Shown here one piece after another: positions 1 through 64,000 of a stretch of 64,000 nucleotides of DNA. The translations under genes and the position numbers were made by a program. The DNA comes from Eutreptiella sp. 'Long Island Sound 2002' (taxonomy: Eukaryota > Protista > Euglenida). The DNA lies in NCBI GenBank assembly GCA_964036045.1, contig OZ038378.1, positions 136,462,001-136,526,000 of the forward strand, in the 5' to 3' direction. The notes beneath the pieces were generated by a model. The model made no database searches. It was not told the DNA's origin and worked only from the letters and a program-made list of their open reading frames with translations. Each line of letters starts with the position of its first letter. Positions within the stretch are counted from its first letter, which is position 1.

Positions 1-1928
1 ACGAATAGTTCCCGCTTGTAATGGAAGCAAACAACGCAGGTGTACATTCGTCGAAGAAAGGGCAGAACCCACAGAGCAAAACGTACAGAACCACGCCTGC
101 AAGACGACAAGAACAGGTGCTTCGCAACCGTGCCAACGCAAATCGAGCGAAAGCTGAAACGATACCGCGCACGCAACTGACGCGCTAAGCAACGGTGCGT
201 GAGAACACTGGAAGTTGGAGGCTGACAGTTGAAATTTCTGACGCTTCCAGTGCACGAACCACTTCTTTTTGTCGTCCGCGGATTCATGTTCACACCTACG
301 CTCCACATATCGCATGCAAAGCTGTAGCCGTGCATGTCGTTTAATAGAACTTCTGGCGCAACGTAATTCGGAGAGCCACAAGCCGTCTTGACGAGCATAT
401 CTCCGCTCCAAATCTTGGCAAGGCCGAAATCAGAAATCTTGATTTCTGCGTCGTACTGCAGACAGGGGGTAACGACAGTCAACGTGGACACCAACTCTGT
501 CGAAGCTGCGGGGGTCCTGGCATCAGGTAGCGCACAGAAGAAGCGGGACGGCACCAGTTTAGAAAGCTGCAGTGCACTTGCACGAACAAGCTGGTCAGCA
601 CCGAAACGCTGGAAGGGGTGCTCGGTGCGGAAAAGAAGTACGTTACACAGGAAGTACGCCGCGTACCTTGTCAGGAGAGGAAAACAGCAAGTTTTCGGGC
701 TTCAAATCTCGATGAATGATCCCCTGTTGCAACGAAGTGAGGAGGCCGCTCCCTGAGACCCTCGGTGCACGCCACACAGCAGCTCAGGCGACACTACAAA
801 GCATAGACCACGGTTCAAAATGCTTGGTGACCAAGCACAGAACAGGCTGGACACCTTGTCGTGTAGATACTTCACCGCTTCAATGATTTTCTTGATCAGA
901 ACACTGCTTTGTTTTTCAGAGTATCCGTTGGGGAAGTCGTTGCAAATGCGGTCAAACAGTTCTCCTCCATTCATTAGTTCCATGATCAGGTACACTCGAT
1001 CGTTGTCTTCAAACACGTCCTGCACAAGGGGTTCGCAATTCGAAACGTCGCAGCAAAGGCGGCGGACGGTGTGTTGCAGGTGGAGTCTCAGAACACACCA
1101 GCAGGCTGACGATGTTCGGGTGCTCCACGTTCATCAAAATTGTCACCTCAGTTTTCAAACTTGCAACTTTGATGTCAATATTGTTCTTCTCGATAATCTT
1201 TACTGCGACTGGCTTTTTATCTTTTCTCGTTCCGAGCCTGACTGAGCTGAAAGACCCTATGTAACAAAGCAGCATGCAGGAGTCTCAAAAAAACGTATTG
1301 CAACAGTGCTGAGTCAGCGGATTGCGTGACACCGAACTCGGACTAACTTGCAACTTCACCCGTTGTCTCTAAACAACTCGGAACACCAGACCAAACAAGG
1401 TGCCCGTATTTTTGAGCTTGGGCATGGTGCAAACAGACTACGTAACGCCCAAAGGTGCCGAACTAGAAGTATTGAGTGGTTGCCCCGGTCGTGACAATCT
1501 GCTTTCCGCTCCCTGACAAGGTCGGAGGCATTTGAGTGACAAGGAACCGGTTTCATTTCACCCCACTACCTTCTGAATAGAAATGTTGTGGTGACGATTG
1601 TCCCAACACCTTGCGATCGTCTCAACACCTTGGGTTTTCTTCACGCTTTCAGCAGGTGAGCAAACTAGCACGTTAAGTGACATGCAGTCCCAAGATGTGA
1701 GCTTAGCTTCAGCTGGAATAACCATGCACCGCAAGTCCACGAGCTACCTCGCAATGAGGGTCTGGAGCAAGGAGGGGCAGCAGCACCTTTTCCGAGAAAA
1801 TGCTTGATGGTGTAGTGATCATGGATATTGGAATCGTTTAAGTTGAAAATTCGATTCTGCGGCTCATTCTGCTTTGCTTGCTTTTTATCATCTTCTCTTT
1901 TTCGAAACCGATCAAGAATCCCAGGCAT
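1..1928 (-). CDS. Ca2+/calmodulin-dependent (CaMK1-like) Ser/Thr kinase, host gene, 3' end outside window; exons 1928-1787, 1256-1099, 1019-855, 723-667, 455-296, 96-<1
   Basis: Splicing at GT-AG sites reconstructs an in-frame kinase: LGKGSFSSV (Gly loop), VAVKII, HPNIVSLL/DVFED, MELMNGGELFDRI, HRDLKPEN, ISDFGLAKI, TACGSPNYVAPEVL, DMWSVGVVLYVLLCGFCPF. Confidence 0.95.
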
Positions 1929-2173
1929 TTGCTTTTCTGGATTTCGAACTCTGTCTGCAGGCTGAAGCAGACCACCGATGCACAGGCGATGGAACAAGGG
2001 TAATGTGATCGCGGAAAGTTGGGATTTAAGTATTTACTAGCCATTAGCCCGCGCAAATGCGCGGGTAGAAAATTTGGTGCTAGCATTCAATTTTTTTAGT
2101 AGATATTGTTGGCTTCAGCGTTTAAGTTCATGGCTATATTTAAATTGAAATTTAAATTTTACACTAATCGTAC

Positions 2174-3964
2174 TAGGGGGGGCACGGGACACGTCACAAA
2201 GTAGGAAACCCCCCCCCCCCACCCCAATGAGGGTTCATATGAACCCATTGTGGTACCAAAAGAAGGTTTTTGGTCCCTCTTTGCTTCGCGCACCTCCGTA
2301 TGTGGGTGTAGCCCCCCCCCCCCCCCCCCCCCCCCCCTGGGGTGCCAGGCTGCCCTGTTGCAGGGTAGGGTTATATCCCCTTGCACATGAATGGTTCTTG
2401 CACCATGATGACATGTGTTACACTACTTTCGTATGATTTAGGAAGGCTGAAAGCAAAGGCAAGGCACAAAATGCAAAGCAAGGAATGCACAAAACCGCGG
2501 TGGACCCACATTGGCAACATCTGCACTACAATGTTCAGGAACACAGAGTAGCAGAACTGAGTTGGTTTCAGCAAAATTGCTGCGACATGTACCTTGGGTT
2601 CGGTTTGGGTTGACGGGCATTGCTTGCCCTCACCCGTCCCCCACCTCTCTCCGCTTGCCTTTGTGGGTCCGTGGCCACTCTCGCTTCCTCTTTTTGCAGA
2701 GCACGCTTCGCACCTGCCAGTTTTTTGGCTGCTTGCTGCACTGCATCCTGCCTAGCTGCCAACATCTTATCGCGATATTGTTGACCGCGCATCTCCTTTT
2801 GGCTCCCATACCTTGCCTCCACCACCCGGGCCGTCTTGCTAATCCATGACACTTCATCCTCTTCAAGAGGGCGATCAAACTTATGGTTGTGTCGATGAAT
2901 TGCAGTGAAGGCGGCCCGTTGAGGATTTATCCTTGTACCTCCGAGGTGCAGAGTGTCACCCAGGGTACCAAAGAACGATTCGCAAAAAATTGTGTCGCAC
3001 GGAGTGACTTCCCAATTTTTTTTTTGTTCGGGAGTCATCTCCGGTACACATGTGCTCCCACCGGAGCGGTAGGAAAAAGTGTAGTGGAGCCAGCGCCTAT
3101 GCATTCGCTTGAACACGATGCGGAGGCGACATTTCAACTCCACAAGAACGGGTGAAGAATGTGCAAGATCCATGGCTCGACCCTCACATTGCAAAGCTAG
3201 CTCGGGATTTTCGCCATACCGATACAACGATACACGGCAACACACAAGACACGCACTGGGCACATAGATTGTAAGCATTGGGGACAATTGGCAATGATGC
3301 TGAAGCAAAATGGTGGCAAGTGGTCATTCCGGAATCACAAACCTCACTAGAATCGCACGATTGTTTGAAACCTTAGGCTGCCAAGTGGTGCCTAGGCCCA
3401 TGCGCGTGCGCTTCGCAACTGGTGCTGCAGCCTTCTCCGCCATCAACTTGGCCTCCCTGTCATTTGCAGCCTTGGATGCTTGTTGGGCCTCACCCATTGC
3501 CCGACATTCCCCTAGGTAGCACCATTTGGGAGTCTTGCCATGCTTGGGTGAGCCTGGAGCCTTCAGACTAAGGCCGTCAGGGGGCGGGCGCCAGAGAGAA
3601 GACTTTGGGCGCGCGCCGCACACCCAACAATAGGCCTGTGTCTTGGGCATCACAGAGCACAGGCCTGTGGCAAAAAAATGAAAGATCCCATGAAAAGATA
3701 ATAATATTAGATGTTGATTCCACTATTTAAATTCCTGCCAGGCGATAGTGCAATATGACTTTGGGAAAAAACCCGAAAATCGCCGCTGCAGGAATCAGCG
3801 CTCAGTTGGGCCGTGGAGGGCATGTACTAACGACCTCCCCGATGCCAAAATCAGCCTTTCATCCGTAAAATTTTCAGAGAAAATCCAGCCGGAAGGTTTT
3901 ACTCCCTCCCGCGTAGCGCCGCAAACAGGTGCCGCAAATGCGGGAGGCGCCTGGGCCCCCCCTA
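2174..3964. mobile_element. TIR DNA transposon, probably non-autonomous or internally deleted (hAT-like TAG...CTA termini)
   Basis: 10-bp inverted ends TAGGGGGGGC (2174-2183) and GCCCCCCCTA (3955-3964), flanked by direct repeat ATCGTAC (2167-2173 and 3965-3971). Confidence 0.7.
2568..3653 (-). pseudogene. Putative transposase remnant inside the TIR element (ORFs 3324-3653 and 2568-3308)
   Basis: Two adjacent minus-strand ORFs within the TIRs. There is an N-terminal CxxC (YCWVCG) and a TPCDTIFCESFFGTL segment loosely resembling the C-terminal ERxFS-type motif of DDE transposases. No DDE core is recognisable. Confidence 0.35.
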
Positions 3965-3976
3965 ATCGTACACCGA

Positions 3977-4490
3977 TGGCAACATTTTACACTCACGACT
4001 ATACTCACGGCTACCTTTTGCTCTCATGGCCACACTCCTGGCTACATTTTATGCAAATGGCTACTCTCAAGGCTACATTCAAAACTTATTGCTACACCCA
4101 TGGCTACATTTTACGCTCATGGCTCCATTTTACACTAATGGCTACACGTACGGCTACATTTTGCACTCATGGCTACACTCATGGCTACATCTTACACTCA
4201 TGCCTACGCCCACTCATGGCTTAGGTCATGGCTACATTTTACACTCATGGCTACACTGAGTGCTACATATTACACTCATGGCTACACTCACCCATGGGTA
4301 CATTTACTTTTACAGTTACTTTTACAGCATACCCTTTACATGATACCTTTTACATGATAGCATTTGCACGTAGGGCTACACGTAGGGCTACATTTCACAC
4401 CAAGGGCTACACTCATGGCTACATTTTACACTCATGGCTACGCTCGGTGCTACATTTTACCTTCATGGCTACACTAACCCATTTGCACTC
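3977..4490. repeat. Minisatellite of mixed 12-bp (GGCTACACTCAT) and 19-bp (GGCTACATTTTACACTCAT) units
   Basis: Many imperfect tandem copies are directly visible. Confidence 0.9.
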
Positions 4491-4806
4491 GCGGTTGCAA
4501 ATACAGTTACTTTTACAAGTACAGTTACAGGGGGTGGTAATAGTTCGTGAGTGTAAAGGTTCGTTTTGTAGCAGTTCGTATGGGTGGTGTTCGGAATTGC
4601 TGCATGTAGAAACCGCCCGCTGTTACGAACCGCTCTAGCAACGAACTAAAACCGCACAGATGTGTTCCGGGATTGGTCAAATTTGGGAAAGGAGAACAGA
4701 GGCTTTTGTATCGCGCTCTGTTGAGCTTCTGTGGTCATAATAGTAGTAATAATGATGATAGTAACAATAATGATCAATAACATTCATAATTTTTCTGTCT
4801 TCAGTC

Positions 4807-5400
4807 ATGCAGCGCTTCCTCACAAAGGGAGGCCATTCCATGAACGACGCTCTGGCTGCAGTGGTGTCGCAGTCCCAGAGCAAGAAGGTCTCCACCAGTT
4901 CTAAGGCCCGTCAATACAAGAGCTCAGCGCCGAGGACTTGGCTAGAGTGGACGCCGTCGCAAAAGTCCCTTTGTGTGCAACTGTTCCTGGAAGGTAACTA
5001 CAACCACGTTGTGCTGCGTTACGGGTGTCAAGCGCCGCCCCTTAACACGCTTCGCACCTGGGCTGGCAAGGTGCAGGGGGGTGAGCCACTGGAAGGGTAC
5101 TGCACCAACTGAGTTCTCAGCCGCACAGAGGAGGAGACCATTCTGAAGTTCATCAAAGAGTTGAAGTATGAGGCTGCCGTGATTGACGTGGACACCATTG
5201 CGCCGCTTGGAAGAACAGTCGCTGAGAGGTCTTGTGGGCCTGGTCTTGCTCCTGTTTTGGACCGCCAATGGGCTGCAAACTTTCGTCGCAGGCACAAGAT
5301 GGGTTGTCTCAAGAAGATCACGACTGAGCGGCTGCCTTCTACAGTGTCTGACTTAGCGCTCGACAACAAATGGCGACGTGAATTCTTGGACCTCGTTCAA
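4807..5400 (+). pseudogene. pogo/Tigger-like (Tc1/mariner superfamily) transposase N-terminus: HTH plus CENP-B-type HTH, truncated
   Basis: One frame reads WTPSQKSLCVQL...PPLNTLRTW...N*VLSRTEEETILKFIKEL...IDVDTI...QWAANFRRRHKM...KITTER, typical of CENP-B/pogo DNA-binding domains. It has an in-frame TGA at 5110-5112 and is cut off by the repeat array at about 5395. Confidence 0.65.
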
Positions 5401-6480
5401 TCTCCCCTGCAGGGGCCGTAGTGATTCGGCTTCGGCGGCAAGGGTACCCGCCGAAGCGCAATTCACGACTGACAAGTGTGTTGATGGCAGATCGCGTACT
5501 TTTTTTTTCGCCGTTCTCAAAATGTGTGACATATGCCCCTCAAAATGATCGCAGCGAAAATACAACTACGCGACTTTTCGATTTTTGGGCCACTGGTAGT
5601 CGTTTTGGTGAAATATCACCGTTTTAAGCGGTTTTTCAACCAGTCTGCGCCGAATAGGGGCTGAATTTTGTACTGGCTGCCATGTGCAGATTTGACGCAT
5701 GTTGTTACCCCTTAAAATGATGAGCTTGTGCCAAAACGTTAGGAAATCAACTTTGTTTGCCAAATTTGGTACAGTTTTGTGGTTTTGCAGCAGTTTTGAT
5801 CGTTTTTTGGGGCAGTTTGGTAGAAAAAATGGGGCAAATTGTTACTAAAAGCGCAGGTTCAACCCGTTTGAGGGTATCGGTGCCCCTCAATGCAAAGTTT
5901 GCAAGAAGGAGCAATGGCTAGGCTCGCTTTCTGTGGGGCTTGCCCCACAGAAACCGAGACTAGCAGGCGTGAAGCTGGTTTTCATAGGGTTTTTTTGGCT
6001 TACAAACCCATCTATATGGATTGTACATTGCTGCACAATGGTGGTAGAAATACCGTATGGTATGCATACTCCAAAGAGGAGCGGGCCGTACTTCTCCGTG
6101 ATCCGCTCTTGTTCAATCTTCCCTGCAGGGGCCGTAGTGATTCGGCTTCGGCGGGAAGGGTACCCGCCGAAGCGCAATTCACGACTGACAAGTGTGTTGA
6201 TGGCAGATCGCGTACTTTTTTTTTTCGATGTTCTCAAAATGTGTGACATATGCCCCTCAAAATGATCGCAGCGAAAATACAACTGCGCGACTTTTCGATT
6301 TTTGGGCCATTTGTAGTCGTTTTGGTGAAATAGCACCGTTTTAAGCGGTTTTTCAACCAGTCTCCGCAAAATAGGGGCTGAATTTTGTACTGGCTGCCAC
6401 GTGCCGATTTGACTAATGTTATCACCCCTTAAAATGATCGGCTCGTGACGAAACATCGGGAAATCAACTTTGTTTGCCAC
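5394..6480. repeat. About 716-bp tandem repeat, 1.5 copies; divergent subfamily of the adjacent 730-bp array
   Basis: Copies start near 5394 and 6109. They share blocks (CCCC..AAAATGATCGCA, GTCGTTTTGGTGAA, GGGGCTGAATT) and the long hairpin with the 730-bp unit. Confidence 0.85.
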
Positions 6481-6488
6481 ATCCGCAC

Positions 6489-9400
6489 TTGTTCAAATCC
6501 CCCCCGCAGGGGGCTGGCTTCTGTGGGGGTCGGGGTGTTGGGGGCCCCTGACCCCGCGCCAGAAGCAGTGACCAACTACTACGTTACGCCACCCCCCCCC
6601 CCTGGAAGACAGCCCTTTTCAAAACCCTGCAATGCAGCCCCTTAAAATGATCGCAATGGAATTCTAAGAACGTGACTTTTCTTCTTTTTGGCCGACGATG
6701 GTCGTTTTGGTGAATTAGGACCGTTTTAAGCAGTTTTTCGGGCAGTCTCCGAAAATTTGGGGCTGAATTCCGTATTGGCTTTTGCTTGCGAAGTTACATC
6801 ATGTTGTAGCCCCTTAAAATGACCGGCTCGGGCCAAAACGTCAGAAAAGCAACCTAACTGGCCAAATCGGGTGCCGTTTCGATGATTTACGGTGAATTTT
6901 GTGCGTTTTTTGGCAGATTTTTGCCATTTTTTTCGCCATATTTGGCATGTATACTTGCTGCCCATCTGGCAAGCCTTTTTGCCAATGGTGCAACCATGTT
7001 GTGCAAGAGGCACGAAGCAGCACCCGCTAGGCTTCGTTTTTGTGGGGCTTGGCCCACAAAAACGGAGCCTAGCGGCCGGCGCTGGCGCCGTTGCTCCCGT
7101 GTTTTCATGGTTTTCTCCTTCTCCGCCTTTGAATGGTCTTTTTGCCTTTGTGCTCCTTGTCCTCCCCGTTCTCATCTGAGCAACCGTGCGAACCCACCTC
7201 GTGCAATTTCCCCCCGCTTGTTCAAATCCCCCCCGCAGGGGGCTGGCTTCTGTGGGGGTCGGGGTGTTGGGGGCCCCTGACCCCGCGCCAGAAGCAGTGA
7301 CCAACTACTACGTTACGCGACCCCCCCCCCCTGGAAGACACCCCTTCTCAAAACCCCGCAATGCAGCCCCTTAAAATGATCGCAATCGAATTCTAAGAAC
7401 GCGACTTTGCTTAATTTCGGCCGATGATGGTCGTTTTGGTGAATTAGGACCGTTTTAAGCAGCTTTTCGGGCAGTCTCCGAAAATTTGGGGCTGAATTCC
7501 GTATTGGCTCTTGCTTGCGAAGTTACATCATGTTGTACCCACTTAAAATGACCAGCTCGGGCCAAAACGTCAGAAAAGCAACCTAATTGGCCAAGTCAAG
7601 TGCCTTTTTGATGATTTACGGTGAATTTTGTGCGTTTTTAGGCAGTTTTTTGCCATTTTTTTCGCCATATTTGGCATGTATACTTGCTGCCCATCTGGCA
7701 AACCTTTTCTGCCAACGGGGCAACCATATTGTGCAAGAGGCAAGAGGCAGCACCCGCTAGGCTACGTTTTTGTGGGGCTTGGCCCACAAAAACGGAGCCT
7801 AGCGGCCGGCGCTGGCGCCGTTGCTCCCGTGTTTTCATGGTTTTCTCCTTCTCCGCCTTTGAATGGTCTTTTTGCCTTTGTGCTCCTGGTCCTCCCTGTT
7901 CTCATCTGAGCATCCGTGCGACCCCACCTCGTGCATCTTTCCCCCGCTTGTTCAAATCCCCCCCGCAGGGGGCTGGCTTCTGTGGGGGTCGGGGTGTTGG
8001 GGGCCCCTGACCCCGCGCCAGAAGCAGTGACCAACTACTACGTTACGCCACCCCCCCCCCCCCTGAAAGACAGCCCTTCTCAAAACCCTGCAATGCAGCC
8101 CCTTAAAATGATCGCAATCGAATTCTAAGAACGCGACTCTTCTTAGTTTTGGCTGATGATGGTCGTTTTGGTGAATAAGGACCGTTTTAAGCAGCTTTTC
8201 GGGCAGTCTCTGAAAATTTAGGGCTGAATTCCGTATTGGCTCTTGTCTGCGAAGTTGCACCATGTTGTAGCCCCTTAAAATGACCGGCTCGGGCCAAAAC
8301 GTCAGAAAAGCAACCTAATTGGCCAAGTCAGGTGCCTTTTTGATGATTTACGGTGAATTTTGTGCGTTTTTAGGCAGTTTTTTGCCATTTTTTTCGCCAT
8401 ATTTGGCATGTATACTTGCTGCCCATCTGGCAAACCTTTTCTGCCAACGGGGCAACCATATTGTGCAAGAGGCAAGAGGCAGCACCCGCTAGGCTACGTT
8501 TTTGTGGGGCTTGGCCCACAAAAACGGAGCCTAGCGGCCGGCGCTGGCGCCGTTGCTCCCGTGTTTTCATGGGTTTCTCCTTCTCCGCCTTTGAATGGTC
8601 TTTTTGCCTTTGTGCTCCTGGTCCTCCCCGTTCTCATCTGAGCATCCGTGCGACCCCACCTCGTGCAACTTTCCCCCGCTTGTTCAAATCCCCCCCGCAG
8701 GGGGCTGGCTTCTGTGGGGGTCGGGGTGTTGGGGGCCCCTGACCCCGCGCCAGAAGCAGTGACCAACTACTACGTTACGCGACCCCCCCCCCCTGGAAGA
8801 CAGCCCTTCTCAAAACCCCGCAATGCAGCCCCTTAAAATGATCGCAATGAAATTCTAAGAATGCGACTCTTCTTCTTTTTGGCCGACGATGCTCGTTTTG
8901 GCGCATTAAGGTCGTTTTAAGCAGTTTTTCGGGCAGTCTCCGAAAATTTGGGGCTGAATTGGGTATTGGCTCCTGCTTGCGAAGTTACATCATGTTGTAG
9001 CCCCTTAAAATGACCGGCTCGGGCCAAAACGCTAGAAAAGCAACCTAATTGGCCAAATCGGGTGCTGTTTCGATGATTTACAGTCAATTTTGTGCGTTTT
9101 TTGGCAGTTTTCTGCCATTTTTTTCGCCATATTTGGCATGTATACTTGCTGCCCATCTGGCAAGCCTTTTTTGCCAATGGTGCAACCATGTTGTGCAAGA
9201 GGCACGAAGCAGCACCCGCTAGGCTACGTTTTTGTGGGGCTTGGCCCACAAAAACGGAGCCTAGCGGCCGGCGCTGGCACCGTTGCTCCCGTGTTTTCAT
9301 GGTTTTCTCCTTCTCCGCCTTTGAATGGTCTTTTTGCCTTTGTGCTCCTTGTCCTCCCCGTTCTCATCTGAGCACCCGTGCGACCCCACCTCGTGCAATT

Positions 9401-12400
9401 TCCCCCCGCTTGTTCAAATCCCCCCCGCAGGGGGCTGGCTTCTGTGGGGGTCGGGGTGTTGGGGGCCCCTGACCCCGCGCCAGAAGCAGTGACCAACTAC
9501 TACATTACGCCACCCCCCCCCCCTGGAAGACAGCCCTTCTCAAAACCCTGCAATGCAGCCCCTTAAAATGATCGCAATGGAATTCTAAGAACGCGACTTT
9601 TCTTCTTTTCGGCCGATGATGGTCGTTTTGGTGAATTAGGACCGTTTTAAGCAGCTTTTCGGGCAGTCTCCGAAAATTTGGGGCTGAATTCCGTATTGGC
9701 TCTTGCTTGCAAAGTTACATCATGTTGTAGCCCCTTAAAATGACCGTCTCGGGCCAAAACGTCAGAAAAGCAACCTAATTGGCCAAGTAAGGTGCCTTTT
9801 TGATGATTTACGGTGAATTTTGTGCGTTTTTAGGCAGTTTTTTGCCATTTTTTTCGCCATATTTGGCATGTATACTTGCTGCCCATCTGGCAAACCTTTT
9901 CTGCCAACGGGGCAACCATATTGTGCAAGAGGCAAGAGGCAGCACCCGCTAGGCTACATTTTTGTGGGGCTTGGCCCACAAAAACGGAGCCTAGCGGCCT
10001 GCGCTGGCGCCGTTGCTCCCGTGTTTTCATGGTTTTCTCCTTCTCCGCCTTTGAATGAACTTTTTGCCTTTGTGCTCCTGGTCCTCCCCGTTCTCAGCTG
10101 AGCATCCGTGCGACCCCACCTCGTGCATCTTTCCCCCGCTTGTTCAATTCCCCCCCGCAGGGGGCTGGCTTCTGTGGGGGTCGGGGTGTTGGGGGCCCCT
10201 GACCCCGCGCCAGAAGCAGTGACCAACTACTACGTTACGCGACCCCCCCCCCCCTGGAAGACAGCCCTTCTCAAAACCCTGCAATGCAGCCCCTTAAAAT
10301 GATCGCAATGGAATTCTAAGAATGCGACCCTTCTTAATTTTGGCCGATGATGTTCGTTTTGGTGAATTAGGACTGTTTTAAGCGGTTTTTCGGGCAGTCT
10401 ACGGAAATTTGGGGCTGAATTCCGTATTGGTTCTTGCTTGCGAAGTTGGAGCATGTTGTAGCCCCTTAAAATGACTGGCTCGGGCCAAAACGTCGGAAAA
10501 GCAACCTCGATGGCCAAATCTAGTGCCGTTTTCATGTTTTACGGTCACTTTTGAGCGTTTTTTGGCAGTTTTTTGCCATATTTTTTGCCATATTTGGCAT
10601 GTGTACTTGCTGCCCATCTGGCAAGCCTTTTCCGCCAATGGGGCAACCATATTGGGCAAGAAGCAGGAGGCAGCACCCGCTAGGCTCTGTTTTTGTGGGG
10701 CTTGGCCCACAAAAACGGAGCCTAGCGGCCGGCGCTGGCGCCGTTGATCCCGTGTTTTCATGGTTTTCACCTTCTCCGCCTTTGAATGGTCTTTTTGCCT
10801 TTCTGTTCTTGTCCTCCCCGTTCTCATCTGAACACCCGTGCGACCCCACCTCGTGCAACTTTCCCCCACTTGTTCAAATCCCCCCCGCAGGGGGCTGGCT
10901 TCTGTGGGGGTCGGGGTGTGAGGGGCCCCTGACCCCGCGCCAGAAGCAGTGACCAACTACTACGTTACGCGACCCCCCCCCCCTGGAAGACAGCCCTTCT
11001 CAAAACCCTGCAATGCAGCCCCTTAAAATGATCGCAACCGAATTCTAAGAACGCGACTTTTCTTCTTTTTGGCAGACGATGGTCGTTTTGGTGAATTAGG
11101 ACTGTTTTAAGCAGTTTTTCGGGCACTCTCCGAAAATTTATGGCTGAATTCCGTATTGGCTCCTGGTTGCGAAGTTACATCATGTTGTAGCCCCTTAAAA
11201 TGACCGGCTCGGGCCAAAACGTCAGAAAAGCAACCTCATTGGCCACATCTGATGCGGTTTTGTTGATTTACGGTCAATTTTACGCGTTTTTTGGCAGTTT
11301 TCTGCCATTTTTTTCGCCATATTTGGCATGTATACTTGCTGCCCCTCTGGCAAGCCTTTTTTGCCAATGGTGCAACCATATTGTGCAAGAGGCACGAAGC
11401 AGCATCCGCTAGGCTACGTTTTTGTGGGGCTTGGCCCACAAAACGGAGCCTAGCGGCCGGCGCTGGCGCCGTTGCCCCCGTGTTTTCATGGTTTTCTCGT
11501 TCTCCGCCTTTGAATGGTCTTTTTGCCTTTGTGCTCCTTGTCCTCCCCGTTCTCATCTGAGCACCCGTGCGACCCCACCTCGTGCAACTTCCCCCCGCTT
11601 GTTCAAATCCCCCCCGCAGGGGGCTGGCTTCTGTGGGGGTCGGGGTGTTGGGGGCCCCTGACCCCGCGCCAGAAGCAGTGACCAACTACCACGTTACGCG
11701 ACCCCCCCCCCCTGGAAGACAGCCCTTCCCAAAACCCTGCAATGCAGCCCCTTAAAATGATCGCAATGGAATTCTAAGAACGCGACTTGTCTTCTTTTTG
11801 GCCGATGATGGTCGTTTTGGTGAATTAGGACCGTTTTAAGCAGCTTTTCGGGCAGTCTCCGAAAATTTGGGGCTGAATGCCTTAGTGGCTCATGCTTGCG
11901 AAATTACATCACGTTGTAGCCCCTTAAAATGACCGGCTCGGGCCAAAACGTCACAAAAGCAACCTCATTGGCCAAGTCAGTTGCCGTTTTGATAATTTAC
12001 GATGAATTTTGTGCGTTTTTAGGCAGTTTTTTGCCATTTTTTTCGCCATATTTGGCATGTATACTTGCTGCCCATCTGGCAAACCTTTTCTGCCAACGGA
12101 GCAACCATATTGTGCAAGAGACAGGAGGCAGCACCCGCTAGGCTCCGTTTTTGTGGGGCTTGGCCCACAAAAATGGAGCCTAGCGGCCGGCGCTGGCGCC
12201 GTTGCTCCCGTGTTTTCATGGTTTTCTCCTTCTCCGCCTTTGAATGGTCTTTTTTCCTTTGTGCTCCTTGTCCTCCCCGTTCTCATCTGAGCATCCGTGC
12301 GACCCCACCTCGTGCATCTTTCCCCCGCTTGTTCATATCCCCCCCGCAGGGGGCTGGCTTCTGTTGGGGGTCGGGGTGTGGGGCCCCTGACCCCGCGCCA

Positions 12401-12575
12401 GAAGCAGTGACCAACTACCACGTTACGCCACCCCCCCCCCCTGGAAGACAGCCCTTCTCAAAACCCTGCAATGCAGCCCCTTAAAATGATCGCAATCAAA
12501 TTCTAAGAACGCGACTTTTCTTATTTTTGGCCGATGATGGTCGTTTTGGTGAACTAGGACCGTTTGAAGCGCTTT
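6489..12575. repeat. Tandem array of about 730-bp units (8 complete plus 1 partial), each with two stem-loops
   Basis: Unit starts (TTGTTCAAATCCCC and variants) at 6489, 7218, 7948, 8680, 9410, 10140, 10870, 11599 and 12329. Confidence 0.97.
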
Positions 12576-12999
12576 TATGAGCACTTTTGCCATGAATTTG
12601 GGCACTACTTTGCACTGCCTACCACTACCCATTTGACCCATGTGCTACCACTTGAAAGCACCGGCACATTGCGTGAGACCAGGAAATGATGTTTTTCTCC
12701 CCCGTATGGTTGTTTTGATGAGGTGCTAGGCTGAGAAGTGGCTTGACCATACCCCAAGGATCCAAGAATTCTTGTCTTTCTAGGGAGTTGATTCCAGCCT
12801 GTAGTTGCGATCGCAGTTCGTCCAGGGACAATATATTGATTTTTTGGCCCCCAGATCAGACGAAATCGTTTCATCGGATTAATTATTTTGGCAGCACTGG
12901 CGACATCGGTCTGAACGGGTCCAAAGGTTAAGAAACAAAATGGTCTGATTTTATATGAAACTGTATCGTGAAGTATCGTGAAGATTTGAACCTAAATTG

Positions 13000-15545
13000 C
13001 TTTCATTTGATATGAAACTGCACCATGAAAAAACCTCAAGGCACGCGCAGATCGATTTCAGAGTTGGTCAAACACGATGGTTCAAAGGCCGACACTTTCA
13101 GCCCTCATATCTGCGAATCCCCCCATTTACCGGTCGAACACCATGGTTAAATGGTAAGAGGACGTTCGAAATGCTGCGAACGGCCTGCTTCCTACAAAAG
13201 GTTCAAAAGGTTATGAAAGCTCGAACAGTTGGCTCTGCGATCCAATTGCGTAAAATGCTCAACGAGTTATCCAAACTCATGCTTTGGTGAAATGAACCTT
13301 CGCGCCTCTTTACACCTGTGTGGAAAGATGTGTGAGTTACAAAGAGTGCAAGGAAAAGGGCTCACAGGGTCGAAAGGTTACGAATGGTTAGAAAAGGTTC
13401 GAAATCCTGCCAATGGCTCGCAAAGAGCCAGAATTGCCCTCCAAGCGCACCGACAGGCACCTTCGTCACTCGCAACTCAACCACCCAACCTTTCGTAATA
13501 TTTGGGTGGAAAAATGTGCGATTGGTGTGAGTTACAAATGGGAAAAAGAGTGAAGGGAAAGGGTCCAAAGGGTTACGATTGCTATGACTTGGTGGCACCA
13601 ATGTCCTCGTGGGTGAGTTACGGGTGAGCTTGCTGGTACGAATCTGCTTACGAATCTGCTGACTTACGAATGAGCACCGTTCGTCCTGCAAAGGGCCACA
13701 AGCGCACCAACAACGCCCTTTGAGAAACTTTGGCACCGTTGGTGTAGTTTGGAACGCTTTGCACACGATTCGTAACACGTTGGGCAACTTTCACACCAGT
13801 CGTAAACACTCGTAAAATTCAGGTCGCATTTCGCGAATGGTGTGGAATGAGGAACAAGTGGAGAGAGTTTCGAATTCTGTGAAGGGAGTGGAAAGGGAAA
13901 GGTCCAAAGGGTTACGAATGCTATGAGAATCTGCTGAGTTACGAGTGAGCTTGCTGGGTACAAAGGTGCTTGTTGGTGCGCTTGTGGCCCTCTGCAGGAC
14001 GGACGACCGCTTTGCACACTTTTTGCACCCACCTTTCGTGCATGGTAACGAATGGTGCGAGAAGTGCCCACCGTGTTACAAACTGCGCGAGCACACCCAG
14101 TTTGCACGCCATTCGTATCACTTTGAACCATTCGTAACGCTTTGCACACTTTTTGCACCCACCATTCGGTTTCTTTGATTCTTTGAGCTTTGGCCTCTTT
14201 GGGTGCAACTGCCGTACGAGCAGTCCGGCACAGCACGAATCCTCCACGATGGGCCGAAAGTTGCATGCCACTTGTACCACTTTAAACACTTTTTACACCA
14301 TTCGTAACGCTTTGCACACCTGTTGCACCCACCATTCGTGGTTATGAATGGTGCGAGAAGTGCCCACCGTGTTACAAACTGCGCAAGCACACACAGTTTG
14401 TACGCCATTCGTACCACTCTGAACACTTTTTACACCGTTCGTAACACTTTGCACACTTTCTGCACCAATCGTGGCACTTTCTTTACCATTCGTAACACCT
14501 TGTACACTCGTACAACCTTAATTCACCACCACCTTCCACACCCTCCTTGTCGCTTTTTTGGTGTTTGGTCACCTCTTTTGAGTGGTGCTTGGCAGTCTAT
14601 TCATTCTCCTTTGGTTTTTTGTGCCCTCCTTTGTCTTTTGTCAAAGGAGTACGAATGGTGCGAGAAGTGCCCACCGTGTTACAAAACGGCGCGAGCACAC
14701 ACAGCTGCACAAATTGCACGCCATTCGTACTACTCTGAACACTTTTTACACCATTCGTACCACTTTGCACGCTTTTTGCACCAGTCGTGGCACTTTATGC
14801 ACCGTTCGTAACACTTTGTACACTCGTACAACCTTCACCACCTTCCACACCCTCCTTGTGGCTTTTTTTGTGATTGGTCACCTCTTTTGAGTGGTGCTTG
14901 GCAGTCTATTCTTTCTTGGTTTTTTGTGCCCTCCTTTGTTTTTTGTCAAAGGGTTACGAATGGTGCGAGAAGTGCCCACCGTGTTACAAAACTGCGCGAG
15001 CACACACAGCTGCACAAATTGCACGCCATTCGTACTACTCTGAACACTTTTTACACCATTCGTACCACTTTGCACGCTTTTTGCACCAGTCGTGGCACTT
15101 TATGCACCGTTCGTAACACTTTGTACACTCGTACAACCTTCACCACCTTCCACACCCTCCTTGTGGCTTTTTTTGTGATTGGTCACCTCTTTTGAGTGGT
15201 GCTTGGCAACCTATTCTTTCTTGGTTTTTTGTGCCCTCCTTTGTTTTTTGTCAAAGGGTTACGAATGGTGCGAGAAGTGCCCACCGTGTTACAAAACTGC
15301 GCGAGCACACACAACTACACAAATTGCACGCCATTCGTACCACTCTGAACACTTTTTACACCATTCGTACCACTTTGCACACTTTTTGCACCAGTCGTGG
15401 CACTTTCTGCACCATTCGTAACACTTTGTACACTCGTACAACCTTCATCACCTTCCACACCCTCCGTGTGGCTTTTTTTGTGTTTGGTCACCTCTTTTGA
15501 GTGGTGCTTGGCAGTCTATTCTTTCTTGGTTTTTTGTGCCCTCCT
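13000..15545. repeat. Repeat region with TACGAATGG/CCATTCGTA motifs; homogeneous about 305-bp tandem units at 14570-15545, diverged relatives upstream
   Basis: CCTCTTTTGAGTGGTGCTTGGC recurs at 14572, 14881, 15186 and 15491. Confidence 0.85.
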
Positions 15546-15989
15546 TCCTTTTTTGTGGCCAAGACCCAAGTTTTTTGTGTGGATTGTTGCTCCCTCCTAA
15601 CCCTTGATGAATCTATGAGAATGTGTAATTCATCCAGTACCCCCAAAATGTATGTCCCTTGTTTGTTGTGGCAATTGATCTCACTGTGACGTGAGTAAAG
15701 TCAACTTTGGTTTTTTTTTGGCCTTTGCCTTCGTTCTGCTTGCTTTTTGGGGGCCTCATATTTTGTTCAGGTGAGGTCATCACACCAGCACACCTGTGGG
15801 GGAAGAAGGTGTGGTGTCGAGGCATCATTTGTACTGTTTGATCGCAATTCTGTGGGGTTGGAGGGGACCGCTTTTTAGCCTCCGTGTGTGTTCACGCATG
15901 GGGGACTTGGGGACTTGCTGGCCATGACAGGTTAGGGTGAGGGTGGTGGTATGTACATTGTCTGCTTTTCAAATTGTGATAAACATGGT

Positions 15990-17760
15990 TTCTTGACCAC
16001 AGTCTTTGTCATGTCTGCTTTGCCGCCTTTTCCACGGCGATGGCAGTGCCCATTGAACGCGTCTGCTGGATGGACGGGCATGATACCCTTGCTGATGGTT
16101 GAGGGTGGCTGAAATTGGCCACCATCCGCGTCCGGTTGTTCGTGTTGGACCAACCGCACTTCTATGCCACTGTTGTGGTCCTGATGCACATGTTGCGTGG
16201 TATGCCACTGGCATTTTCTCAGCATTGTTCAGTGGTGCAGACCCCCCCAGATAGCTCCGGTTCAGACCACGGCGATGGCGGTGCCCATTGAACGCGTCTG
16301 CTGGACCCGTGCCCATGCCCCTTGGCCTGTGTGCCGTCCACGTTCATACATGTCCGCATTAGAATATTGCATGGGCGCTTGGCGACCGCTGCACAACAGC
16401 CAATCCTTTCCATGACCAGCAGTTTGACTTGGTCCACAGCTCTTATGTTGTGTTTGCAGGGACCGCCCCGCTCATCATCTTGTGGGAGCGGTTAGCGTCG
16501 TTTACCCTCCCTGTCCAACCGCGGGTGGTTCTTCCCATTTATCCATGACATGGCTTGTCCGGTACGGGTTGACGTCACAGCCGAGAGTGCTTCTGCCATG
16601 GGTTGACGTCACAGCCGGGGCCTCTGTACAAAAAAATTCATGAGGCACCAAAGGGCATCTGAGCAAACCACCCCCCCCCCCCTTCCAACCCCGCCCCCTA
16701 CCGTTTCCCTCCGTTGCGAGGTGGCGTGCAGCTGTGAGCGAGTTCTAGTGAGTGTTAGGAAGCCGCCCTCTGCTCCTTTTTTTTTTGTATGTAATCCCCC
16801 TGCTATGATTCCACGTGGGACGGTTGAGTTTTTGGCCGATCAGGACATGACGTCTTGCAAAGCCCGGTTCAGATGCAGAGGGCGCTGGTTGTTGCTGGCC
16901 TCCAGGGTGGCATTTGTGGGTGTTATGCACCCGCCCTCTGCTCCGAGCTGAAATCCCCCTCACTATGATTCCATCTGGAATGGTTGATTTTTTGGCGTTC
17001 AGGACCTGAAGATTTGCAAAGATTGTGTGGAGAATGCAGGTTGGGTAGGGGTGTTTCACCAAACTGGTGGGTTTCGGTACAACACGCCTGGTCATTGCTT
17101 GCTGCGCGCCATTCAGCTGTGGCTCTGTGATGGTTTCACTTGGGCGATACCAATACAACTATTGGGCTGATGATTGGGTTCGTGGTTACATGGGGCTCAT
17201 GCATTGGTTTTCTCCTACTGGCCTCTCCATCATACCTGGAATCCTCTGCCTGCACCCTGCCCCACAGAGGTTGGTTGTGAACTTATGTTGTGTTTGCAGG
17301 GACCGCCCCGCTCATCATCTTGTGGGAGTGGTTAGCGTCGTTTACCCTCCAACCGCTGTCCAAGCGCGGGTGGTTCTACCCATTTATCCACGGCATGGCC
17401 CGTCCGGTGTGGGTTGACGTCACAGCCGAGAGTGCTTCTGCCATGGGTTGACGTCACAGCCGGGGCCTCTGTACAAAAAAATTCATGAGGCACCAAAGGG
17501 CATCTGAGCAAACCACCCCCCCCCCTTCCAACTGGTACAACACGCCTGGTCATTGCTTGCTGCGCGCCATTCAGCTGTGGCTCTGTGATGGTTTCACTTG
17601 GGCAATACCAATACAACTATTGGGCTGATGATTGGGTTCGTGGTTACATGGGGCTCATGCATTGGTTTTCTCCTACTGGCCTCTCCATCATACGTGGAAT
17701 CCTCTGCCTGCACCCTGCCCCACAGAGGTTGGTTGTGAACTCTGTCCTCCTCGAGTGTGT
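15990..17760. repeat. Mosaic of short duplicated blocks
   Basis: Block near 16440-16690 recurs at about 17281-17530. Block near 17073-17280 recurs at about 17533-17740. A 36-bp segment near 16036 recurs near 16271. Confidence 0.8.
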
Positions 17761-18272
17761 TGCTCTCGAAATGCCCCGCCACTGACTCCAGACACTATTT
17801 TTCATATGTCAACAGATGCGGTGTCGTACCCTCCTACCCCCTAGTACTTTCCGACCCACTAGTGCCCAGGTCACCTTGCTAGTCATGTCAACAACATGCA
17901 CGTCCAGCCAACCATCAACCACATGTGCTGCGGTTTGACATTGACATTTGACATCAGGCCCCTCTCCACCAGCCCAACATTCCAACAATTGCTGCAATTT
18001 TGTATTTTGCACAAACCTGGATTTTGGTTGCCCCAATGGGTTTCGGTTGCCTTAGTTTATGCAACCTGTATGGTGTAGGGGCTGCACTTTTGTGCATACC
18101 AGGCTTTGCGGGCCAAGTTTTAGCAACCAAGCAGGTGCGCTGTCTTTAGGCAATAGGGAATACACCCCCGCCCCCTGATTGAAACATCTACTTCCACTCT
18201 GTGACACAAGATACCACGGTGTGCCCCAAGGTAACTTGACCCACCCCAGGGTACCCCACCATTCCCCAACCC

Positions 18273-21200
18273 ATCCCGTGTTTAGCCGCTCGTGCGGCAC
18301 ATCCTATGTTTGGCCGCCGTGCGGCGCATCGCGTGTTTCGCCGCTCGTGCGGTACATCCCGTGTGTACCCGCTCCTGTGGCACATCCCGTGTTTAGCCGC
18401 TTGTGCGGTGCATCGCGTGTTTGGCCGCCCATGCGGCACATCCCGTATTTCGCCGCTCGTGCGGCACATCCCGTGTTTAGCCGCTTGTGCGGCACATCCC
18501 GTGTTTCGCCACTCCTGCGGCACATCCCGTGTTTAGCCGCTCGTGCGGCACATCCTATGTTTAGCCGCTTGTGCGGCGCATCGCGCGTTTGGCCGCTCAT
18601 GCGGCACATCCTGTGTTTAGCCGCTTGTGCGGCACATCTTATGTTTGGCCGCTTGTGCGGCACATCCTATGTTTCGCCGGTCGTGCGGCACATCCCGTGT
18701 TTAGCCGCTTGTGTGGCGCATCGCGCGTTTGGCTGCTCATGCGGCACGTCCTGTGTTTCGCCGCTCGTGCGGCACATCCCGTGTTTAGCAGCTTGTGCGG
18801 CGCATCGCGTGTTTCACCGCTTGTGCGGCACATTCTATGTTTGGCCGCTCATGCGGCACATCCCGTGTTTCGCCGCTCGTGCGGCACACCCCCCGTTTCG
18901 CCGCTCATGCGGCACATCCCGTGTTTAGCCGTTTGTGCGGCGCACTGCGCGTGTGGCCGCTCATATGGCACATCCCGTGTTTAGCCGCTGGTGCGGCACA
19001 TCCCGTGTTTAGCCGCTTGTGCGGCGCATCGCGCGTTTGGCCGCTCATGCGGCACATCCCGTGTTTCGCCGCTCGTGCGGCATTACCCGTGTTTAGCCTT
19101 GTGCGGCGCATCGCGTGTTTCGCCGCTCGTGCGGCACATCCCGTGTTTACCCGCCGGTGCGGCACATCCTATGTTTGGCCGCTTGTGCGGCGCATCACGT
19201 GTTTCGCCTCTCGTGCGGCACATTGCGGGTTTAGCCGCTTGTGCGGCACATCGCGCGTTTAGCCGCTTGTGCGGCACATTCCGTGTTTAGCCGCTCATGC
19301 GGCTTATCCCGTGTTTCGCTGCTCGTGTGGCACATCTTGTGATTAGCCGCTCGTGCGGCACATCTTGTGATTAGCCGCTTGTGCGGCACATCTTGTGTCT
19401 CGCCGCTCGTGCGGCACATCCCGTGTTTGGCCGCTGGTGCGGCACATCCCGTGTTTAGCCGCTCGTACGGCACATCCTGCTTTAACCGCTTGTGCGGCGC
19501 ATCGCGTGTTTGCCCGCTCATGCGGCTCATCCCGTGTTTCGCCGCTCGTGCGGCACATCCCGTGTTTAGCCGCTGGTGCGGCACATCCCGTGTTTCGCCG
19601 CTTGTGCGGCGCATCGCGCGTTTGGCCGCTCATGCGACACATCCCGTGTTTAGCCGTTGTGCGGCGCATCGCGTGTTTAGCCGCTCGTGCGGCACTTCCC
19701 GTGTTTAGCCGCTGGTGCGGCACATCCTATGTTTGGCCGCTTCTGCGGCACATCCCGTATTTAGCCGCTCGTGCGGGACATCCTGTATTTAGCCGCTCGT
19801 GCGGCGCACCGCGCGTTTGGCCGCCCATGCGGCACATCCCGTGCTTCGCCGCTTGTGCGGCACAACCCGTGTTTTGCCGCTCCTGCGGCTCATCCCGTGT
19901 TTCGCCGCTTGTGCGGCGCATTGTGCGTTTGGCCGCTCCTGCGGCACATACCGTGCTTCGCCGCTCGTGCGGCACATCCCGTGTTTGGCCGTTGGTGCGG
20001 CACATCCTATGTTTCCCCGCTCGTGCGGCACATCCCGTGTTTAGCCGCTTGTGCAACGCATGCGCGTTTGGCCGCTCATGCGGCAAATCCCGTGTTTTGC
20101 CGCTCTTTTGCGGCACATCCCGTGTTTAGCCGCTGGTGCGGCACATCCTATGTTTGGCCGCTAGTGCGGCGCATCCTGCGTTTGGCCGCTGGTGCGGCAC
20201 ATCCTATGTTTGGCCGCTACTGCGGCGCATCCCGTATTTAGCCGCTCGTGCGGCACATCCCGTGTTTAGCCGCTTGTGCGGCGCATCGCGCGTTTGGCCG
20301 CCCATGCGGCATATCCCGTGTTTAGCCGCTCGTGCTGCACATCCAGTGTTTAGCCGCTTGTGCGGCGCATCGCGTGTTTCGCCGCTTGTGCAGCACATCC
20401 CGTGTTTAGCCGCTTGTGCGGCACAGCCCGTGTTTTGCCGCTCGTGCGGCATATCCCGTGTTTAGCCGCTCGTGCGGCACATCCCGTGTTTAGCCGCTAG
20501 CGGCACATCCCGTGTTTAGCCGCTTGTGCGGCACAGCCCGTGTTTTACCGCTCGTGCGGCACATCCCGTGTTTCGCCGCTAGTGCGGCACATCCTGTGTT
20601 TAGCCGCTTGTGCTGCGCATCGCGTGTTTCGCCGCTTGTGCGGCACATCCCGTGTTTAGCCGCTGGTGCGGCACATCCTATGTTTGGCTATTGTGTCACA
20701 TCCCGTATTTAGCCGCCCGTGCGGCACATCCTGTGTTTAGCCGCTTGTGCGGAGCATCGCGCGTTTGGCCACTCATGCGGCACATCCCGTGTTTCGCCGC
20801 TCGTGCGGTACATCCCCCGTTCGCCGCTCCTGCGGCACATCCCGTGTTTAGCCGCTTGTGCAGCGCATTGCGCGTTTGGCCTGCTCATGCGGCACATCCC
20901 GTGTTTCGCCGCTCGTGCGGCACATCCCGTGTTTAGCCGCTGGTGCGGCACATCCTATGTTTGGCCGCTAGTGCAGCGCATCCCGTGTTTCGCCGCTCGT
21001 GCGGCACATCCCGTGTTTAGCCGCTTGTGCGGCACATCCCGTATTTAGCCGCTTGTGCGGCACATCCCGTATTTAGCCGCTGGTGCGGCACATCCCGTGT
21101 TTCGCCGCTTGTGCGGCGCATCGCGCGTTTGGCCGCTCATGCGACACATCCCGTGTTTAGCAGTTGTGCCGCACATCGCATGTTTCGCCGCTTGTGCCGC

Positions 21201-24200
21201 GCATCCCGTGTTTAGCCGCTCGTGCGGCACATCCCGTGTTTAGCCGCTACTGCGGCACATCCTATGTTTGGCCGCTACTGCGGCACATCCCGTATTTAGC
21301 CGTCCGTGCGCCACATCCCGTGTTTGGCCGCTTGTGCGGCGCATCGCGTGTTTGGCGGCCCATGCGGCATATCCCGTGTTTAGCCACTCGTGCGGCACAT
21401 CCAGTGTTCAGCCGCTTGTGCGGCGCTTTGCGTGTTTCGCCGCTCGTGCGGCACATCCCGTTTTTAGCCGCTTGTGCTGCACAGCCCGTGTTTTGCCGCT
21501 CGTGCGGCACATCCCGTGTTTAGCCGCTTGTGCGGCCCATTGGCGTTTGGCCTCCCATACGGCATATTCCGTAGTTCGCCGCTCGTGCGGCACATCCCGT
21601 GTTTTGCCCCTCGTGCGGCACATCCCATGTTTAGCCGCTTGTGTGGCGCATCGCGTGTTTGGCCTCCCATACGGCATATCCCGTAGTTCGCCGCTCGTGC
21701 GGCCCATCCCGTGTTTAGCCGCTTGTGCGGCGCATCGTGCGTTTGGCCGCTTGTGCGGCACGTCCCGTGTTTAGCCGCTTGTGCGGCCCATCGCGTGTTT
21801 CGCCGCTCGTGCGGCACATCCCGTGTTTAGCCGCTCATGCGGCACATGGCGCATGTGGCCGCTCATGCGCCACATCTTGTGTTTCGCCGCTCGTGCGGCA
21901 CAACCAGTGTTTAGCCGCTTGTGCGGTGCATGGTGTGTTTCGCTGCTGGTGCGGCACATCCCGGCTTTAGCCGCTAGTGCGGCACATCCTGTGTTTGGCC
22001 GCTATTGCGGCGCATCCCGTGTTTCGCCGCTTGTGCGGCACATCCCGTGTTTAGCCGCTTGTGCGGCACAGGCCGTATTTAGCCGCTGGTGCGGCACATC
22101 CCGTGTTTAGCCGCTTGTGCGGCACAGGCCGTAGTTAGCCGCTGGTGCGGCACATCCCGTGTTTCGCCGCTCGTGCGGCACATCCAGTGTTTAGCCGCTC
22201 GTGCGGCACATCCCGTGTTTAGCCGCTGGTGCGGCACATCCTATGTTTGGCCGCTCGTGCGGCACATCCCGTATTTAGCCGTCCGTGCGGCACATCCCGT
22301 GTTTAGCCGCTTGTGCGGCGCATCGCGCGTTTGGCCGCCCATGCGGCATATCCCGTGTTTAGCCGCTCGTGCGGCACATCTTATGTTTAGCCGCTTGTGC
22401 GGCGCTTCGCGCGTTTCGCCGCTCGTGCGGCACATCCCGTGTTTAGCCGCTTCTGCGGCATAGCCCGTGTTTTGCCGCTCGTGCGGCACATCCCGTGTTT
22501 AGCCGCTTGTGCGGCCCATCGCGTGTTTTGCCGCTCATGCGGCACATCCCGTGTTTAGCCGCTTGTGTGGCGCATCGCGCGTTTGGTCTCCCATACGGCA
22601 TATCCCGTAGTTCGCCGCTCGTGCGGCCCATCCCGTGTTTAGCCGCTTGTGCGGCGCATCGCGCGTTTGGCCGCTTGTGCGGCACATCCCGTGTTTAGCC
22701 GCTTGTGCGGCCCATCGCGTGTTTCGCCGCTGGTGCGGCACATCCCGTGTTTAGCCGCTCATGCGGCACATCGCGCGTTTGGCCGCTCATGCGGCACATC
22801 TTGTGTCTCGCCGCTCGTGCGGCACATCCACTTTTTAGCCGCTTGTGCGGTGCATGGTGTGTTTCGCCGCTCGTGCGGCACATCCCGGCTTTAGCCGCTA
22901 GTGCGGCACATCCCGTGTTTCGCCGCTGGTGCGGCACATCCCGTGTTTAGCCGCTTGTGCGGCACATCCCGTATTTAGCCGCGGGTGCGGCACATCCCGT
23001 GTTTCGCCGCTTGTGCGGCGCATCTCGCGTTTGGCCGCTCATGCGACACATCCCGTGTTTAGGCGCTTGTGCGGCGCATCGCGTGTTTAGCCGCTCGTGC
23101 GGCACATCCCGTGTTTAGCCGTTGGTGCGGCACATCCTATGTTTGGCCGCTACTGCGGCGCATCCCGTATTTAGCCGCTCGTGCAGCACATCCCGTGTTT
23201 AGCCGCTTGTGCGGCGCATCGCGCGTTTGGCCGCCCATGTCGCATATCCTGTGTTTAGCCGCTTGTGCGGCACAACCCGTGTTTAGCCGCTTGTGCGGCG
23301 CATCGCGTGTTTCGCCGCTCATGCGGCACATCCCGTGTTTAGCCGCTTGTGCGGCAAAGCCCGTGTTTTGCCGCTCGTGCGGCGCATCGCGCGTTTGGCC
23401 GCCCATGCGGCATATCCCGTGTTTAGCCGCTCGTGCAGCACATCCCGTGTATAGCCGCTTGTACGGCGCATCGCGTGTTTCGCCGCTCGTGCGGCACATC
23501 CCGTGTTTAGCCGCTTGTGTGGCGCATCGCGCGTGTGGGCTCCCATACAACATATCCCGTAGTTCGCCGCTCGTGCGGCACATCCCGTGTTTAGCCGCTT
23601 GTGCGGCGCATCGCGTGTTTGGCCGCTTGTGCGGCGCATCGCGTGTTTAGCCGCTTGTGCGGCGCATCGCGTGATTCGCCGCTCGTGCGGCACATCTAGT
23701 GTTTAGCCGCTTGTGCGGCACATCCCGTGTTTCGCCGCTCGTGCGGCACATCCCGTGTTTAGCCGCTGGTGCGGCACATCCTATGTTTGGCCGCTAGTGC
23801 GGCACATCCCGTGATTCGCCGCTTATGCGGCACGTCCCGTGTTTAGCCGCTGGTGCGGCACATCCTATGTTTGGCCGCTCGTGCGGCACATCCCGTGTTT
23901 AGCCGCTTGTGCGGCACATCCCGTATTTAGCCGCTGGTGCGGCACATCCCGTGTTTAGCCGCTTGTGCGGCACATCCCGTGTTTCGCCGCTTGTGCGGCG
24001 CATCGCGCGTTTGGCCGCTCATGCGACACATCCCTTGTTTAGCCGCTTGTGCGGCACATCGCGTGTTTAGCCGCTCGTGCGGCACATCCCGTGTTTAGCC
24101 GCTTGTGCGGCGCATCGCGTGTTTCGCCGCTCATGCGGCACATCCCGTGTTTAGCCGCTTGTGCGGCAAAGCCCGTGTTTTGCCGCTCGTGCGGCGCATC

Positions 24201-27200
24201 GCGCGTTTGGCCGCCCATGCGGCATATCCCGTGTTTAGCCGCTCGTGCAGCACATCCCGTGTATAGCCGCTTGTACGGCGCATCGCGTGTTTCGCCGCTC
24301 GTGCGGCACATCCCGTGTTTAGCCGCTTGTGTGGCGCATCGCGCGTGTGGGCTCCCATACAACATATCCCGTAGTTCGCCGCTCGTGCGGCACATCCCGT
24401 GTTTAGCCGCTTGTGCGGCGCATCGCGTGTTTGGCCGCTTGTGCGGCGCATCGCGTGTTTAGCCGCTTGTGCGGCGCATCGCGTGATTCGCCGCTCGTGC
24501 GGCACATCCAGTGTTTAGCCGCTTGTGCGGCACATCCCGTGTTTCGCCGCTCGTGCGGCACATCCCGTGTTTAGCCGCTTGTGCGGCACATCCCGTGTTT
24601 CGCCGCTCGTGCGGCACATCCCGTGTTTAGCCGCTGGTGCGGCACATCCTATGTTTGGCCGCTAGTGCGGCACATCCCGTGATTCGCCGCTTATGCGGCA
24701 CGTCCCGTGTTTAGCCGCTGGTGCGGCACATCCTATGTTTGGCCGCTCGTGCGGCACATCCCGTGTTTAGCCGCTTGTGCGGCACATCCCGTATTTAGCC
24801 GCTGGCGCGGCACATCCCGTGTTTAGCCGCTTGTGCGGCGCATCGCGTGTTTCGCCGCTCATGCGGCACATCCCGTGTTTAGCCGCTCGTGCGGCACATC
24901 CCGTGTTTAGCCGCTCGTGCGGCGCATCGCGCGTTTGGCCGCCCATGCGGCATATCCCGTGTTTAGCCGCTCGTGCAGCACATCCCGTGTATAGCCGCTT
25001 GTACGGCGCATCGCGTGTTTCGCCGCTCGTGCGGCACATCCCGTGTTTAGCCGCTTGTGTGGCGCATCGCGCGTGTGGGCTCCCATACAACATATCCCGT
25101 AGTTCGCCGCTCGTGCGGCACATCCCGTGTTTAGCCGCTTGTGCGGCGCATCGCGTGTTTGGCCGCTTGTGCGGCGCATCGCGTGTTTAGCCGCTTGTGC
25201 GGCGCATCGCGTGATTCGCCGCTCGTGCGGCACATCCAGTGTTTAGCCGCTTGTGCGGCACATCCCGTGTTTCGCCGCTCGTGCGGCACATCCCGTGTTT
25301 AGCCGCTGGTGCGGCACATCCTATGTTTGGCCGCTAGTGCGGCACATCCCGTGATTCGCCGCTCATGCGGCACGTCCCGTGTTTAGCCGCTGGTGCGGCA
25401 CATCCTATGTTTGGCCGCTCGTGCGGCACATCCCGTGTTTAGCCGCTTGTGCGGCACATCCCGTATTTAGCCGCTGGCGCGGCACATCCCGTGTTTCGCC
25501 GCTTGTGCGGCGCATCGCGCGTTTGGCCGCTCATGCGACACATCCCTTGTTTAGCCGCTTGTGCGGCACATCGCGTGTTTAGCCGCTCGTGCGGCACATC
25601 CCGTGTTTAGCCGCTGGTGCGGCCCCTCTTATGTTTGGCCGCTACTGCGGCACATCCCGTATTTAGCCGCTCATGGGGCACATCCCGTGTTTAGCCGCTT
25701 GTGTGGCACATCCCGTGTTTTGCCGCTCGTGCGGCACATCCCGTGTTTAGCCGCTTGTGCGGCCCATCGCGTGTTTTGCCGTTTGTGCAGCGCATCGCGC
25801 GTTTGGCCTCCCATACGGCATATCCCGTAGTTCGCCGCTCGTGCGGCCCATCCCGTGTTTAGCCGCTTGTGCGGCACATCGCGCGTTTGGCCGCTCGTGC
25901 GGCATATCCCGTGTTTAGCCGCTTGTGCATCCCATCGCGTGTTTCGCCGCTCGTGCGGCACATCCCGTGTTTAGCCGCTCATGCAGCACATCGCGCGTTT
26001 GGCCGCTCATGCGGCACATGTTGTGTTTCGCCGCTTGTGCGGCACATCTCGGCTTTAGCCGCCGGTGCGGCACATCCTATGTTTGGCTGCTTCTACGGCA
26101 TAATCCGTGTTTCCCCGCTCATGCGGTACATCCTGTGTTTAGCCGCTTGTGCGGCGCATCGCGCGTTTGGCCGCTCATGCGGCACATCCCGTGTTTCGCC
26201 GCTCGTGCGGCACATCCCGTGTTTAGCCGCTTGTGCGGCACATCGCGTGTTTTGCCGCTCGTGCAGCGCATCCCGCGTTTGGCCGCTCGTGCGGCACATC
26301 CCGTGTTTTGCCGCTCGTGCGGCGCATCCCGCGTTTGGCCGCTCGTGCGGCACATCCCGTGTTTTGCCGCTTGTGCGGCGCATCCCGTGATTAGCCGCTT
26401 GTGCGGCCCAACGCGTGTTTGACCGCTCGTGCGGTACATCCCGTGTTTATCCGCTCATGCGGCACATGGCGCGTTTGGCCGCTCATGCGGCACATCTTGT
26501 GTTGCGCCGCTTGTGCGGCACATCCCGTGTTTAGCCGCTTGTGCGGCGCATCGCGCGTTTGGCCGCTCATGTGGCACATGCCGTGTTTCGCCGCTCGTGC
26601 AGCACATCCCGTGTTTAGCCGCTTGTGCGGCGCATCCCGTGTTTTGCCGCTTGTGCGGCGCATCCCGTGTTTAGCCGCTTGTGCGGCCCATCGCGGGTTT
26701 CACCGCTCGTGCGGCACATCCCGTGTTTAGCCACTCATGCGGCACATCGCGCGTTTGGCCGCTCATGCGGCACATCTTGTGTTTCGCCGCTTGTGCGGCA
26801 CGTCCCGGCTTTTGCCGCCGGTGCGGCACATCCTATGTTTGGTTGCTGGTGCGGCTCAATTCGTGTTTCCCCGCTCGTGCGGCATTTCCCGTGTTTCGCC
26901 GCTTGTGCGGCAGATCCCGTGTTAGTCGCTTGTGCGGCGCATCGCGCGTTTTGCCGCTCGTGCGGCACATGCCGTGTTTGGCCGCTCGTGCGGCACATCC
27001 CGTGATTAGCTGCTTGTGCCGCACATCTTGTGTTTCGCCGCTTGTGCGGCCCATCGCGTGTTTCGCCGCTCGTGCGGCACTTCCCGTGTTTAGCCGCTTG
27101 TGCGGCCCATTGCGGGTTTGGCCTCCCATACGCCATATCCCGTAGTTCGCCGCTCGTGCGGCACATCCCGTGTTTAGCCGCTTGTGCAGTGCATCCTGCC

Positions 27201-29290
27201 TTTGGCCGCTCGTGCGGCACATCCCGTGGTTCGCCGCTTGTGCGGCCCATCGCGTGTTTCGCCGCTCGTGCGGCACATCCCGTGTTTAGCCGCTTGTGCG
27301 GCCCATCGCGCGTTTGGCCTCCCATACGGCATATCCCGTAGTTCGCCGCTCGTGCGGCACATCCCGTGTTTAGCCGCTTGTGCGGCGCATCCTGGGTTTG
27401 GCCGCTCGTGCGGCACACCCCGTGTTTAGCCGCTTGTGCGGCCCATCGCGTGTTTCGCCGCTCGTGCGGCACATCCCGTGTTTAGCCGCTTGTGCGGCCC
27501 ATTGGCGTTTGGCCTCCCATACGGCATATTCCGTAGTTCGCCGCTCGTGCGGCACATCCCGTGTTTAGCCGCTTGTGCGGCGCATCCTGCGTTTGGCCGC
27601 TCGTGCGGCACATCCCGTGTTTAGCCGCTTGTGCGGCCCATGGCGTGTTTCGCCGCTCATGCGGCACATCCCGTGTTTAGCCGCTCATGCGGCACATCGC
27701 GCGTTTGGCCGCTCATGCGGCACATCTTGTGTTTCGCCGCTCGTGCGGCACATCCAGTGTTTAGCCGCTTGTGCGGTGCATGGTGTGTTTCGCCGCTCGT
27801 GCGGCACATCCGGTGTTTTTAACGTTTGTGCGGTGCATCGCGTGTTTCGCCGCTCGTGCGGTACATCCCGTGTTCAACCGCTTTTGCCACACATCCCATG
27901 TTTAGCCGCCAATGCGGCTCATCACCCGTTTAGCCGCCAATGCGTTGTATCCCCTGGGCAGTTGCTCCTGCGGTGCATCTCGTGTATACACGCTCGTGCG
28001 GCGCATCCCGTGTTTAGCCGCCCATGCGGGACATCTTCTGTTTGGCTGCGCGTGTGATAAATGGGTGTTTAGCCGCTCATGCGCCGCATGTTGTTTGTAG
28101 CTGCTCTTGCAGCGCATGACGTGTTTAGCTGCTTGTGTAGCGCGTCATGCGTTTGCCCGCCTTTGCTGCGCCTCCTGTGTTTACCCACCAGTTTATCGTG
28201 TCCCCTCTTTTGCCGGCAGTGAGCCGCTTTTGCGGCGCATCCCGTGTTTAGCCACTTGTGCGGCACATTGCGCATTTAGCCGCTCATACGGCACATCCCC
28301 TGTTTAGCGGCTCGTGTGGTGCATGTCGTGTTTAGCTGCTGGTGTAGCGTATCATGTGTTTCCTAGCCCGTGCGGCGCATGCGTTGTTTAGCCACCACTG
28401 CTCCGCAACCCCTGTTTGGCCGCACTTGAGCCGCCATTGCGGCGCATCCCGTGTTTTGGCGCTTGTGCGGCGCATCGCGCGTTTCGCCGCTCGGGCGGCA
28501 CAGCTCCTGTTTAGCCGCTTGTACGGTGCATCGTGTGTTTAGCTGCAAGTGCGTCGCGTCCCGTGTTCAACCGGTTACCTGCCCATCCCATGTTTAGCTG
28601 CACATACGACGCAAGCCGTGTTTAGCCGGTCCTACGGAGCATCCTGTGTTTAGCCTTCAACGTGGTGCATCCCATTTTTAGCCTATGGTGTGGTGCATTC
28701 CGTGTTTAGCTGCTCATGCGCTGCATTCCGTGTTTAGCCGTCCATGCGGGACATCCTCCTGTGGCGGATCCCGTGATGCGCAACGCGCATTCAAAAGGCC
28801 CCACACGGCGCAACCCGTGTTTCGCCGCTTGTGCGGCGCATCGCGTGTTTAGCCGCTTATGCGGCACATCCCGTGGTCAGCCGCTTGTGAGCCGCCGTTG
28901 CATGGCATCTCGTGTTTAGCTACTTGTGCGGCGCATCCCGTGTTTAGCCGCTCGTGTAGCAAATCCCGTGTTTAGCCGCTCGTGGGGCGCATGGTGTGTT
29001 TAGCCGCTGGTGCGGCACATCCTGTGTTCAACCGGGTTTGCCACGCATCCCGTGTTTCGTTGCACCTACAACGCAAACCGTGTCTAGCTGGTCCTACGGA
29101 GCATCCCGTGTTTAGCCGTCAACATAGTGCATCCCATGTTTAGCCTCTAGCGCGGTGCATCGCGTGTTTAGCCGCTCATGCGCTGCCTCCCATGTTTACA
29201 CGCTAGTGTGGCACAATCCGGCGGCGGCGGCAATGCAATGCGTCCCGTGTTCAGCTGCTCATGTGGCGGATCCCGTGATGCGCAACGCGC
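18273..29290. repeat. 28-bp satellite (consensus GCGGCACATCCCGTGTTTAGCCGCTCGT), about 11 kb, with higher-order repeats
   Basis: Roughly 390 tandem units by length. The variant marker TCCCATAC recurs at 23541, 24353 and 25081 (812 = 29x28; 728 = 26x28). Units degenerate towards the right edge. Confidence 0.98.
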
Positions 29291-29535
29291 GTTCAAGGGC
29301 CCCCACACGGCGCAAACCACATTGAGCCAGGTTAGCCGCACAAGTGGCGATTATGCCACGTCCCCCACATCCGGCCAAAACCACCTCTACTTCTCATCTC
29401 CACATAAGGGCCAAAGACGCGACACCGGTGCGCTTCTTTGTTGTTGGTGAGCACACGGGGAGTTTCATCGTCTCCCTGCAAATTTGTTTCCTTGGTGCAA
29501 CAACACCCAGTAACGTTTGTGATTTGGATTTCTGC

Positions 29536-30588
29536 CTTTGCATATTGCTCAATATTGCCCATGGCATGTTTGCTCGCTAACAACGATGCTACAATTCGGA
29601 ATACAAAGTTAGGACATTGAACGTTTTTTTTTGTGTTTTAGCGGCCATGTAGGAATAGCAACGTCGCATTCTGTTTCGTCCGCAAGAGGTCACATGGTGT
29701 TGTTGTTTTTCTTTCCTCCCATGGCTTGTTGCAGCATAGGCGTACCATGTCCCATAATTTTGACATTTTTGCTGACTGTGTTGCTGTGTTTGCTCGCCTT
29801 GGGGACGATGAACCCGCACCACCACATTTTGTCCCGCTTGCGGCCCATCGCCACGGGCAAAGCAACCGCCTCGGGTTTTTGGTGGTGCGGTGTGTTGGTG
29901 CCGTGGACAACACCTTCTTGCGGCTATTCCCACATGCTTCCCTCCATAGTACACATCCTTACCGGGCATCGCGCGTCCCAGGGTTCCCACTCCCGTCAAA
30001 CATCCCAACGGTGGTTGCCGCCATATCCGTTCCGCCGCCCGCTGTGGCTCCTGTTGGGGCCCCTTTGCATTTTGCTCAATATTGCCCATGGCATGTTTGC
30101 TCGCTAACGACGATGCTACAATTCGGAATACAAAGTTAGGACATTGAACGTTTTTTTTGTGTTTTAGCGGCCATGTAGGAATAGCAACGTCGCATTCTGT
30201 TTCGTCCGCAAGAGGTCACATGGTGTTGTTGTTTTTCTTTCCTCCCATGGCTTGTTGCAGCATAGGCGTACCATGTCCCATAATTTTGACATTTTTGCTG
30301 ACTGTGTTGCTGTGTTTGCTCGCCTTGGAGACGATGAACCCGCACCACCACATTTTGTCCCGCTTGCGGCCCATCGCCACGGGCAAAGCAACCGCCTCGG
30401 GTTTTTGGTGGTGCGGTGTGTCGGTGCCGTGGACAACACCTTCTTGCGGCTATTCCCACATGCTTCCCTCCATAGTACACATCCCTACTGGGCATCGCGC
30501 GTCCCAGGGTTCCCACTCCCGTCAAACATCCCAACGGTGGTTGCCGCCATATCCGTTCCGCCGCCCGCTGTGGCTCCTGTTGGGGCCC
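29536..30588. repeat. Direct tandem duplication of about 526 bp
   Basis: GCTCAATATTGCCCATGGCATG at 29548 and 30074; the two copies are near-identical. Confidence 0.93.
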
Positions 30589-33113
30589 CAAGCGCAGGCC
30601 CTTTGGGGCACCACGTGAACCCCATAACAAACACTACGCAGACTGCACCCTCTGTTGCCCTCCCCGTGGGCACCGGCGCCAGTACCCTCAGCATCAGGCC
30701 ACGACAGCTGCCCGTTGTATCCCCCAAAGTAGCACCGGAGGCATCTATGGAACTCCCGTGCAGCAATAACCAAGCTCCGCCACATGACCGCCCGATTATG
30801 CATTCACTTCTTCCAAAATGTGGCACACCAAGCACGGTTGCACCCGTGGCACCCTCCAACACCTTGCCCGCCTCTACCCATGCCCCTGGGCCCATTGCTA
30901 GCCCGCAGCAAGTGCAAGTTGCATCCCGAACGTCCGCTACCCGTTTGCATCCCCCTGAGGATGAGGCGTGTACGGCACCTTTGAATGTCCTCCCCATGAA
31001 CACCATTCACAAAGCGCCGGGTGGCCACCATCGTACCGCAAGCCCTCGTCGGCCCAATACCACTTACTTTCCAATCGGGCGCAAGGATGACAAAATACGT
31101 GCCTCCACTGAGCCCCCACCGAAGGATGTGGCATCACCCACCCACGCGGAAGCCCACTCTTCCAATCAACGCACACCCTTGGCCCGTCACTTGGCTAGCC
31201 AAGTCCATGCCCCCTCTCCCCATCGTCGAGAAAATTTGGCACCACAAGTGGCATTAGAAGCACTTACCACACCCTCCAATCCCCAGCCAACCACAGGACC
31301 GCAAGTGACCATCCGAGTCCCTGCTTGCTCTTCAAGTTTGGTTCCACGTGCAGACCCATGGTTGAATATCCAAGTCCCCGTGCTCGGGAATGATTCTGGC
31401 GATGATGCGGCGTGGGAAGAATCACATGGAACGGCATTTAAGTCGTGGGTAAATGAGTGGCGCAAAGCAAAACAGGTGATTGCTTCCTCTGCATCTGCTT
31501 GGTGCGCTTTGCTAGAAGTACATGTGTGTCATACCGGACGGTTGCATACCTCCTTGTTTGTGTCTTTTGGTGGATGTAGCGGTCACCTGTCCCCTTGCAG
31601 GCCTCCAGGACAGTATCGCAATATGTGCGGGGCTCGAAGGATGAGTGTGTTCAGCATCAAGCATCCCATGCCAATAATGCCACCGCAAATGCATCACATG
31701 GTGCGCTGGACGCAGCAAAACCAAAGGTAAGCCTGGTGTGGTCCATATGCCATGGCGTCGCCTACATTTGTCATCGTACGATACCCTCATCATTGCTGCT
31801 TGTAGGCTACACAACTCCCTTGCGCACATGACGAATCAGTTGATGGTAAATCGTATGATCGTGGGTTTTCGTCTTGGGCACCATGTCAAGCCGGGGTCGT
31901 ACCGCACGCCACGTCAAGGGCAATGGTCATGTCCCACCTCTTGTTGTGATTGATTGTCTTTGTGAGCACCGTTGCCTCTACGGAACAACACTGCGTTTTC
32001 ACGTACCAACTGGTGGTGCAGCTTCAATGCCACCTTGCCCCTCATGTGACAACACCATAGGCAAAGTGCAGCGGGTTCGCATGCTCCTTTGACCGTGAAG
32101 CAATTGAGGTTGTTGACGAGGACATCCGTGAAGAAGAGAAGGATGAGGAGGAGGCGAACGCCGCGTCAAGGGCAACGGTCATGTCCCAGGTCATGTCCCA
32201 CTTCCTATTGTGACTGCGTTTATGAGCACCGTGGCTTGTACAGAACAACATTGCGTTGTCAGTGCCATTCATTTTTCAACTCGTGGTCTCACCACGTAGG
32301 GGGAACACCACCTTGCCCCCATGTAACAATACCAATGTGGTCAATGCATAGGCAAAACGCAGCGGGCTCGCATGCTTCTTGGACCGTGAAGCAATGGAGG
32401 TGGCTGACGAGGACATCAGTGAAGAAGAGGAGGATGAGGAGGATGAGGAGGATGAGGAGGATGAGGAGGATGGGGTTACAAATGACGAGGAGGATGTGCA
32501 AGTGGGACACAATGGCCAGAGAGTGTTTACGAACGCCGCGTCAAGGGCAACGGTCATGTCCCACCTCCTATTGTGACGGCGTTTGTGAGCACCGTGGGTT
32601 GTACGGAACAACATTGCGTTGTCAGTGCCATTCGTTTTTCAACTCGTGATCTCACCACGTAGCGAGAACACCACCTTGCCCCCATGTAACAATACCAATG
32701 TGGTCAATGCATAGGCAAAACGCAGCGGGCTCGCATGCTTCTTGGACCGTGAAGCAATGGAGGTGGCTGACGAGGACATCAGTGAAGAAGAGGAGGATGA
32801 GGAGAGTGACCAGGCTGAGGACCATGGGGTGGCAGGGGACGAGGAAGTGGATGACATGGATGCCCATGGCGTTGAGGAAGAACATGATGGCGAGGAGAGT
32901 GAGGGAGCGCTTACGAAGGGATTGCATGATTCCTCCACGGGTGCCTTGGCCATGGGTCTAGCGCAGTACCATGCCGTTTTGGGTCGGTCGTCCTTGCTGC
33001 CCCGCAGCAAAGCAGCTCCCCGCAGGCGGAAGAGAAGGGACGCGGTCAAATTGCGTTGCGTTAGGCGGCGCGTGGCCCCGGAATCAGACAGTGATGGCCT
33101 TGAAGGACTTTAA
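30252..33113 (+). CDS. Putative spliced gene of unknown function: Pro/Thr-rich 492-aa ORF plus downstream acidic exon(s) ending in a basic NLS-like motif
   Basis: ORF 30252-31730 ends at a GTAAGC donor, with a TTGTAG acceptor near 31805. Acidic segments FLDREAMEVADEDISEEEED follow CATAG acceptors (363-bp duplication, 32290/32653). The last copy ends with RRRKRR. Exon structure is not proven. Confidence 0.3.
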
Positions 33114-34591
33114 GTTCTTATACCACTGTCCGCAGGGTACAGCTGGCTTGCCTCTGCACTCTTTGCTGCACGGACGTGTTTTGCTTGCCCCGAAACGAGC
33201 ACATGATATCGTTCATTGTGGTTGGTAGACTGGCTGCCCTTTGGGGGCTTGAACCGACCGGCCAATGCCATTTCGTGTCTCTTCACAAAAGGAGAGGGAT
33301 AAAACTTTCTCCTTCGAGGCTGCCCCACACCCTGCAACCAAAGTGGTGTAGCCATTTTGTGACTTTTTATCCATGGAGTGCGATAAAACTTTCTCCTTTG
33401 CGCCCCCCCTCCCCAACACATCCTCCAACCGAAGTCGTGTAGCATAACCTGTAGCGGAGTCCAAGGTTCTTTCCAGCTTCGGTCATGATTTTGTGTCCCC
33501 ATTTGAGGGATCCAATGCCCCATGGGTGTCTCATGGATTGGCATCAACATTCATCTTCCTCGCGCATCCCGCTTTTGCGTGCACTTTGGCAGGGCATTGC
33601 ATGGGCTTCAATGCAACATACACCAACTTTGCATCGAGGAACTCCCGTCGTTGACAATAGGAAGCAACTTTATGTTGCAAAACTTACGTGAGCTCTTCCC
33701 ATATCAGTGACCCTCCATTGCAATTGTACCTAAACACCAGTTATCCTCATTTGCTACCTCTGTTCAATGCTTGTGTGTGCATTTGTCGTTGTCCAAGGCT
33801 CTCTTGGTGACTCTGGTGAATGCGTCCGGCAGTGTACACCTCAAAACGCAAGGTCCAAGTTGGTGCTGCTCATCCAGAAAGCCGTTCAACTGGTTAAGGA
33901 TTGGGTGGTTAAGGATTGGCCTCTGGCGTTACTTGTGGGTAGCGAGCGACCAATGCCTCTAGGTTTCTTGATCACATGCCGTTGTTCAGTGATCGGTTGT
34001 ACATGTAGCGATGTGCAAACCTATGTGTGTCTAGGGTGCGGGGCTGCGTGATGGTTATCAAGGGAGCAACACACAAAGCGGGGCTTTCTTGGTCACTAAG
34101 GTGAATGCTACCTGCGGTGTACACTCATCCACGAAGCAATTAACTGTTCTGATCGAGGGGATTTCACGGGGTTGTATTCCATGGATGTGCAACCCAAGCA
34201 CGAGATGGCGCACCTCCAATTCACTATCGCACATTTGCTCCCGGAGGTTACGCATGATGGGCCACTTGTGGCATCCGCCTGTTTATGGATTCAAAACATG
34301 CACAGACCTACCAGATTATCAGGGATGAAGATGGAACGGTCACCCACATGTGTCACGCACTGTTGATGCAAAAGACAAATGGGTCGTTGGTGATCGTTGT
34401 GGCTCCCCTTATGGTTGGTGCACTTTGCGAGGCATGGGAGAGGGTGTTATTGGTAATGGTGGCAATTGCTTGTCGCGGCGGCGTGGGAATTTGAACGTTG
34501 TCCTTGGGGACGGTTCCTTTTTTTTTTGCATGTTACTATGCTCCGTGTGCTTCACTAGCAACACCGCATTGCACAGCTTATTGTTCGTATT

Positions 34592-36475
34592 ATGTCGTGC
34601 TCTGCACTCAAAGGACAACGATTGGAGGTTGTGTTGAGGGGGTTGACACGGTGCGACATTCAGTCGCTTGTGCAGGCAGACGATGATGTCCGCACAGGGC
34701 TCGACTTCATGGTTCTTCATAACGTTGCTACCAAGATTGACATGCCTCGCGGACTTTACGAGCGCCAAGGCGATCGCCGCATTCGCCAGTGGAATGCCGA
34801 GGCAAAACCCTCGCGTCCCAACGGCTTCTCCTTGTGCCTCGACAAATCCGGTGTTTGTTTTAGCCGTGCTTTTGATGGTGAGCACGTCTTCCGGACGTGC
34901 GCCTCGCGCCTTGTTGAACGTCTTGTTGAGGGTTCGATGTATGTTGAAGTGGGCGGTTCCGTTTCGTCCTTCTGGGAAAAGGCTGAAGTGGACATCATCT
35001 CGGTGGACACAAGTGACCGTTTGATCGGATGGGCGCAAATCAAGGCCAACTACAATCCGTTCAATGTCTTCTCAGGGTGTGCCACAAAAGAGCTCGTGTA
35101 CTCCCCAAACGAATTCGGAGGGGCCCATCTTGCTGGCGTAAAGGTGATCTCATCGGTGTTCTCGGAGATTAGGGTGTACGAGGGATGCCGTGGATGCGAG
35201 GGTCTTGACGATGTTCGCGTCACCAAAGTGTGCAACAATTGTACTGCGGCCACCGGGAAACCGGCCAAATACTTCAGCTTCATGTTGAAAGTGGACATCA
35301 ATGGCCGCATTGAGAAAACCTTGTGGCGTGGCAAATCGGCGTCGCTGTACGTCATGCAGTACTTGGATGCCTGTGAAATGAATGATCCTTTTGCCATCGC
35401 CGATGCCATCGAGCGCGCGTTTCCCCGAGACCACCTCCTGGACCTCATCGTGTGGTACCGGACGCATATTGCGTCAGACGGGGTGGAGTGCCCAGTCAAC
35501 CTCTTGCATGTGGTTCTCAGCCGCCCCGCCAACCATGCCGATTGGCCTGTGCATCAACCGGTGTCTCTTCATGATTCCATGGGCTATGGTGACCTTCCGG
35601 AGGTTGCCTCACTCTCCGAAGCAGGCACCGGGCAAGGTGGGGTGGATGTGGATGGAGTGCTGCACCCGGTGGCGTTGAACGCATACAACCAGAGTTGTGG
35701 TACCAATGCCACTCTCCAAGGGCTCTTTGCTCTGCCGCCCTTGCGCGCTTCTATTTTGCAAACGGAGCGCTCCAATCGTGCCGTATGCCGCGCATTGGTA
35801 CGGTGTGTGGAAGCCTTGCAATCTGGGATTGCGCCGCGCCCGGAGTTCATCCGTGGTCTGCGCTTGCACACCATGCCTCTGCTACGCGCCGGGGAAGAGG
35901 GTTCCAACGTGGTGCACATGTGGAACGCTCTTGCCATGGGTGTGCCACTTGACTCTGTGCGGTTTGCGGTGCACCGCCAATATAGATGCCCTGTTGCCGG
36001 TTGCGAGATGGTCATTGAGGAAATGATGCCCGAAGTGCACCACATGCTTACGCTACCCCACAATATGGCAATTCAACAGGGCTTGGATGCCGCTCCCCAA
36101 GAAGTGCAACAAGTCAATGAGGGTTATCTTGTTCATTGTCCCGACCATTTCGCACAACAAGCAGTGGCATACACCCGCCGCTTCGCCGGACACAGAGATG
36201 GGCTTGTTATTGCGCGTGCGGCAGGTGGCCAGATTGCCATTCCCGCGGAGGTCACCTTTGCGAATAGCCGCTGGTCAGCCCGTAGTGTGGTTGAGCACCG
36301 CCCCAATCACTACGTAGCTTACGTCCGAGTGGACCAGCGGGATGGTGGAGCGCGCTACTTCGTGTGCGATGATGCTTCCATCACAGGCTGTGACAACGCT
36401 ATCCCAGACTGCCGGATGGTGTTGCTCTTCTTGCAACGCGAAGGTGGCCCGGAAAACGAGGTTCCGCGGCCCTAA
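34592..36475 (+). CDS. RPA70-like OB-fold (with C4 zinc ribbon) fused to a ubiquitin-specific protease (peptidase C19) domain
   Basis: YEGCRGC...CNNC...YFSFMLKVDING matches the RPA70 DBD-C pattern. USP Cys box NQSCGTNATLQGLFALPPLR (Cys 35696), His box NHYVAYVR (His 36308) and YFVCDD (Asp 36368). The frame extends 5' to a CACTAG acceptor at 34558, so upstream exons are likely. Confidence 0.8.
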   Translation: MSCSALKGQRLEVVLRGLTRCDIQSLVQADDDVRTGLDFMVLHNVATKIDMPRGLYERQGDRRIRQWNAEAKPSRPNGFSLCLDKSGVCFSRAFDGEHVFRTCASRLVERLVEGSMYVEVGGSVSSFWEKAEVDIISVDTSDRLIGWAQIKANYNPFNVFSGCATKELVYSPNEFGGAHLAGVKVISSVFSEIRVYEGCRGCEGLDDVRVTKVCNNCTAATGKPAKYFSFMLKVDINGRIEKTLWRGKSASLYVMQYLDACEMNDPFAIADAIERAFPRDHLLDLIVWYRTHIASDGVECPVNLLHVVLSRPANHADWPVHQPVSLHDSMGYGDLPEVASLSEAGTGQGGVDVDGVLHPVALNAYNQSCGTNATLQGLFALPPLRASILQTERSNRAVCRALVRCVEALQSGIAPRPEFIRGLRLHTMPLLRAGEEGSNVVHMWNALAMGVPLDSVRFAVHRQYRCPVAGCEMVIEEMMPEVHHMLTLPHNMAIQQGLDAAPQEVQQVNEGYLVHCPDHFAQQAVAYTRRFAGHRDGLVIARAAGGQIAIPAEVTFANSRWSARSVVEHRPNHYVAYVRVDQRDGGARYFVCDDASITGCDNAIPDCRMVLLFLQREGGPENEVPRP

Positions 36476-37824
36476 ATGCCCGCCCTGGCATCCATTCCTA
36501 CCCTTTGTGCCCCACCAAGGGCAGGGGAATGTGCACCTACACACCACCGGCAAGCCCTGCAGGGCTTGCTTTTTCGGGGTGATGTCATACCGGTTTCCGC
36601 CAGCCGTAAGGTCTTTGCCGAGCTACGTGCTATGCATGTGGTACGCGAACCATGCAGTGCGCACACAGCGCAAATTTTTGTACGTTGGCCACTACTTGAA
36701 CTGTAGCTTTGGTGTTCCAGAACAGGTTTTTTTATGCCTCTTGTGCATTTAGGATATGGCACATTAGCTGATTCCAACCTTCATGGCCACCACATTGCTA
36801 TTGTTGGTAGGCAACGTTTTTTGTGGATTCTATCCATGAGCTAGCACTTGAAACCTATACAGACACCCTTGGATCATTGCAAATCACCAGCAAGGCATAT
36901 CAGGAAAGGTGCACATCGGGATGCTACAAGTCAGGGCCCAATTGGGTCAAGGTCAACAATCTATGTTTGCGGAAGACTGCCACCATCTTCCAACACACGC
37001 CAGCAACAACGGGTGGCGCTCGTGGGGATGTAAAGCACGTTGTTATGCCGTCGGAAATGTAGGTTTCCTCCCTTCCTCTTTGGCTGGGTCTCATGGTGTT
37101 CGCATTGCATGCACTGCGCACCTGTCACCCACGCAGTGCGCACACAGTGCAATGCCCTTATGCTTGAGGCCTATGTCCCCCTGGGTTCCACAACCCGACA
37201 AAGGGTCACGTTAATGCAAAACATGATGGCAACATGAGTAGTTTTGGATCCCACTGCATCACCATGGGACGTGCACAGCAGGTGGAGGATGGTGGTGCAA
37301 GTGCACGTGGGTCCTCCACGGCAACACCCCGCGAAACCATTGCACATGGGCTTGGTTGGCCGATTGTTTCCCTTTGGGTGCTTGAACCAACCAGTGTACC
37401 CAGCGATACATGGTTGTGCATCGAAGGTCGTCACCTCCATCCCCCTCCGCATGTGCTCCCATTGGGTTATATAAGCCCGTGGCGCCAAGGCTCACAAGAA
37501 GGGTGGCAGGACCGTAGTGTGCCATGGGTGCGGGCCCTCCACGGCCACATTCGGACCCCCCCCCCATCTCCCCAACACTTGCCCTCGGGAAATTTTGGCA
37601 TGCAACCACTCTGTGCGTACATCACAATATTTTGTGTGTTGGCTCACATGGTGACAACTATGGTGGGTTTTGCTCCCACCCCCCGTGGTATGTGGCGCAA
37701 AACAGTGTTTGGCAACTCATAAGGTTTGGGGACAGGCGTGTGCTCCCCTTGGGTTCCCTAAGCTAGTGGCACCAAGGCTCACACCAACGGTGGCAAAACC
37801 AGCATATTGCGCCCATGGTCTTCA

Positions 37825-39190
37825 TCGGGGCAGCATACACTACTTACCCCAGTCATGCATGGCAATCGTGTCAACGCAATATCATATGCAACGCGAATGA
37901 GTGTCACAACCTCGGAACGTCATCGGATTATCAGCTGCATGCCATCAATGCCATGTTTTTTTGTCGTGCCCATCTCTGGTGGCCCTCATGGCGGGGTACC
38001 ATTATACAATGTTGCATCATCGTTGAGCAATTTGGACGTTTTTCCTTCTATGTCGTATGCTGCTAAGACCCTCGTTGTACTTGCCGTGCTCTACTTCCGT
38101 ACTTACCGTGTCCAACCGGATGCCACAATCTGACAGATCACCGTTTTTCACTAGATGCAACGTTGCCCATGCCCATGCCCATCCCCCACCCCCCCCCTCG
38201 GTGCTGTGATACAAGCAAACTGATTGGTGGTTTTCTGCCTTTCGGACACGACATCGGACTAATTCTAAACAATGTTCAGATCAAAATTTGAGAACCTTTT
38301 CTCCCGGGCGTATGAATCGAACCGCTGCTCTCCAGAAACGGCCAAAATCGGCACAACCAATACCACTACCGCCATCCGGTAGTTGCCAAAATGGTGAAAA
38401 CCGGCCAAAATCGCAAAAAATGATAAACCCTCCACCCCAATAATACTCACATGTGAATACTAAACATCCGTGAATATCAGATGGATGACTTGTAATGTAT
38501 GTGTCCATCACATCGGGGGCAGCATGTACTACTTACCCCAGTCATGCATGGCAATTGTCTCAACCCAATGTCATAGGCAACGAGTATGAGTGTCACAACC
38601 TCGGAACGTCATCGGATTATCAGCTGCATGCCATCAATGCCATGTTTCTTGTGGTGCCCATCACTGGTGGCCCTCATGGCGGGGTACCATTGTACAGTGT
38701 GGCATCATCGTTGAGCAATTTGGACGTTTTCCCTTCAATTTTGCCCCGTCGTATGCTATTAAGACCCTCGGTGTACTTGCCGTGCTCTATTTTCGTACTT
38801 GCCGTGTCCAACCGGATGCCACAATCTGACAGATCACCCCGTACAACGTGCCCACGCCCATGCCCCCCCCCCCCCCGTGCCATGATACAAACAGACAGGT
38901 TGGTGGTTTTCTGCCTTTTGGACACGACATTGAAATATTTCTAAACAAAGTTCACATCAAAATTCAATAACCGTTTCTCCGGGGTGTATGAATCAAACTA
39001 TTGCTCTCCAAAAATGGCCAAAATCGGCACAACCAATACCACTACCGCCATCCGGTAATGGCCAAAATGGTGAACAGCGGCCAAAATCGCTGAAAATGAT
39101 GAACCCTCCAGCCCAGGAATATTCACATGTGAATACTAAACGTCCGTGAATATTTGATGGATGACCTGTAATGTATGTGTCCATCACACG
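37825..39190. repeat. Diverged tandem duplication of about 685 bp
   Basis: CTACTTACCCCAGTCATGCATGGCAAT and the downstream blocks occur near 37840 and 38530. Confidence 0.85.
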
Positions 39191-39928
39191 GTTACGGCTG
39201 CCTGTATTCCGCGGTGTAGAGATGACATTGTGTGCGACATCGGCAATCCCCTATGCAAGGTTCATCCGCTGCATGTGAATAGTACTTTTGGCGTGACTAT
39301 TACACGTGGGTTTGCATCGATGGGCAAGATAATCCAAAAACATAAAAATACTGCCGCCCAAAAAATGCCCAAACGGCCGACCAAACCTATGCATGTCAGA
39401 GGTTCATCTACACACCAAATGATCCCACTGGCACACAAGGGTGGGCACTTGTCCAGTTGAACATTCGTTGTACGACAATTTGCTTTGGGTGACCTCAATC
39501 CCATACAGTGGGACGTCATGTCTTTCTTGGTGCTACACGCAGGTGCAGCTAGTGTGCACTGAAAAAAGCCTCATGCACAAGCACTAGGGCACACATCACG
39601 ATATACAGTCGTCGGGTGGGGCGTTGGAGCGTACGTATTTATTTATTTACACCCCAATGCCCACGTTGAGAACGAAGGGCACCAAAGAGGCATGGAACAG
39701 TCCGACAACTCGCGTGGTAGTTGGGCACGTGCTTTGTGATCGCTTGCTAAAACGACCCATCGTGTTTTCTGCAAGGCACCAGCTGTGCTACCAGGAAAAA
39801 AGTGCCAGAGTCAGAAGAGAGACATATGTTGCCATTTAGTGTAGTCACATCATGCCGGCCCCAAAGAGAGATCAACAATGTGATGCAAAGTGCCTCCACA
39901 TGCCTCTTAGACGTTTTGTATAAGCCAT

Positions 39929-40690
39929 ATGGCTGCAATCTACGCCCTTATCAAAGAAATATGGCAGATGATATGTTTATTCCTCCTGCCGATTGAGGTC
40001 CTACTGTTGCCAGCCGCTGATGGAGTATTTGGCCGCATGAAGCTTGGCTCTCTGGTACTAGGAGCATGCATCACATTTCTGAAATTATCACTTGGCCAGG
40101 TTTGTGCACACCCAGAGCGGTTCGTGGCCTTCCTTGAGCGTCTGCGGAGTGTGGCTGGCATGATTTCTAGCGTCCTAGTTTCTGGCTCACAAATACTGCA
40201 ATGTTTACGCTTCGAACACTACCCTTGGTCCGACGTCGATGTGTTCTGCATGTCATCATGTTGGTGGGCCCTTTTCAGACACCTCACCGAGGTGCAGGGC
40301 ATGCGGCTAGTCTCCGTGTTGACAAAGAGCGACCTGGCGCAGATCCCGTATTTCCGTTCAGACCTGATTCACAGCATATTCAATTTTTATACGCCTGGCA
40401 AATGCTGCAATTTTCAAGTCATTGTTCCTCGGCGGTTTGTGAAGCACTTGGGCGAAATGGTTTTGGACTTTGACCTAAACATTGTGCAGAATTACTTTGA
40501 TGGAGTCATGTTATTTTCCGCATGGCCGAGAGCAGTCCTCAAAAAGCGGATGCGCGCTTGTTCTGGCAAGGAGGTGACCCAAGAGCGGGTCACGAAATAC
40601 ACGCGACGTGGGTATCACTTGGTCGACCGTGTGGCCATTGAAACACCAAGTAACTGGGTGACGGCGTCGGCAGATGGTGGGATCTCGTGA
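39929..40690 (+). CDS. F-box-like plus Pol-beta-superfamily nucleotidyltransferase-fold protein (paralog 1)
   Basis: N-terminal LIKEIWQMICLFL (F-box-like); VSGSQILQCL...SDVDVF (GS...DxD); DFDLNIVQNYFDG; RVTKYTRRGY. Colinear with ORF 57988-58725. Confidence 0.7.
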   Translation: MAAIYALIKEIWQMICLFLLPIEVLLLPAADGVFGRMKLGSLVLGACITFLKLSLGQVCAHPERFVAFLERLRSVAGMISSVLVSGSQILQCLRFEHYPWSDVDVFCMSSCWWALFRHLTEVQGMRLVSVLTKSDLAQIPYFRSDLIHSIFNFYTPGKCCNFQVIVPRRFVKHLGEMVLDFDLNIVQNYFDGVMLFSAWPRAVLKKRMRACSGKEVTQERVTKYTRRGYHLVDRVAIETPSNWVTASADGGIS

Positions 40691-41554
40691 GCTTTTTCAT
40701 TGTTGCGGCCACATCCCCTACCACCGGAGCCGTTCATGTGTGCTACTGGTTGGGTGTTGGTGACCTGCCTCCTCGTACCGCCTGTATGAGTCAGGCCCCT
40801 TGTGCATTGCAATATTGCCTCCATGTGAACTATATAACGGTCCGTAGGGTGGCCTTGTTGCATCCACTCGCCAAAGTGTTTCGTGACCAAGCACTTTTCC
40901 TTTTTTTTTTCCCCGTCCACCTTTCTTTCCGCACTTTAGAGAAGTGGCGCAGTGCATGTACATGCATCCATCCGCATGTTGCACATGTGTATATACAGAA
41001 ATGACTCTTTGTCATTGAAGCGTGGCATGATGATGTGCCGTGCGCGTGCCATCCCTCACCGGTGCGTCTTCCCACAACATATTGCCAAATCCACACTCTA
41101 TGCACTGCGAGTCTGCTGGTGGGTATTTTTTTGCTGCATGGTGTATTGGTGCTAATGTCGTTGCCAGGAATCTGCTTCCTTCCGCTTTGCTTGGGGCGCC
41201 ATAGAAATACACCCACAAGGTAATCCTCTTGACTTTACTGGAGTTGGTGGTGCAACAAATTACTTGGATCCCTCTGAGTCCAGGCGAGCTGCCCCGGAAT
41301 CCCAATGTCTATCCTCCCGCATTGCGTGGTGAGCTTCAAACGTCTCATGCTTCGTGCATCATGGGCGCTCATCCTAGGTGATCAGTGCTTTGTAGCGTGT
41401 CAAGCATTGCACGCACACCTCTTCTGGGCCGTTCCTGTCGTGAAATTGCTGGTGTAGGTGTTTGCTAGAGCCACTTCTGCAGCAACCCCCCACCCCCCAC
41501 ATTGTGAGTTGGGCGAATAGCAATGTTGCAATCTTGACCCAACCACATCAACTG

Positions 41555-42310
41555 GCACACAAGATATGCAACATTCAAAGACTAAAAACCCCCAAATTGC
41601 AACCACCGACAAGCATTTGGAAGGTACGGGCATAGCAAGCAATGCAATTGTGCCAAGGGAGGTTGTCGTGCTGATAGGGCTATTGCACCTGGGCGCCGTT
41701 GGTGGCTTCGCACAGGTGATGCGCGTCAACTGGCACCAAAGATATGCAACATAGAACCCCCAAAGTGCAACCACCGACAAACCAATAGTTTGCCACATTA
41801 GCAAGCATTCGGACGGTACAAGCATAACAAGCAATCCAATGATATGCAACATTGAAAGACTAAAAAGCGCCAAAGTGCAACCACCGACAAGCATTTGGAA
41901 GGTACAGGCATAACAAGCAATGCAGGGAGGTTGTCGTGCCGACAGGGCTATTGCACCTGGGCGTCATCGGTGGCTTCGCACAGGTGATGGGCGTCAACTG
42001 GCACCAAAGATATGCAACATTGAAAGACTAAAAAAAAACCCCAAAGTGCAACCACCGACAAACGAATAGCTTGCCACACCAACAAGCATTTGGAAGGTAC
42101 GGGCATAACAAGCAATGCAATTGTGCCAAGGGAGGTTGTCGTGCCGACAGGTCTATTGCACCTAGGCGCCGTTGGTGGCTTCGCACAGGTGATGGGCGTC
42201 AACTGGCACCAAAGATATGCAACATTAAAAGACTAAAAAACCCCCAAAGTGCAACCACCGACATACCAATAGTTTGCCACATGAACACGCATTTCGACGG
42301 TACGGGCATA
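41555..42310. repeat. Interleaved 100-250-bp direct repeats upstream of the large ORF
   Basis: AAGATATGCAACA...GCAACCACCGACAA...GAAGGTAC recurs 4-5 times. Confidence 0.8.
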
Positions 42311-43139
42311 ACAAGCAATCCAATTGTGTCATGGGTCTGTGATGGGTTTGATAGACTTGATTCACGCCAGAGTGCCGAACGAGGCGTCCTAGCAAGCTCC
42401 CCAAGCAAAAAGAGGGCCACTTTGCGTATGCATACGAGAAAACGCTTTTGCTCTACCATTGTTGCTACCATTCTTGGCCAATGTTGACATGCCACATTGC
42501 CATGGGCAAGCACATCTACACCGGCCACAGGCACAATGGGGTCAGCAAGTGCGGGTGCCCTGACTTCATTGATACTTGTTGCCTCACTTTTGTTTTGATA
42601 GCCTGTGATGGATTGCATGCCATGTTCATGTTATTTTTACGGAGCCCTTCATGGGATGTGCTGCATCGTTCGATACAAACAATTGCACATTGTGCGCCTT
42701 AGAGGGTGGTTGCACCATTTGCGGTCTTGAAACACATTTGTTGCACCACCTACGGACGACGATGCCAAACTTTCCCTGCACCCCATGGACAGCCCCCTGC
42801 CCTGTGTTAGCATTCACGGCATGGACGATTTTCTATTCCAACCATTTGAATCTTTCACGTCATGTAGGTGGTGTTGATGCCATGCACACGCAATCCGCAA
42901 CAACATGCCGCATTCAGCAATGGCTTCTTGCCATTCCAAGCCCGATATCAGTGAGTGGCCATGACCTGGGGCCACCCGGCGGTGGTGTATTGGTGACACC
43001 CTTGCCCGCAAATGTTTCAGTGTCAGGAGCCCAATGTTGCAATCTTGTTGCACCAACGGAGCAGTAGCTAGGGTGTTGCGGAAACACAAGAAAACACCTA
43101 TCGGCGCTACAAGTTGACATCACATCGTCGTCCTCGTGT

Positions 43140-46100
43140 ATGAGCATCCCTCATTTGGAGTCTGGTACGTTGTCGTCTGCTCCACCGACCAACTCTAGCA
43201 TCCCAGATTTGGAGTTTGGTAGCCAGTCATCCACGGTCTCGGATTCCGAAAGTTATCTATTGCCCGCCGAAGGGCCATTTCAGCTACACGGAAGCGCCAT
43301 GGCCGAGGGAGGTAGCACAAGGGCAGTGCCCAGTGGCCGTCGGGTGTTTGACCCATCAACATCCTCGATAGTGCGGTGCGTGGATGTGAGCACCATATTG
43401 TCCCACGAGTGTGTGTCCAATGCGGAGATGTGCTCGTGGGATGGTGACGATCAGTCCGACAAGGTGTATTCTATCGACAATGCTTCACTTGTAGTTCGCT
43501 TGCAGCACCCAGTATGGCCGCCCCAGCACAAGTATTTTTCTGTGGACACCGTTGGTGTGTGTGGCTTGTCCTCCGTGCTTGGCACGGATGGTGTCTCTCC
43601 ACCCGATCAGCATGGTACCAACGTATGCGTCCACAAGGGTATGACGGAAGAGGCAACCCCAACAACAACCAACTCCAGTGCACCCTCTTTGGACCCTGTA
43701 GGGTCGGAAGCTAGCGCTTTGCCAGAACTCAAGGACTTGAGTGCGACATCCACGCAGACTACTAGAGGCGCAGCAAATCCATCAGACACATGCATCCATC
43801 CGGATACAGATTTCGTCGGGCGACGTTTCAACCGCAGCGCTGGTTCGCCATGTATGTCACCTGCTGCTTCAGAGCGGACGTCTGGCTGCGCATCCGTTCA
43901 TCCGCCACAGGATGATTATCGGGTTGTCTCCACCAACGATATCACAACATCATGTTGTTCTCCCATACACATGGCTTGTTTCATCCTAATGGTGGGAAGT
44001 TTTATTTTACTCCATATTGCGCAACGCCGCGGTTGTAGCGACATGGTTTTTGTCTTTCATAGTGCATTGTGTTTTTTACTTCGTTTTGGAACGCCCAACC
44101 ACTGGGGCAATCTATTCAGTTTCGCAAGGCGTTCCTGGGGAACGGGATGCAAGCACCTATGTGGGACCGGCGGTCGGTGCCTCTTGGCAATCATCTTTGC
44201 ACTTTCCCCGTTTTGCCCCCCGGATGCCAATGACTCCTTGGCTGACAAAGCCATTGTGCTAGTTATGCTTTTCCTTCTTTTGCGCCAACTTTGTGCCATG
44301 ATGTGGAGCATGAAAGCTCGCCGACGGCACACACCGTGGCCTTCGCGTGCGTTGGACCGCACACGGCATCCACGGCAAACAGCACGCCACAAGCGCAAGC
44401 GCGCGCGCCGCAAATATCGCCACTTAATGCGCGCACGCCTCCGGGCGCAGACCAATGCGTGGCACTATGTTTGGGTGCTGAATGAATTGTTGCATTGTAG
44501 CATGGAATTGGTGTTTGTTTCCGCCACAGTGTATCACAACTCCATAGTGAGCTGCGCATTGCATATTGGTATAGTTGTTGTTTTTTTTCCGGGGCTTTGG
44601 GCAGCAAGCCTTGCCTTACTGAGACCATGTTGCTCAGGTCTGCTACAGGTTTTCATTTTGCAGTTTTCATCATTCCCACTGTACGATGCCGCCATCACCG
44701 CAGTCTGCATGGGCAATTGGGGTACGTTGGTGCACTGCGCACTGTACTGCAATGTTGCAGGGCCACTTTTATGTCGATGGGTGGTGTACGAACAACTGCG
44801 ACGTGCACTGCCACATGTTCTCTGCGCCACCCTGCAGCGCGCAAGGTGCCTTTGGCGGCCACTGATGCGCATGTGCATGCCATGTACCATAAAAGAAGCA
44901 TTCTTGCGGCTAGCTGTGCCGCCCGTTGAGCTTCTTTTCTTACACACCTTTACTATTGCGATGCCCTTTCTACCGTCAGTTCCGTTGTGGGCTAGTGTTT
45001 GCGTATGCCCGATGCTTTGCTTCATCGGGCTGTTTTTCACTGAGGATGCACGAGCTACCATGGGCTTCTTGATACACATCTTTCGGCGGTGTTTGTCCTT
45101 CCTTGTGGTGCACCACATGCACAACGCGCTTGCCATGGGGGCATGCATCGTTGGTACTACCTTAGAGTTGCTTCTGTGTGGGTCGCTGCTTGACGTTTTC
45201 AACGACCCTTGGGCAGCCGCGTTACAATTGATGTGCAACGCTACAATGCATGCACTAGTCGGCAACGGGCCCTGCATAACCACCCTTTTGTGTTGCGGGT
45301 GTGGCCGTGCAGACGAGCAGTTGTTCCACGTTCCAAACCCTATTAGGCGTGCCGCCACCGTTTCGTGTGCCCTTATCCGTACGGACGCCAGTGGATGGTT
45401 CGAGGCACCTAGCCTAGCGGAGGAGCACTTCATTTGGGCCCGTGACAATGGATTCCCACTGTACTGTGCGCCTTGTCGAAATTACCGTGATCACCAATGG
45501 GATTCCGCGCAAAGTGGCGGACAACAGACCAAATACGCTGCATCGTGCATGAGCATTGTGGGTTACCTCCTCGGGACTGAGTTTGCGGACGAGGTGTGGC
45601 CTATGCTTCCCCCCAAGGTACAACATCAATGGCGTGGACTCATTCTACGTTGCGCACAGCATCCGTCGCGAGTGCAAGATGCCCATGAGTACAAGAGGTT
45701 GCCATTGAGTATGGCGCACTTCCACGAGGTGGCCAATTTCCCCCGTGACACCAAATGTGCTGTCTGTAGGTGGGGTCTTCACGCCGAGGAGGTCAGTTTC
45801 TTGCCATATTTCCGATTCCATGATTGCCAATGGTTACAAGGGTCGTCCGTTGCCGAGGCAACGTTGCGATGCACCTTCCAACACCCAGATGGCACATTCT
45901 GCCATAACCGCCGCCCACAAACCAGGCCACTTTGCATTGACCATCAGCCAGTGGAGGAAGGCAGATGTGGCAAGCCGACAGGCCGCGGTACACGGTGCCG
46001 CAACTTGCATGGTGCATGCGCCATACACCGGCCACATGAGCCTCAACCTGGATCACGTGAGCCTGGACCCGTGCCCGTACCTCGTCCCTCTTGCGGTCTT

Positions 46101-49100
46101 CGCTCTGCGCAACCAACACTCGACGATCGCGGTGTTGAAGAGGTGTCGTGTAGCCAAAGGGAACGATGTACGGGGCATACTAGGAAGGGACGCTGCCGCT
46201 CGTATGCTCTCCCGGGTACTACTCGATGTGCCTACCATCCCATTGGAAGTGAATGCCCGCTTCCTGCATACCTCCAACTTTCACCGCACATCAGCAACCA
46301 CACCGCTCCGGTCGTTGTGGCCCCCACATGTACCGCTGTTGAAGACGACACCATGCATGTATCGCCCATTTCGGCTGCCCGGGAAGAAGTTGTGGTGGAA
46401 GAGGGTGCGCATGTATCATCTGATGACGAAATTGTTGAGATTGAAGTCGTGGTGGAAGAGGGTGCGCATGTATCATCTGATGACGAAATTGTTGAGATTG
46501 CCCCTCGCATGGAAGGCGGGGGACCATTGTCCAACGCATCGCTGTCAGACGTGGAATTGGACGGAGACCAACGGTGTGCAACCATGTCTTCTTCGTCTCG
46601 CTCTAGTGGTAGGTTGTCTCCTCAAAATGATGAAGACCATGACTTGGAGAGTGGAGGACCCTTATCCATTGCGTCTATGAGTGAAGTGGACTCGGAGAGC
46701 ACGCAACGGTCATCAATCATGTCAATTCCGGAGCCTAGTAGTTGCAACATGCGCGATGATGTCTGTGATACTTCCATTGTTCATCGCGGTGAGGCATCGT
46801 CCTGCATGCCGGATGGTGATGGTGATGCTGAGGGTAGTGCTAGCACGTATGGAAGTGAGGGGTGGTGCGATGATAACGATCCAAACTTTGATGGCTCCCA
46901 GTGCTGTGTTTCTCAAGGCGGTCCCGAGGTCGGGTGCGATGCATCCCAGCCACCGCCTAGACTACGTAGACGCCACCCAAAACAAACCAGGATGGCATGG
47001 CTTGCTCCGTGTTGGGATGTGGCGGCACAGCACCCTTTGCTACCAGAAGGGCACGCTGGCATCTGCACTCGGGCTTTGTTTCATCATGTCCACGGGCTTG
47101 CTTTCGCAGTATGCGCATATTGCGAAAAACGGTGGTGGGCCAAGCACTTGTTCAGTGTAGTGTGGCCAAGTAACCAACTACGGGATGATGCGTTGAACCC
47201 CGTGGATCCTCCAACGTTTCATGCCCCCGTACACCAAAATCTGGGCCATTTGGCGCCAGTCCGCATCAACGACGTTGCAGTGTCGGGTGTTCGCTTACGT
47301 CGAGACAAACGCACGGGGCGGCCTACCTCTGCACAATACCAACTATTAGGCATTTGTGGGGACGGCCGCGGCATCTCCACACAATTCATCTCTTTCGGCC
47401 ACAAGGCGTTGAGGTACGTCCTTGCGCCACAGTCCATATTATGGAGGTGGTACCGCATCCTACACCGCCATCGACCGGATCTGGAGTGCGTGTGGAGCCA
47501 CCTTTGGGGCCCACCTGGATGCAGCAATCGCGAAGACTTGGACCGTGACGTTCCCAACGTCACATTTGGGACGTGCCCCAGAGAGGCTACGTGGGTTAAG
47601 CAAGTGAAGCGGCGTGCCCCTCTGTCACAAGAGGAAGCCTCCGCGCGACGCGTCATCTTGCGCAAAGGGGCACCCGGATGGGTGATGCCACGCGTGTTGC
47701 CGCACACCCCGCAAAACGCAATTACTGCGGCTCTTCACAGCCTTCTCGTGGTACGGTCTATTCGTGCCACACTTTTGCAACCTACGGATGCCGCCACGGA
47801 CGTGAACCACCCCATTTATGACACTTTGGCTATGATCTTTCGCGGCTTGTTTCGTGGAGACATCCCAGAGCGGCAGCTCTTTAAGGAGTTGAGAGAGTTG
47901 TTAACCATGCCGCATGGCCTGTTGCGGGAGCGCCAGTTGACGCGAGGCCAGTCACGATGTGCTTACACCGTCCTCGATACCCTATTGACCCGCATCTTCG
48001 TCCGCTCCAGTGTTGGAAACGACTTGCCGACAATGTTTCGACCGACATGGCCACGCCGCACCGGGGTTGTTCTCCCACCGGCTTTTGCCCCTTGTGCCCT
48101 CCATTGTACCCTCACGGAACCTCCACCCGTTGATTTTTTGCAGCACCTCAACAACCTAGTTGCGGATTGGCCGATAAATGAGCGCCTCGGTATATGTGGT
48201 CCGGTGCTTTTGGTCTACGTAGACTGTACGGCGACAACATCTGATGTCGACATTCCCTTCGTACCCGACTACCTGCCCGGCTTCGTTGGGCGTTATGTGT
48301 TGCGGGCTCTATTGTGCTGCAAATCTGATACTTGGGTGGCGGTGGTTCCTGGTAGGGCTGTAAATGCCAACCGGGCGTTGTTTGAATGTGGGCAATACAC
48401 CATAAAGCGCCATCAAACAATGCGTTGGTCCTTAAAAGCTGGTACGACCGCCATGCTGGTGTATGAGAGGCCCGTTCTGCGCCAAGGTATTGACGTGGAT
48501 ACCCAGGATGTTGAGGGTTGGGTTCGTGCCACGGAGTCCGCTGCACAGACTGCCCGGCCACCAGCACAAGAAGATGCCAGCGACTCGGGCTCTTCGTCCT
48601 CGAGCGCGCCAAGCGATGGTTTACCTGAGCCGTTGCCTGTACAAGCGGATGTCTTGGAGAATGTCCTGGAGAGACTTAATGGTCTTGCACAAGACATAGG
48701 AGATGAAGATTTGCGTTGGGCAGAACAACAATTTTTGGCAAGCGTGGGTGGGGAGGCGGATGCTTTTGCCGATGACAGTATCGATGAGGCCCTTGAGGGC
48801 ACCGGCACGTACGTCAAGGATGCCATGGAATACTTGGATGATAACCCATCAAATTCTGCAGGTGTCCACGTCTTGTTGTCCACCCTAGCAGAGTTGACGG
48901 CCCAGCGCGCCAAGCCGGCTCAATGGGTGCGCAATTTTGCCCAAAGCGTGACGAGCCGCCTGCCTAATCTTCCCAACATTTATGAGTACCTCGAAGCCTA
49001 CTTGTTTCCGTCACACTTCCCGGTGCGAGACCCTCAAACCGGACATTTTGCAGGAAACATGCCATTGCGCATGTATTCGGCAAGCACGCTGGCAGACGGT

Positions 49101-52100
49101 CTTCAAGGCTTCGTCAATCCTGAACGCCATGTGCAGGAGGTCCTGAATGATCCCCATAGTACCCGCGCACACGATGTTACATGGATATCGTACGCCTTCA
49201 ACGTCCTTCTCAGCCGCCTTCTGGAACGCGGGCCGAGTGTCAGCATGGTCAAGCGCGGCCTACAGGCCGCACTCCGTGATTATGGAAGCCAACAAGAATA
49301 TAGTGAACGGTTTGGTGACACGCCTTTACCTGGCCTGTTGTATGACAAGGCAGATGCAGACCGTCATGTTGCCCTACTATGTGCAGCACGGAAGAAACTT
49401 GGTGACATGACGTACTTTGGAACAGAGACGTGCGACATGTCTCGCTTTCCTGGCGTGGCCCCGCTTTGGAAGAGAATCGTGGATCAAGGGTTGGACCCGC
49501 AGTATTTTGCTGTTGATCTTCAGCGCGCATGGTACCGATCGTCAAATTTGCTCAGACGCCACCTGATGGAGGACCCCGCCAAACCTTTGGGGAACATCAC
49601 TCACGTCTTCATCCATTGTGAATGGCAGACCGACAAGCCGAACTTGCATCATTTGCATTGGGGTGTGTGGACGGATGATCCCATACATCATGTGAATCCC
49701 GATGTGCGCCATGCCGCCATTCAAAGAGCCTTGGCTAGGCTATCTGCATCAGTGCCACATGCTTTTGACTGGCTAGGCGACGCCAGCGAAATAGCATATT
49801 GGGAGGCCCGGGCCGCCCTAGTGCAACCACATAAACATGGGGACAAGTGCAAGGTTCCCGTCCGCGATCCAACTCAGGTCGTCTTTCAATGCAAGGCAGG
49901 TATGCCAAAGCCCCTCCACAGCGATGTGGGTTTCACACCCCTTGAAGTCAAAATTCCAGATTCTTTGCGTGATCTATTGGTGGAGGAGGGTGTCGCATTT
50001 GAGGACACTGAGACGCCCGGGGTCGTGCGCCTTCACGAGGACTTGCAAGGAGGCATCTGGGAGCCCCCACGGTTGAAGAATGATGGCCTTATCAGCCAAT
50101 TTTGCCCGAGGGTGTTCGTGGCCACGAATGGCTGCCACTCCAATTGGCAGCTGGTCTATGGCAGCCGCTTCCTCCTGGCGTACTTAATTAAGTACCTTAG
50201 CAGCGAGGAGGAGCGTTCCGTGGTGCGGCTAACCCAACAAGGCCCACAAATTGTGAAGGCTACTGAGCATGATGAACACAAGCGCAAGCGGACAACGGGG
50301 CTACGCCTCAAGAGGAAATGCCACGGCCGCACCATTGGTGTGCCGGAGATGGTTTTCTATTGCCTCGGGTATTCTGCCGTGTACTGCACCTTCTCCTCCC
50401 GCCACGTCAACACGGGCACCCCGGAAGGTCGCTTCCGTGTGTTGCGCATGAAGTGGCGGCCTCAGCCACAAGAGAGCCCCATCTTCGGCCCAGCTCCTAC
50501 AGGAGGTCGCGGATGTCCTGACGACTCACGTTGTGGACGGCTAAACGGCGAACCAATGTTTCCAGACCGTGAGCCCACAACCGATCAGCGGCAATCGTAC
50601 ACGACTTGGGACATTGATCGCTATCATCCAGACGCGGTGCTACTGTATTGTCTTCGGCCCCCAGAAACGTACCCCCTGGAATTACGCGATTGGGCCGAGT
50701 TTGTTGTTACTGACATTCGTAACCGCAATCTTCGCAAGCTGTCATGGGACAAACGTCGGCAACGTGTTCTAGACTGGAAGACTCACGGGTTCTACGATTT
50801 GCGCTACAATCGCGTATATTTGCATTGGGAAATTCTTAGGCACCCTCACCTGTGGCGCACCGTCTTCCGCCGCTTGAATGACCTCCCCGCAGGACAGGCG
50901 TTGGCACACGCCTTGGATTACCCCAGCGACCGGGAGCCATGGATGTCGGTGGTCGTGAAGTGGGACATCCGAGTGCTCATCTTTGTGGAGCCACGTTTCC
51001 GACCTGGCTTTTGCGTGGATTGGTTGTGCCAGCGCATCTTGCGACTATCCGGGCCATTCGGAAATGAGGTGGCCAATAGAGACAGCTTCTTGGCGAGTAT
51101 GGGTTATGACTCCCTTCATGAGGCCCTCACATCATTGTTCGTCAATCTCTCCCTTGGAGAGTGGATCTTGGAGGAGGCATCCGGTTGGCCCATTGGCTTC
51201 AAAACTGTTTGGCGCTTGGTTATCCGTATTTGGGAGCAACAACGGAGCGGCACCACATACGAGGTGTCCATCCCCATGACGGACCGCGAGCTGGAGGCCG
51301 AGCATTGCCAAAAGTACACCGCCCTGTTGAACACAATCCAGCTTCGCCATTGCAACCGCATGTTGAAGGTCCCACCATGGAACCAGCATCCCGAACAAAC
51401 AGATGCAAGCTGGGCAGAGCAACAACGAAGTGCAAACTTCGTGAAGGATGATGTTCGTTTGATCATTCAAAGCCTGCAAGACATCAGCCCAGGAGACTGG
51501 GTCACAGACGGCTTGTACTACGCCCGCCCAATCTACATTAGTGGCCCACCTGGCACAGGAAAGTCTTGGGTAGCGCTCCAAGTTCTAAAATGGATTTGGA
51601 GTGCCACAATCCTCGGCCCAGAGCACTGGGAACTAACTGCCGTGGGCGCCATGTTTGCCCAAAATGGTGGCGGGGTTCACCTTCACCGCCTTTGCTTGTT
51701 TCGCCCCGGTAAGTCCAACCTTTGGACAACCCCTCAAGGTTTGGCGGCGACGGCCCTTAAACGGTTGAAGAAACACCCACACCTTGTTCGCCGTTTGCAA
51801 GAGCTCCTCGTGTTGTACATTGACGAGATGGGACAATGCGGGGCACCGTTGCTATTGGCGCTTCACCTGGTATTGTCGAAACTTCGGGGCACTGATTTGC
51901 CTTTCGGCGGTGTGTTTGTGTTTGCGGCAGGGGACCATTACCAAACCGAGCCTGTGGATATGGCCCCACCTTACACTTCGTGGTTCATGAAGTGCCACTT
52001 TCGCGTCATCACATTAAAGGAGCTGTTCCGCTCCCGCAACGATCAAACTTTGCAGACAATCATCAACTTGGCCAGGGTTCCCCAGCTGATGCCAGCTAGC

Positions 52101-53306
52101 CGTGCCTACATCATGCAGGCAATTCAACAACATTGCCGCCATGTTGCGGTAGACACAGCACATGCCCAGTGGTTGCGCTTGCACGTGCGCCACATTGTGC
52201 CAGCTGTACCAGACGGTGCCACATGGTTGTTGGCCAAGAAGGTAGCCGTCGAGAAGGCCCGCCGTGCGGCGTATGATGCGGCAACCACCCTCAAGGAGTG
52301 TTTCAACAGTCAGGATTTCATACAAAAAAACTCCGAATGGAGCCCTCTCCAGGATAAAGCCTATCGTGACATATTAGACCGCGAATCCACCTTGCTTCGG
52401 CATTGTTTGATCTTCGTTGCTGCCCGTGTGACCGTTGTGCAAAATACCACCACCGATGGGCAAGAGGTGTTGAACGGAGCTCACGGGACGGTAGTTGCGT
52501 TCTGTGATACCCACGTCCGCGTTGCCTTTGATGATGGGCGTACTCTTCGGGTGGGTCGCGAGAGTTCTATCGATATCAGCTACCAAGGTGTCCCCTTGCG
52601 GCGACAACAATTCCCCCTCGAGTTGGCGGTGGCCACGACCATCCATGACATCCAGGGGGCCACAATTGCTATTTTGGCCACATACCTAGACGACAAACCG
52701 GACCACCTCCTATGGTCTCGAACCATGCTCTTCACCTTGTTGACCCGTGCTGAGACCCTAAGTGGTATTTACATTGTGGGTTACGATGAAGGGGTTCTTC
52801 GTGGCTTGCTGCAACATCGCACCAGTTGGCACGCCGAAGTGGACGAGTGGATCCAGCAGCGTGACGTGTTTGCCCATCTCCATGAGAATACCGCCGCCAC
52901 CGTAGATGAGCCCTTGGGCGATTTGGCCTTCCACCAAGCTGAGGGTGCAATTTTCTATCCGCAGGGCACCAACGTGGCGTACCACATCGAGTCCGTTGGC
53001 ACAGGCGAGATTTACCCCGGGTCGACGAACTACATGGCGCGCCGCATTCGACAACACAATGGCCAGCTCTCACCGCCTACTCTTCAAACAAGGCATCGCC
53101 GCGATTGGCGTTTCGTGCATGTCATTCACGGCTTCCCCCCTGGCGGGCCCGGTAAGCTGTTGGCACGGTGGTTCGAGGCAGAGCTGCAACAACGGCCATG
53201 GCGTGGCGCGGACCGATTGGAGCGGGAGTTGCTGGCTCGAACATTGGCCGCGGAGTGGCGCCGTGTTGGCCGTGCAAACCTGATAGTGGACGTTGTCCCA
53301 GAGTAG
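43140..53306 (+). CDS. Helitron-like Rep/helicase polyprotein (3388 aa) with a C-terminal SLX1-like GIY-YIG endonuclease
   Basis: HUH Rep motifs LGDMTYFGT, EWQTDKPNLHHLHW and YLIKY; PIF1 motifs GPPGTGKS, LYIDEM, FGGVFVFAAGDHYQTEPV, RQQFPLELAVATTIHDIQG and LLTRA; GIY-YIG AYHI...IYPGST...ARRIRQHNG...WRFVHVIHGF...WFE. Confidence 0.92.
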   Translation: MSIPHLESGTLSSAPPTNSSIPDLEFGSQSSTVSDSESYLLPAEGPFQLHGSAMAEGGSTRAVPSGRRVFDPSTSSIVRCVDVSTILSHECVSNAEMCSWDGDDQSDKVYSIDNASLVVRLQHPVWPPQHKYFSVDTVGVCGLSSVLGTDGVSPPDQHGTNVCVHKGMTEEATPTTTNSSAPSLDPVGSEASALPELKDLSATSTQTTRGAANPSDTCIHPDTDFVGRRFNRSAGSPCMSPAASERTSGCASVHPPQDDYRVVSTNDITTSCCSPIHMACFILMVGSFILLHIAQRRGCSDMVFVFHSALCFLLRFGTPNHWGNLFSFARRSWGTGCKHLCGTGGRCLLAIIFALSPFCPPDANDSLADKAIVLVMLFLLLRQLCAMMWSMKARRRHTPWPSRALDRTRHPRQTARHKRKRARRKYRHLMRARLRAQTNAWHYVWVLNELLHCSMELVFVSATVYHNSIVSCALHIGIVVVFFPGLWAASLALLRPCCSGLLQVFILQFSSFPLYDAAITAVCMGNWGTLVHCALYCNVAGPLLCRWVVYEQLRRALPHVLCATLQRARCLWRPLMRMCMPCTIKEAFLRLAVPPVELLFLHTFTIAMPFLPSVPLWASVCVCPMLCFIGLFFTEDARATMGFLIHIFRRCLSFLVVHHMHNALAMGACIVGTTLELLLCGSLLDVFNDPWAAALQLMCNATMHALVGNGPCITTLLCCGCGRADEQLFHVPNPIRRAATVSCALIRTDASGWFEAPSLAEEHFIWARDNGFPLYCAPCRNYRDHQWDSAQSGGQQTKYAASCMSIVGYLLGTEFADEVWPMLPPKVQHQWRGLILRCAQHPSRVQDAHEYKRLPLSMAHFHEVANFPRDTKCAVCRWGLHAEEVSFLPYFRFHDCQWLQGSSVAEATLRCTFQHPDGTFCHNRRPQTRPLCIDHQPVEEGRCGKPTGRGTRCRNLHGACAIHRPHEPQPGSREPGPVPVPRPSCGLRSAQPTLDDRGVEEVSCSQRERCTGHTRKGRCRSYALPGTTRCAYHPIGSECPLPAYLQLSPHISNHTAPVVVAPTCTAVEDDTMHVSPISAAREEVVVEEGAHVSSDDEIVEIEVVVEEGAHVSSDDEIVEIAPRMEGGGPLSNASLSDVELDGDQRCATMSSSSRSSGRLSPQNDEDHDLESGGPLSIASMSEVDSESTQRSSIMSIPEPSSCNMRDDVCDTSIVHRGEASSCMPDGDGDAEGSASTYGSEGWCDDNDPNFDGSQCCVSQGGPEVGCDASQPPPRLRRRHPKQTRMAWLAPCWDVAAQHPLLPEGHAGICTRALFHHVHGLAFAVCAYCEKRWWAKHLFSVVWPSNQLRDDALNPVDPPTFHAPVHQNLGHLAPVRINDVAVSGVRLRRDKRTGRPTSAQYQLLGICGDGRGISTQFISFGHKALRYVLAPQSILWRWYRILHRHRPDLECVWSHLWGPPGCSNREDLDRDVPNVTFGTCPREATWVKQVKRRAPLSQEEASARRVILRKGAPGWVMPRVLPHTPQNAITAALHSLLVVRSIRATLLQPTDAATDVNHPIYDTLAMIFRGLFRGDIPERQLFKELRELLTMPHGLLRERQLTRGQSRCAYTVLDTLLTRIFVRSSVGNDLPTMFRPTWPRRTGVVLPPAFAPCALHCTLTEPPPVDFLQHLNNLVADWPINERLGICGPVLLVYVDCTATTSDVDIPFVPDYLPGFVGRYVLRALLCCKSDTWVAVVPGRAVNANRALFECGQYTIKRHQTMRWSLKAGTTAMLVYERPVLRQGIDVDTQDVEGWVRATESAAQTARPPAQEDASDSGSSSSSAPSDGLPEPLPVQADVLENVLERLNGLAQDIGDEDLRWAEQQFLASVGGEADAFADDSIDEALEGTGTYVKDAMEYLDDNPSNSAGVHVLLSTLAELTAQRAKPAQWVRNFAQSVTSRLPNLPNIYEYLEAYLFPSHFPVRDPQTGHFAGNMPLRMYSASTLADGLQGFVNPERHVQEVLNDPHSTRAHDVTWISYAFNVLLSRLLERGPSVSMVKRGLQAALRDYGSQQEYSERFGDTPLPGLLYDKADADRHVALLCAARKKLGDMTYFGTETCDMSRFPGVAPLWKRIVDQGLDPQYFAVDLQRAWYRSSNLLRRHLMEDPAKPLGNITHVFIHCEWQTDKPNLHHLHWGVWTDDPIHHVNPDVRHAAIQRALARLSASVPHAFDWLGDASEIAYWEARAALVQPHKHGDKCKVPVRDPTQVVFQCKAGMPKPLHSDVGFTPLEVKIPDSLRDLLVEEGVAFEDTETPGVVRLHEDLQGGIWEPPRLKNDGLISQFCPRVFVATNGCHSNWQLVYGSRFLLAYLIKYLSSEEERSVVRLTQQGPQIVKATEHDEHKRKRTTGLRLKRKCHGRTIGVPEMVFYCLGYSAVYCTFSSRHVNTGTPEGRFRVLRMKWRPQPQESPIFGPAPTGGRGCPDDSRCGRLNGEPMFPDREPTTDQRQSYTTWDIDRYHPDAVLLYCLRPPETYPLELRDWAEFVVTDIRNRNLRKLSWDKRRQRVLDWKTHGFYDLRYNRVYLHWEILRHPHLWRTVFRRLNDLPAGQALAHALDYPSDREPWMSVVVKWDIRVLIFVEPRFRPGFCVDWLCQRILRLSGPFGNEVANRDSFLASMGYDSLHEALTSLFVNLSLGEWILEEASGWPIGFKTVWRLVIRIWEQQRSGTTYEVSIPMTDRELEAEHCQKYTALLNTIQLRHCNRMLKVPPWNQHPEQTDASWAEQQRSANFVKDDVRLIIQSLQDISPGDWVTDGLYYARPIYISGPPGTGKSWVALQVLKWIWSATILGPEHWELTAVGAMFAQNGGGVHLHRLCLFRPGKSNLWTTPQGLAATALKRLKKHPHLVRRLQELLVLYIDEMGQCGAPLLLALHLVLSKLRGTDLPFGGVFVFAAGDHYQTEPVDMAPPYTSWFMKCHFRVITLKELFRSRNDQTLQTIINLARVPQLMPASRAYIMQAIQQHCRHVAVDTAHAQWLRLHVRHIVPAVPDGATWLLAKKVAVEKARRAAYDAATTLKECFNSQDFIQKNSEWSPLQDKAYRDILDRESTLLRHCLIFVAARVTVVQNTTTDGQEVLNGAHGTVVAFCDTHVRVAFDDGRTLRVGRESSIDISYQGVPLRRQQFPLELAVATTIHDIQGATIAILATYLDDKPDHLLWSRTMLFTLLTRAETLSGIYIVGYDEGVLRGLLQHRTSWHAEVDEWIQQRDVFAHLHENTAATVDEPLGDLAFHQAEGAIFYPQGTNVAYHIESVGTGEIYPGSTNYMARRIRQHNGQLSPPTLQTRHRRDWRFVHVIHGFPPGGPGKLLARWFEAELQQRPWRGADRLERELLARTLAAEWRRVGRANLIVDVVPE
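45870..46238 (+). other. Three CCCH-type zinc fingers within the large ORF
   Basis: RCTFQHPDGTFCHN...CIDH, RCGKPTGRGTRCRN...CAIH and RCTGHTRKGRCRS...CAYH. Confidence 0.7.
47695..48470 (+). other. Degenerate USP-like (pseudo-deubiquitinase) domain within the large ORF
   Basis: LPHTPQNAITAALHSLLVVRSIRATLL resembles the USP Cys box without the Cys. GQSRCAYTVLDTLL resembles the QQDA box. YVLRALLCCKSDTWVAVV resembles the His box without the His. Confidence 0.5.
48980..50420 (+). other. HUH Y2 Rep (rolling-circle initiator) domain, Helitron2/Helentron-like
   Basis: YLFPSHFP; motif 1 near 49398; HLH at 49650-49658; QPHKHGDKC...CKAGMPKP; YLIKY at 50181-50195; RTIGVPEMVFYCLG. Confidence 0.88.
51520..52790 (+). 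other. SF1B PIF1-family helicase domain
   Basis: Walker A at 51543-51566, Walker B DE at 51822, and motifs III, V and VI recognisable. Confidence 0.93.
52971..53200 (+). other. SLX1-type GIY-YIG endonuclease domain
   Basis: Tyr 52980, Tyr 53013, RR-x-x-QHNG at 53040 and FE at 53172-53177 follow the SLX1 pattern YLL...YVG.T...RRxxQHNG...W.mv..vhGFp...FE. Confidence 0.85.
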
Positions 53307-56300
53307 GTTCTGGACATCCCATTTCTCTGTTGCGTTTAATGATGTGCGTCCGCAACCCTCCAACCGGGGCACAAGTGTTCCGTCACTTTACCCCACTGAG
53401 GGGTGCCTCGCAAGGTACACCCCAAGGACCTACCAACATTAGATCATGCATCGGCCGCCCTTTGCAGAGCGCCATTCCGTTGAGGGCTCCTACCCCCATT
53501 AGCCAGCTCCCTCTCAAGCCAAACCCGGGCCGACCTGTGTTACCCTTCTTCTTGTGTGTATCAATTGATCCTACCCTACATGATGCAATCTTACTGCCAC
53601 CGCTACCGCCCAACCCTCTGTCCAATTTGCCTACCCATACCTGTTGTGCGGATGGGTGCTCTTAACCCCCCAATCTCTATCCCGGCACAAGGAGTGCAAT
53701 GCCACACGTACCCCCCCACCCTGCCTCCAATCTGCAAGCCATCCATCTGCTTGGGGCTCTTGTAGCCCGTTCGCATTGCTGCTGTCATTGGTCCTCAGGT
53801 GGTTGGCTGATTGTCCTCCCTTTGGGAGCTTGAACCAACCACGTTTGCCAGCCCCCTTTCAAGACACGTCAGGCTGCTGTGCATTGCCCTAATGATTACC
53901 CTGTGATGCATTCTTGGTGTTCTTTGGAAAGAGAAACCTGGCCCCTCCCCTGCAAAGTCTTCTCCTGTGACATCTTGCCACGTTTCGTCTCACCATTCCA
54001 TGTCCCACCACCGCGGCCTGCCCTGCAACAAATAGTGTCTCAATCATGTCAAGGTGGTTGCCACAATAACCGCCCTTCGGGGGCATGAAGTGGATTGGCT
54101 TTTGCGTGGTGTATACCCGGTGGGCATGCTGTCACAACCCATTGCAAGCAAGCCCGCAGCATTTCCTAAGAGCTAGCCTCCACCCTCCCTCTATTCCGTC
54201 TTCCTGGTTAGGGTTAGGGTTGAGAGCTGTGCTCCAACTGCCAGTGCATTGTTGTTTATTGTGCGTTACATGCAGCGGGCCAATATTACACCAACCGTCA
54301 TCGTGTCATGTTTTGCACACCCCCCTCCCCCTCATGTAGGGCAACGATCATCGGTTCTTTGCATGACAATACATGCAGGTTGCACGCAAATTGCCGCATG
54401 GCCGCGGGAGGACAGAATTATGGCCTGTGCAAGGACACACTTAATTCCCTTCCACCTGTTCCATCCTTCTTTGTGCACCCCCCCTCCCCCCCCCTGCGCA
54501 AGTACCGCCTTGTCTAAGTACCAGGACCCGGTCTGACTGTCACTTTTACCGATTTTTCTAACCTCGGCTTTTAGGTTACAAAGTAGGCAAACCGTGATTG
54601 TGTGCCGATTGTGTAGGGAAAGAGGGGCTGTTCCATGCTTGTTAGGAGTCCTCCTGCTTGTAACAACATTCTGCTTGGTACTGCACCCCACTGCACCCCA
54701 CTGCCCTTTGTTTTGGTGTGATTTTCAGCCATGACTAATGTCTATACCCTTGGCTTGGCTGTCACGTAGATCCGGTCCAGTGGTGAGCATGCGCCTGCCA
54801 CTATCATTGGTCGTTGTAATGGGGAAGATTCCACAACCGAGGAATTGCAACTTATGAGCGCCCATACGCCATACGCCAGCCCCACCAAAACCGCCCTGAT
54901 GCAACTATTGTGCTTAGGGTGAGGGATGGGCAGGTTTTCGGGACATGCATTCTTTGGTACTCTGTGTTGCGCGGTTGCACCGCCTTGTCTAAGCGCCGGG
55001 ACCCGGTCTGACTGTCAGTTTCCTGACCTGGCTGGTGCTTGCGCAAGGAGAGGGGGTTACCCAGTTACGCTGGCGGTGAGGTTCTGTTTTAGTGCCGCTT
55101 CATGCGCTCTTGTTCCGGCCACTGTTTTGGGTGCTGGTCTGATATAGTGCAGGTTGCTTACATTTTTCTGAACATGCGCACTCCAGCCCAGTTTGCAGCA
55201 ATTTTGTTGCTTGCTGATCATTCGTCCGTGTGTTCGGCTGCAAAACATACACCCCCGCTAGTCACATTCTTATCTCCTCGATGCAAGGGCAAATGATACA
55301 TACAAACGCATGCGTACAGCACATCACAGCATGCCACAGTAGTACAGTAGTACAGTGCAGTACAGAGCATGCTACATCATGACACTGCAAGGTGCCACCC
55401 CACAGCACCCCACCATTCCCCCACCTACCCTGCCTACCCTCGTTGTTCCCCCACCCACCGCCCCCATGGTTGGAGTGCCCCAACGTATCCCACCTACCAC
55501 ATCTCTCCCCAACCCACCTCAGTCTACTCAACTCAAACTCAAGGCAACCCAACCCAAGCCACCCCCAAGCCACCTCATGTTGTGAGTGAACGCAACGTGT
55601 GAGTGAACCCCAGTTTGAGCTTGACAGTGTCCAGATTCATGGCTGCACGTGGATGTTCAGCCAGATGGCGCATGTGTGACCACCTCTATGACGTGTGGTC
55701 ATGGCCCATCAAATGCATTTCGTTTTGTTATGCAGAACCTTGACCATTCATGTTGGCACTATTGAACACTTAACACAGAGGAGGCGTACCAAACCATCAC
55801 CCCTCGGTTGTCCAATTAGCATTGGGTGAAAAAGGCAAACCAACCCTTTGTTGGCTACTTCTCTGATCATTACCTTCCCCCATTGCATCCCCGACTACTA
55901 ATGTAGACGGGGTTTGCGCAAGCGCAATGTGAGGTTAGTGGCCAAACCCAATCAGCGGTGGTTTTTGTCATGGTACGTGCGGAACTTCAGTTCTGTTCCT
56001 TCTCAATGTGAAAACCTCATTCTTGCACTTTGCAAAATATATATTGGACATGGCATGTGATACGTGTTTTGGCCCGGTCACAGTCCGTTGAGACAAGAAG
56101 GTGGGTTTCACGTCAATGCAGTTTGGTTGTCCTCATGACAGCCACCATCTCAAATGGGAAAGATTGCTTTCGTTTTGCGTGTTCCTTTCTGCATGTTGTG
56201 CAATTCAGCTCTTGCCCTTGTGCTTTTGTCGCGGAGCGCTTTTTTCCTCACCGATGTGGGAGCCCCCAAGGTCTTGGGGTTATGTAGCCACCTTGCCCAC

Positions 56301-57987
56301 ATGTGGGACACTTTTTTTACTTCCTTTCCAATGTGGGCACACCCAAGACACCAAGGGTTATGGAGCCACTTTGCCCACGCTTTCATTTCGTCCCCAATGC
56401 GGGGGCCCCCAAGAGAGCAAGGGTTATGTAGCAGCTTTGCCCGGACCTGGGCCCATGTTTTTTTTCCTCCCGGTGTGCGGACTCCCACGGTAGCAGGGGT
56501 TATGTACCCACTTTGCCCACGCTTTTCTTTCGTTCCCAATGCCTGGGCCCCCAAGATAGCAGGGTTTACGTAGTCAGTTTGCCCTCATCTGGGCCACATT
56601 TTTGAATTCCTCCCTGATGTGCGGAGTCCCAAGACCCTGAGGTGGGGAGTCCCAAGACAGCACGGCGTATGTAGCCACCTTGCCCACACCTTTCTTTCGT
56701 CCCCAGTGCCACGCCCCCCCCAAAAAGCAGGGGTTATGTAGCCATTTTCCTCACATGAGGGCCACGTTTTCGAATTCCTCCCCGATGACGGAACCCCCAA
56801 GCCAGCAGGGTTATGCATCCACTTTGCCCACATGTGCTCCCTCTCCGATGAGGGAACCCCAGAGAAAGCAGGGGTTATGTAGCCACTATGCCCACATGTT
56901 GGCCACATTTTTTCTTTCCTCTTTGATGTGGGAAACCCATGGAAGCACGGGGATCACATGTTGGCCACGTTTTTGTTTCCTCCCTGATCTGGGAACCCCC
57001 AGGACACCAGGGGTTGTCTGGCCACTTTGCCCACACTTTTGTTTCGTCCCCAATGCTAGGCCCCCCAAGAAAGCAGGGGTTCTGTAGACATTTTCCCCAC
57101 ATGAGGGCCACGTTTTCGAATTCCCCCCCGATGACGGAAGCCCCAAGCCAGCAGGGGTTATACATCCACTTTGCCCACATGTGCTCCCTCCCCGATGAGG
57201 GCACCCCAGAGCCAGCAGGGCTTATGTAGCCACTATGCCCACATGTTGGCCACAGGGGGATCACATGTTGGCCACGTTTTTGTTTCCTCCCCGATGTGGG
57301 AACCCCCAAGACACCAGGGGTTATCTGGCCACTTTGCCTGCACTTTCGTTTCGTCCCCAATGCTAGGCCCCCCAAGAAAGCAGGGGTTATGTAGCCATTT
57401 TGCCCACATGTGGGCCATTTTTTGATTCAGTCCCCGATATGGGGACCCCCAAGATGGTAGGGGTTATGTAGCCACTCTGCTCACAAGTGGGCCACAATTT
57501 TTTTTCCTCCCCGACATAGGAACCCCTAATAGTGCAGGGGCTATGTGGCATTTTTGCCCACATAGGGGCCACGTTTTTGTTTCCTTCCCAATGCAGGGAC
57601 CCCAAAGTAGCGGGGGTTATGTAGCCACCTTGCCCACATGTGCGGCACAGGTTCATTTTCTCCCCGATGTTTAAAACCCCCAGGATGGCATGGGTGATGT
57701 AGCCGCTTTGCTCATATGTGGCCTAGGTTTTTATTTCCTTTCCGATGTGGGGACCCCAAGACAACAAGCGTTATGTAGCAACGTTGCCCACATGTGGGCC
57801 AATTTTTGTTTCCTCCCCAATGTGGGGTCCCAAGAAAGCAGTGGTCATGCTATCTTTAGGCCACCTTACATACTTCATGCATGCGTGTGCATGCGTGTAT
57901 GCATTGGCGGTACGTTCGACGGTCACGTCCAATGATTTGAGAATGCATACACCAACAAACTTAGGGTCTCTCTTCCTATCACATCTC

Positions 57988-58725
57988 ATGATGAACGCAG
58001 CATGGGCAATGCCGTCGGAAATTTGGTGCTTGATATGCTTATTTCTCGTCCCCATCGATGCCATGCCACTATTGCGCATATCCCGACTTGTTGGCAAACG
58101 TTTGGGACGGTCGATCTTGTACAACTTTGAAAGATTCCTAATCCGAAGGTTGAAGGACTTCATTCCATTTCCACATGACTTTCTTGACTTATTGTCGGAT
58201 TGCATTGCGGAGGGTGTGGCCAAGGTGATTGTGTCTGGATCAAGCATATTGGAAGGCCTTCAGTATGAGACATATGGCGGTGATCTCGATCTTTATTGCG
58301 TTCCCTCGATGATGCCTACTGTATATCAACACCTTGTCAATGGTCAACATTTGGAACTCATCTCAATGTTTAGCAAACGGGACCTTGGCGAATATGCGCA
58401 TTTAAATAACTTGAATTCCATTTGGAATTTTGCATTTGCACGGTTTGTCCCCTACGTTGTACAACTGATCGTGGTAGAAAATGAGACGGAGCCCGTGAAC
58501 AACGTTGTCCTTGGCTTTGACTTCAATGTTGTAAAGAACTCCTTTGATGGAGTCAATCTATTTTGCGCAGCACCTGGATCGGTACATCAAAAACGAGTTC
58601 ATTTAACTCAAGGGCGAGAAATGAAGTGGGGCCGCGTGGAAAAATACCTCAAAAGGGGATACACTTTTGTAAACTGCCTGTCGAAAGACCACATTACTTT
58701 GCACATGGTTGTTAACAAGCTCTAA
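57988..58725 (+). CDS. F-box plus Pol-beta-superfamily nucleotidyltransferase-fold protein (paralog 2)
   Basis: MPSEIWCLICLFLVPIDAMPLLRISRL (F-box); VSGSSILEGL...GDLDLY; FDFNVVKNSFDG; RVEKYLKRGY. Likely start is ATG 57988 or 58009. Confidence 0.75.
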   Translation: MMNAAWAMPSEIWCLICLFLVPIDAMPLLRISRLVGKRLGRSILYNFERFLIRRLKDFIPFPHDFLDLLSDCIAEGVAKVIVSGSSILEGLQYETYGGDLDLYCVPSMMPTVYQHLVNGQHLELISMFSKRDLGEYAHLNNLNSIWNFAFARFVPYVVQLIVVENETEPVNNVVLGFDFNVVKNSFDGVNLFCAAPGSVHQKRVHLTQGREMKWGRVEKYLKRGYTFVNCLSKDHITLHMVVNKL

Positions 58726-59200
58726 TGCTTTGGCATGCAAGTGCACTGAGTGCTTGAGTTTTTCTCATTCGTCACATTGGATAAGTGTGTCCATGCGATG
58801 TGTATTTTATGCCCATCAGGCTGTGCTATATATATTGATATGCCCATGCACACCTGATTCTTGCAAGTTGCAGCATGGGTCCATGGTGCTATGCATGCAA
58901 GGGTAGGCCAATGAGTCTCGATGTTACTCTCATTGAATTTGAGAGGGCGAGTGTGAAACAATAGGATCTATTGTGATGCACGCTTGACTCTGGTGCTGGT
59001 CACTGTGGTGGGGTGTCAAAGGTCTATACCTAGCTCCATCCCGACAAAAGCCCAAGGTGCATGCAATGCAGAGCCATGAGCTTCCCATTGCTTTCCCTTG
59101 ACGTCATGCCTTGGACACCGCCAGTCTTTAGATGTCATGGCATGTCTTCAGCAAGCATACATGTAGAGGGTAGAAAGTACCCTTGGACCAATCTGATGTC

Positions 59201-59845
59201 ATGCTCCATGGTGTTGCGTGTGACAAATTGACTGAATTGACGATGCTGTCCACTTGTTTGTGCATTAGGAAGATTGTTACAATGTCCGCTAGCAAGATTG
59301 AAATGCAATTTGATGGTGTTGCAGCCGCCCGTGCCTATTGGGCTGCTCAAAAGTGCAAGTGTGGGCAACCCTACGAGGTTAGATATTGTGCATCTAAGGC
59401 AAATTATGGTTTTCTCCATCCCCACAAGGATGATGAGTGCTGCAAATCATGTGATGCCATTCATGGGTCATGCATAGCTGCCGAGGATGGCCTACTGAGA
59501 TGTGAATGTGATGAAGTACCACAGGAGGTTGCATGTAGGAACACCAAGAACGGCGGCCGCTCATTCTACGCTTGCGAAGCATGTGACGTTTTTCTGTGGG
59601 TAGATCCCAACATAACTCTTACACCAATCAAGACACCCACCAAGTCACCGAAAAGAAAGGCATCAGACATCGCTTCGAGTAGTCCGTCTGTCACAAGTCC
59701 GGCGGGTCACGCCATGGATGGTGCAAGTCCAAAGAAACCCCGAGTCAAAGGATCAAATCACATTGTTGGAGGCAATTGTGAACGCTACGAACTAACAATG
59801 CCAATTCGCCCACCTTTTTACTCCCCGATGACACAGCTTATGTAG
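59201..59845 (+). CDS. GRF zinc-finger protein
   Basis: CECDEVPQEVACRNTKNGGRSFYACEACDVFLWVD (59501-59605) fits the GRF finger. A second partial copy CKCGQPYEVRYCASKANYG lies upstream. The tail is S/T/P-rich and basic. Confidence 0.75.
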   Translation: MLHGVACDKLTELTMLSTCLCIRKIVTMSASKIEMQFDGVAAARAYWAAQKCKCGQPYEVRYCASKANYGFLHPHKDDECCKSCDAIHGSCIAAEDGLLRCECDEVPQEVACRNTKNGGRSFYACEACDVFLWVDPNITLTPIKTPTKSPKRKASDIASSSPSVTSPAGHAMDGASPKKPRVKGSNHIVGGNCERYELTMPIRPPFYSPMTQLM

Positions 59846-61499
59846 CCATTGTGCTTACATGTCGGCCACATTTTTGTTTCCTCCCCGATGTGGGGATCCT
59901 CCACGACACAAGGGTTACTTAGCCACTTTGCCCACATGTGGGCCACGTTTTAAATTACTCCCCAATATGGGGACCCCGAGACAATAGGGGTTATGTAGCC
60001 ACTCTGCTCACAAGTGGGCCACATTTTTGTTTCCTCGCCGATATGGGGACCTCCAAGACAACAGGGTTATGTAGCCATTTCGCCCACATGTTGGTCACGC
60101 TTTTGTTTCCTCCCCAATGTGGGGACCACCAAGACAACAGAGGCTGTGCACGCGCTTTGCCCACATGTGGGCCACGTTTCGATTTGGTCCCCGTGTAGAT
60201 GTACTCTGCTCACATGTGGGCCACATTTTTGTTTCCTTTCTGATATGGGGACCCCCAAGACAACAGGGGTTATGTAGCCACGTTGCCCACATGTGGGCCA
60301 CATTTTTATGTTGCTCCCCATGTGGGGACCCTCAAGAACATGAACACAATTGATTGCAAAAAATGTGCATTGGCGGGAGATGAAAAAAGGAGTCCGGCAT
60401 AGTGCTGCGTAGAAAGGGCAACCATGAGGTTGTGGAGTGAACGAGGCACAATGTAGGCAAGAGTTATAAGATCCCCGTTGCGACGATGTTTTCCACAAGC
60501 ATGTGCACCCTTACGAGGCCTTGGTGGTCCAGGAAGTTGGCCGAAAGACGTTCGCATAAGGAGTATACCCCCAATGTCATGGCTGGAGGGACACAGCATG
60601 CTTGTCACACTGGATGAACATGCCCGTGTGTCACCAATGAGCATATAGTTGGGCGCGTGATGGCTGACATGGTTGTGATCAAAACTATACTCCCGGGCAA
60701 TGAACTTTGCAACATGTGGGCTGATTTTGGTTTCCTCCCCAATGTGGGGTCCCAAGAAAGCAGTGGTGATGTAGCCAATTTGCCCACCTCCTCGATGACA
60801 CAGCGTATGTAGCCATTGTGCTTACATGTCGGCCACATTTTTGTTTCCTCCCCGATATGGGGACCCCCAAGACACAAGGGTTACGTAGCCAATTTGCCCC
60901 AATTTGGGGACCCTTGAGACAGCAGGGGTTATGTAGCCACTGTGCTCACGTGTGGGCCACGTTTTGTTTCCTCCCCGATATGGGGACCCCCAAGACGACA
61001 GGGGTTATGTAGCCATTCCGCCCACATGTTGGTCAAGCTTTTGTTTCTTGCCCGATGTGGGGACCGCCAGAACAACAAAGGTTACGAACCTGCTTTGCCC
61101 ACATGTGGGCCACGTTTTGATTTAGTCCCCAATATGGGGACCCCCAAGACAGCAGGGGTTATGCAGCCAATCTGCTCACATGTGGGCCACATTGTTGTTT
61201 TCCCTCCGATATGGGGACCCCCAAGACAACAGGGGTTATGTAGCCACATTGCCCACATGTGGGCCACATTTTTATGTTGCTCCCCATGTGGGCACCCCCA
61301 AGAACGTGAACACAATGGGATGCAAAAAAGGTGCATTGGCGGGAGATGAAAAAAGGAGTCCAGCGTAGTGCTGCATAGAAAGGGCAATGATGAGGTTGTG
61401 GAGTGAACGAAGCACAATCTAGGCAAGAGTTATAAGATCCTTGTTGCGACGATGTTTTCCACAATCATGTGCACCCTTACGAGGCCTTGGTGGTCAAGG

Positions 61500-63200
61500 A
61501 AGTTGGCCGAAAGACGTTCGCATAAGGAGTATACCCCCAATGTCGTGGGTGGAGGGACACAGCATGCTTGTCACACTGGATGAACGTGTCCGTGTGTCAC
61601 CATCGAGCATATGGTTGGGCGTGTGATGGGTGACATGGCTGTGATCAAAACTATACCCCTATGCACTGAACTTTGCAACATGTGGGCCAATTTTGGTTTC
61701 CTCCACAATGTGGGGTCCCAAGAAAGAAGTGGTGATGCACTCAATTTCCCCATCTTTTTACTCCTTGCTTACGTAGCCATTTCACTTACATGTCGGCCAC
61801 ATTTTTGTTTCCTCCCCGGTGTGGGGACCCCCCAAGACAGCACGGAGTATGTAGCCATGTTGCCCACATGTTGGTCGGGCTTTTGTTTACTCCCTGATGT
61901 GGGGACCGCCAAGACAACAGACGTTATGCACCCGCTTTGCCCACATGTGGGCCACGTTTTGATTTAGTCCCCGATATGGGGACCCCCAAGATGGCAGGGG
62001 TTATGTAACCACTCTGCTCACATGTTGGTCAGCTTTTGTTTCTTGCCCGATGTGAGGCCTTGGGGGTCAAGGAAGTTGGCCGAAAGACGTTCGCATAAGG
62101 AGTATACCCCCAATGTCGTGGGTGGAGGGACACAGCATGCTTGTCACACTGGGTGAACGTGTCCGTGCGTCACCAATGAGCATATGGTTGGGCGTGTGAT
62201 GGCTGACATGGCTGTGATCAAAACTATACCCCTATGCACTGAACTTTGCAACATGTGGGCCAATTTTGGTTTCCTCCACAATGTGGGGTCCCAAGAAAGA
62301 AGTGGTGATGCACTCAATTTCCCCATCTTTTTACTCCTTGCTTACGTAGCCATTTTACTTACATGTCGGCCACATTTTTGTTTCCTCCCCGGTGTGGGGA
62401 CCCCCCAAGACAGCACGGAGTATGTAGCCATGTTGCCCACATGTTGGTCGGGCTTTTGTTTACTCCCTGATGTGGGGACCGCCAAGACAACAGACGTTAT
62501 GCACCCGCTTTGCCCACATGTGGGCCACGTTTTGATTTAGTCCCCGATATGGGGACCCCCAAGATGGCAGGGGTTATGTAACCACTCTGCTCACATGTTG
62601 GTCAGCTTTTGTTTCTTGCCCGATGTGAGGCCTTGGGGGTCAAGGAAGTTGGCCGAAAGACGTTCGCATAAGGAGTATACCCCCAATGTCGTGGGTGGAG
62701 GGACACAGCATGCTTGTCACACTGGGTGAACGTGTCCGTGCGTCACCAATGAGCATATGGTTGGGCGTGTGATGGCTGACATGGCTGTGATCAAAACTAT
62801 ACCCCTATGCACTGAACTTTGCAACATGTGGGCCAATTTTGGTTTCCTCCACAATGTGGGGTCCCAAGAAAGAAGTGGTGATGCACTCAATTTCCCCATC
62901 TTTTTACTCCTTGCTTACGTAGCCATTTTACTTACATGTCGGCCACATTTTTGTTTCCTCCCCGATATGGGGACCCCCCAAGACAGCACGGAGTATGTAG
63001 CCATGTTGCCCACATGTTGGCCTGGCTTTTGTTTACTCCCTGATGTGGGGACCGCCAAGACAACAGACGTTATGCACCCGCTTTGCCCACATGTGGGCCA
63101 CGTTTTGATTTAGTCCCCGATATGGGGACCCCCAAGATGGCAGGGGTTATGTAACCACTCGGCTCACATGTTGGTCAGCTTTTGTTTCTTGCCCGATGTG
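61500..63200. repeat. 573-bp higher-order repeat, about 3 copies
   Basis: Near-identical ORFs at 61611, 62184 and 62757 (period 573). Confidence 0.92.
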
Positions 63201-64000
63201 GGGACCGCGGAGACAACAGAGGTCATGCACCTGCATGCCCACATGTGGGCCACGCTTTCATTTAGTCCCCGATATGGGGTCCCACAAGATGGCAGGGGTT
63301 ATGTAGCCACTCTGCTCACATGTGGGCCACATTTTTGTTTCCTCCCCGATATGGGGACCCCCAAGACAGCAAGGATTATGTAGCCACGTTGCCCGCATGT
63401 TGGTCAGGATTTTGTTTCTTGCCCGATGTGGGGACCGCCAAGACAACAGAGGTTATGCACCTGCATGCCCACATGTGGGCCACGCTTTGATTTAGTCCCC
63501 GATATGGGGACCCACAAGATGGTAGGGGTTATGTACCCACTCTGCTCACATGTGGGCCACATTTTGTTTCCTCCCTGATATGGGGACCCCCAAGACACCA
63601 GTGGTTATGTAGCCACGTGGCTCACACTTTTTTTTTGTCCCCCCATGCGGGGGGCCCCAAGACAGCAGGGGTTATGTTGCCACTTTGCCCACGTACGGGC
63701 CACATTCCTCACCGATGTGGCGGCCGCCAAGATGGATTCTTTATTTCCTTCCCGATGTGGGAACCCCTGAGACAACACGGGTTATGTGGCCAGGGCGCCA
63801 CATGTGGGCCACATTTTTTATTTCCTCCCCGATGTGGGAACCCCCGCGACACGAAGGGTTATGTAGCCACCTTGCCCACTTGTGGGCCACCTCTCATGCT
63901 GCCTTGTGGTCTGAAGCGTTGGGGACCCCCCACACAGCAGGGGTTATGTAGCCACCTTGCCCACTTGTGGGCCACTTTTGATGCTGCCCCCCGCTCCAAA

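Follow-up and report, generated by a model that had tools for sequence, protein, structure and literature searches.

A probable Helitron-like RepHel gene with a C-terminal GIY-YIG nuclease domain and a neighbouring probable USP gene

The 64,000-nucleotide stretch of DNA analysed here (the window) probably contains an intact gene, of the autonomous type, that belongs to a Helitron-like rolling-circle transposon in a divergent, essentially undescribed lineage. The gene occupies positions 43140-53306 of the + strand and consists of a single ORF, in which one giant polypeptide of 3,388 residues joins a RepHel transposase-like protein to a C-terminal GIY-YIG nuclease. The ORF list and its translation show that these 10.2 kb are open without interruption. 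An earlier sequence-only reading had proposed a giant Helitron; that the element is Helitron-like and its RepHel gene intact is borne out by the Rep motifs, the PIF1 matches and the uninterrupted ORF. The Rep, PIF1 and GIY-YIG modules that it listed are likewise all present, but as domains of one protein rather than as distinct genes. A chance ORF was also considered and is excluded by the open length and the conserved homologues.

Domain layout of the giant ORF

A TM-like N-terminal extension (43950-45203, + strand; residues 271-688), in which a hydropathy scan reveals about five to six hydrophobic segments, is specific to the subfamily. It is found in the copy L006 and is absent from the relatives P0001 and P0002, whose homology to the giant ORF begins at residue ~717-775. 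Both relatives share the Cys/His-rich region that follows (45288-46169, + strand; residues ~717-1010; 31% identity by tblastn), and the equivalent stretch of P0001 gives a weak match to DUF5763. Further downstream, the translation contains a 19-residue tandem duplication (46377-46502, + strand) with the acidic, SIM-like motif SSDDEIVEI; an EDEILEI motif lies in the acidic tract of P0002 that aligns with it. The SIM-like motif claimed earlier is thus present twice, with a putative SIM function.

Residues ~1514-1780 (47679-48479, + strand) form a probable degenerate USP, or pseudo-USP, in which PQNAITAALHSLL replaces the Cys box and TWVAVV replaces the His box; in the MAFFT alignment, Ala stands at the catalytic Cys and Trp at the His. 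The position of this segment relative to the Rep domain is that of the true UCH domain in the relative P0012 (E = 1e-20). Both the position and the replaced catalytic residues fit the pseudo-USP that had been proposed, whereas the alignment is weak, with an hhalign probability of only 1.6% against the USP of ORF 34592-36475.

The HUH/Y2 Rep endonuclease domain (49392-50225, + strand; residues ~2085-2362) was assigned from its motifs, namely F2093.T2095, H2171-L-H2173 (49650-49658) and Y2348-LIK-Y2352 (50181-50195). An alignment of 13 relatives shows no variation in the F.T, H-L-H and Y...Y motifs, and six of the 13 match Pfam Helitron_like_N (best E = 2.9e-8); P0034, P0038 and P0059 reach its 28.9-bit cut-off or come within a bit of it. 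Because the giant protein of the window has no Helitron_like_N match at E<=1, its Rep homology rests on the motifs and on the relatives. A profile built from the Rep alignment found nothing meaningful in the PDB.

The PIF1-like SF1B helicase domain (51507-52814, + strand) carries Walker A (GPPGTGKS, from residue 2802) and Walker B (YIDEMG, from residue 2893) motifs. It matches PIF1 in the PDB with E = 9.5e-13 and Pfam PIF1 with 23.1 bits, and the family profile matches human PIF1 at 1.5e-33 and the Helraiser helicase (7lcc) at 9e-22. An HUH, two-tyrosine Rep is fused N-terminal to this helicase, the arrangement by which Helitron-like elements are recognised. The polypeptide ends in a GIY-YIG nuclease domain of the SLX1/URI-like type (52962-53189, + strand), assigned by Pfam (27.7 bits, above the 22.6 cut-off) and by conserved residues. 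Its family profile matches SLX1 at 1.4e-11, and the invariant columns Y3281, Y3292, G3294, R3302, H3306, N3307 and E3346 make up the motif set of the superfamily. In the giant ORF and in seven full-length relatives, Pfam matched neither Exo_endo_phos, the C-terminus being GIY-YIG, nor DUF6570, which is a marker of HLE2 (PMC11417382).

Relatives, selection and the linked USP gene

Full-length relatives are 47% (P0001), 41% (P0002) and 31% (P0012) identical to the giant ORF. The order Rep-PIF1-GIY-YIG is kept in P0001 and P0002 and likewise in P0019, P0034 and P0038; in P0012, Pfam identifies UCH, PIF1 and GIY-YIG, and the Rep region is placed by alignment. The Rep-Hel-GIY-YIG architecture occurs in 45 of 58 long cluster representatives, and all 20 clusters that were sampled are confined to unannotated metagenome or SRA assemblies. 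Searches of IMG/VR and the JGI metagenomes returned only generic PIF1 helicases, besides one short Hel+GIY contig (L010). The lineage is large and essentially undescribed. The searchable literature agrees with the novelty claimed for it, as GIY-YIG in a Helitron-like element is reported there for one moss family only (PMC11417382). Deubiquitinase modules recur across the lineage, with UCH in P0012 and OTU in P0066 (2.6e-9). The ubiquitin toolkit of the sequence-only reading retains its deubiquitinase link but is less new than claimed, since Helitrons have already been reported with OTU domains, with VTD domains of demonstrated activity, and with UCH, F-box-associated and Ulp1 domains (PMC9741609, PMC11417382).

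Multiple dispersed copies, as expected of Helitron-like elements, are present on at least six contigs of assembly ERZ25074135 with 31-89% amino acid identity. Frameshifts, inversions, a 3.9-kb insertion and the insertion of an LTR element have broken some of these copies. Relative to the nearest copy, L006 (Ks 0.46-0.87, ~0.6), Ka/Ks is 0.03-0.17 across the Rep, PIF1, GIY-YIG and pseudo-USP (0.15) domains, 0.29 in the Cys/His-rich region and 0.52 in the N-terminal extension. The RepHel gene is under purifying selection. No copy more than 90% identical to the window element was found.

The sister subfamily, to which P0012 belongs, is represented in the same assembly by three intact copies, which share ~25 kb at 89-97% identity and have different flanks. 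These units, of ~25 kb or more, comprise a 5.5-kb satellite, a DnaJ ORF, extra ORFs and 6.8 kb downstream of RepHel; their 3' border, as defined from one copy pair only, shows no canonical motif. Since the subfamily forms dispersed units of this size, large composite elements with internal tandem repeats do exist in the lineage.

A probable divergent USP gene, an ORF of 627 residues, lies upstream of RepHel at 34592-36475 (+ strand). The C-terminal half contains a Cys box, matched by Pfam UCH at E = 3e-4 (20.8 bits, under the 23.9 cut-off), and a His box, HYVAYVR..CDDA, that agrees with the one in the true UCH domain of P0012. In an alignment with the paralogues P0152 and P0153, the Cys box (C369) and the His box are conserved in P0152. 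A profile of this USP/OB gene found USP14 alone in the PDB, as a weak Cys-box match, and the AlphaFold2 model (pLDDT 29) was unusable. The Cys and His boxes fit the active USP that had been claimed here, although the Pfam score is below cut-off and the activity is predicted from sequence. An RPA-like OB fold, which had been assigned to the N-terminal half, finds no match in Pfam (E<=1) or the PDB and no help from the model; the conserved CxxC...CxxC core of that half (residues ~163-322) is presumably its sole resemblance to such a fold.

At a second locus, L009, the USP paralogue P0153 is located 3.7 kb upstream of a RepHel paralogue on the same strand, and the divergence of the USP and RepHel genes is similar (45-65% and 46-70% amino acid identity, respectively). 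A two-gene unit of USP and RepHel is therefore supported, and the proposed association of the element with a deubiquitinase is seen both in the window and at L009. Only three USP loci were detected. At L008, where a USP paralogue is also present, no RepHel lies within 10 kb; L008 and L009 part ~100 nt past the USP stop codon, and the break point shows no recognisable terminus. The short upstream sequences of L006 and L047 contain no USP gene.

Extent of the element and alternative explanations

From 30.2 to 59.8 kb, every ORF of at least 220 residues runs on the + strand, so the co-orientation pointed out in the sequence-only reading is true over this range. Two ORFs had been read as F-boxes. 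They are orphan paralogues, one of 253 residues at 39929-40690 (+ strand) and the other at 57988-58725 (+ strand), 35-36% identical over 57988-58722, and match no F-box profile or fold: neither has a Pfam match at E<=1, PDB matches are at chance level, and the AlphaFold2 model of ORF 39929-40690 (pLDDT 37) was unusable. A database search found no homologue of the F-box-like ORF outside the window. The second paralogue occupies part of a 2-kb island flanked by arrays of the 77-bp satellite, and ORF 57745-58725 begins within satellite. The proposed GRF finger is visible as a motif, C..C...GR.FY.C..C..F.W, in a 220-residue ORF at 59183-59845 (+ strand), but its Pfam Zn_ribbon_GRF score (E = 9e-4, 19.7 bits) is below the cut-off of 25.9; no copy of this ORF is present at the other loci. 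A Pro/Ser/Ala-rich ORF of 492 residues (30252-31730, + strand) has no Pfam match and starts inside a 526-bp duplication (29625-29924 / 30151-30450).

A ~77-bp (and 142-bp) satellite array at 56250-57850 contains the palindrome GCCCACATGTGGGC. At 59830-64000 the 77-bp satellite forms higher-order repeats of 573 and 966 bp and reaches the window end; in all, this satellite accounts for ~6 kb of 56.2-64 kb. The window satellites are absent at other RepHel loci. Rfam and tRNA scans of the window gave nothing, Pfam had no match for the host-side ORFs or for the neighbours at other loci, and a dinoflagellate spliced leader was looked for and is not present.

HLE1 elements have 5'-TC...CTRR-3' ends, a 3' hairpin and an A^T target, and HLE2 elements have short terminal inverted repeats, palindromes and a T^T target; neither produces a target-site duplication. 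No 5'-TC / CTRR-3' ends were identified for the window element, and no short hairpins occur in 53.3-56.3 kb or 40.7-43.2 kb. Homology to L006 and L047 covers the ORF alone and ends 1 nt past the stop codon, which is uninformative on termini because neutral flanks would not align at a Ks of 0.46-0.87; L006 (Ks 0.5-0.9) is too old a copy to show element ends. Copy alignment, proposed earlier as a way to define termini, yielded no ends; neither a target-site pattern nor an empty site was found, and no circular form. A segment of 550 nt that lies 0.8 kb downstream of RepHel in both L006 and L047 is seen again at window positions 17159-18173. At a minimum, the unit probably extends over 34.6-53.3 kb (~19 kb), and it could be larger.

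The sequence-only reading had taken 30250-64000 as one element. A giant composite Helitron-like element of this extent or more (from ~17 kb to past the window end), with internal satellites and a cargo of F-box-like genes, GRF protein and USP/OB protein, is unlikely. It would agree with the co-oriented long ORFs, with the satellite- and DnaJ-bearing P0012 units of the same genome and with the recurrence of the 550-nt segment. Nevertheless, the USP gene alone recurs beside another RepHel copy (L009); the F-box-like ORFs, the GRF ORF, ORF 30252-31730 and the satellites occur at no other RepHel locus, the F-box-like ORF has no homologue outside the window, and no ends were found, the only near copy being too diverged to inform. 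The opposite reading confines mobility to the RepHel gene and its short ends; the USP gene, other ORFs and satellites would have no relation to it beyond their place in a region that is rich in repeats and accumulates TEs. This appears rather unlikely. It is very unlikely that chance placed USP next to RepHel at two independent, equally diverged loci when just three USP loci were detected, and the sister subfamily clearly mobilises much more than its ORF. The ORF-only homology to L006 and L047, the USP paralogue without RepHel in L008 and the 8-9.6 kb contigs of P0001 and P0002, which have nothing recognisable alongside, do suggest a minimal element, but the first of these would be expected at this Ks in any case.

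Strong purifying selection between old paralogues and the lack of recent near-identical copies in the window subfamily would also suit a domesticated, host-maintained and immobile multigene family derived from a Helitron, selected for a cellular function such as DNA repair. Decay of other copies, the three intact sister copies with different flanks and the retention of all catalytic motifs for transposition make this improbable. An integrated virus or virus-like episome, argued for earlier from the large size, the co-oriented intronless ORFs and the host-manipulation-type domains, is extremely improbable: none of the scanned ORFs matched a family of capsids, packaging ATPases, polymerases or integrases, and the generic PIF1 helicases of IMG/VR include no close relatives and have no Rep or GIY-YIG module beside them. 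We rejected an integrated virus for want of hallmark genes.

Proposed mechanism and comparison with known systems

Helitrons are usually described as RepHel elements, optionally with APE endonuclease, RPA and OTU. The preferred reading, an autonomous-type Helitron-like gene, is of a polypeptide with, in order, a variable N-terminal region, a (pseudo-)deubiquitinase, the HUH/Y2 Rep, the PIF1 helicase and the GIY-YIG nuclease, whose catalytic activities and transposition mechanism we infer. By analogy to Helraiser and the Helentrons, the Rep tyrosines would nick one strand at the element end and become covalently attached to it, after which the PIF1 helicase would peel off the nicked strand 5'->3' and the second Rep tyrosine would close a circular intermediate. 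The SLX1-like GIY-YIG nickase may replace the Helentron APE, its task being to nick target or donor DNA or to resolve branches or hairpins. The upstream gene 34592-36475 would supply a USP-type deubiquitinase in trans; in the sister subfamily this enzyme lies in cis within the ORF. Its most likely role would be to keep the transposase or replication factors from being removed through ubiquitin, as has been suggested for the Helentron deubiquitinases OTU and VTD.

It is conceivable, and we suggest it tentatively, that a major Helitron-like lineage has gone unrecognised, with RepHel-GIY-YIG polyproteins of 2,000-3,600 residues, swappable USP and OTU modules, cargo units of 20-35 kb, internal satellites and host-interaction genes, and that the gene in the window marks an intact and potentially autonomous member. 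Its cargo would include USP and DnaJ and possibly the orphan F-box-like and GRF proteins. If so, the lineage would correspond, among rolling-circle elements, to the other giant eukaryotic transposons that carry cargo. The broad family, so far found only in unannotated environmental assemblies, has a conserved GIY-YIG nickase instead of APE and has exchanged its type of deubiquitinase. As nuclease and deubiquitinase have been replaced independently, it can be argued that both activities are real requirements of eukaryotic rolling-circle transposition, and both are biochemically testable. The ~25-kb units of the sister subfamily, with their built-in satellites, bear on the seeding of tandem repeats by Helitrons and on the growth limits of large DNA transposons.

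Helentron/HLE2 elements resemble the window element in that a single long ORF encodes a deubiquitinase ahead of Rep, followed by the PIF1 helicase and, at the C-terminus, a nuclease, and in having RPA-like or other accessory genes upstream; they often carry OTU or VTD in the RepHel ORF, as P0066 carries OTU. In contrast, their nuclease is APE/Exo_endo_phos rather than SLX1-like GIY-YIG, and the deubiquitinase of the window is USP-type, degenerate in cis and encoded by a separate upstream gene. The window ORF is also about twice as long and lacks a DUF6570 match. The HLE2 family HelenSM92 of Sphagnum magellanicum (PMC11417382), likened here by description only, also has GIY-YIG beside RepHel, but there the domain was described as an isolated capture in one family of moss, whereas the window represents a broad lineage with a conserved C-terminal module. 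HLE2 subgroups c/d of lungfish and axolotl have UCH domains (PMC11417382) and, as compared by description, share UCH/USP upstream of Rep in association with RepHel; the window differs in its GIY-YIG domain and in its host, apparently an uncultured, intron-bearing eukaryote from a metagenome. Helraiser/HLE1 has the same fusion of an HUH (HxH), two-tyrosine Rep to a PIF1-like helicase, although the window Rep region has no sequence-level match to Helraiser, and the window protein has a ~430-residue Rep-helicase linker, extra domains and ~2.3 times the length. Penelope-like and other GIY-YIG-bearing mobile elements likewise use a URI/GIY-YIG nickase as an accessory DNA-cleaving module, but they are reverse-transcriptase elements with no Rep or helicase relationship to the window element.

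A single giant polyprotein and its family

The outstanding feature of the 30-64 kb region is an uninterrupted ORF of 3,388 codons on the + strand (43140-53306), seen in the ORF list and in translation. The sequence-only reading had named Rep, PIF1 and GIY-YIG genes; all three are real, as indicated by motifs and PDB or Pfam matches, but they are domains of this one polyprotein rather than separate genes. A PIF1-type SF1B helicase with the Walker A motif GPPGTGKS lies within the C-terminal 1,400 residues. The protein matches PIF1 in the PDB (E=9.5e-13), and the helicase family profile matches human PIF1 (1.5e-33) and the Helraiser helicase (9e-22). At the C-terminal end lies an SLX1/URI-type GIY-YIG nuclease (Pfam 27.7 bits versus a cut-off of 22.6; SLX1 1.4e-11 with the family profile), with its residues Y, Y, G, R, H, N and E all invariant in the family alignment. 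The window protein itself has no match to Pfam Helitron_like_N. The Helitron Rep motifs F2093.T2095, H2171-L-H2173 and Y2348-x3-Y2352, the last followed by EER, are invariant columns in its alignment with 12 relatives, and 6 of these 13 sequences match Helitron_like_N individually (best 2.9e-8).

Residues 2001-3200 of the ORF, used as query in an exhaustive HMMER search, found 394 proteins (E<1e-10). HMMs built in this analysis served to read the domain order of the listed representatives that reach 1,500 aa (58 sequences, each standing for a cluster at 50% identity): in 45 of them Rep, helicase and GIY-YIG follow in that order, and the remaining 13 lack only GIY-YIG. The closest full-length relatives of the window protein are P0001 (2,663 aa, 47% identity), P0002 (2,543 aa, 41%) and P0012 (3,197 aa, 31%). 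Upstream of Rep, P0012 carries a bona fide UCH/USP domain (1e-20), and P0066 an OTU protease (2.6e-9). In all 20 clusters checked, members come from Logan, ENA or JGI assemblies only, with none from NCBI or UniRef, and are named only "predicted GIY-YIG superfamily endonuclease" or "hypothetical protein". The cluster of a distant member, P0063, is located on three metagenome scaffolds that differ little in length (22.2-23.9 kb), among them L051 (ENA ERZ23498577 scaffold_386, 23.8 kb); ORFs neighbouring the family member there gave no Pfam match.

Close relatives of the window protein all belong to a single HiFi metagenome assembly, ENA ERZ25074135. The window itself appears to lie on a 2.6-Mb contig from an ENA source, and contig L007 is the window locus (an allele, 98.5% identity). 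L006 and L047, whose mutual identity of 97.9% extends into the flank, carry a decayed copy of RepHel (Rep plus PIF1 helicase) that is split into several ORFs; it shows 84.5% nucleotide identity to window 46790-53307 and 72.7-75.4% identity to part of 43974-46555, and in L047 it is truncated by an rve/chromo LTR element (L047 1-3000). Homology with the window ends 1 base past the RepHel stop codon, which is uninformative because neutral flanks would not align at the observed Ks of 0.46-0.87. A second RepHel subfamily (46-70% aa identity) is present in L009 and L048, and P0155-P0158, P0010 and P0011 mark further copies.

Against the decayed L006 copy, Ka/Ks is 0.03-0.05 for Rep and the segment preceding it, 0.09 for PIF1 and 0.17 for GIY-YIG; it rises to 0.29 in the Cys-rich region and to 0.52 in the hydrophobic extension at the N-terminus. 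The region previously read as a pseudo-USP, probably a degenerate deubiquitinase, has a value of 0.15. The giant ORF has thus evolved as coding sequence over its whole length.

The upstream USP-like gene and its linkage to RepHel

The C-terminal half of ORF 34592-36475 contains a USP Cys box and a His box matching the one in the UCH domain of P0012. The Pfam UCH match at the Cys box (E=3e-4) is below the cut-off. The RPA-like OB fold proposed for the N-terminal half found no confirmation: this half has no Pfam or PDB match, and the model has a pLDDT of 29.

Only three loci with this USP gene were found, namely the allelic contig L007, L008 and L009. At L009 a USP paralogue lies 3.7 kb upstream of a RepHel paralogue on the same strand, and the two show a similar degree of divergence from the window genes. 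Chance adjacency is very unlikely, which supports the view that USP and RepHel form a unit in the window, about 19 kb long. L008, 95% identical to L009 until ~100 nt after the USP stop codon, has no RepHel within 10 kb of its USP paralogue and counts against an obligatory linkage. ORF 34592-36475 is the sole accessory gene in 30-64 kb that is supported as part of the element.

Extent of the element and its surroundings

The whole of 30250-64000 had been interpreted as one giant virus-like Helitron. The recurrence of the USP-RepHel pairing at L009 speaks for part of this proposal, but nothing else in 30-64 kb, ORFs and satellites included, recurs at other RepHel loci. ORFs 39929-40690 and 57988-58725, the supposed F-boxes, share 35-36% identity. 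Pfam gave no match for them at E<=1, F-box or other, the PDB gave none either, no homologue was found elsewhere and the model is unusable; the F-box assignment is not confirmed. A GRF-like match does exist in ORF 59183-59845, but it scores below the Pfam cut-off; this ORF shares with ORF 57988 a 2-kb island between arrays of a 77-bp satellite (56250-57850 and 59830-64000). The satellite contains a perfect 14-nt palindrome, GCCCACATGTGGGC, forms higher-order repeats of 573 and 966 bp, and yields spurious ORFs on both strands. ORF 30252 is of low complexity and starts inside a 526-bp duplication. As for a viral nature, no ORF scanned matches capsid, packaging, polymerase or integrase families, and IMG/VR returned only generic PIF1 helicases with no adjoining Rep or GIY-YIG; the virus-like interpretation is not supported.

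The sister P0012 subfamily bears on the size of such elements. Three intact copies (3,197-3,206 aa), each with an in-ORF UCH domain, occur on contigs L005, L049 and L050, which are 89-97% identical over ~25 kb and then have differing flanks, as dispersed copies. The shared unit (about 1.5-26.4 kb in L049) contains poly-C-punctuated repeats, ~5.5 kb of a 187-bp satellite, a small ORF with a J-domain (DnaJ, 7.9e-11) just upstream of RepHel, the 9.6-kb RepHel ORF and then 6.8 kb with further ORFs; its 5' limit lies beyond the loci compared. The lineage therefore does form large composites in this genome, complete with internal tandem repeats and accessory genes. The units carry none of the window accessory ORFs. 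On this parallel, a giant element is still a viable hypothesis at the window locus, where its size and cargo are unproven. Overall, the earlier observation is partly confirmed and its interpretation partly supported.

The kinase used for contrast in that reading lies at ~400-750 on the - strand; its CaMK-like exons (HRDLKPEN, DFGLAK) are interrupted by one or more GT-AG introns, one of them ~220 nt long. The host is an intron-bearing eukaryote. Other transposons, of LTR and LINE type, sit beside or within RepHel copies at other loci: besides the LTR element in L047, a LINE-like Exo_endo_phos ORF is found past the 3' border of the L050 unit (L050 26173-27591).

Directly upstream of the 30-64 kb region, an ~11-kb minisatellite (18272-29240; 28-nt unit, consensus CATCCCGTGTTTAGCCGCTCGTGCGGCA) has ~350 copies by TRF over 18272-28137, with degenerate copies on to ~29.2 kb. 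It has 63% GC and a pronounced T>A skew, and it is also present in the allelic contig L007. Just before it, 25 kb upstream of the RepHel start, lies a partly duplicated ~550-nt segment (17159-18173) that recurs in L006 (12524-13260) and L047 (11901-12695), there on the downstream side, 0.8 kb past the RepHel stop. A ~715-730-bp satellite (5392-12600), with a 52-nt palindrome (CCGCTAGGCT..GTTTTTGTGGGGCTTGGCCCACAAAAAC..AGCCTAGCGG) and a poly-C tract in each unit, is also found in L048 (18371-22460), 6 kb downstream of the RepHel copy, where it is 92-94% identical to window 5392-6485; it could represent shared heterochromatin or be linked to the element. Homopolymers are strikingly one-stranded over the whole length of the window and of L005-L009 and L047-L050: on the RepHel-coding strand, runs of C (10-32 nt) and of T (13-56 nt) number in the dozens, and poly-G and poly-A are nearly absent. 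In the window, GC and AT skew are negative nearly throughout.

Proposed mechanism and relation to known Helitron-like elements

In the proposed mechanism, the HUH/Y2 Rep would nick a strand and stay covalently attached to it while the PIF1 helicase displaces it, and a circular intermediate would form, as is established for Helraiser. The deubiquitinase is placed in cis in P0012 (USP) and P0066 (OTU), and the window has a probably degenerate domain within the ORF and, upstream of it, a USP gene of its own. Plausibly, the deubiquitinase protects transposase or replication proteins against ubiquitin-dependent turnover, a role suggested for Helentron VTD/OTU; VTD deubiquitinases encoded by Helentrons are enzymatically active (PMC9741609). 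UCH, OTU, F-box-associated, Ulp1 and RPA domains are known in Helitron-like elements (PMC11417382), so the idea of a Helitron plus ubiquitin enzymes is already known. GIY-YIG has a single mention for a Helitron-like element in the searchable literature, the Sphagnum family HelenSM92 (PMC11417382), and a giant polyprotein with a conserved Rep-Hel-GIY-YIG order is undescribed there. The window element is Helitron-like, carries a GIY-YIG nuclease, has a USP-type gene as partner and belongs to a broad unannotated lineage. Whereas Helentrons have an APE endonuclease, this lineage has a GIY-YIG nickase, which by analogy plausibly takes the same role in nicking target or donor DNA or in resolving branched DNA.

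Follow-up and report, generated by a model that had tools for sequence, protein, structure and literature searches.

What does a Helitron-like Rep-helicase do with a nuclease domain fused to its C-terminus? The question bears on how Helitron-like elements reach duplex targets: what is understood of Helitron transposition comes from a single reconstructed element, Helraiser, with an HUH nuclease that acts on single-stranded DNA only, and HUH enzymes cannot cut duplex DNA. To our knowledge, a dedicated helper nuclease has so far been hinted at solely by the Helentron AP endonuclease. Here we analyze a 10.2-kb open reading frame (ORF) in a stretch of 64,000 nucleotides of DNA from Eutreptiella sp. 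'Long Island Sound 2002' (contig OZ038378.1, positions 136,462,001 to 136,526,000), hereafter the window, in whose coordinates all positions are given. The ORF very probably encodes the transposase of an autonomous Helitron-like rolling-circle element. Taken as a whole, a Helitron-like transposase belonging to a GIY-YIG-bearing clade, with the nuclease role proposed below, is likely the best explanation of the locus.

Architecture of the predicted transposase

The ORF translates without a stop, as the sequence-only reading of this DNA had stated. Given the base composition of the region, a stop-free run of this length has a chance probability of ~1e-57; on the opposite strand, no open stretch exceeds 315 codons. 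The following features are discussed below:

42651..43067, + strand: upstream 138-codon ORF, in frame with the main ORF, ending in TAG (43065-43067)
43140..53306, + strand: predicted Helitron-like transposase ORF, 3388 aa, ATG start, no internal stop, with N-terminal extension, Rep, PIF1 helicase and GIY-YIG
43950..45203, + strand: hydrophobic Cys-rich N-terminal region (aa 271-688), ~6 membrane-helix-like segments
45219..46238, + strand: Cys/His-rich block (aa 694-1033), zinc-finger-like CxxC/CxxH repeats; dN/dS 0.23
46992..48800, + strand: conserved pre-Rep block (aa 1285-1887), no known domain; dN/dS 0.13
48801..50699, + strand: Rep region (aa 1888-2520); dN/dS 0.04
51477..52859, + strand: PIF1-like SF1B helicase (aa 2780-3240); dN/dS 0.08-0.10
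52917..53303, + strand: C-terminal SLX1-like GIY-YIG domain (aa 3260-3388), Y3281, Y3292, G3294, R3302, H3306, N3307 and E3346; dN/dS 0.13-0.17

The dN/dS values point to purifying selection across the entire core, nuclease included. Within the 1887 aa that precede the Rep, the hydrophobic region is common only to the closest subfamily and under weak constraint (dN/dS 0.53), while the Cys/His-rich block is kept in the diverged subfamilies and in P0001, a relative from another sample with 44% identity to the window protein, and its Cys/His motifs are seen in the clade consensus. Pfam and NCBIfam gave no match to the Rep, pre-Rep or N-terminal pieces of the window protein, and Rfam none in the window.

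The same locus in another assembly (L006) has CAG where the window has the TAG of the upstream ORF. Its frame begins 489 nt further upstream (at the equivalent of 42651) and runs continuously into the main ORF to give a protein of 3551 aa (P0014), which is 99.94% identical to the window protein with 4 SNPs within the ORF. In the window haplotype, this TAG cuts the longer frame of the L006 type near its 5' end, so that this copy is perhaps not the fully active form.

The Rep domain and the PIF1-like helicase

The Rep region retains the signatures of an HUH endonuclease with two tyrosines: a motif I of the form TYFGTETC (T2095), the HUH motif H2171-L-H2173 (nt 49650-49658) and Y2348 and Y2352 in the motif AYLIKY (nt 50181-50195). 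It additionally carries an H/C/C zinc-like insert. Across 53 sequences, these motifs vary little or not at all: both histidines and the first tyrosine are invariant, and the second tyrosine is at least 90% conserved. Nevertheless, this is a highly divergent version of the domain. The Pfam Helitron_like_N model (PF14214) does not match the window's own sequence, either as the whole protein or in pieces; same-genome copies match it with E-values of 3e-5 and 8e-4, under the curated cutoff, and two members of the clade, P0060 and P0068, pass with 29.3 and 32.7 bits (cutoff 28.9). Matches at E <= 1e-3 are seen in 11 of 20 long relatives, the best with an E-value of 7e-8. Clade Reps score 33 bits or less against this model, versus 136 bits for the canonical Helitron P0205.

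Profile-profile comparison of the Rep with P0205 (hhalign) recovered a homology with a probability of 87% (E 3.9e-6, ~16% identity) spanning motif I, HUH and the zinc motif; here and below, comparison with canonical Helitrons rests on this one reference sequence, obtained in a homologue search with the core alignment (6 proteins). The AF2 model of the Rep (pLDDT 76.7) has a sole significant PDB match, namely the Helitron (Helraiser) transposase 7lcc_A (E 2.1e-5), aligned over 523 columns at about 12% identity. A search of PDB sequences with the Rep family profile did not reach 7LCC; a phycobilisome linker (ApcH, E 2e-4) recovered in the PDB with the Rep profile was set aside as weak and probably spurious. 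The assignment of the Rep is therefore based on the relatives that match Helitron_like_N, the profile-profile homology to a canonical Helitron and the structural match to Helraiser, in agreement with the HUH Y2 Rep read from the motifs.

C-terminal to the Rep in the same protein, as in Helitron-like elements, lies a PIF1-like SF1B helicase with Walker A (GPPGTGKS, 2802-2809), Walker B (YIDEMG, D2895-E2896) and GDHYQ (2931-2935) motifs. The Pfam PIF1 model matches the helicase piece with 26.2 bits (cutoff 25.9), phmmer searches against solved PIF1 structures yield an E-value of 7e-13 and hhalign recovers P0205 with a probability of 98.8%. The helicase assignment of the sequence-only reading is likewise upheld.

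An SLX1-like GIY-YIG nuclease at the C-terminus

The C-terminal domain was also read from the letters alone as an SLX1-type GIY-YIG nuclease retaining the catalytic Arg and Glu, and both parts of this claim are corroborated. Pfam PF01541 matches aa 3281-3334 with an E-value of 2.8e-5 in the whole protein and 5.1e-7 on the C-terminal piece (30.3 bits, cutoff 22.6). In profile alignments to SLX1 chains, ARRIRQHNG (aa 3300-3308) and RWFEAE (aa 3343-3348) align with RRLRQHNG and QFEHAW of SLX1, respectively. The family profile detects SLX1 chains with E-values of 1e-10 to 2e-8, versus E > 0.3 for other GIY-YIG structures, and the top 11 PDB matches of the AlphaFold model (pLDDT 90) are only Slx1 and At-HIGLE. 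The signature common to the clade and SLX1/HIGLE is Y..G.T....R(L/I)RQHN...(R)PW....GF....FE..W. The catalytic columns are kept in 32-37 of 38 members (R3302 in 34, E3346 in 32).

SLX1 is an obligate partner of SLX4, by which it is normally activated through a surface on the side of its RING finger, and cuts flaps, forks and Holliday junctions. Whereas a RING finger follows the nuclease in SLX1, no RING or PHD finger is found after the nuclease here: the ORF stops 42 aa past E3346, and the model of this part comprises two helices and a final strand. Judged by its sequence features, the domain is best classified as SLX1-like and not as an SLX1, since the defining RING finger is absent. It differs further in forming the C-terminal end of a transposase of 3388 aa. 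The clade may offer a compact, self-contained SLX1-like nuclease that would work without SLX4.

Comparison with known systems and the proposed role of the nuclease

Helraiser and canonical Helitrons (PDB 7LCC) share the two-tyrosine HUH domain and, after it, the PIF1-like helicase, but the ORF described here differs in its much longer N-terminal extension and in the C-terminal nuclease. In the Helentrons (HLE2), an endonuclease is likewise fused C-terminal to the helicase of the Rep-helicase (RepHel). Theirs is an Exo_endo_phos AP endonuclease, whereas the SLX1-like GIY-YIG fold takes that place here, and Exo_endo_phos is absent from the window and from 20 long relatives; further, the clade Rep is far more divergent from Helitron_like_N than that of the canonical P0205. 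DUF6570, whose presence upstream of the Rep is an HLE2 marker according to HELIANO (PMC11417382), is absent in the window and in 20 long relatives at E <= 1e-3, and present in the canonical P0205 at 9e-40. A further architectural parallel is seen in Penelope-like retroelements, where a replicative enzyme and a C-terminal GIY-YIG are also combined in one ORF. The enzyme there is a reverse transcriptase, whereas the core here is an HUH Rep with a helicase, and no RT domain is found anywhere in the 3388-aa ORF. The nuclease of Penelope-like elements is not known to be of the SLX1 type.

The GIY-YIG domain thus occupies the position of the AP endonuclease in Helentrons and of the GIY-YIG in Penelope-like elements, which leads to the proposal that it has a role in cutting duplex or branched DNA. 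Under this proposal, single-stranded DNA would be cleaved and religated by the HUH tyrosines at both ends of the element, as in Helraiser, and the 5'-3' helicase would peel off the transposed strand. The GIY-YIG domain would supply the duplex- or branch-cutting activity that the HUH domain cannot provide: it may introduce a nick, either in the target or in the second strand, or cleave a flap, fork or hairpin that arises in strand transfer. Such cutting could expose single-stranded DNA for the Rep or give a 3'-OH for second-strand synthesis. By analogy with the above systems, we consider this specific role of the nuclease quite possible, if somewhat short of probable. The role suggested in the sequence-only reading, namely the opening of targets or the resolution of intermediates in strand transfer, is likewise conjectural.

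Alternatively, the domain could be a homing or retention nuclease, which cuts the emptied donor or unoccupied allele such that repair copies the element back. A homing/retention role has been shown for TnpB beside IS200/IS605 HUH transposases, and some Helitron2 elements carry Fanzor. The conservation data fit any functional nuclease role equally, and nuclease partners of HUH transposons recur (PMC3627910; 10.1101/2023.11.20.567912). However, both TnpB and Fanzor are stand-alone proteins guided by RNA, whereas the nuclease here is covalently fused to the RepHel, like the AP endonuclease of Helentrons, and no guide or recognition module is evident. The covalent fusion suggests action within the transpososome, and we regard a homing function as rather improbable.

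A dispersed family with decayed copies

Like other Helitron-like elements, those of this type form a dispersed multi-copy family with decayed copies. At least 8 loci with 38-98% identity are present in assembly ERZ25074135; frameshifts are present in many of these copies, one has lost its 5' end, and an LTR retrotransposon interrupts one. Helitron-like termini take the form 5'-TC...CTRR-3' with a 3' hairpin, or of short asymmetric TIRs, with insertion at AT or TT without a target-site duplication. Neither element termini, nor a target-site pattern, nor an empty site were found at the window copy, whose flanks are unique, or in the closest subfamily (subfamily B), where homologous units of >24 kb with 97.6-98.3% identity extend up to the limits of the compared DNA. 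Downstream on ctg10367 (L011), a 730-bp satellite array is reached with no boundary. For L001, neither a spliced leader nor poly(A) was found.

These long repeat units without detected ends allow another reading, namely that the protein is not a transposase but the replication-initiation/helicase/nuclease protein of an integrated replicon of viral or plasmid type, or else the product of a domesticated host gene. In the same direction point a clade member (the P0142 group) encoded on intron-free contigs of 30% GC, which are 99.5-99.9% identical across three marine metagenomes, and one viral protein in BFVD that matches the Rep model (E 1.3e-4). The three contigs represent one locus with no boundary and no sign of multiple insertion contexts. 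However, no capsid, polymerase or other viral hallmark was detected with Pfam in any flank, a search of 2.9 million viral contigs with the close Rep alignment recovered no relative, and the best structural match of the Rep is to a Helitron transposase. In the same genome, copies that have diverged or been frameshifted, truncated or split by a retrotransposon are numerous, which is typical of a transposon family, and the replicon or domesticated-gene reading is distinctly improbable. The close Rep alignment recovered one weak fragment from the JGI metagenomes (L010).

A deep clade with a shared nuclease

The transposon family at this locus belongs to a large, widespread and apparently unnamed clade. 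A search with the Rep profile yielded 371 representative proteins, and among the long relatives with a complete helicase 50 of 52 end C-terminally in a GIY-YIG domain, always in the same position and reading frame. In the RepHel tree, GIY-positive members are found on every deep branch, and the clade is separated by a long branch from the canonical Helitron, i.e. the single reference P0205. Pairwise distances of the RepHel and the GIY-YIG are correlated (Mantel r = 0.68; reached by 0 of 1000 permutations). Together, the near-universal presence, the conserved catalytic residues, the purifying selection and the divergence tracking that of the Rep-helicase indicate that the nuclease is a functional module that this deep Helitron-like clade inherited from its ancestor, rather than a captured passenger. 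The clade possessed it from its base onwards, and it diverged in step with the Rep-helicase.

The contrary view, that the domain is a captured host fragment (e.g. an SLX1/HIGLE-like exon) without a role in transposition, draws on the frequent capture of host sequence by Helitron-like elements and on the fact that its nearest solved relatives are the cellular SLX1 and HIGLE. It also has a literature precedent, the only one found: in a single line, the HELIANO authors describe HelenSM92, an HLE2 family of Sphagnum magellanicum, as having a GIY-YIG besides the RepHel, and call it "captured" (PMC11417382). On the strength of this one-sentence description, that family is at most a candidate member of the clade. 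The distribution over all deep branches in a constant position and frame, the retention of the catalytic Y, Y, G, R, H, N and E under dN/dS of 0.13-0.17 and the correlated divergence make a mere passenger very improbable; the same patterns are compatible with at most one ancient acquisition, later fixed as a functional module. The suggestion of an undescribed Helitron clade in the sequence-only reading is thus supported by the prevalence of the domain and the long branch, with the mention of HelenSM92 as a caveat. A misjoining of separate genes in assembly or annotation, for which only the general risk of repeat-rich DNA speaks, is refuted by the continuous frame in the independent assembly of the locus (L006), by the diverged same-genome copies, by P0001, which comes from an unrelated run and aligns colinearly across Rep, helicase and GIY-YIG for 1517 aa, and by the presence of the fusion in dozens of other samples.

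Implications for Helitron-like elements

The above observations suggest that a large clade independently fixed a different nuclease, of the structure-specific type, in the position held by the AP endonuclease in Helentrons. Such independent fixation argues that accessory cutting of duplex or branched DNA is a recurrent solution rather than a chance outcome of capture. The tools now used to annotate Helitrons probably detect too few members of the clade, because its Rep barely registers with Helitron_like_N. More speculatively, the clade could constitute a third major eukaryotic rolling-circle lineage outside HLE1 and HLE2. Its hallmark would be the SLX1-like GIY-YIG, inherited from the clade's ancestor, with which the transpososome could cleave duplex or branched DNA, so that integration need not await a single-stranded target; the clade might also have a direct ancestor in common with cellular SLX1/HIGLE. 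We consider this reading conceivable but on balance unlikely. If true, it would parallel the split between AP endonuclease and GIY-YIG in LINEs and Penelope-like retroelements.

Probable accessory peptidases

The window encodes a further candidate component upstream of the transposase:

34592..36475, + strand: ORF of 627 aa for a diverged UCH/USP-like cysteine protease, weak Pfam UCH match

This ORF is homologous (E 2e-16) to one in a diverged copy (L005) that lies ~8.3 kb upstream of the RepHel, in the same orientation, and also matches UCH; based on this arrangement, the window ORF probably belongs to the transposase's element as an accessory gene. Accessory deubiquitinase-type proteases, of either the OTU or the UCH type, are found among the relatives, as reported for HLE2 elements, where Helentrons carry an OTU cysteine protease. 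In one relative (P0043), UCH is fused with Rep, PIF1 and GIY-YIG in a single protein.

A single frame with Rep, helicase and nuclease modules

Window 43140-53306 on the forward strand encodes a 3388-residue protein in one frame, stop-free on translation in the mechanical ORF list, with a chance probability of ~1e-57 at the local base composition and a longest open stretch of 315 codons on the opposite strand. This bears out the uninterrupted 10.2-kb frame claimed in the sequence-only reading, and all the motifs cited there are found in it:

Features of the main ORF (forward strand, ORF residue numbers)
Rep, HUH motif: HHLHWGVW (H2171-L-H2173)
Rep, two-tyrosine motif: AYLIKY (Y2348 and Y2352)
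Helicase motifs: GPPGTGKS, YIDEMG and GDHYQ
GIY-YIG residues: ARRIRQHNG (R3302, H3306, N3307) and RWFEAE (E3346)

In Pfam searches the whole protein returned C-terminal domains only, namely GIY-YIG (residues 3281-3334), PIF1 and AAA_30. Rerunning the search on cut pieces gave higher scores: PIF1 at 26.2 bits (cutoff 25.9), UvrD_C_2 and Viral_helicase1 over the C-terminal half of the helicase, and GIY-YIG at 30.3 bits (cutoff 22.6), which gives the proposed nuclease a profile match. Against solved structures, phmmer recovered PIF1 helicases (E 7e-13 to 4e-10) and SLX1 chains (E 2e-5 to 0.2). Neither the whole protein nor its pieces matched Pfam Helitron_like_N and, therefore, the Rep claim required other evidence.

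Two further features lie within the ORF. An in-frame 57-bp tandem duplication at window 46386-46515 repeats a 19-residue acidic stretch (VVVEEGAHVSSDDEIVEIE), and window 43950-45203 (residues 271-688), in the N-terminal part of the putative transposase, encodes about six membrane-helix-like hydrophobic segments. Subfamily B, the closest same-genome subfamily, has them too; they are weakly constrained (dN/dS 0.53) and missing from more distant relatives.

A divergent Helitron-like Rep

In alignment A1, of eight family Reps, motif I (TYFGTxTC), the HUH motif and FLLAYL(V/I)KYLSSEEER are conserved; Helitron_like_N is below threshold in the same-genome copy P0005 and in the related protein P0001 (E 3e-5 and 8e-4). 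Searching 1.84 billion representative proteins with the Rep profile recovered 371 relatives at E <= 1e-3, of which 192 reach E <= 1e-10; many have lengths of 1500-3200 aa. A domain scan of 20 long relatives found PIF1 in 17, GIY-YIG in 13, Helitron_like_N in 11 (best E 7e-8), OTU and UCH in one each, and Exo_endo_phos and DUF6570 in none. Two relatives, P0060 and P0068, are above the Pfam curated cutoff for Helitron_like_N and both carry GIY-YIG. The motifs in a consensus of 20 sequences (TYFxTxTCNQ ... GNxPHxHxL ... YLxKYAAGxEER) resemble the classic Helitron Rep motifs.

Of the PDB matches to the AlphaFold model of the window Rep region (53-sequence alignment, pLDDT 76.7, pTM 0.75), only 7lcc_A is significant ('Helitron transposase bound to LTS'; E 2.1e-5, probability 1.00, 523 columns); AAV and geminivirus Rep nuclease domains come next, short of significance. 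In hhalign comparisons with P0205, a canonical fungal Helitron (DUF6570 9e-40, Helitron_like_N 2e-39, PIF1 2e-17), the Rep profile A5 reached a probability of 87% (E 3.9e-6) over motif I, HUH and the His/Cys zinc-like insert, and the core profile A7 one of 98.8% over the helicase. Thus, by the structural and profile matches, the clade Rep is homologous to the Helitron Rep but strongly divergent from it (~12-16% identity), to the point that standard profiles scarcely detect it. The HUH and Y2 motifs and PIF1 domain of the earlier Rep-helicase assignment are present, and the Helitron kinship of the window Rep comes from relatives, structure and hhalign rather than from a Helitron_like_N match of its own. 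The family Rep profile also weakly matches phycobilisome linkers (ApcH 8imk, LR3; E 2e-4) at ORF residues ~2000-2078 (nt ~49137-49373), centred on KRGLQAAL.DY.S..EY.ERFGD..LPG, probably by chance.

An SLX1-like nuclease

A profile of the family C-terminal GIY-YIG alignment (A2) recovers SLX1 chains at E 1.3e-10 to 2.3e-8, and I-TevI, phage EndoII and bacterial UPF0213 at just E 0.3-0.65; the window RRIRQHN and FEAE align opposite SLX1 RRLRQHN and FEHAW. The clade-wide alignment of 32 sequences (A6) has the consensus GxVYxLxS...YxGxTxNxxxRLxQHNxGxGxxxTxxxxxRPWxxxAxxxGF...FExxW. The first 11 PDB matches of the AlphaFold model (pLDDT 90.3) are all Slx1 or At-HIGLE (E 6e-5 to 1.5e-3, TM up to 0.65), with UPF0213 at E 0.5 and UvrC at E 2.3. 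Profile and model thus agree with the SLX1-type affinity suggested earlier, and the nuclease domain is SLX1-like with intact catalytic residues. Unlike SLX1, it has no RING finger, the ORF stopping 42 residues past E3346.

An ancestral fusion in a multi-copy, decaying family

Homologue searches yielded five proteins: P0001 (2663 aa, Logan run SRR7091318) and four encoded on 0.5-2.9 Mb contigs of a single ENA assembly, ERZ25074135, to which cluster listings added ~30 more fragments and full-length copies from that assembly. P0001 is 44% identical to the window protein and colinear with it across 1517 aa, from the pre-Rep region to the final GIY-YIG residue. One of the ERZ25074135 copies, P0014 (3551 aa), comes from the window locus itself (locus L006, offset 32650): over 22 kb the two sequences differ at ~10 single bases, and L006, as an independent assembly or haplotype, has the identical continuous fusion. 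Within the ORF the two differ at two synonymous and two non-synonymous sites; the L006 frame begins 489 nt (163 codons) farther upstream, with CAG at the codon that is TAG at window 43065-43067. That the fusion is an assembly artefact is unlikely, as both this independent assembly and P0001 carry it.

The remaining copies fall into subfamilies at ~88-95%, 66% and 38-48% protein identity. Many are broken by frameshifts, the L003 copy is 5'-truncated and the L009 copy is interrupted by an LTR retrotransposon, a picture typical of a transposon family; that the gene is viral or domesticated in origin is unlikely. The L009 retrotransposon (1972-6750), which encodes aspartic protease, RT, RNase H and integrase, is located upstream of the break at L009 9997, where the homology of the subfamily-B copy ends.

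Across the clade, local HMMs for Rep (A5), helicase (columns of A7) and nuclease (A6) place GIY-YIG directly after the helicase in 50 of the 52 collected proteins that are 1200 aa or longer and have Rep and a complete helicase; of the exceptions, P0089 ends 7 aa past the helicase and P0135 has a 170-aa tail with no detectable GIY-YIG. A quick IQ-TREE of the Rep-helicase region (44 rows, rooted on P0205) sets all 43 clade members apart from this canonical Helitron across a long branch. Every deep branch holds GIY-positive members, and the few tips lacking the domain are scattered: four of five have just 0-38 aa past the helicase match, which we read as truncated ORFs, and the fifth is P0135. 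The window protein groups with P0001 (support 86), then P0030, and with P0036 (support 100), then P0043 (support 99). GIY-YIG pairwise divergence follows Rep-helicase divergence (Mantel r 0.68, 0/1000 permutations as high).

Catalytic columns were counted over 38 clade members: Y3281 is kept in 37, G3294, H3306 and N3307 in 36 each, Y3292 and R3302 in 34 each, and E3346 in 32. Measured for the window copy against the subfamily that is 84% identical to it, dN/dS is 0.04 in Rep, 0.08-0.10 in the helicase, 0.13-0.17 in GIY-YIG, 0.13 in the pre-Rep block (residues 1285-1887), 0.23 in the Cys-rich block (694-1033) and 0.53 in the hydrophobic N-terminus (1-690). The element combines three enzymatic modules in one frame, with intact active-site residues and under purifying selection; the fusion is ancestral and the family multi-copy and decaying. 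The simplest reading of the sequences is a single ancient Rep-helicase/GIY-YIG fusion retained by selection, and a nuclease captured as a mere passenger is unlikely.

One clade member (1955 aa, PIF1 and GIY-YIG) occurs in three marine metagenome assemblies, one of them from a TARA Oceans sample, on intron-free contigs of 30% GC (L012, L013, L014) that match one another at 99.5-99.9% identity; conserved ORFs of ~518, 540 and 443 aa without known domains flank it, and either an AT-rich protist or a large DNA virus could be its host.

Element anatomy and placement

A second ORF lies upstream of the transposase:

34592-36475, same strand as the main ORF: diverged UCH/USP-type protease, 627 aa, with Cys box NQSCGTNATLQGL and His box NHYVAYVR...CDD

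The diverged copy L005 has a homologous ORF (E 2e-16) at the equivalent position, and P0043 has a clear UCH domain (E 1e-20) within the same polypeptide as Rep-PIF1-GIY-YIG; the window element thus probably extends over 34592-53306 or more. At the DNA level, the window copy and subfamily B cease to be homologous at the stop codon, and the window flanks are unique among the fetched loci. Subfamily-B copies on four contigs are 97.6-98.3% identical across 17-24 kb, up to the limits of the fetched DNA, and element termini were not found in the window or fetched flanks.

According to the HELIANO paper (PMC11417382), UCH and OTU domains typify subgroups of HLE2, with HLE1 one of two Helitron-like groups. 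Their presence in relatives hints at affinity with HLE2, whereas the HLE2 marker DUF6570 is absent from the 20 long relatives. The core machinery is Helitron-like, with a different helper nuclease fixed throughout the clade. No account of a Helitron clade bearing a fused GIY-YIG nuclease emerged from full-text literature searches; the one precedent is a remark in the HELIANO paper that HelenSM92, an HLE2 family of Sphagnum magellanicum, contains a 'captured' GIY-YIG domain. No relative has an NCBI or UniRef name, and the label of one JGI protein reads 'predicted GIY-YIG superfamily endonuclease/DNA replication protein DnaC'. The suggestion of an undescribed clade is consistent with the literature searched, apart from this remark, and with the separation from P0205; the clade may be either an HLE2 subgroup or a third lineage.

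Mechanistic interpretation

HUH enzymes require single-stranded substrates. In Helraiser (PDB 7LCC), two Rep tyrosines nick single-stranded DNA at the ends, the helicase unwinds 5'-3' and one strand alone is transposed through a circular intermediate (PMC6431247); by inference from it, the Rep tyrosines of the present elements would cut single-stranded DNA at the element ends, with 5'-3' unwinding by the helicase and transposition of a single strand through a circular intermediate. Helentrons, HLE2 elements, place an AP endonuclease after the helicase (PMC11417382, PMC6431247), Penelope-like retroelements a GIY-YIG after RT (PMC6431247), and SLX1 structures, by their PDB entry titles, contain flap and branched DNA. 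Together with the single-strand requirement, these analogies lead us to propose duplex or branched DNA as what the GIY-YIG domain cuts. It might introduce a nick in the target or the second strand, or act on a flap, fork or hairpin, and thereby give Rep access or prime second-strand synthesis. A role in retention or homing is a live alternative to such cutting during transposition.

Satellites and other repeats around the element

The window is repeat-rich, eukaryote-type DNA, with no Rfam matches. A ~730-bp tandem array at 5392-12576 is 91-95% identical to an array in contig ctg10367 (L011, reverse complement 10625-17993), which lies ~10 kb downstream of a subfamily-B copy and is 94% identical to window 6488-12576. 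Units at 5392-6482 are 91-95% identical to a ~714-bp array that lies 6 kb downstream from the L002 copy (L002 18371-22460), to which the main window array has just ~70-75% identity. This satellite may be carried or seeded by the elements, or they may gather beside it.

Window 17617-18175 (~560 bp) is 72-77% identical to sequence 0.8-1.5 kb past the ORF stop of each of the four subfamily-B copies, and may be a fragment of the element 3' region or a separate small repeat. Just after it, a 28-bp satellite (consensus CATCCCGTGTTTAGCCGCTCGTGCGGCA, ~353 copies, 62-63% GC, strong AT skew of ~-0.45) fills 18272-28137, degenerate to ~29212. Arrays of related ~77-, 142- and 153-bp repeats (core ...CCCCGATATGGGGACCCCCAAGAC...GTAGCCAC...GCCCACATGTGGGCCAC...) make up most of the last 8 kb (56355-63626), and structural divergence between the two assemblies of the locus begins at 56262. 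Amid the 77-bp repeats, a 220-aa ORF (59183-59845) has a weak GRF zinc-finger match (E 9e-4). A short telomere-like run, GGTTAGGGTTAGGGTT, lies at 54205-54225, ~0.9 kb downstream of the main ORF.
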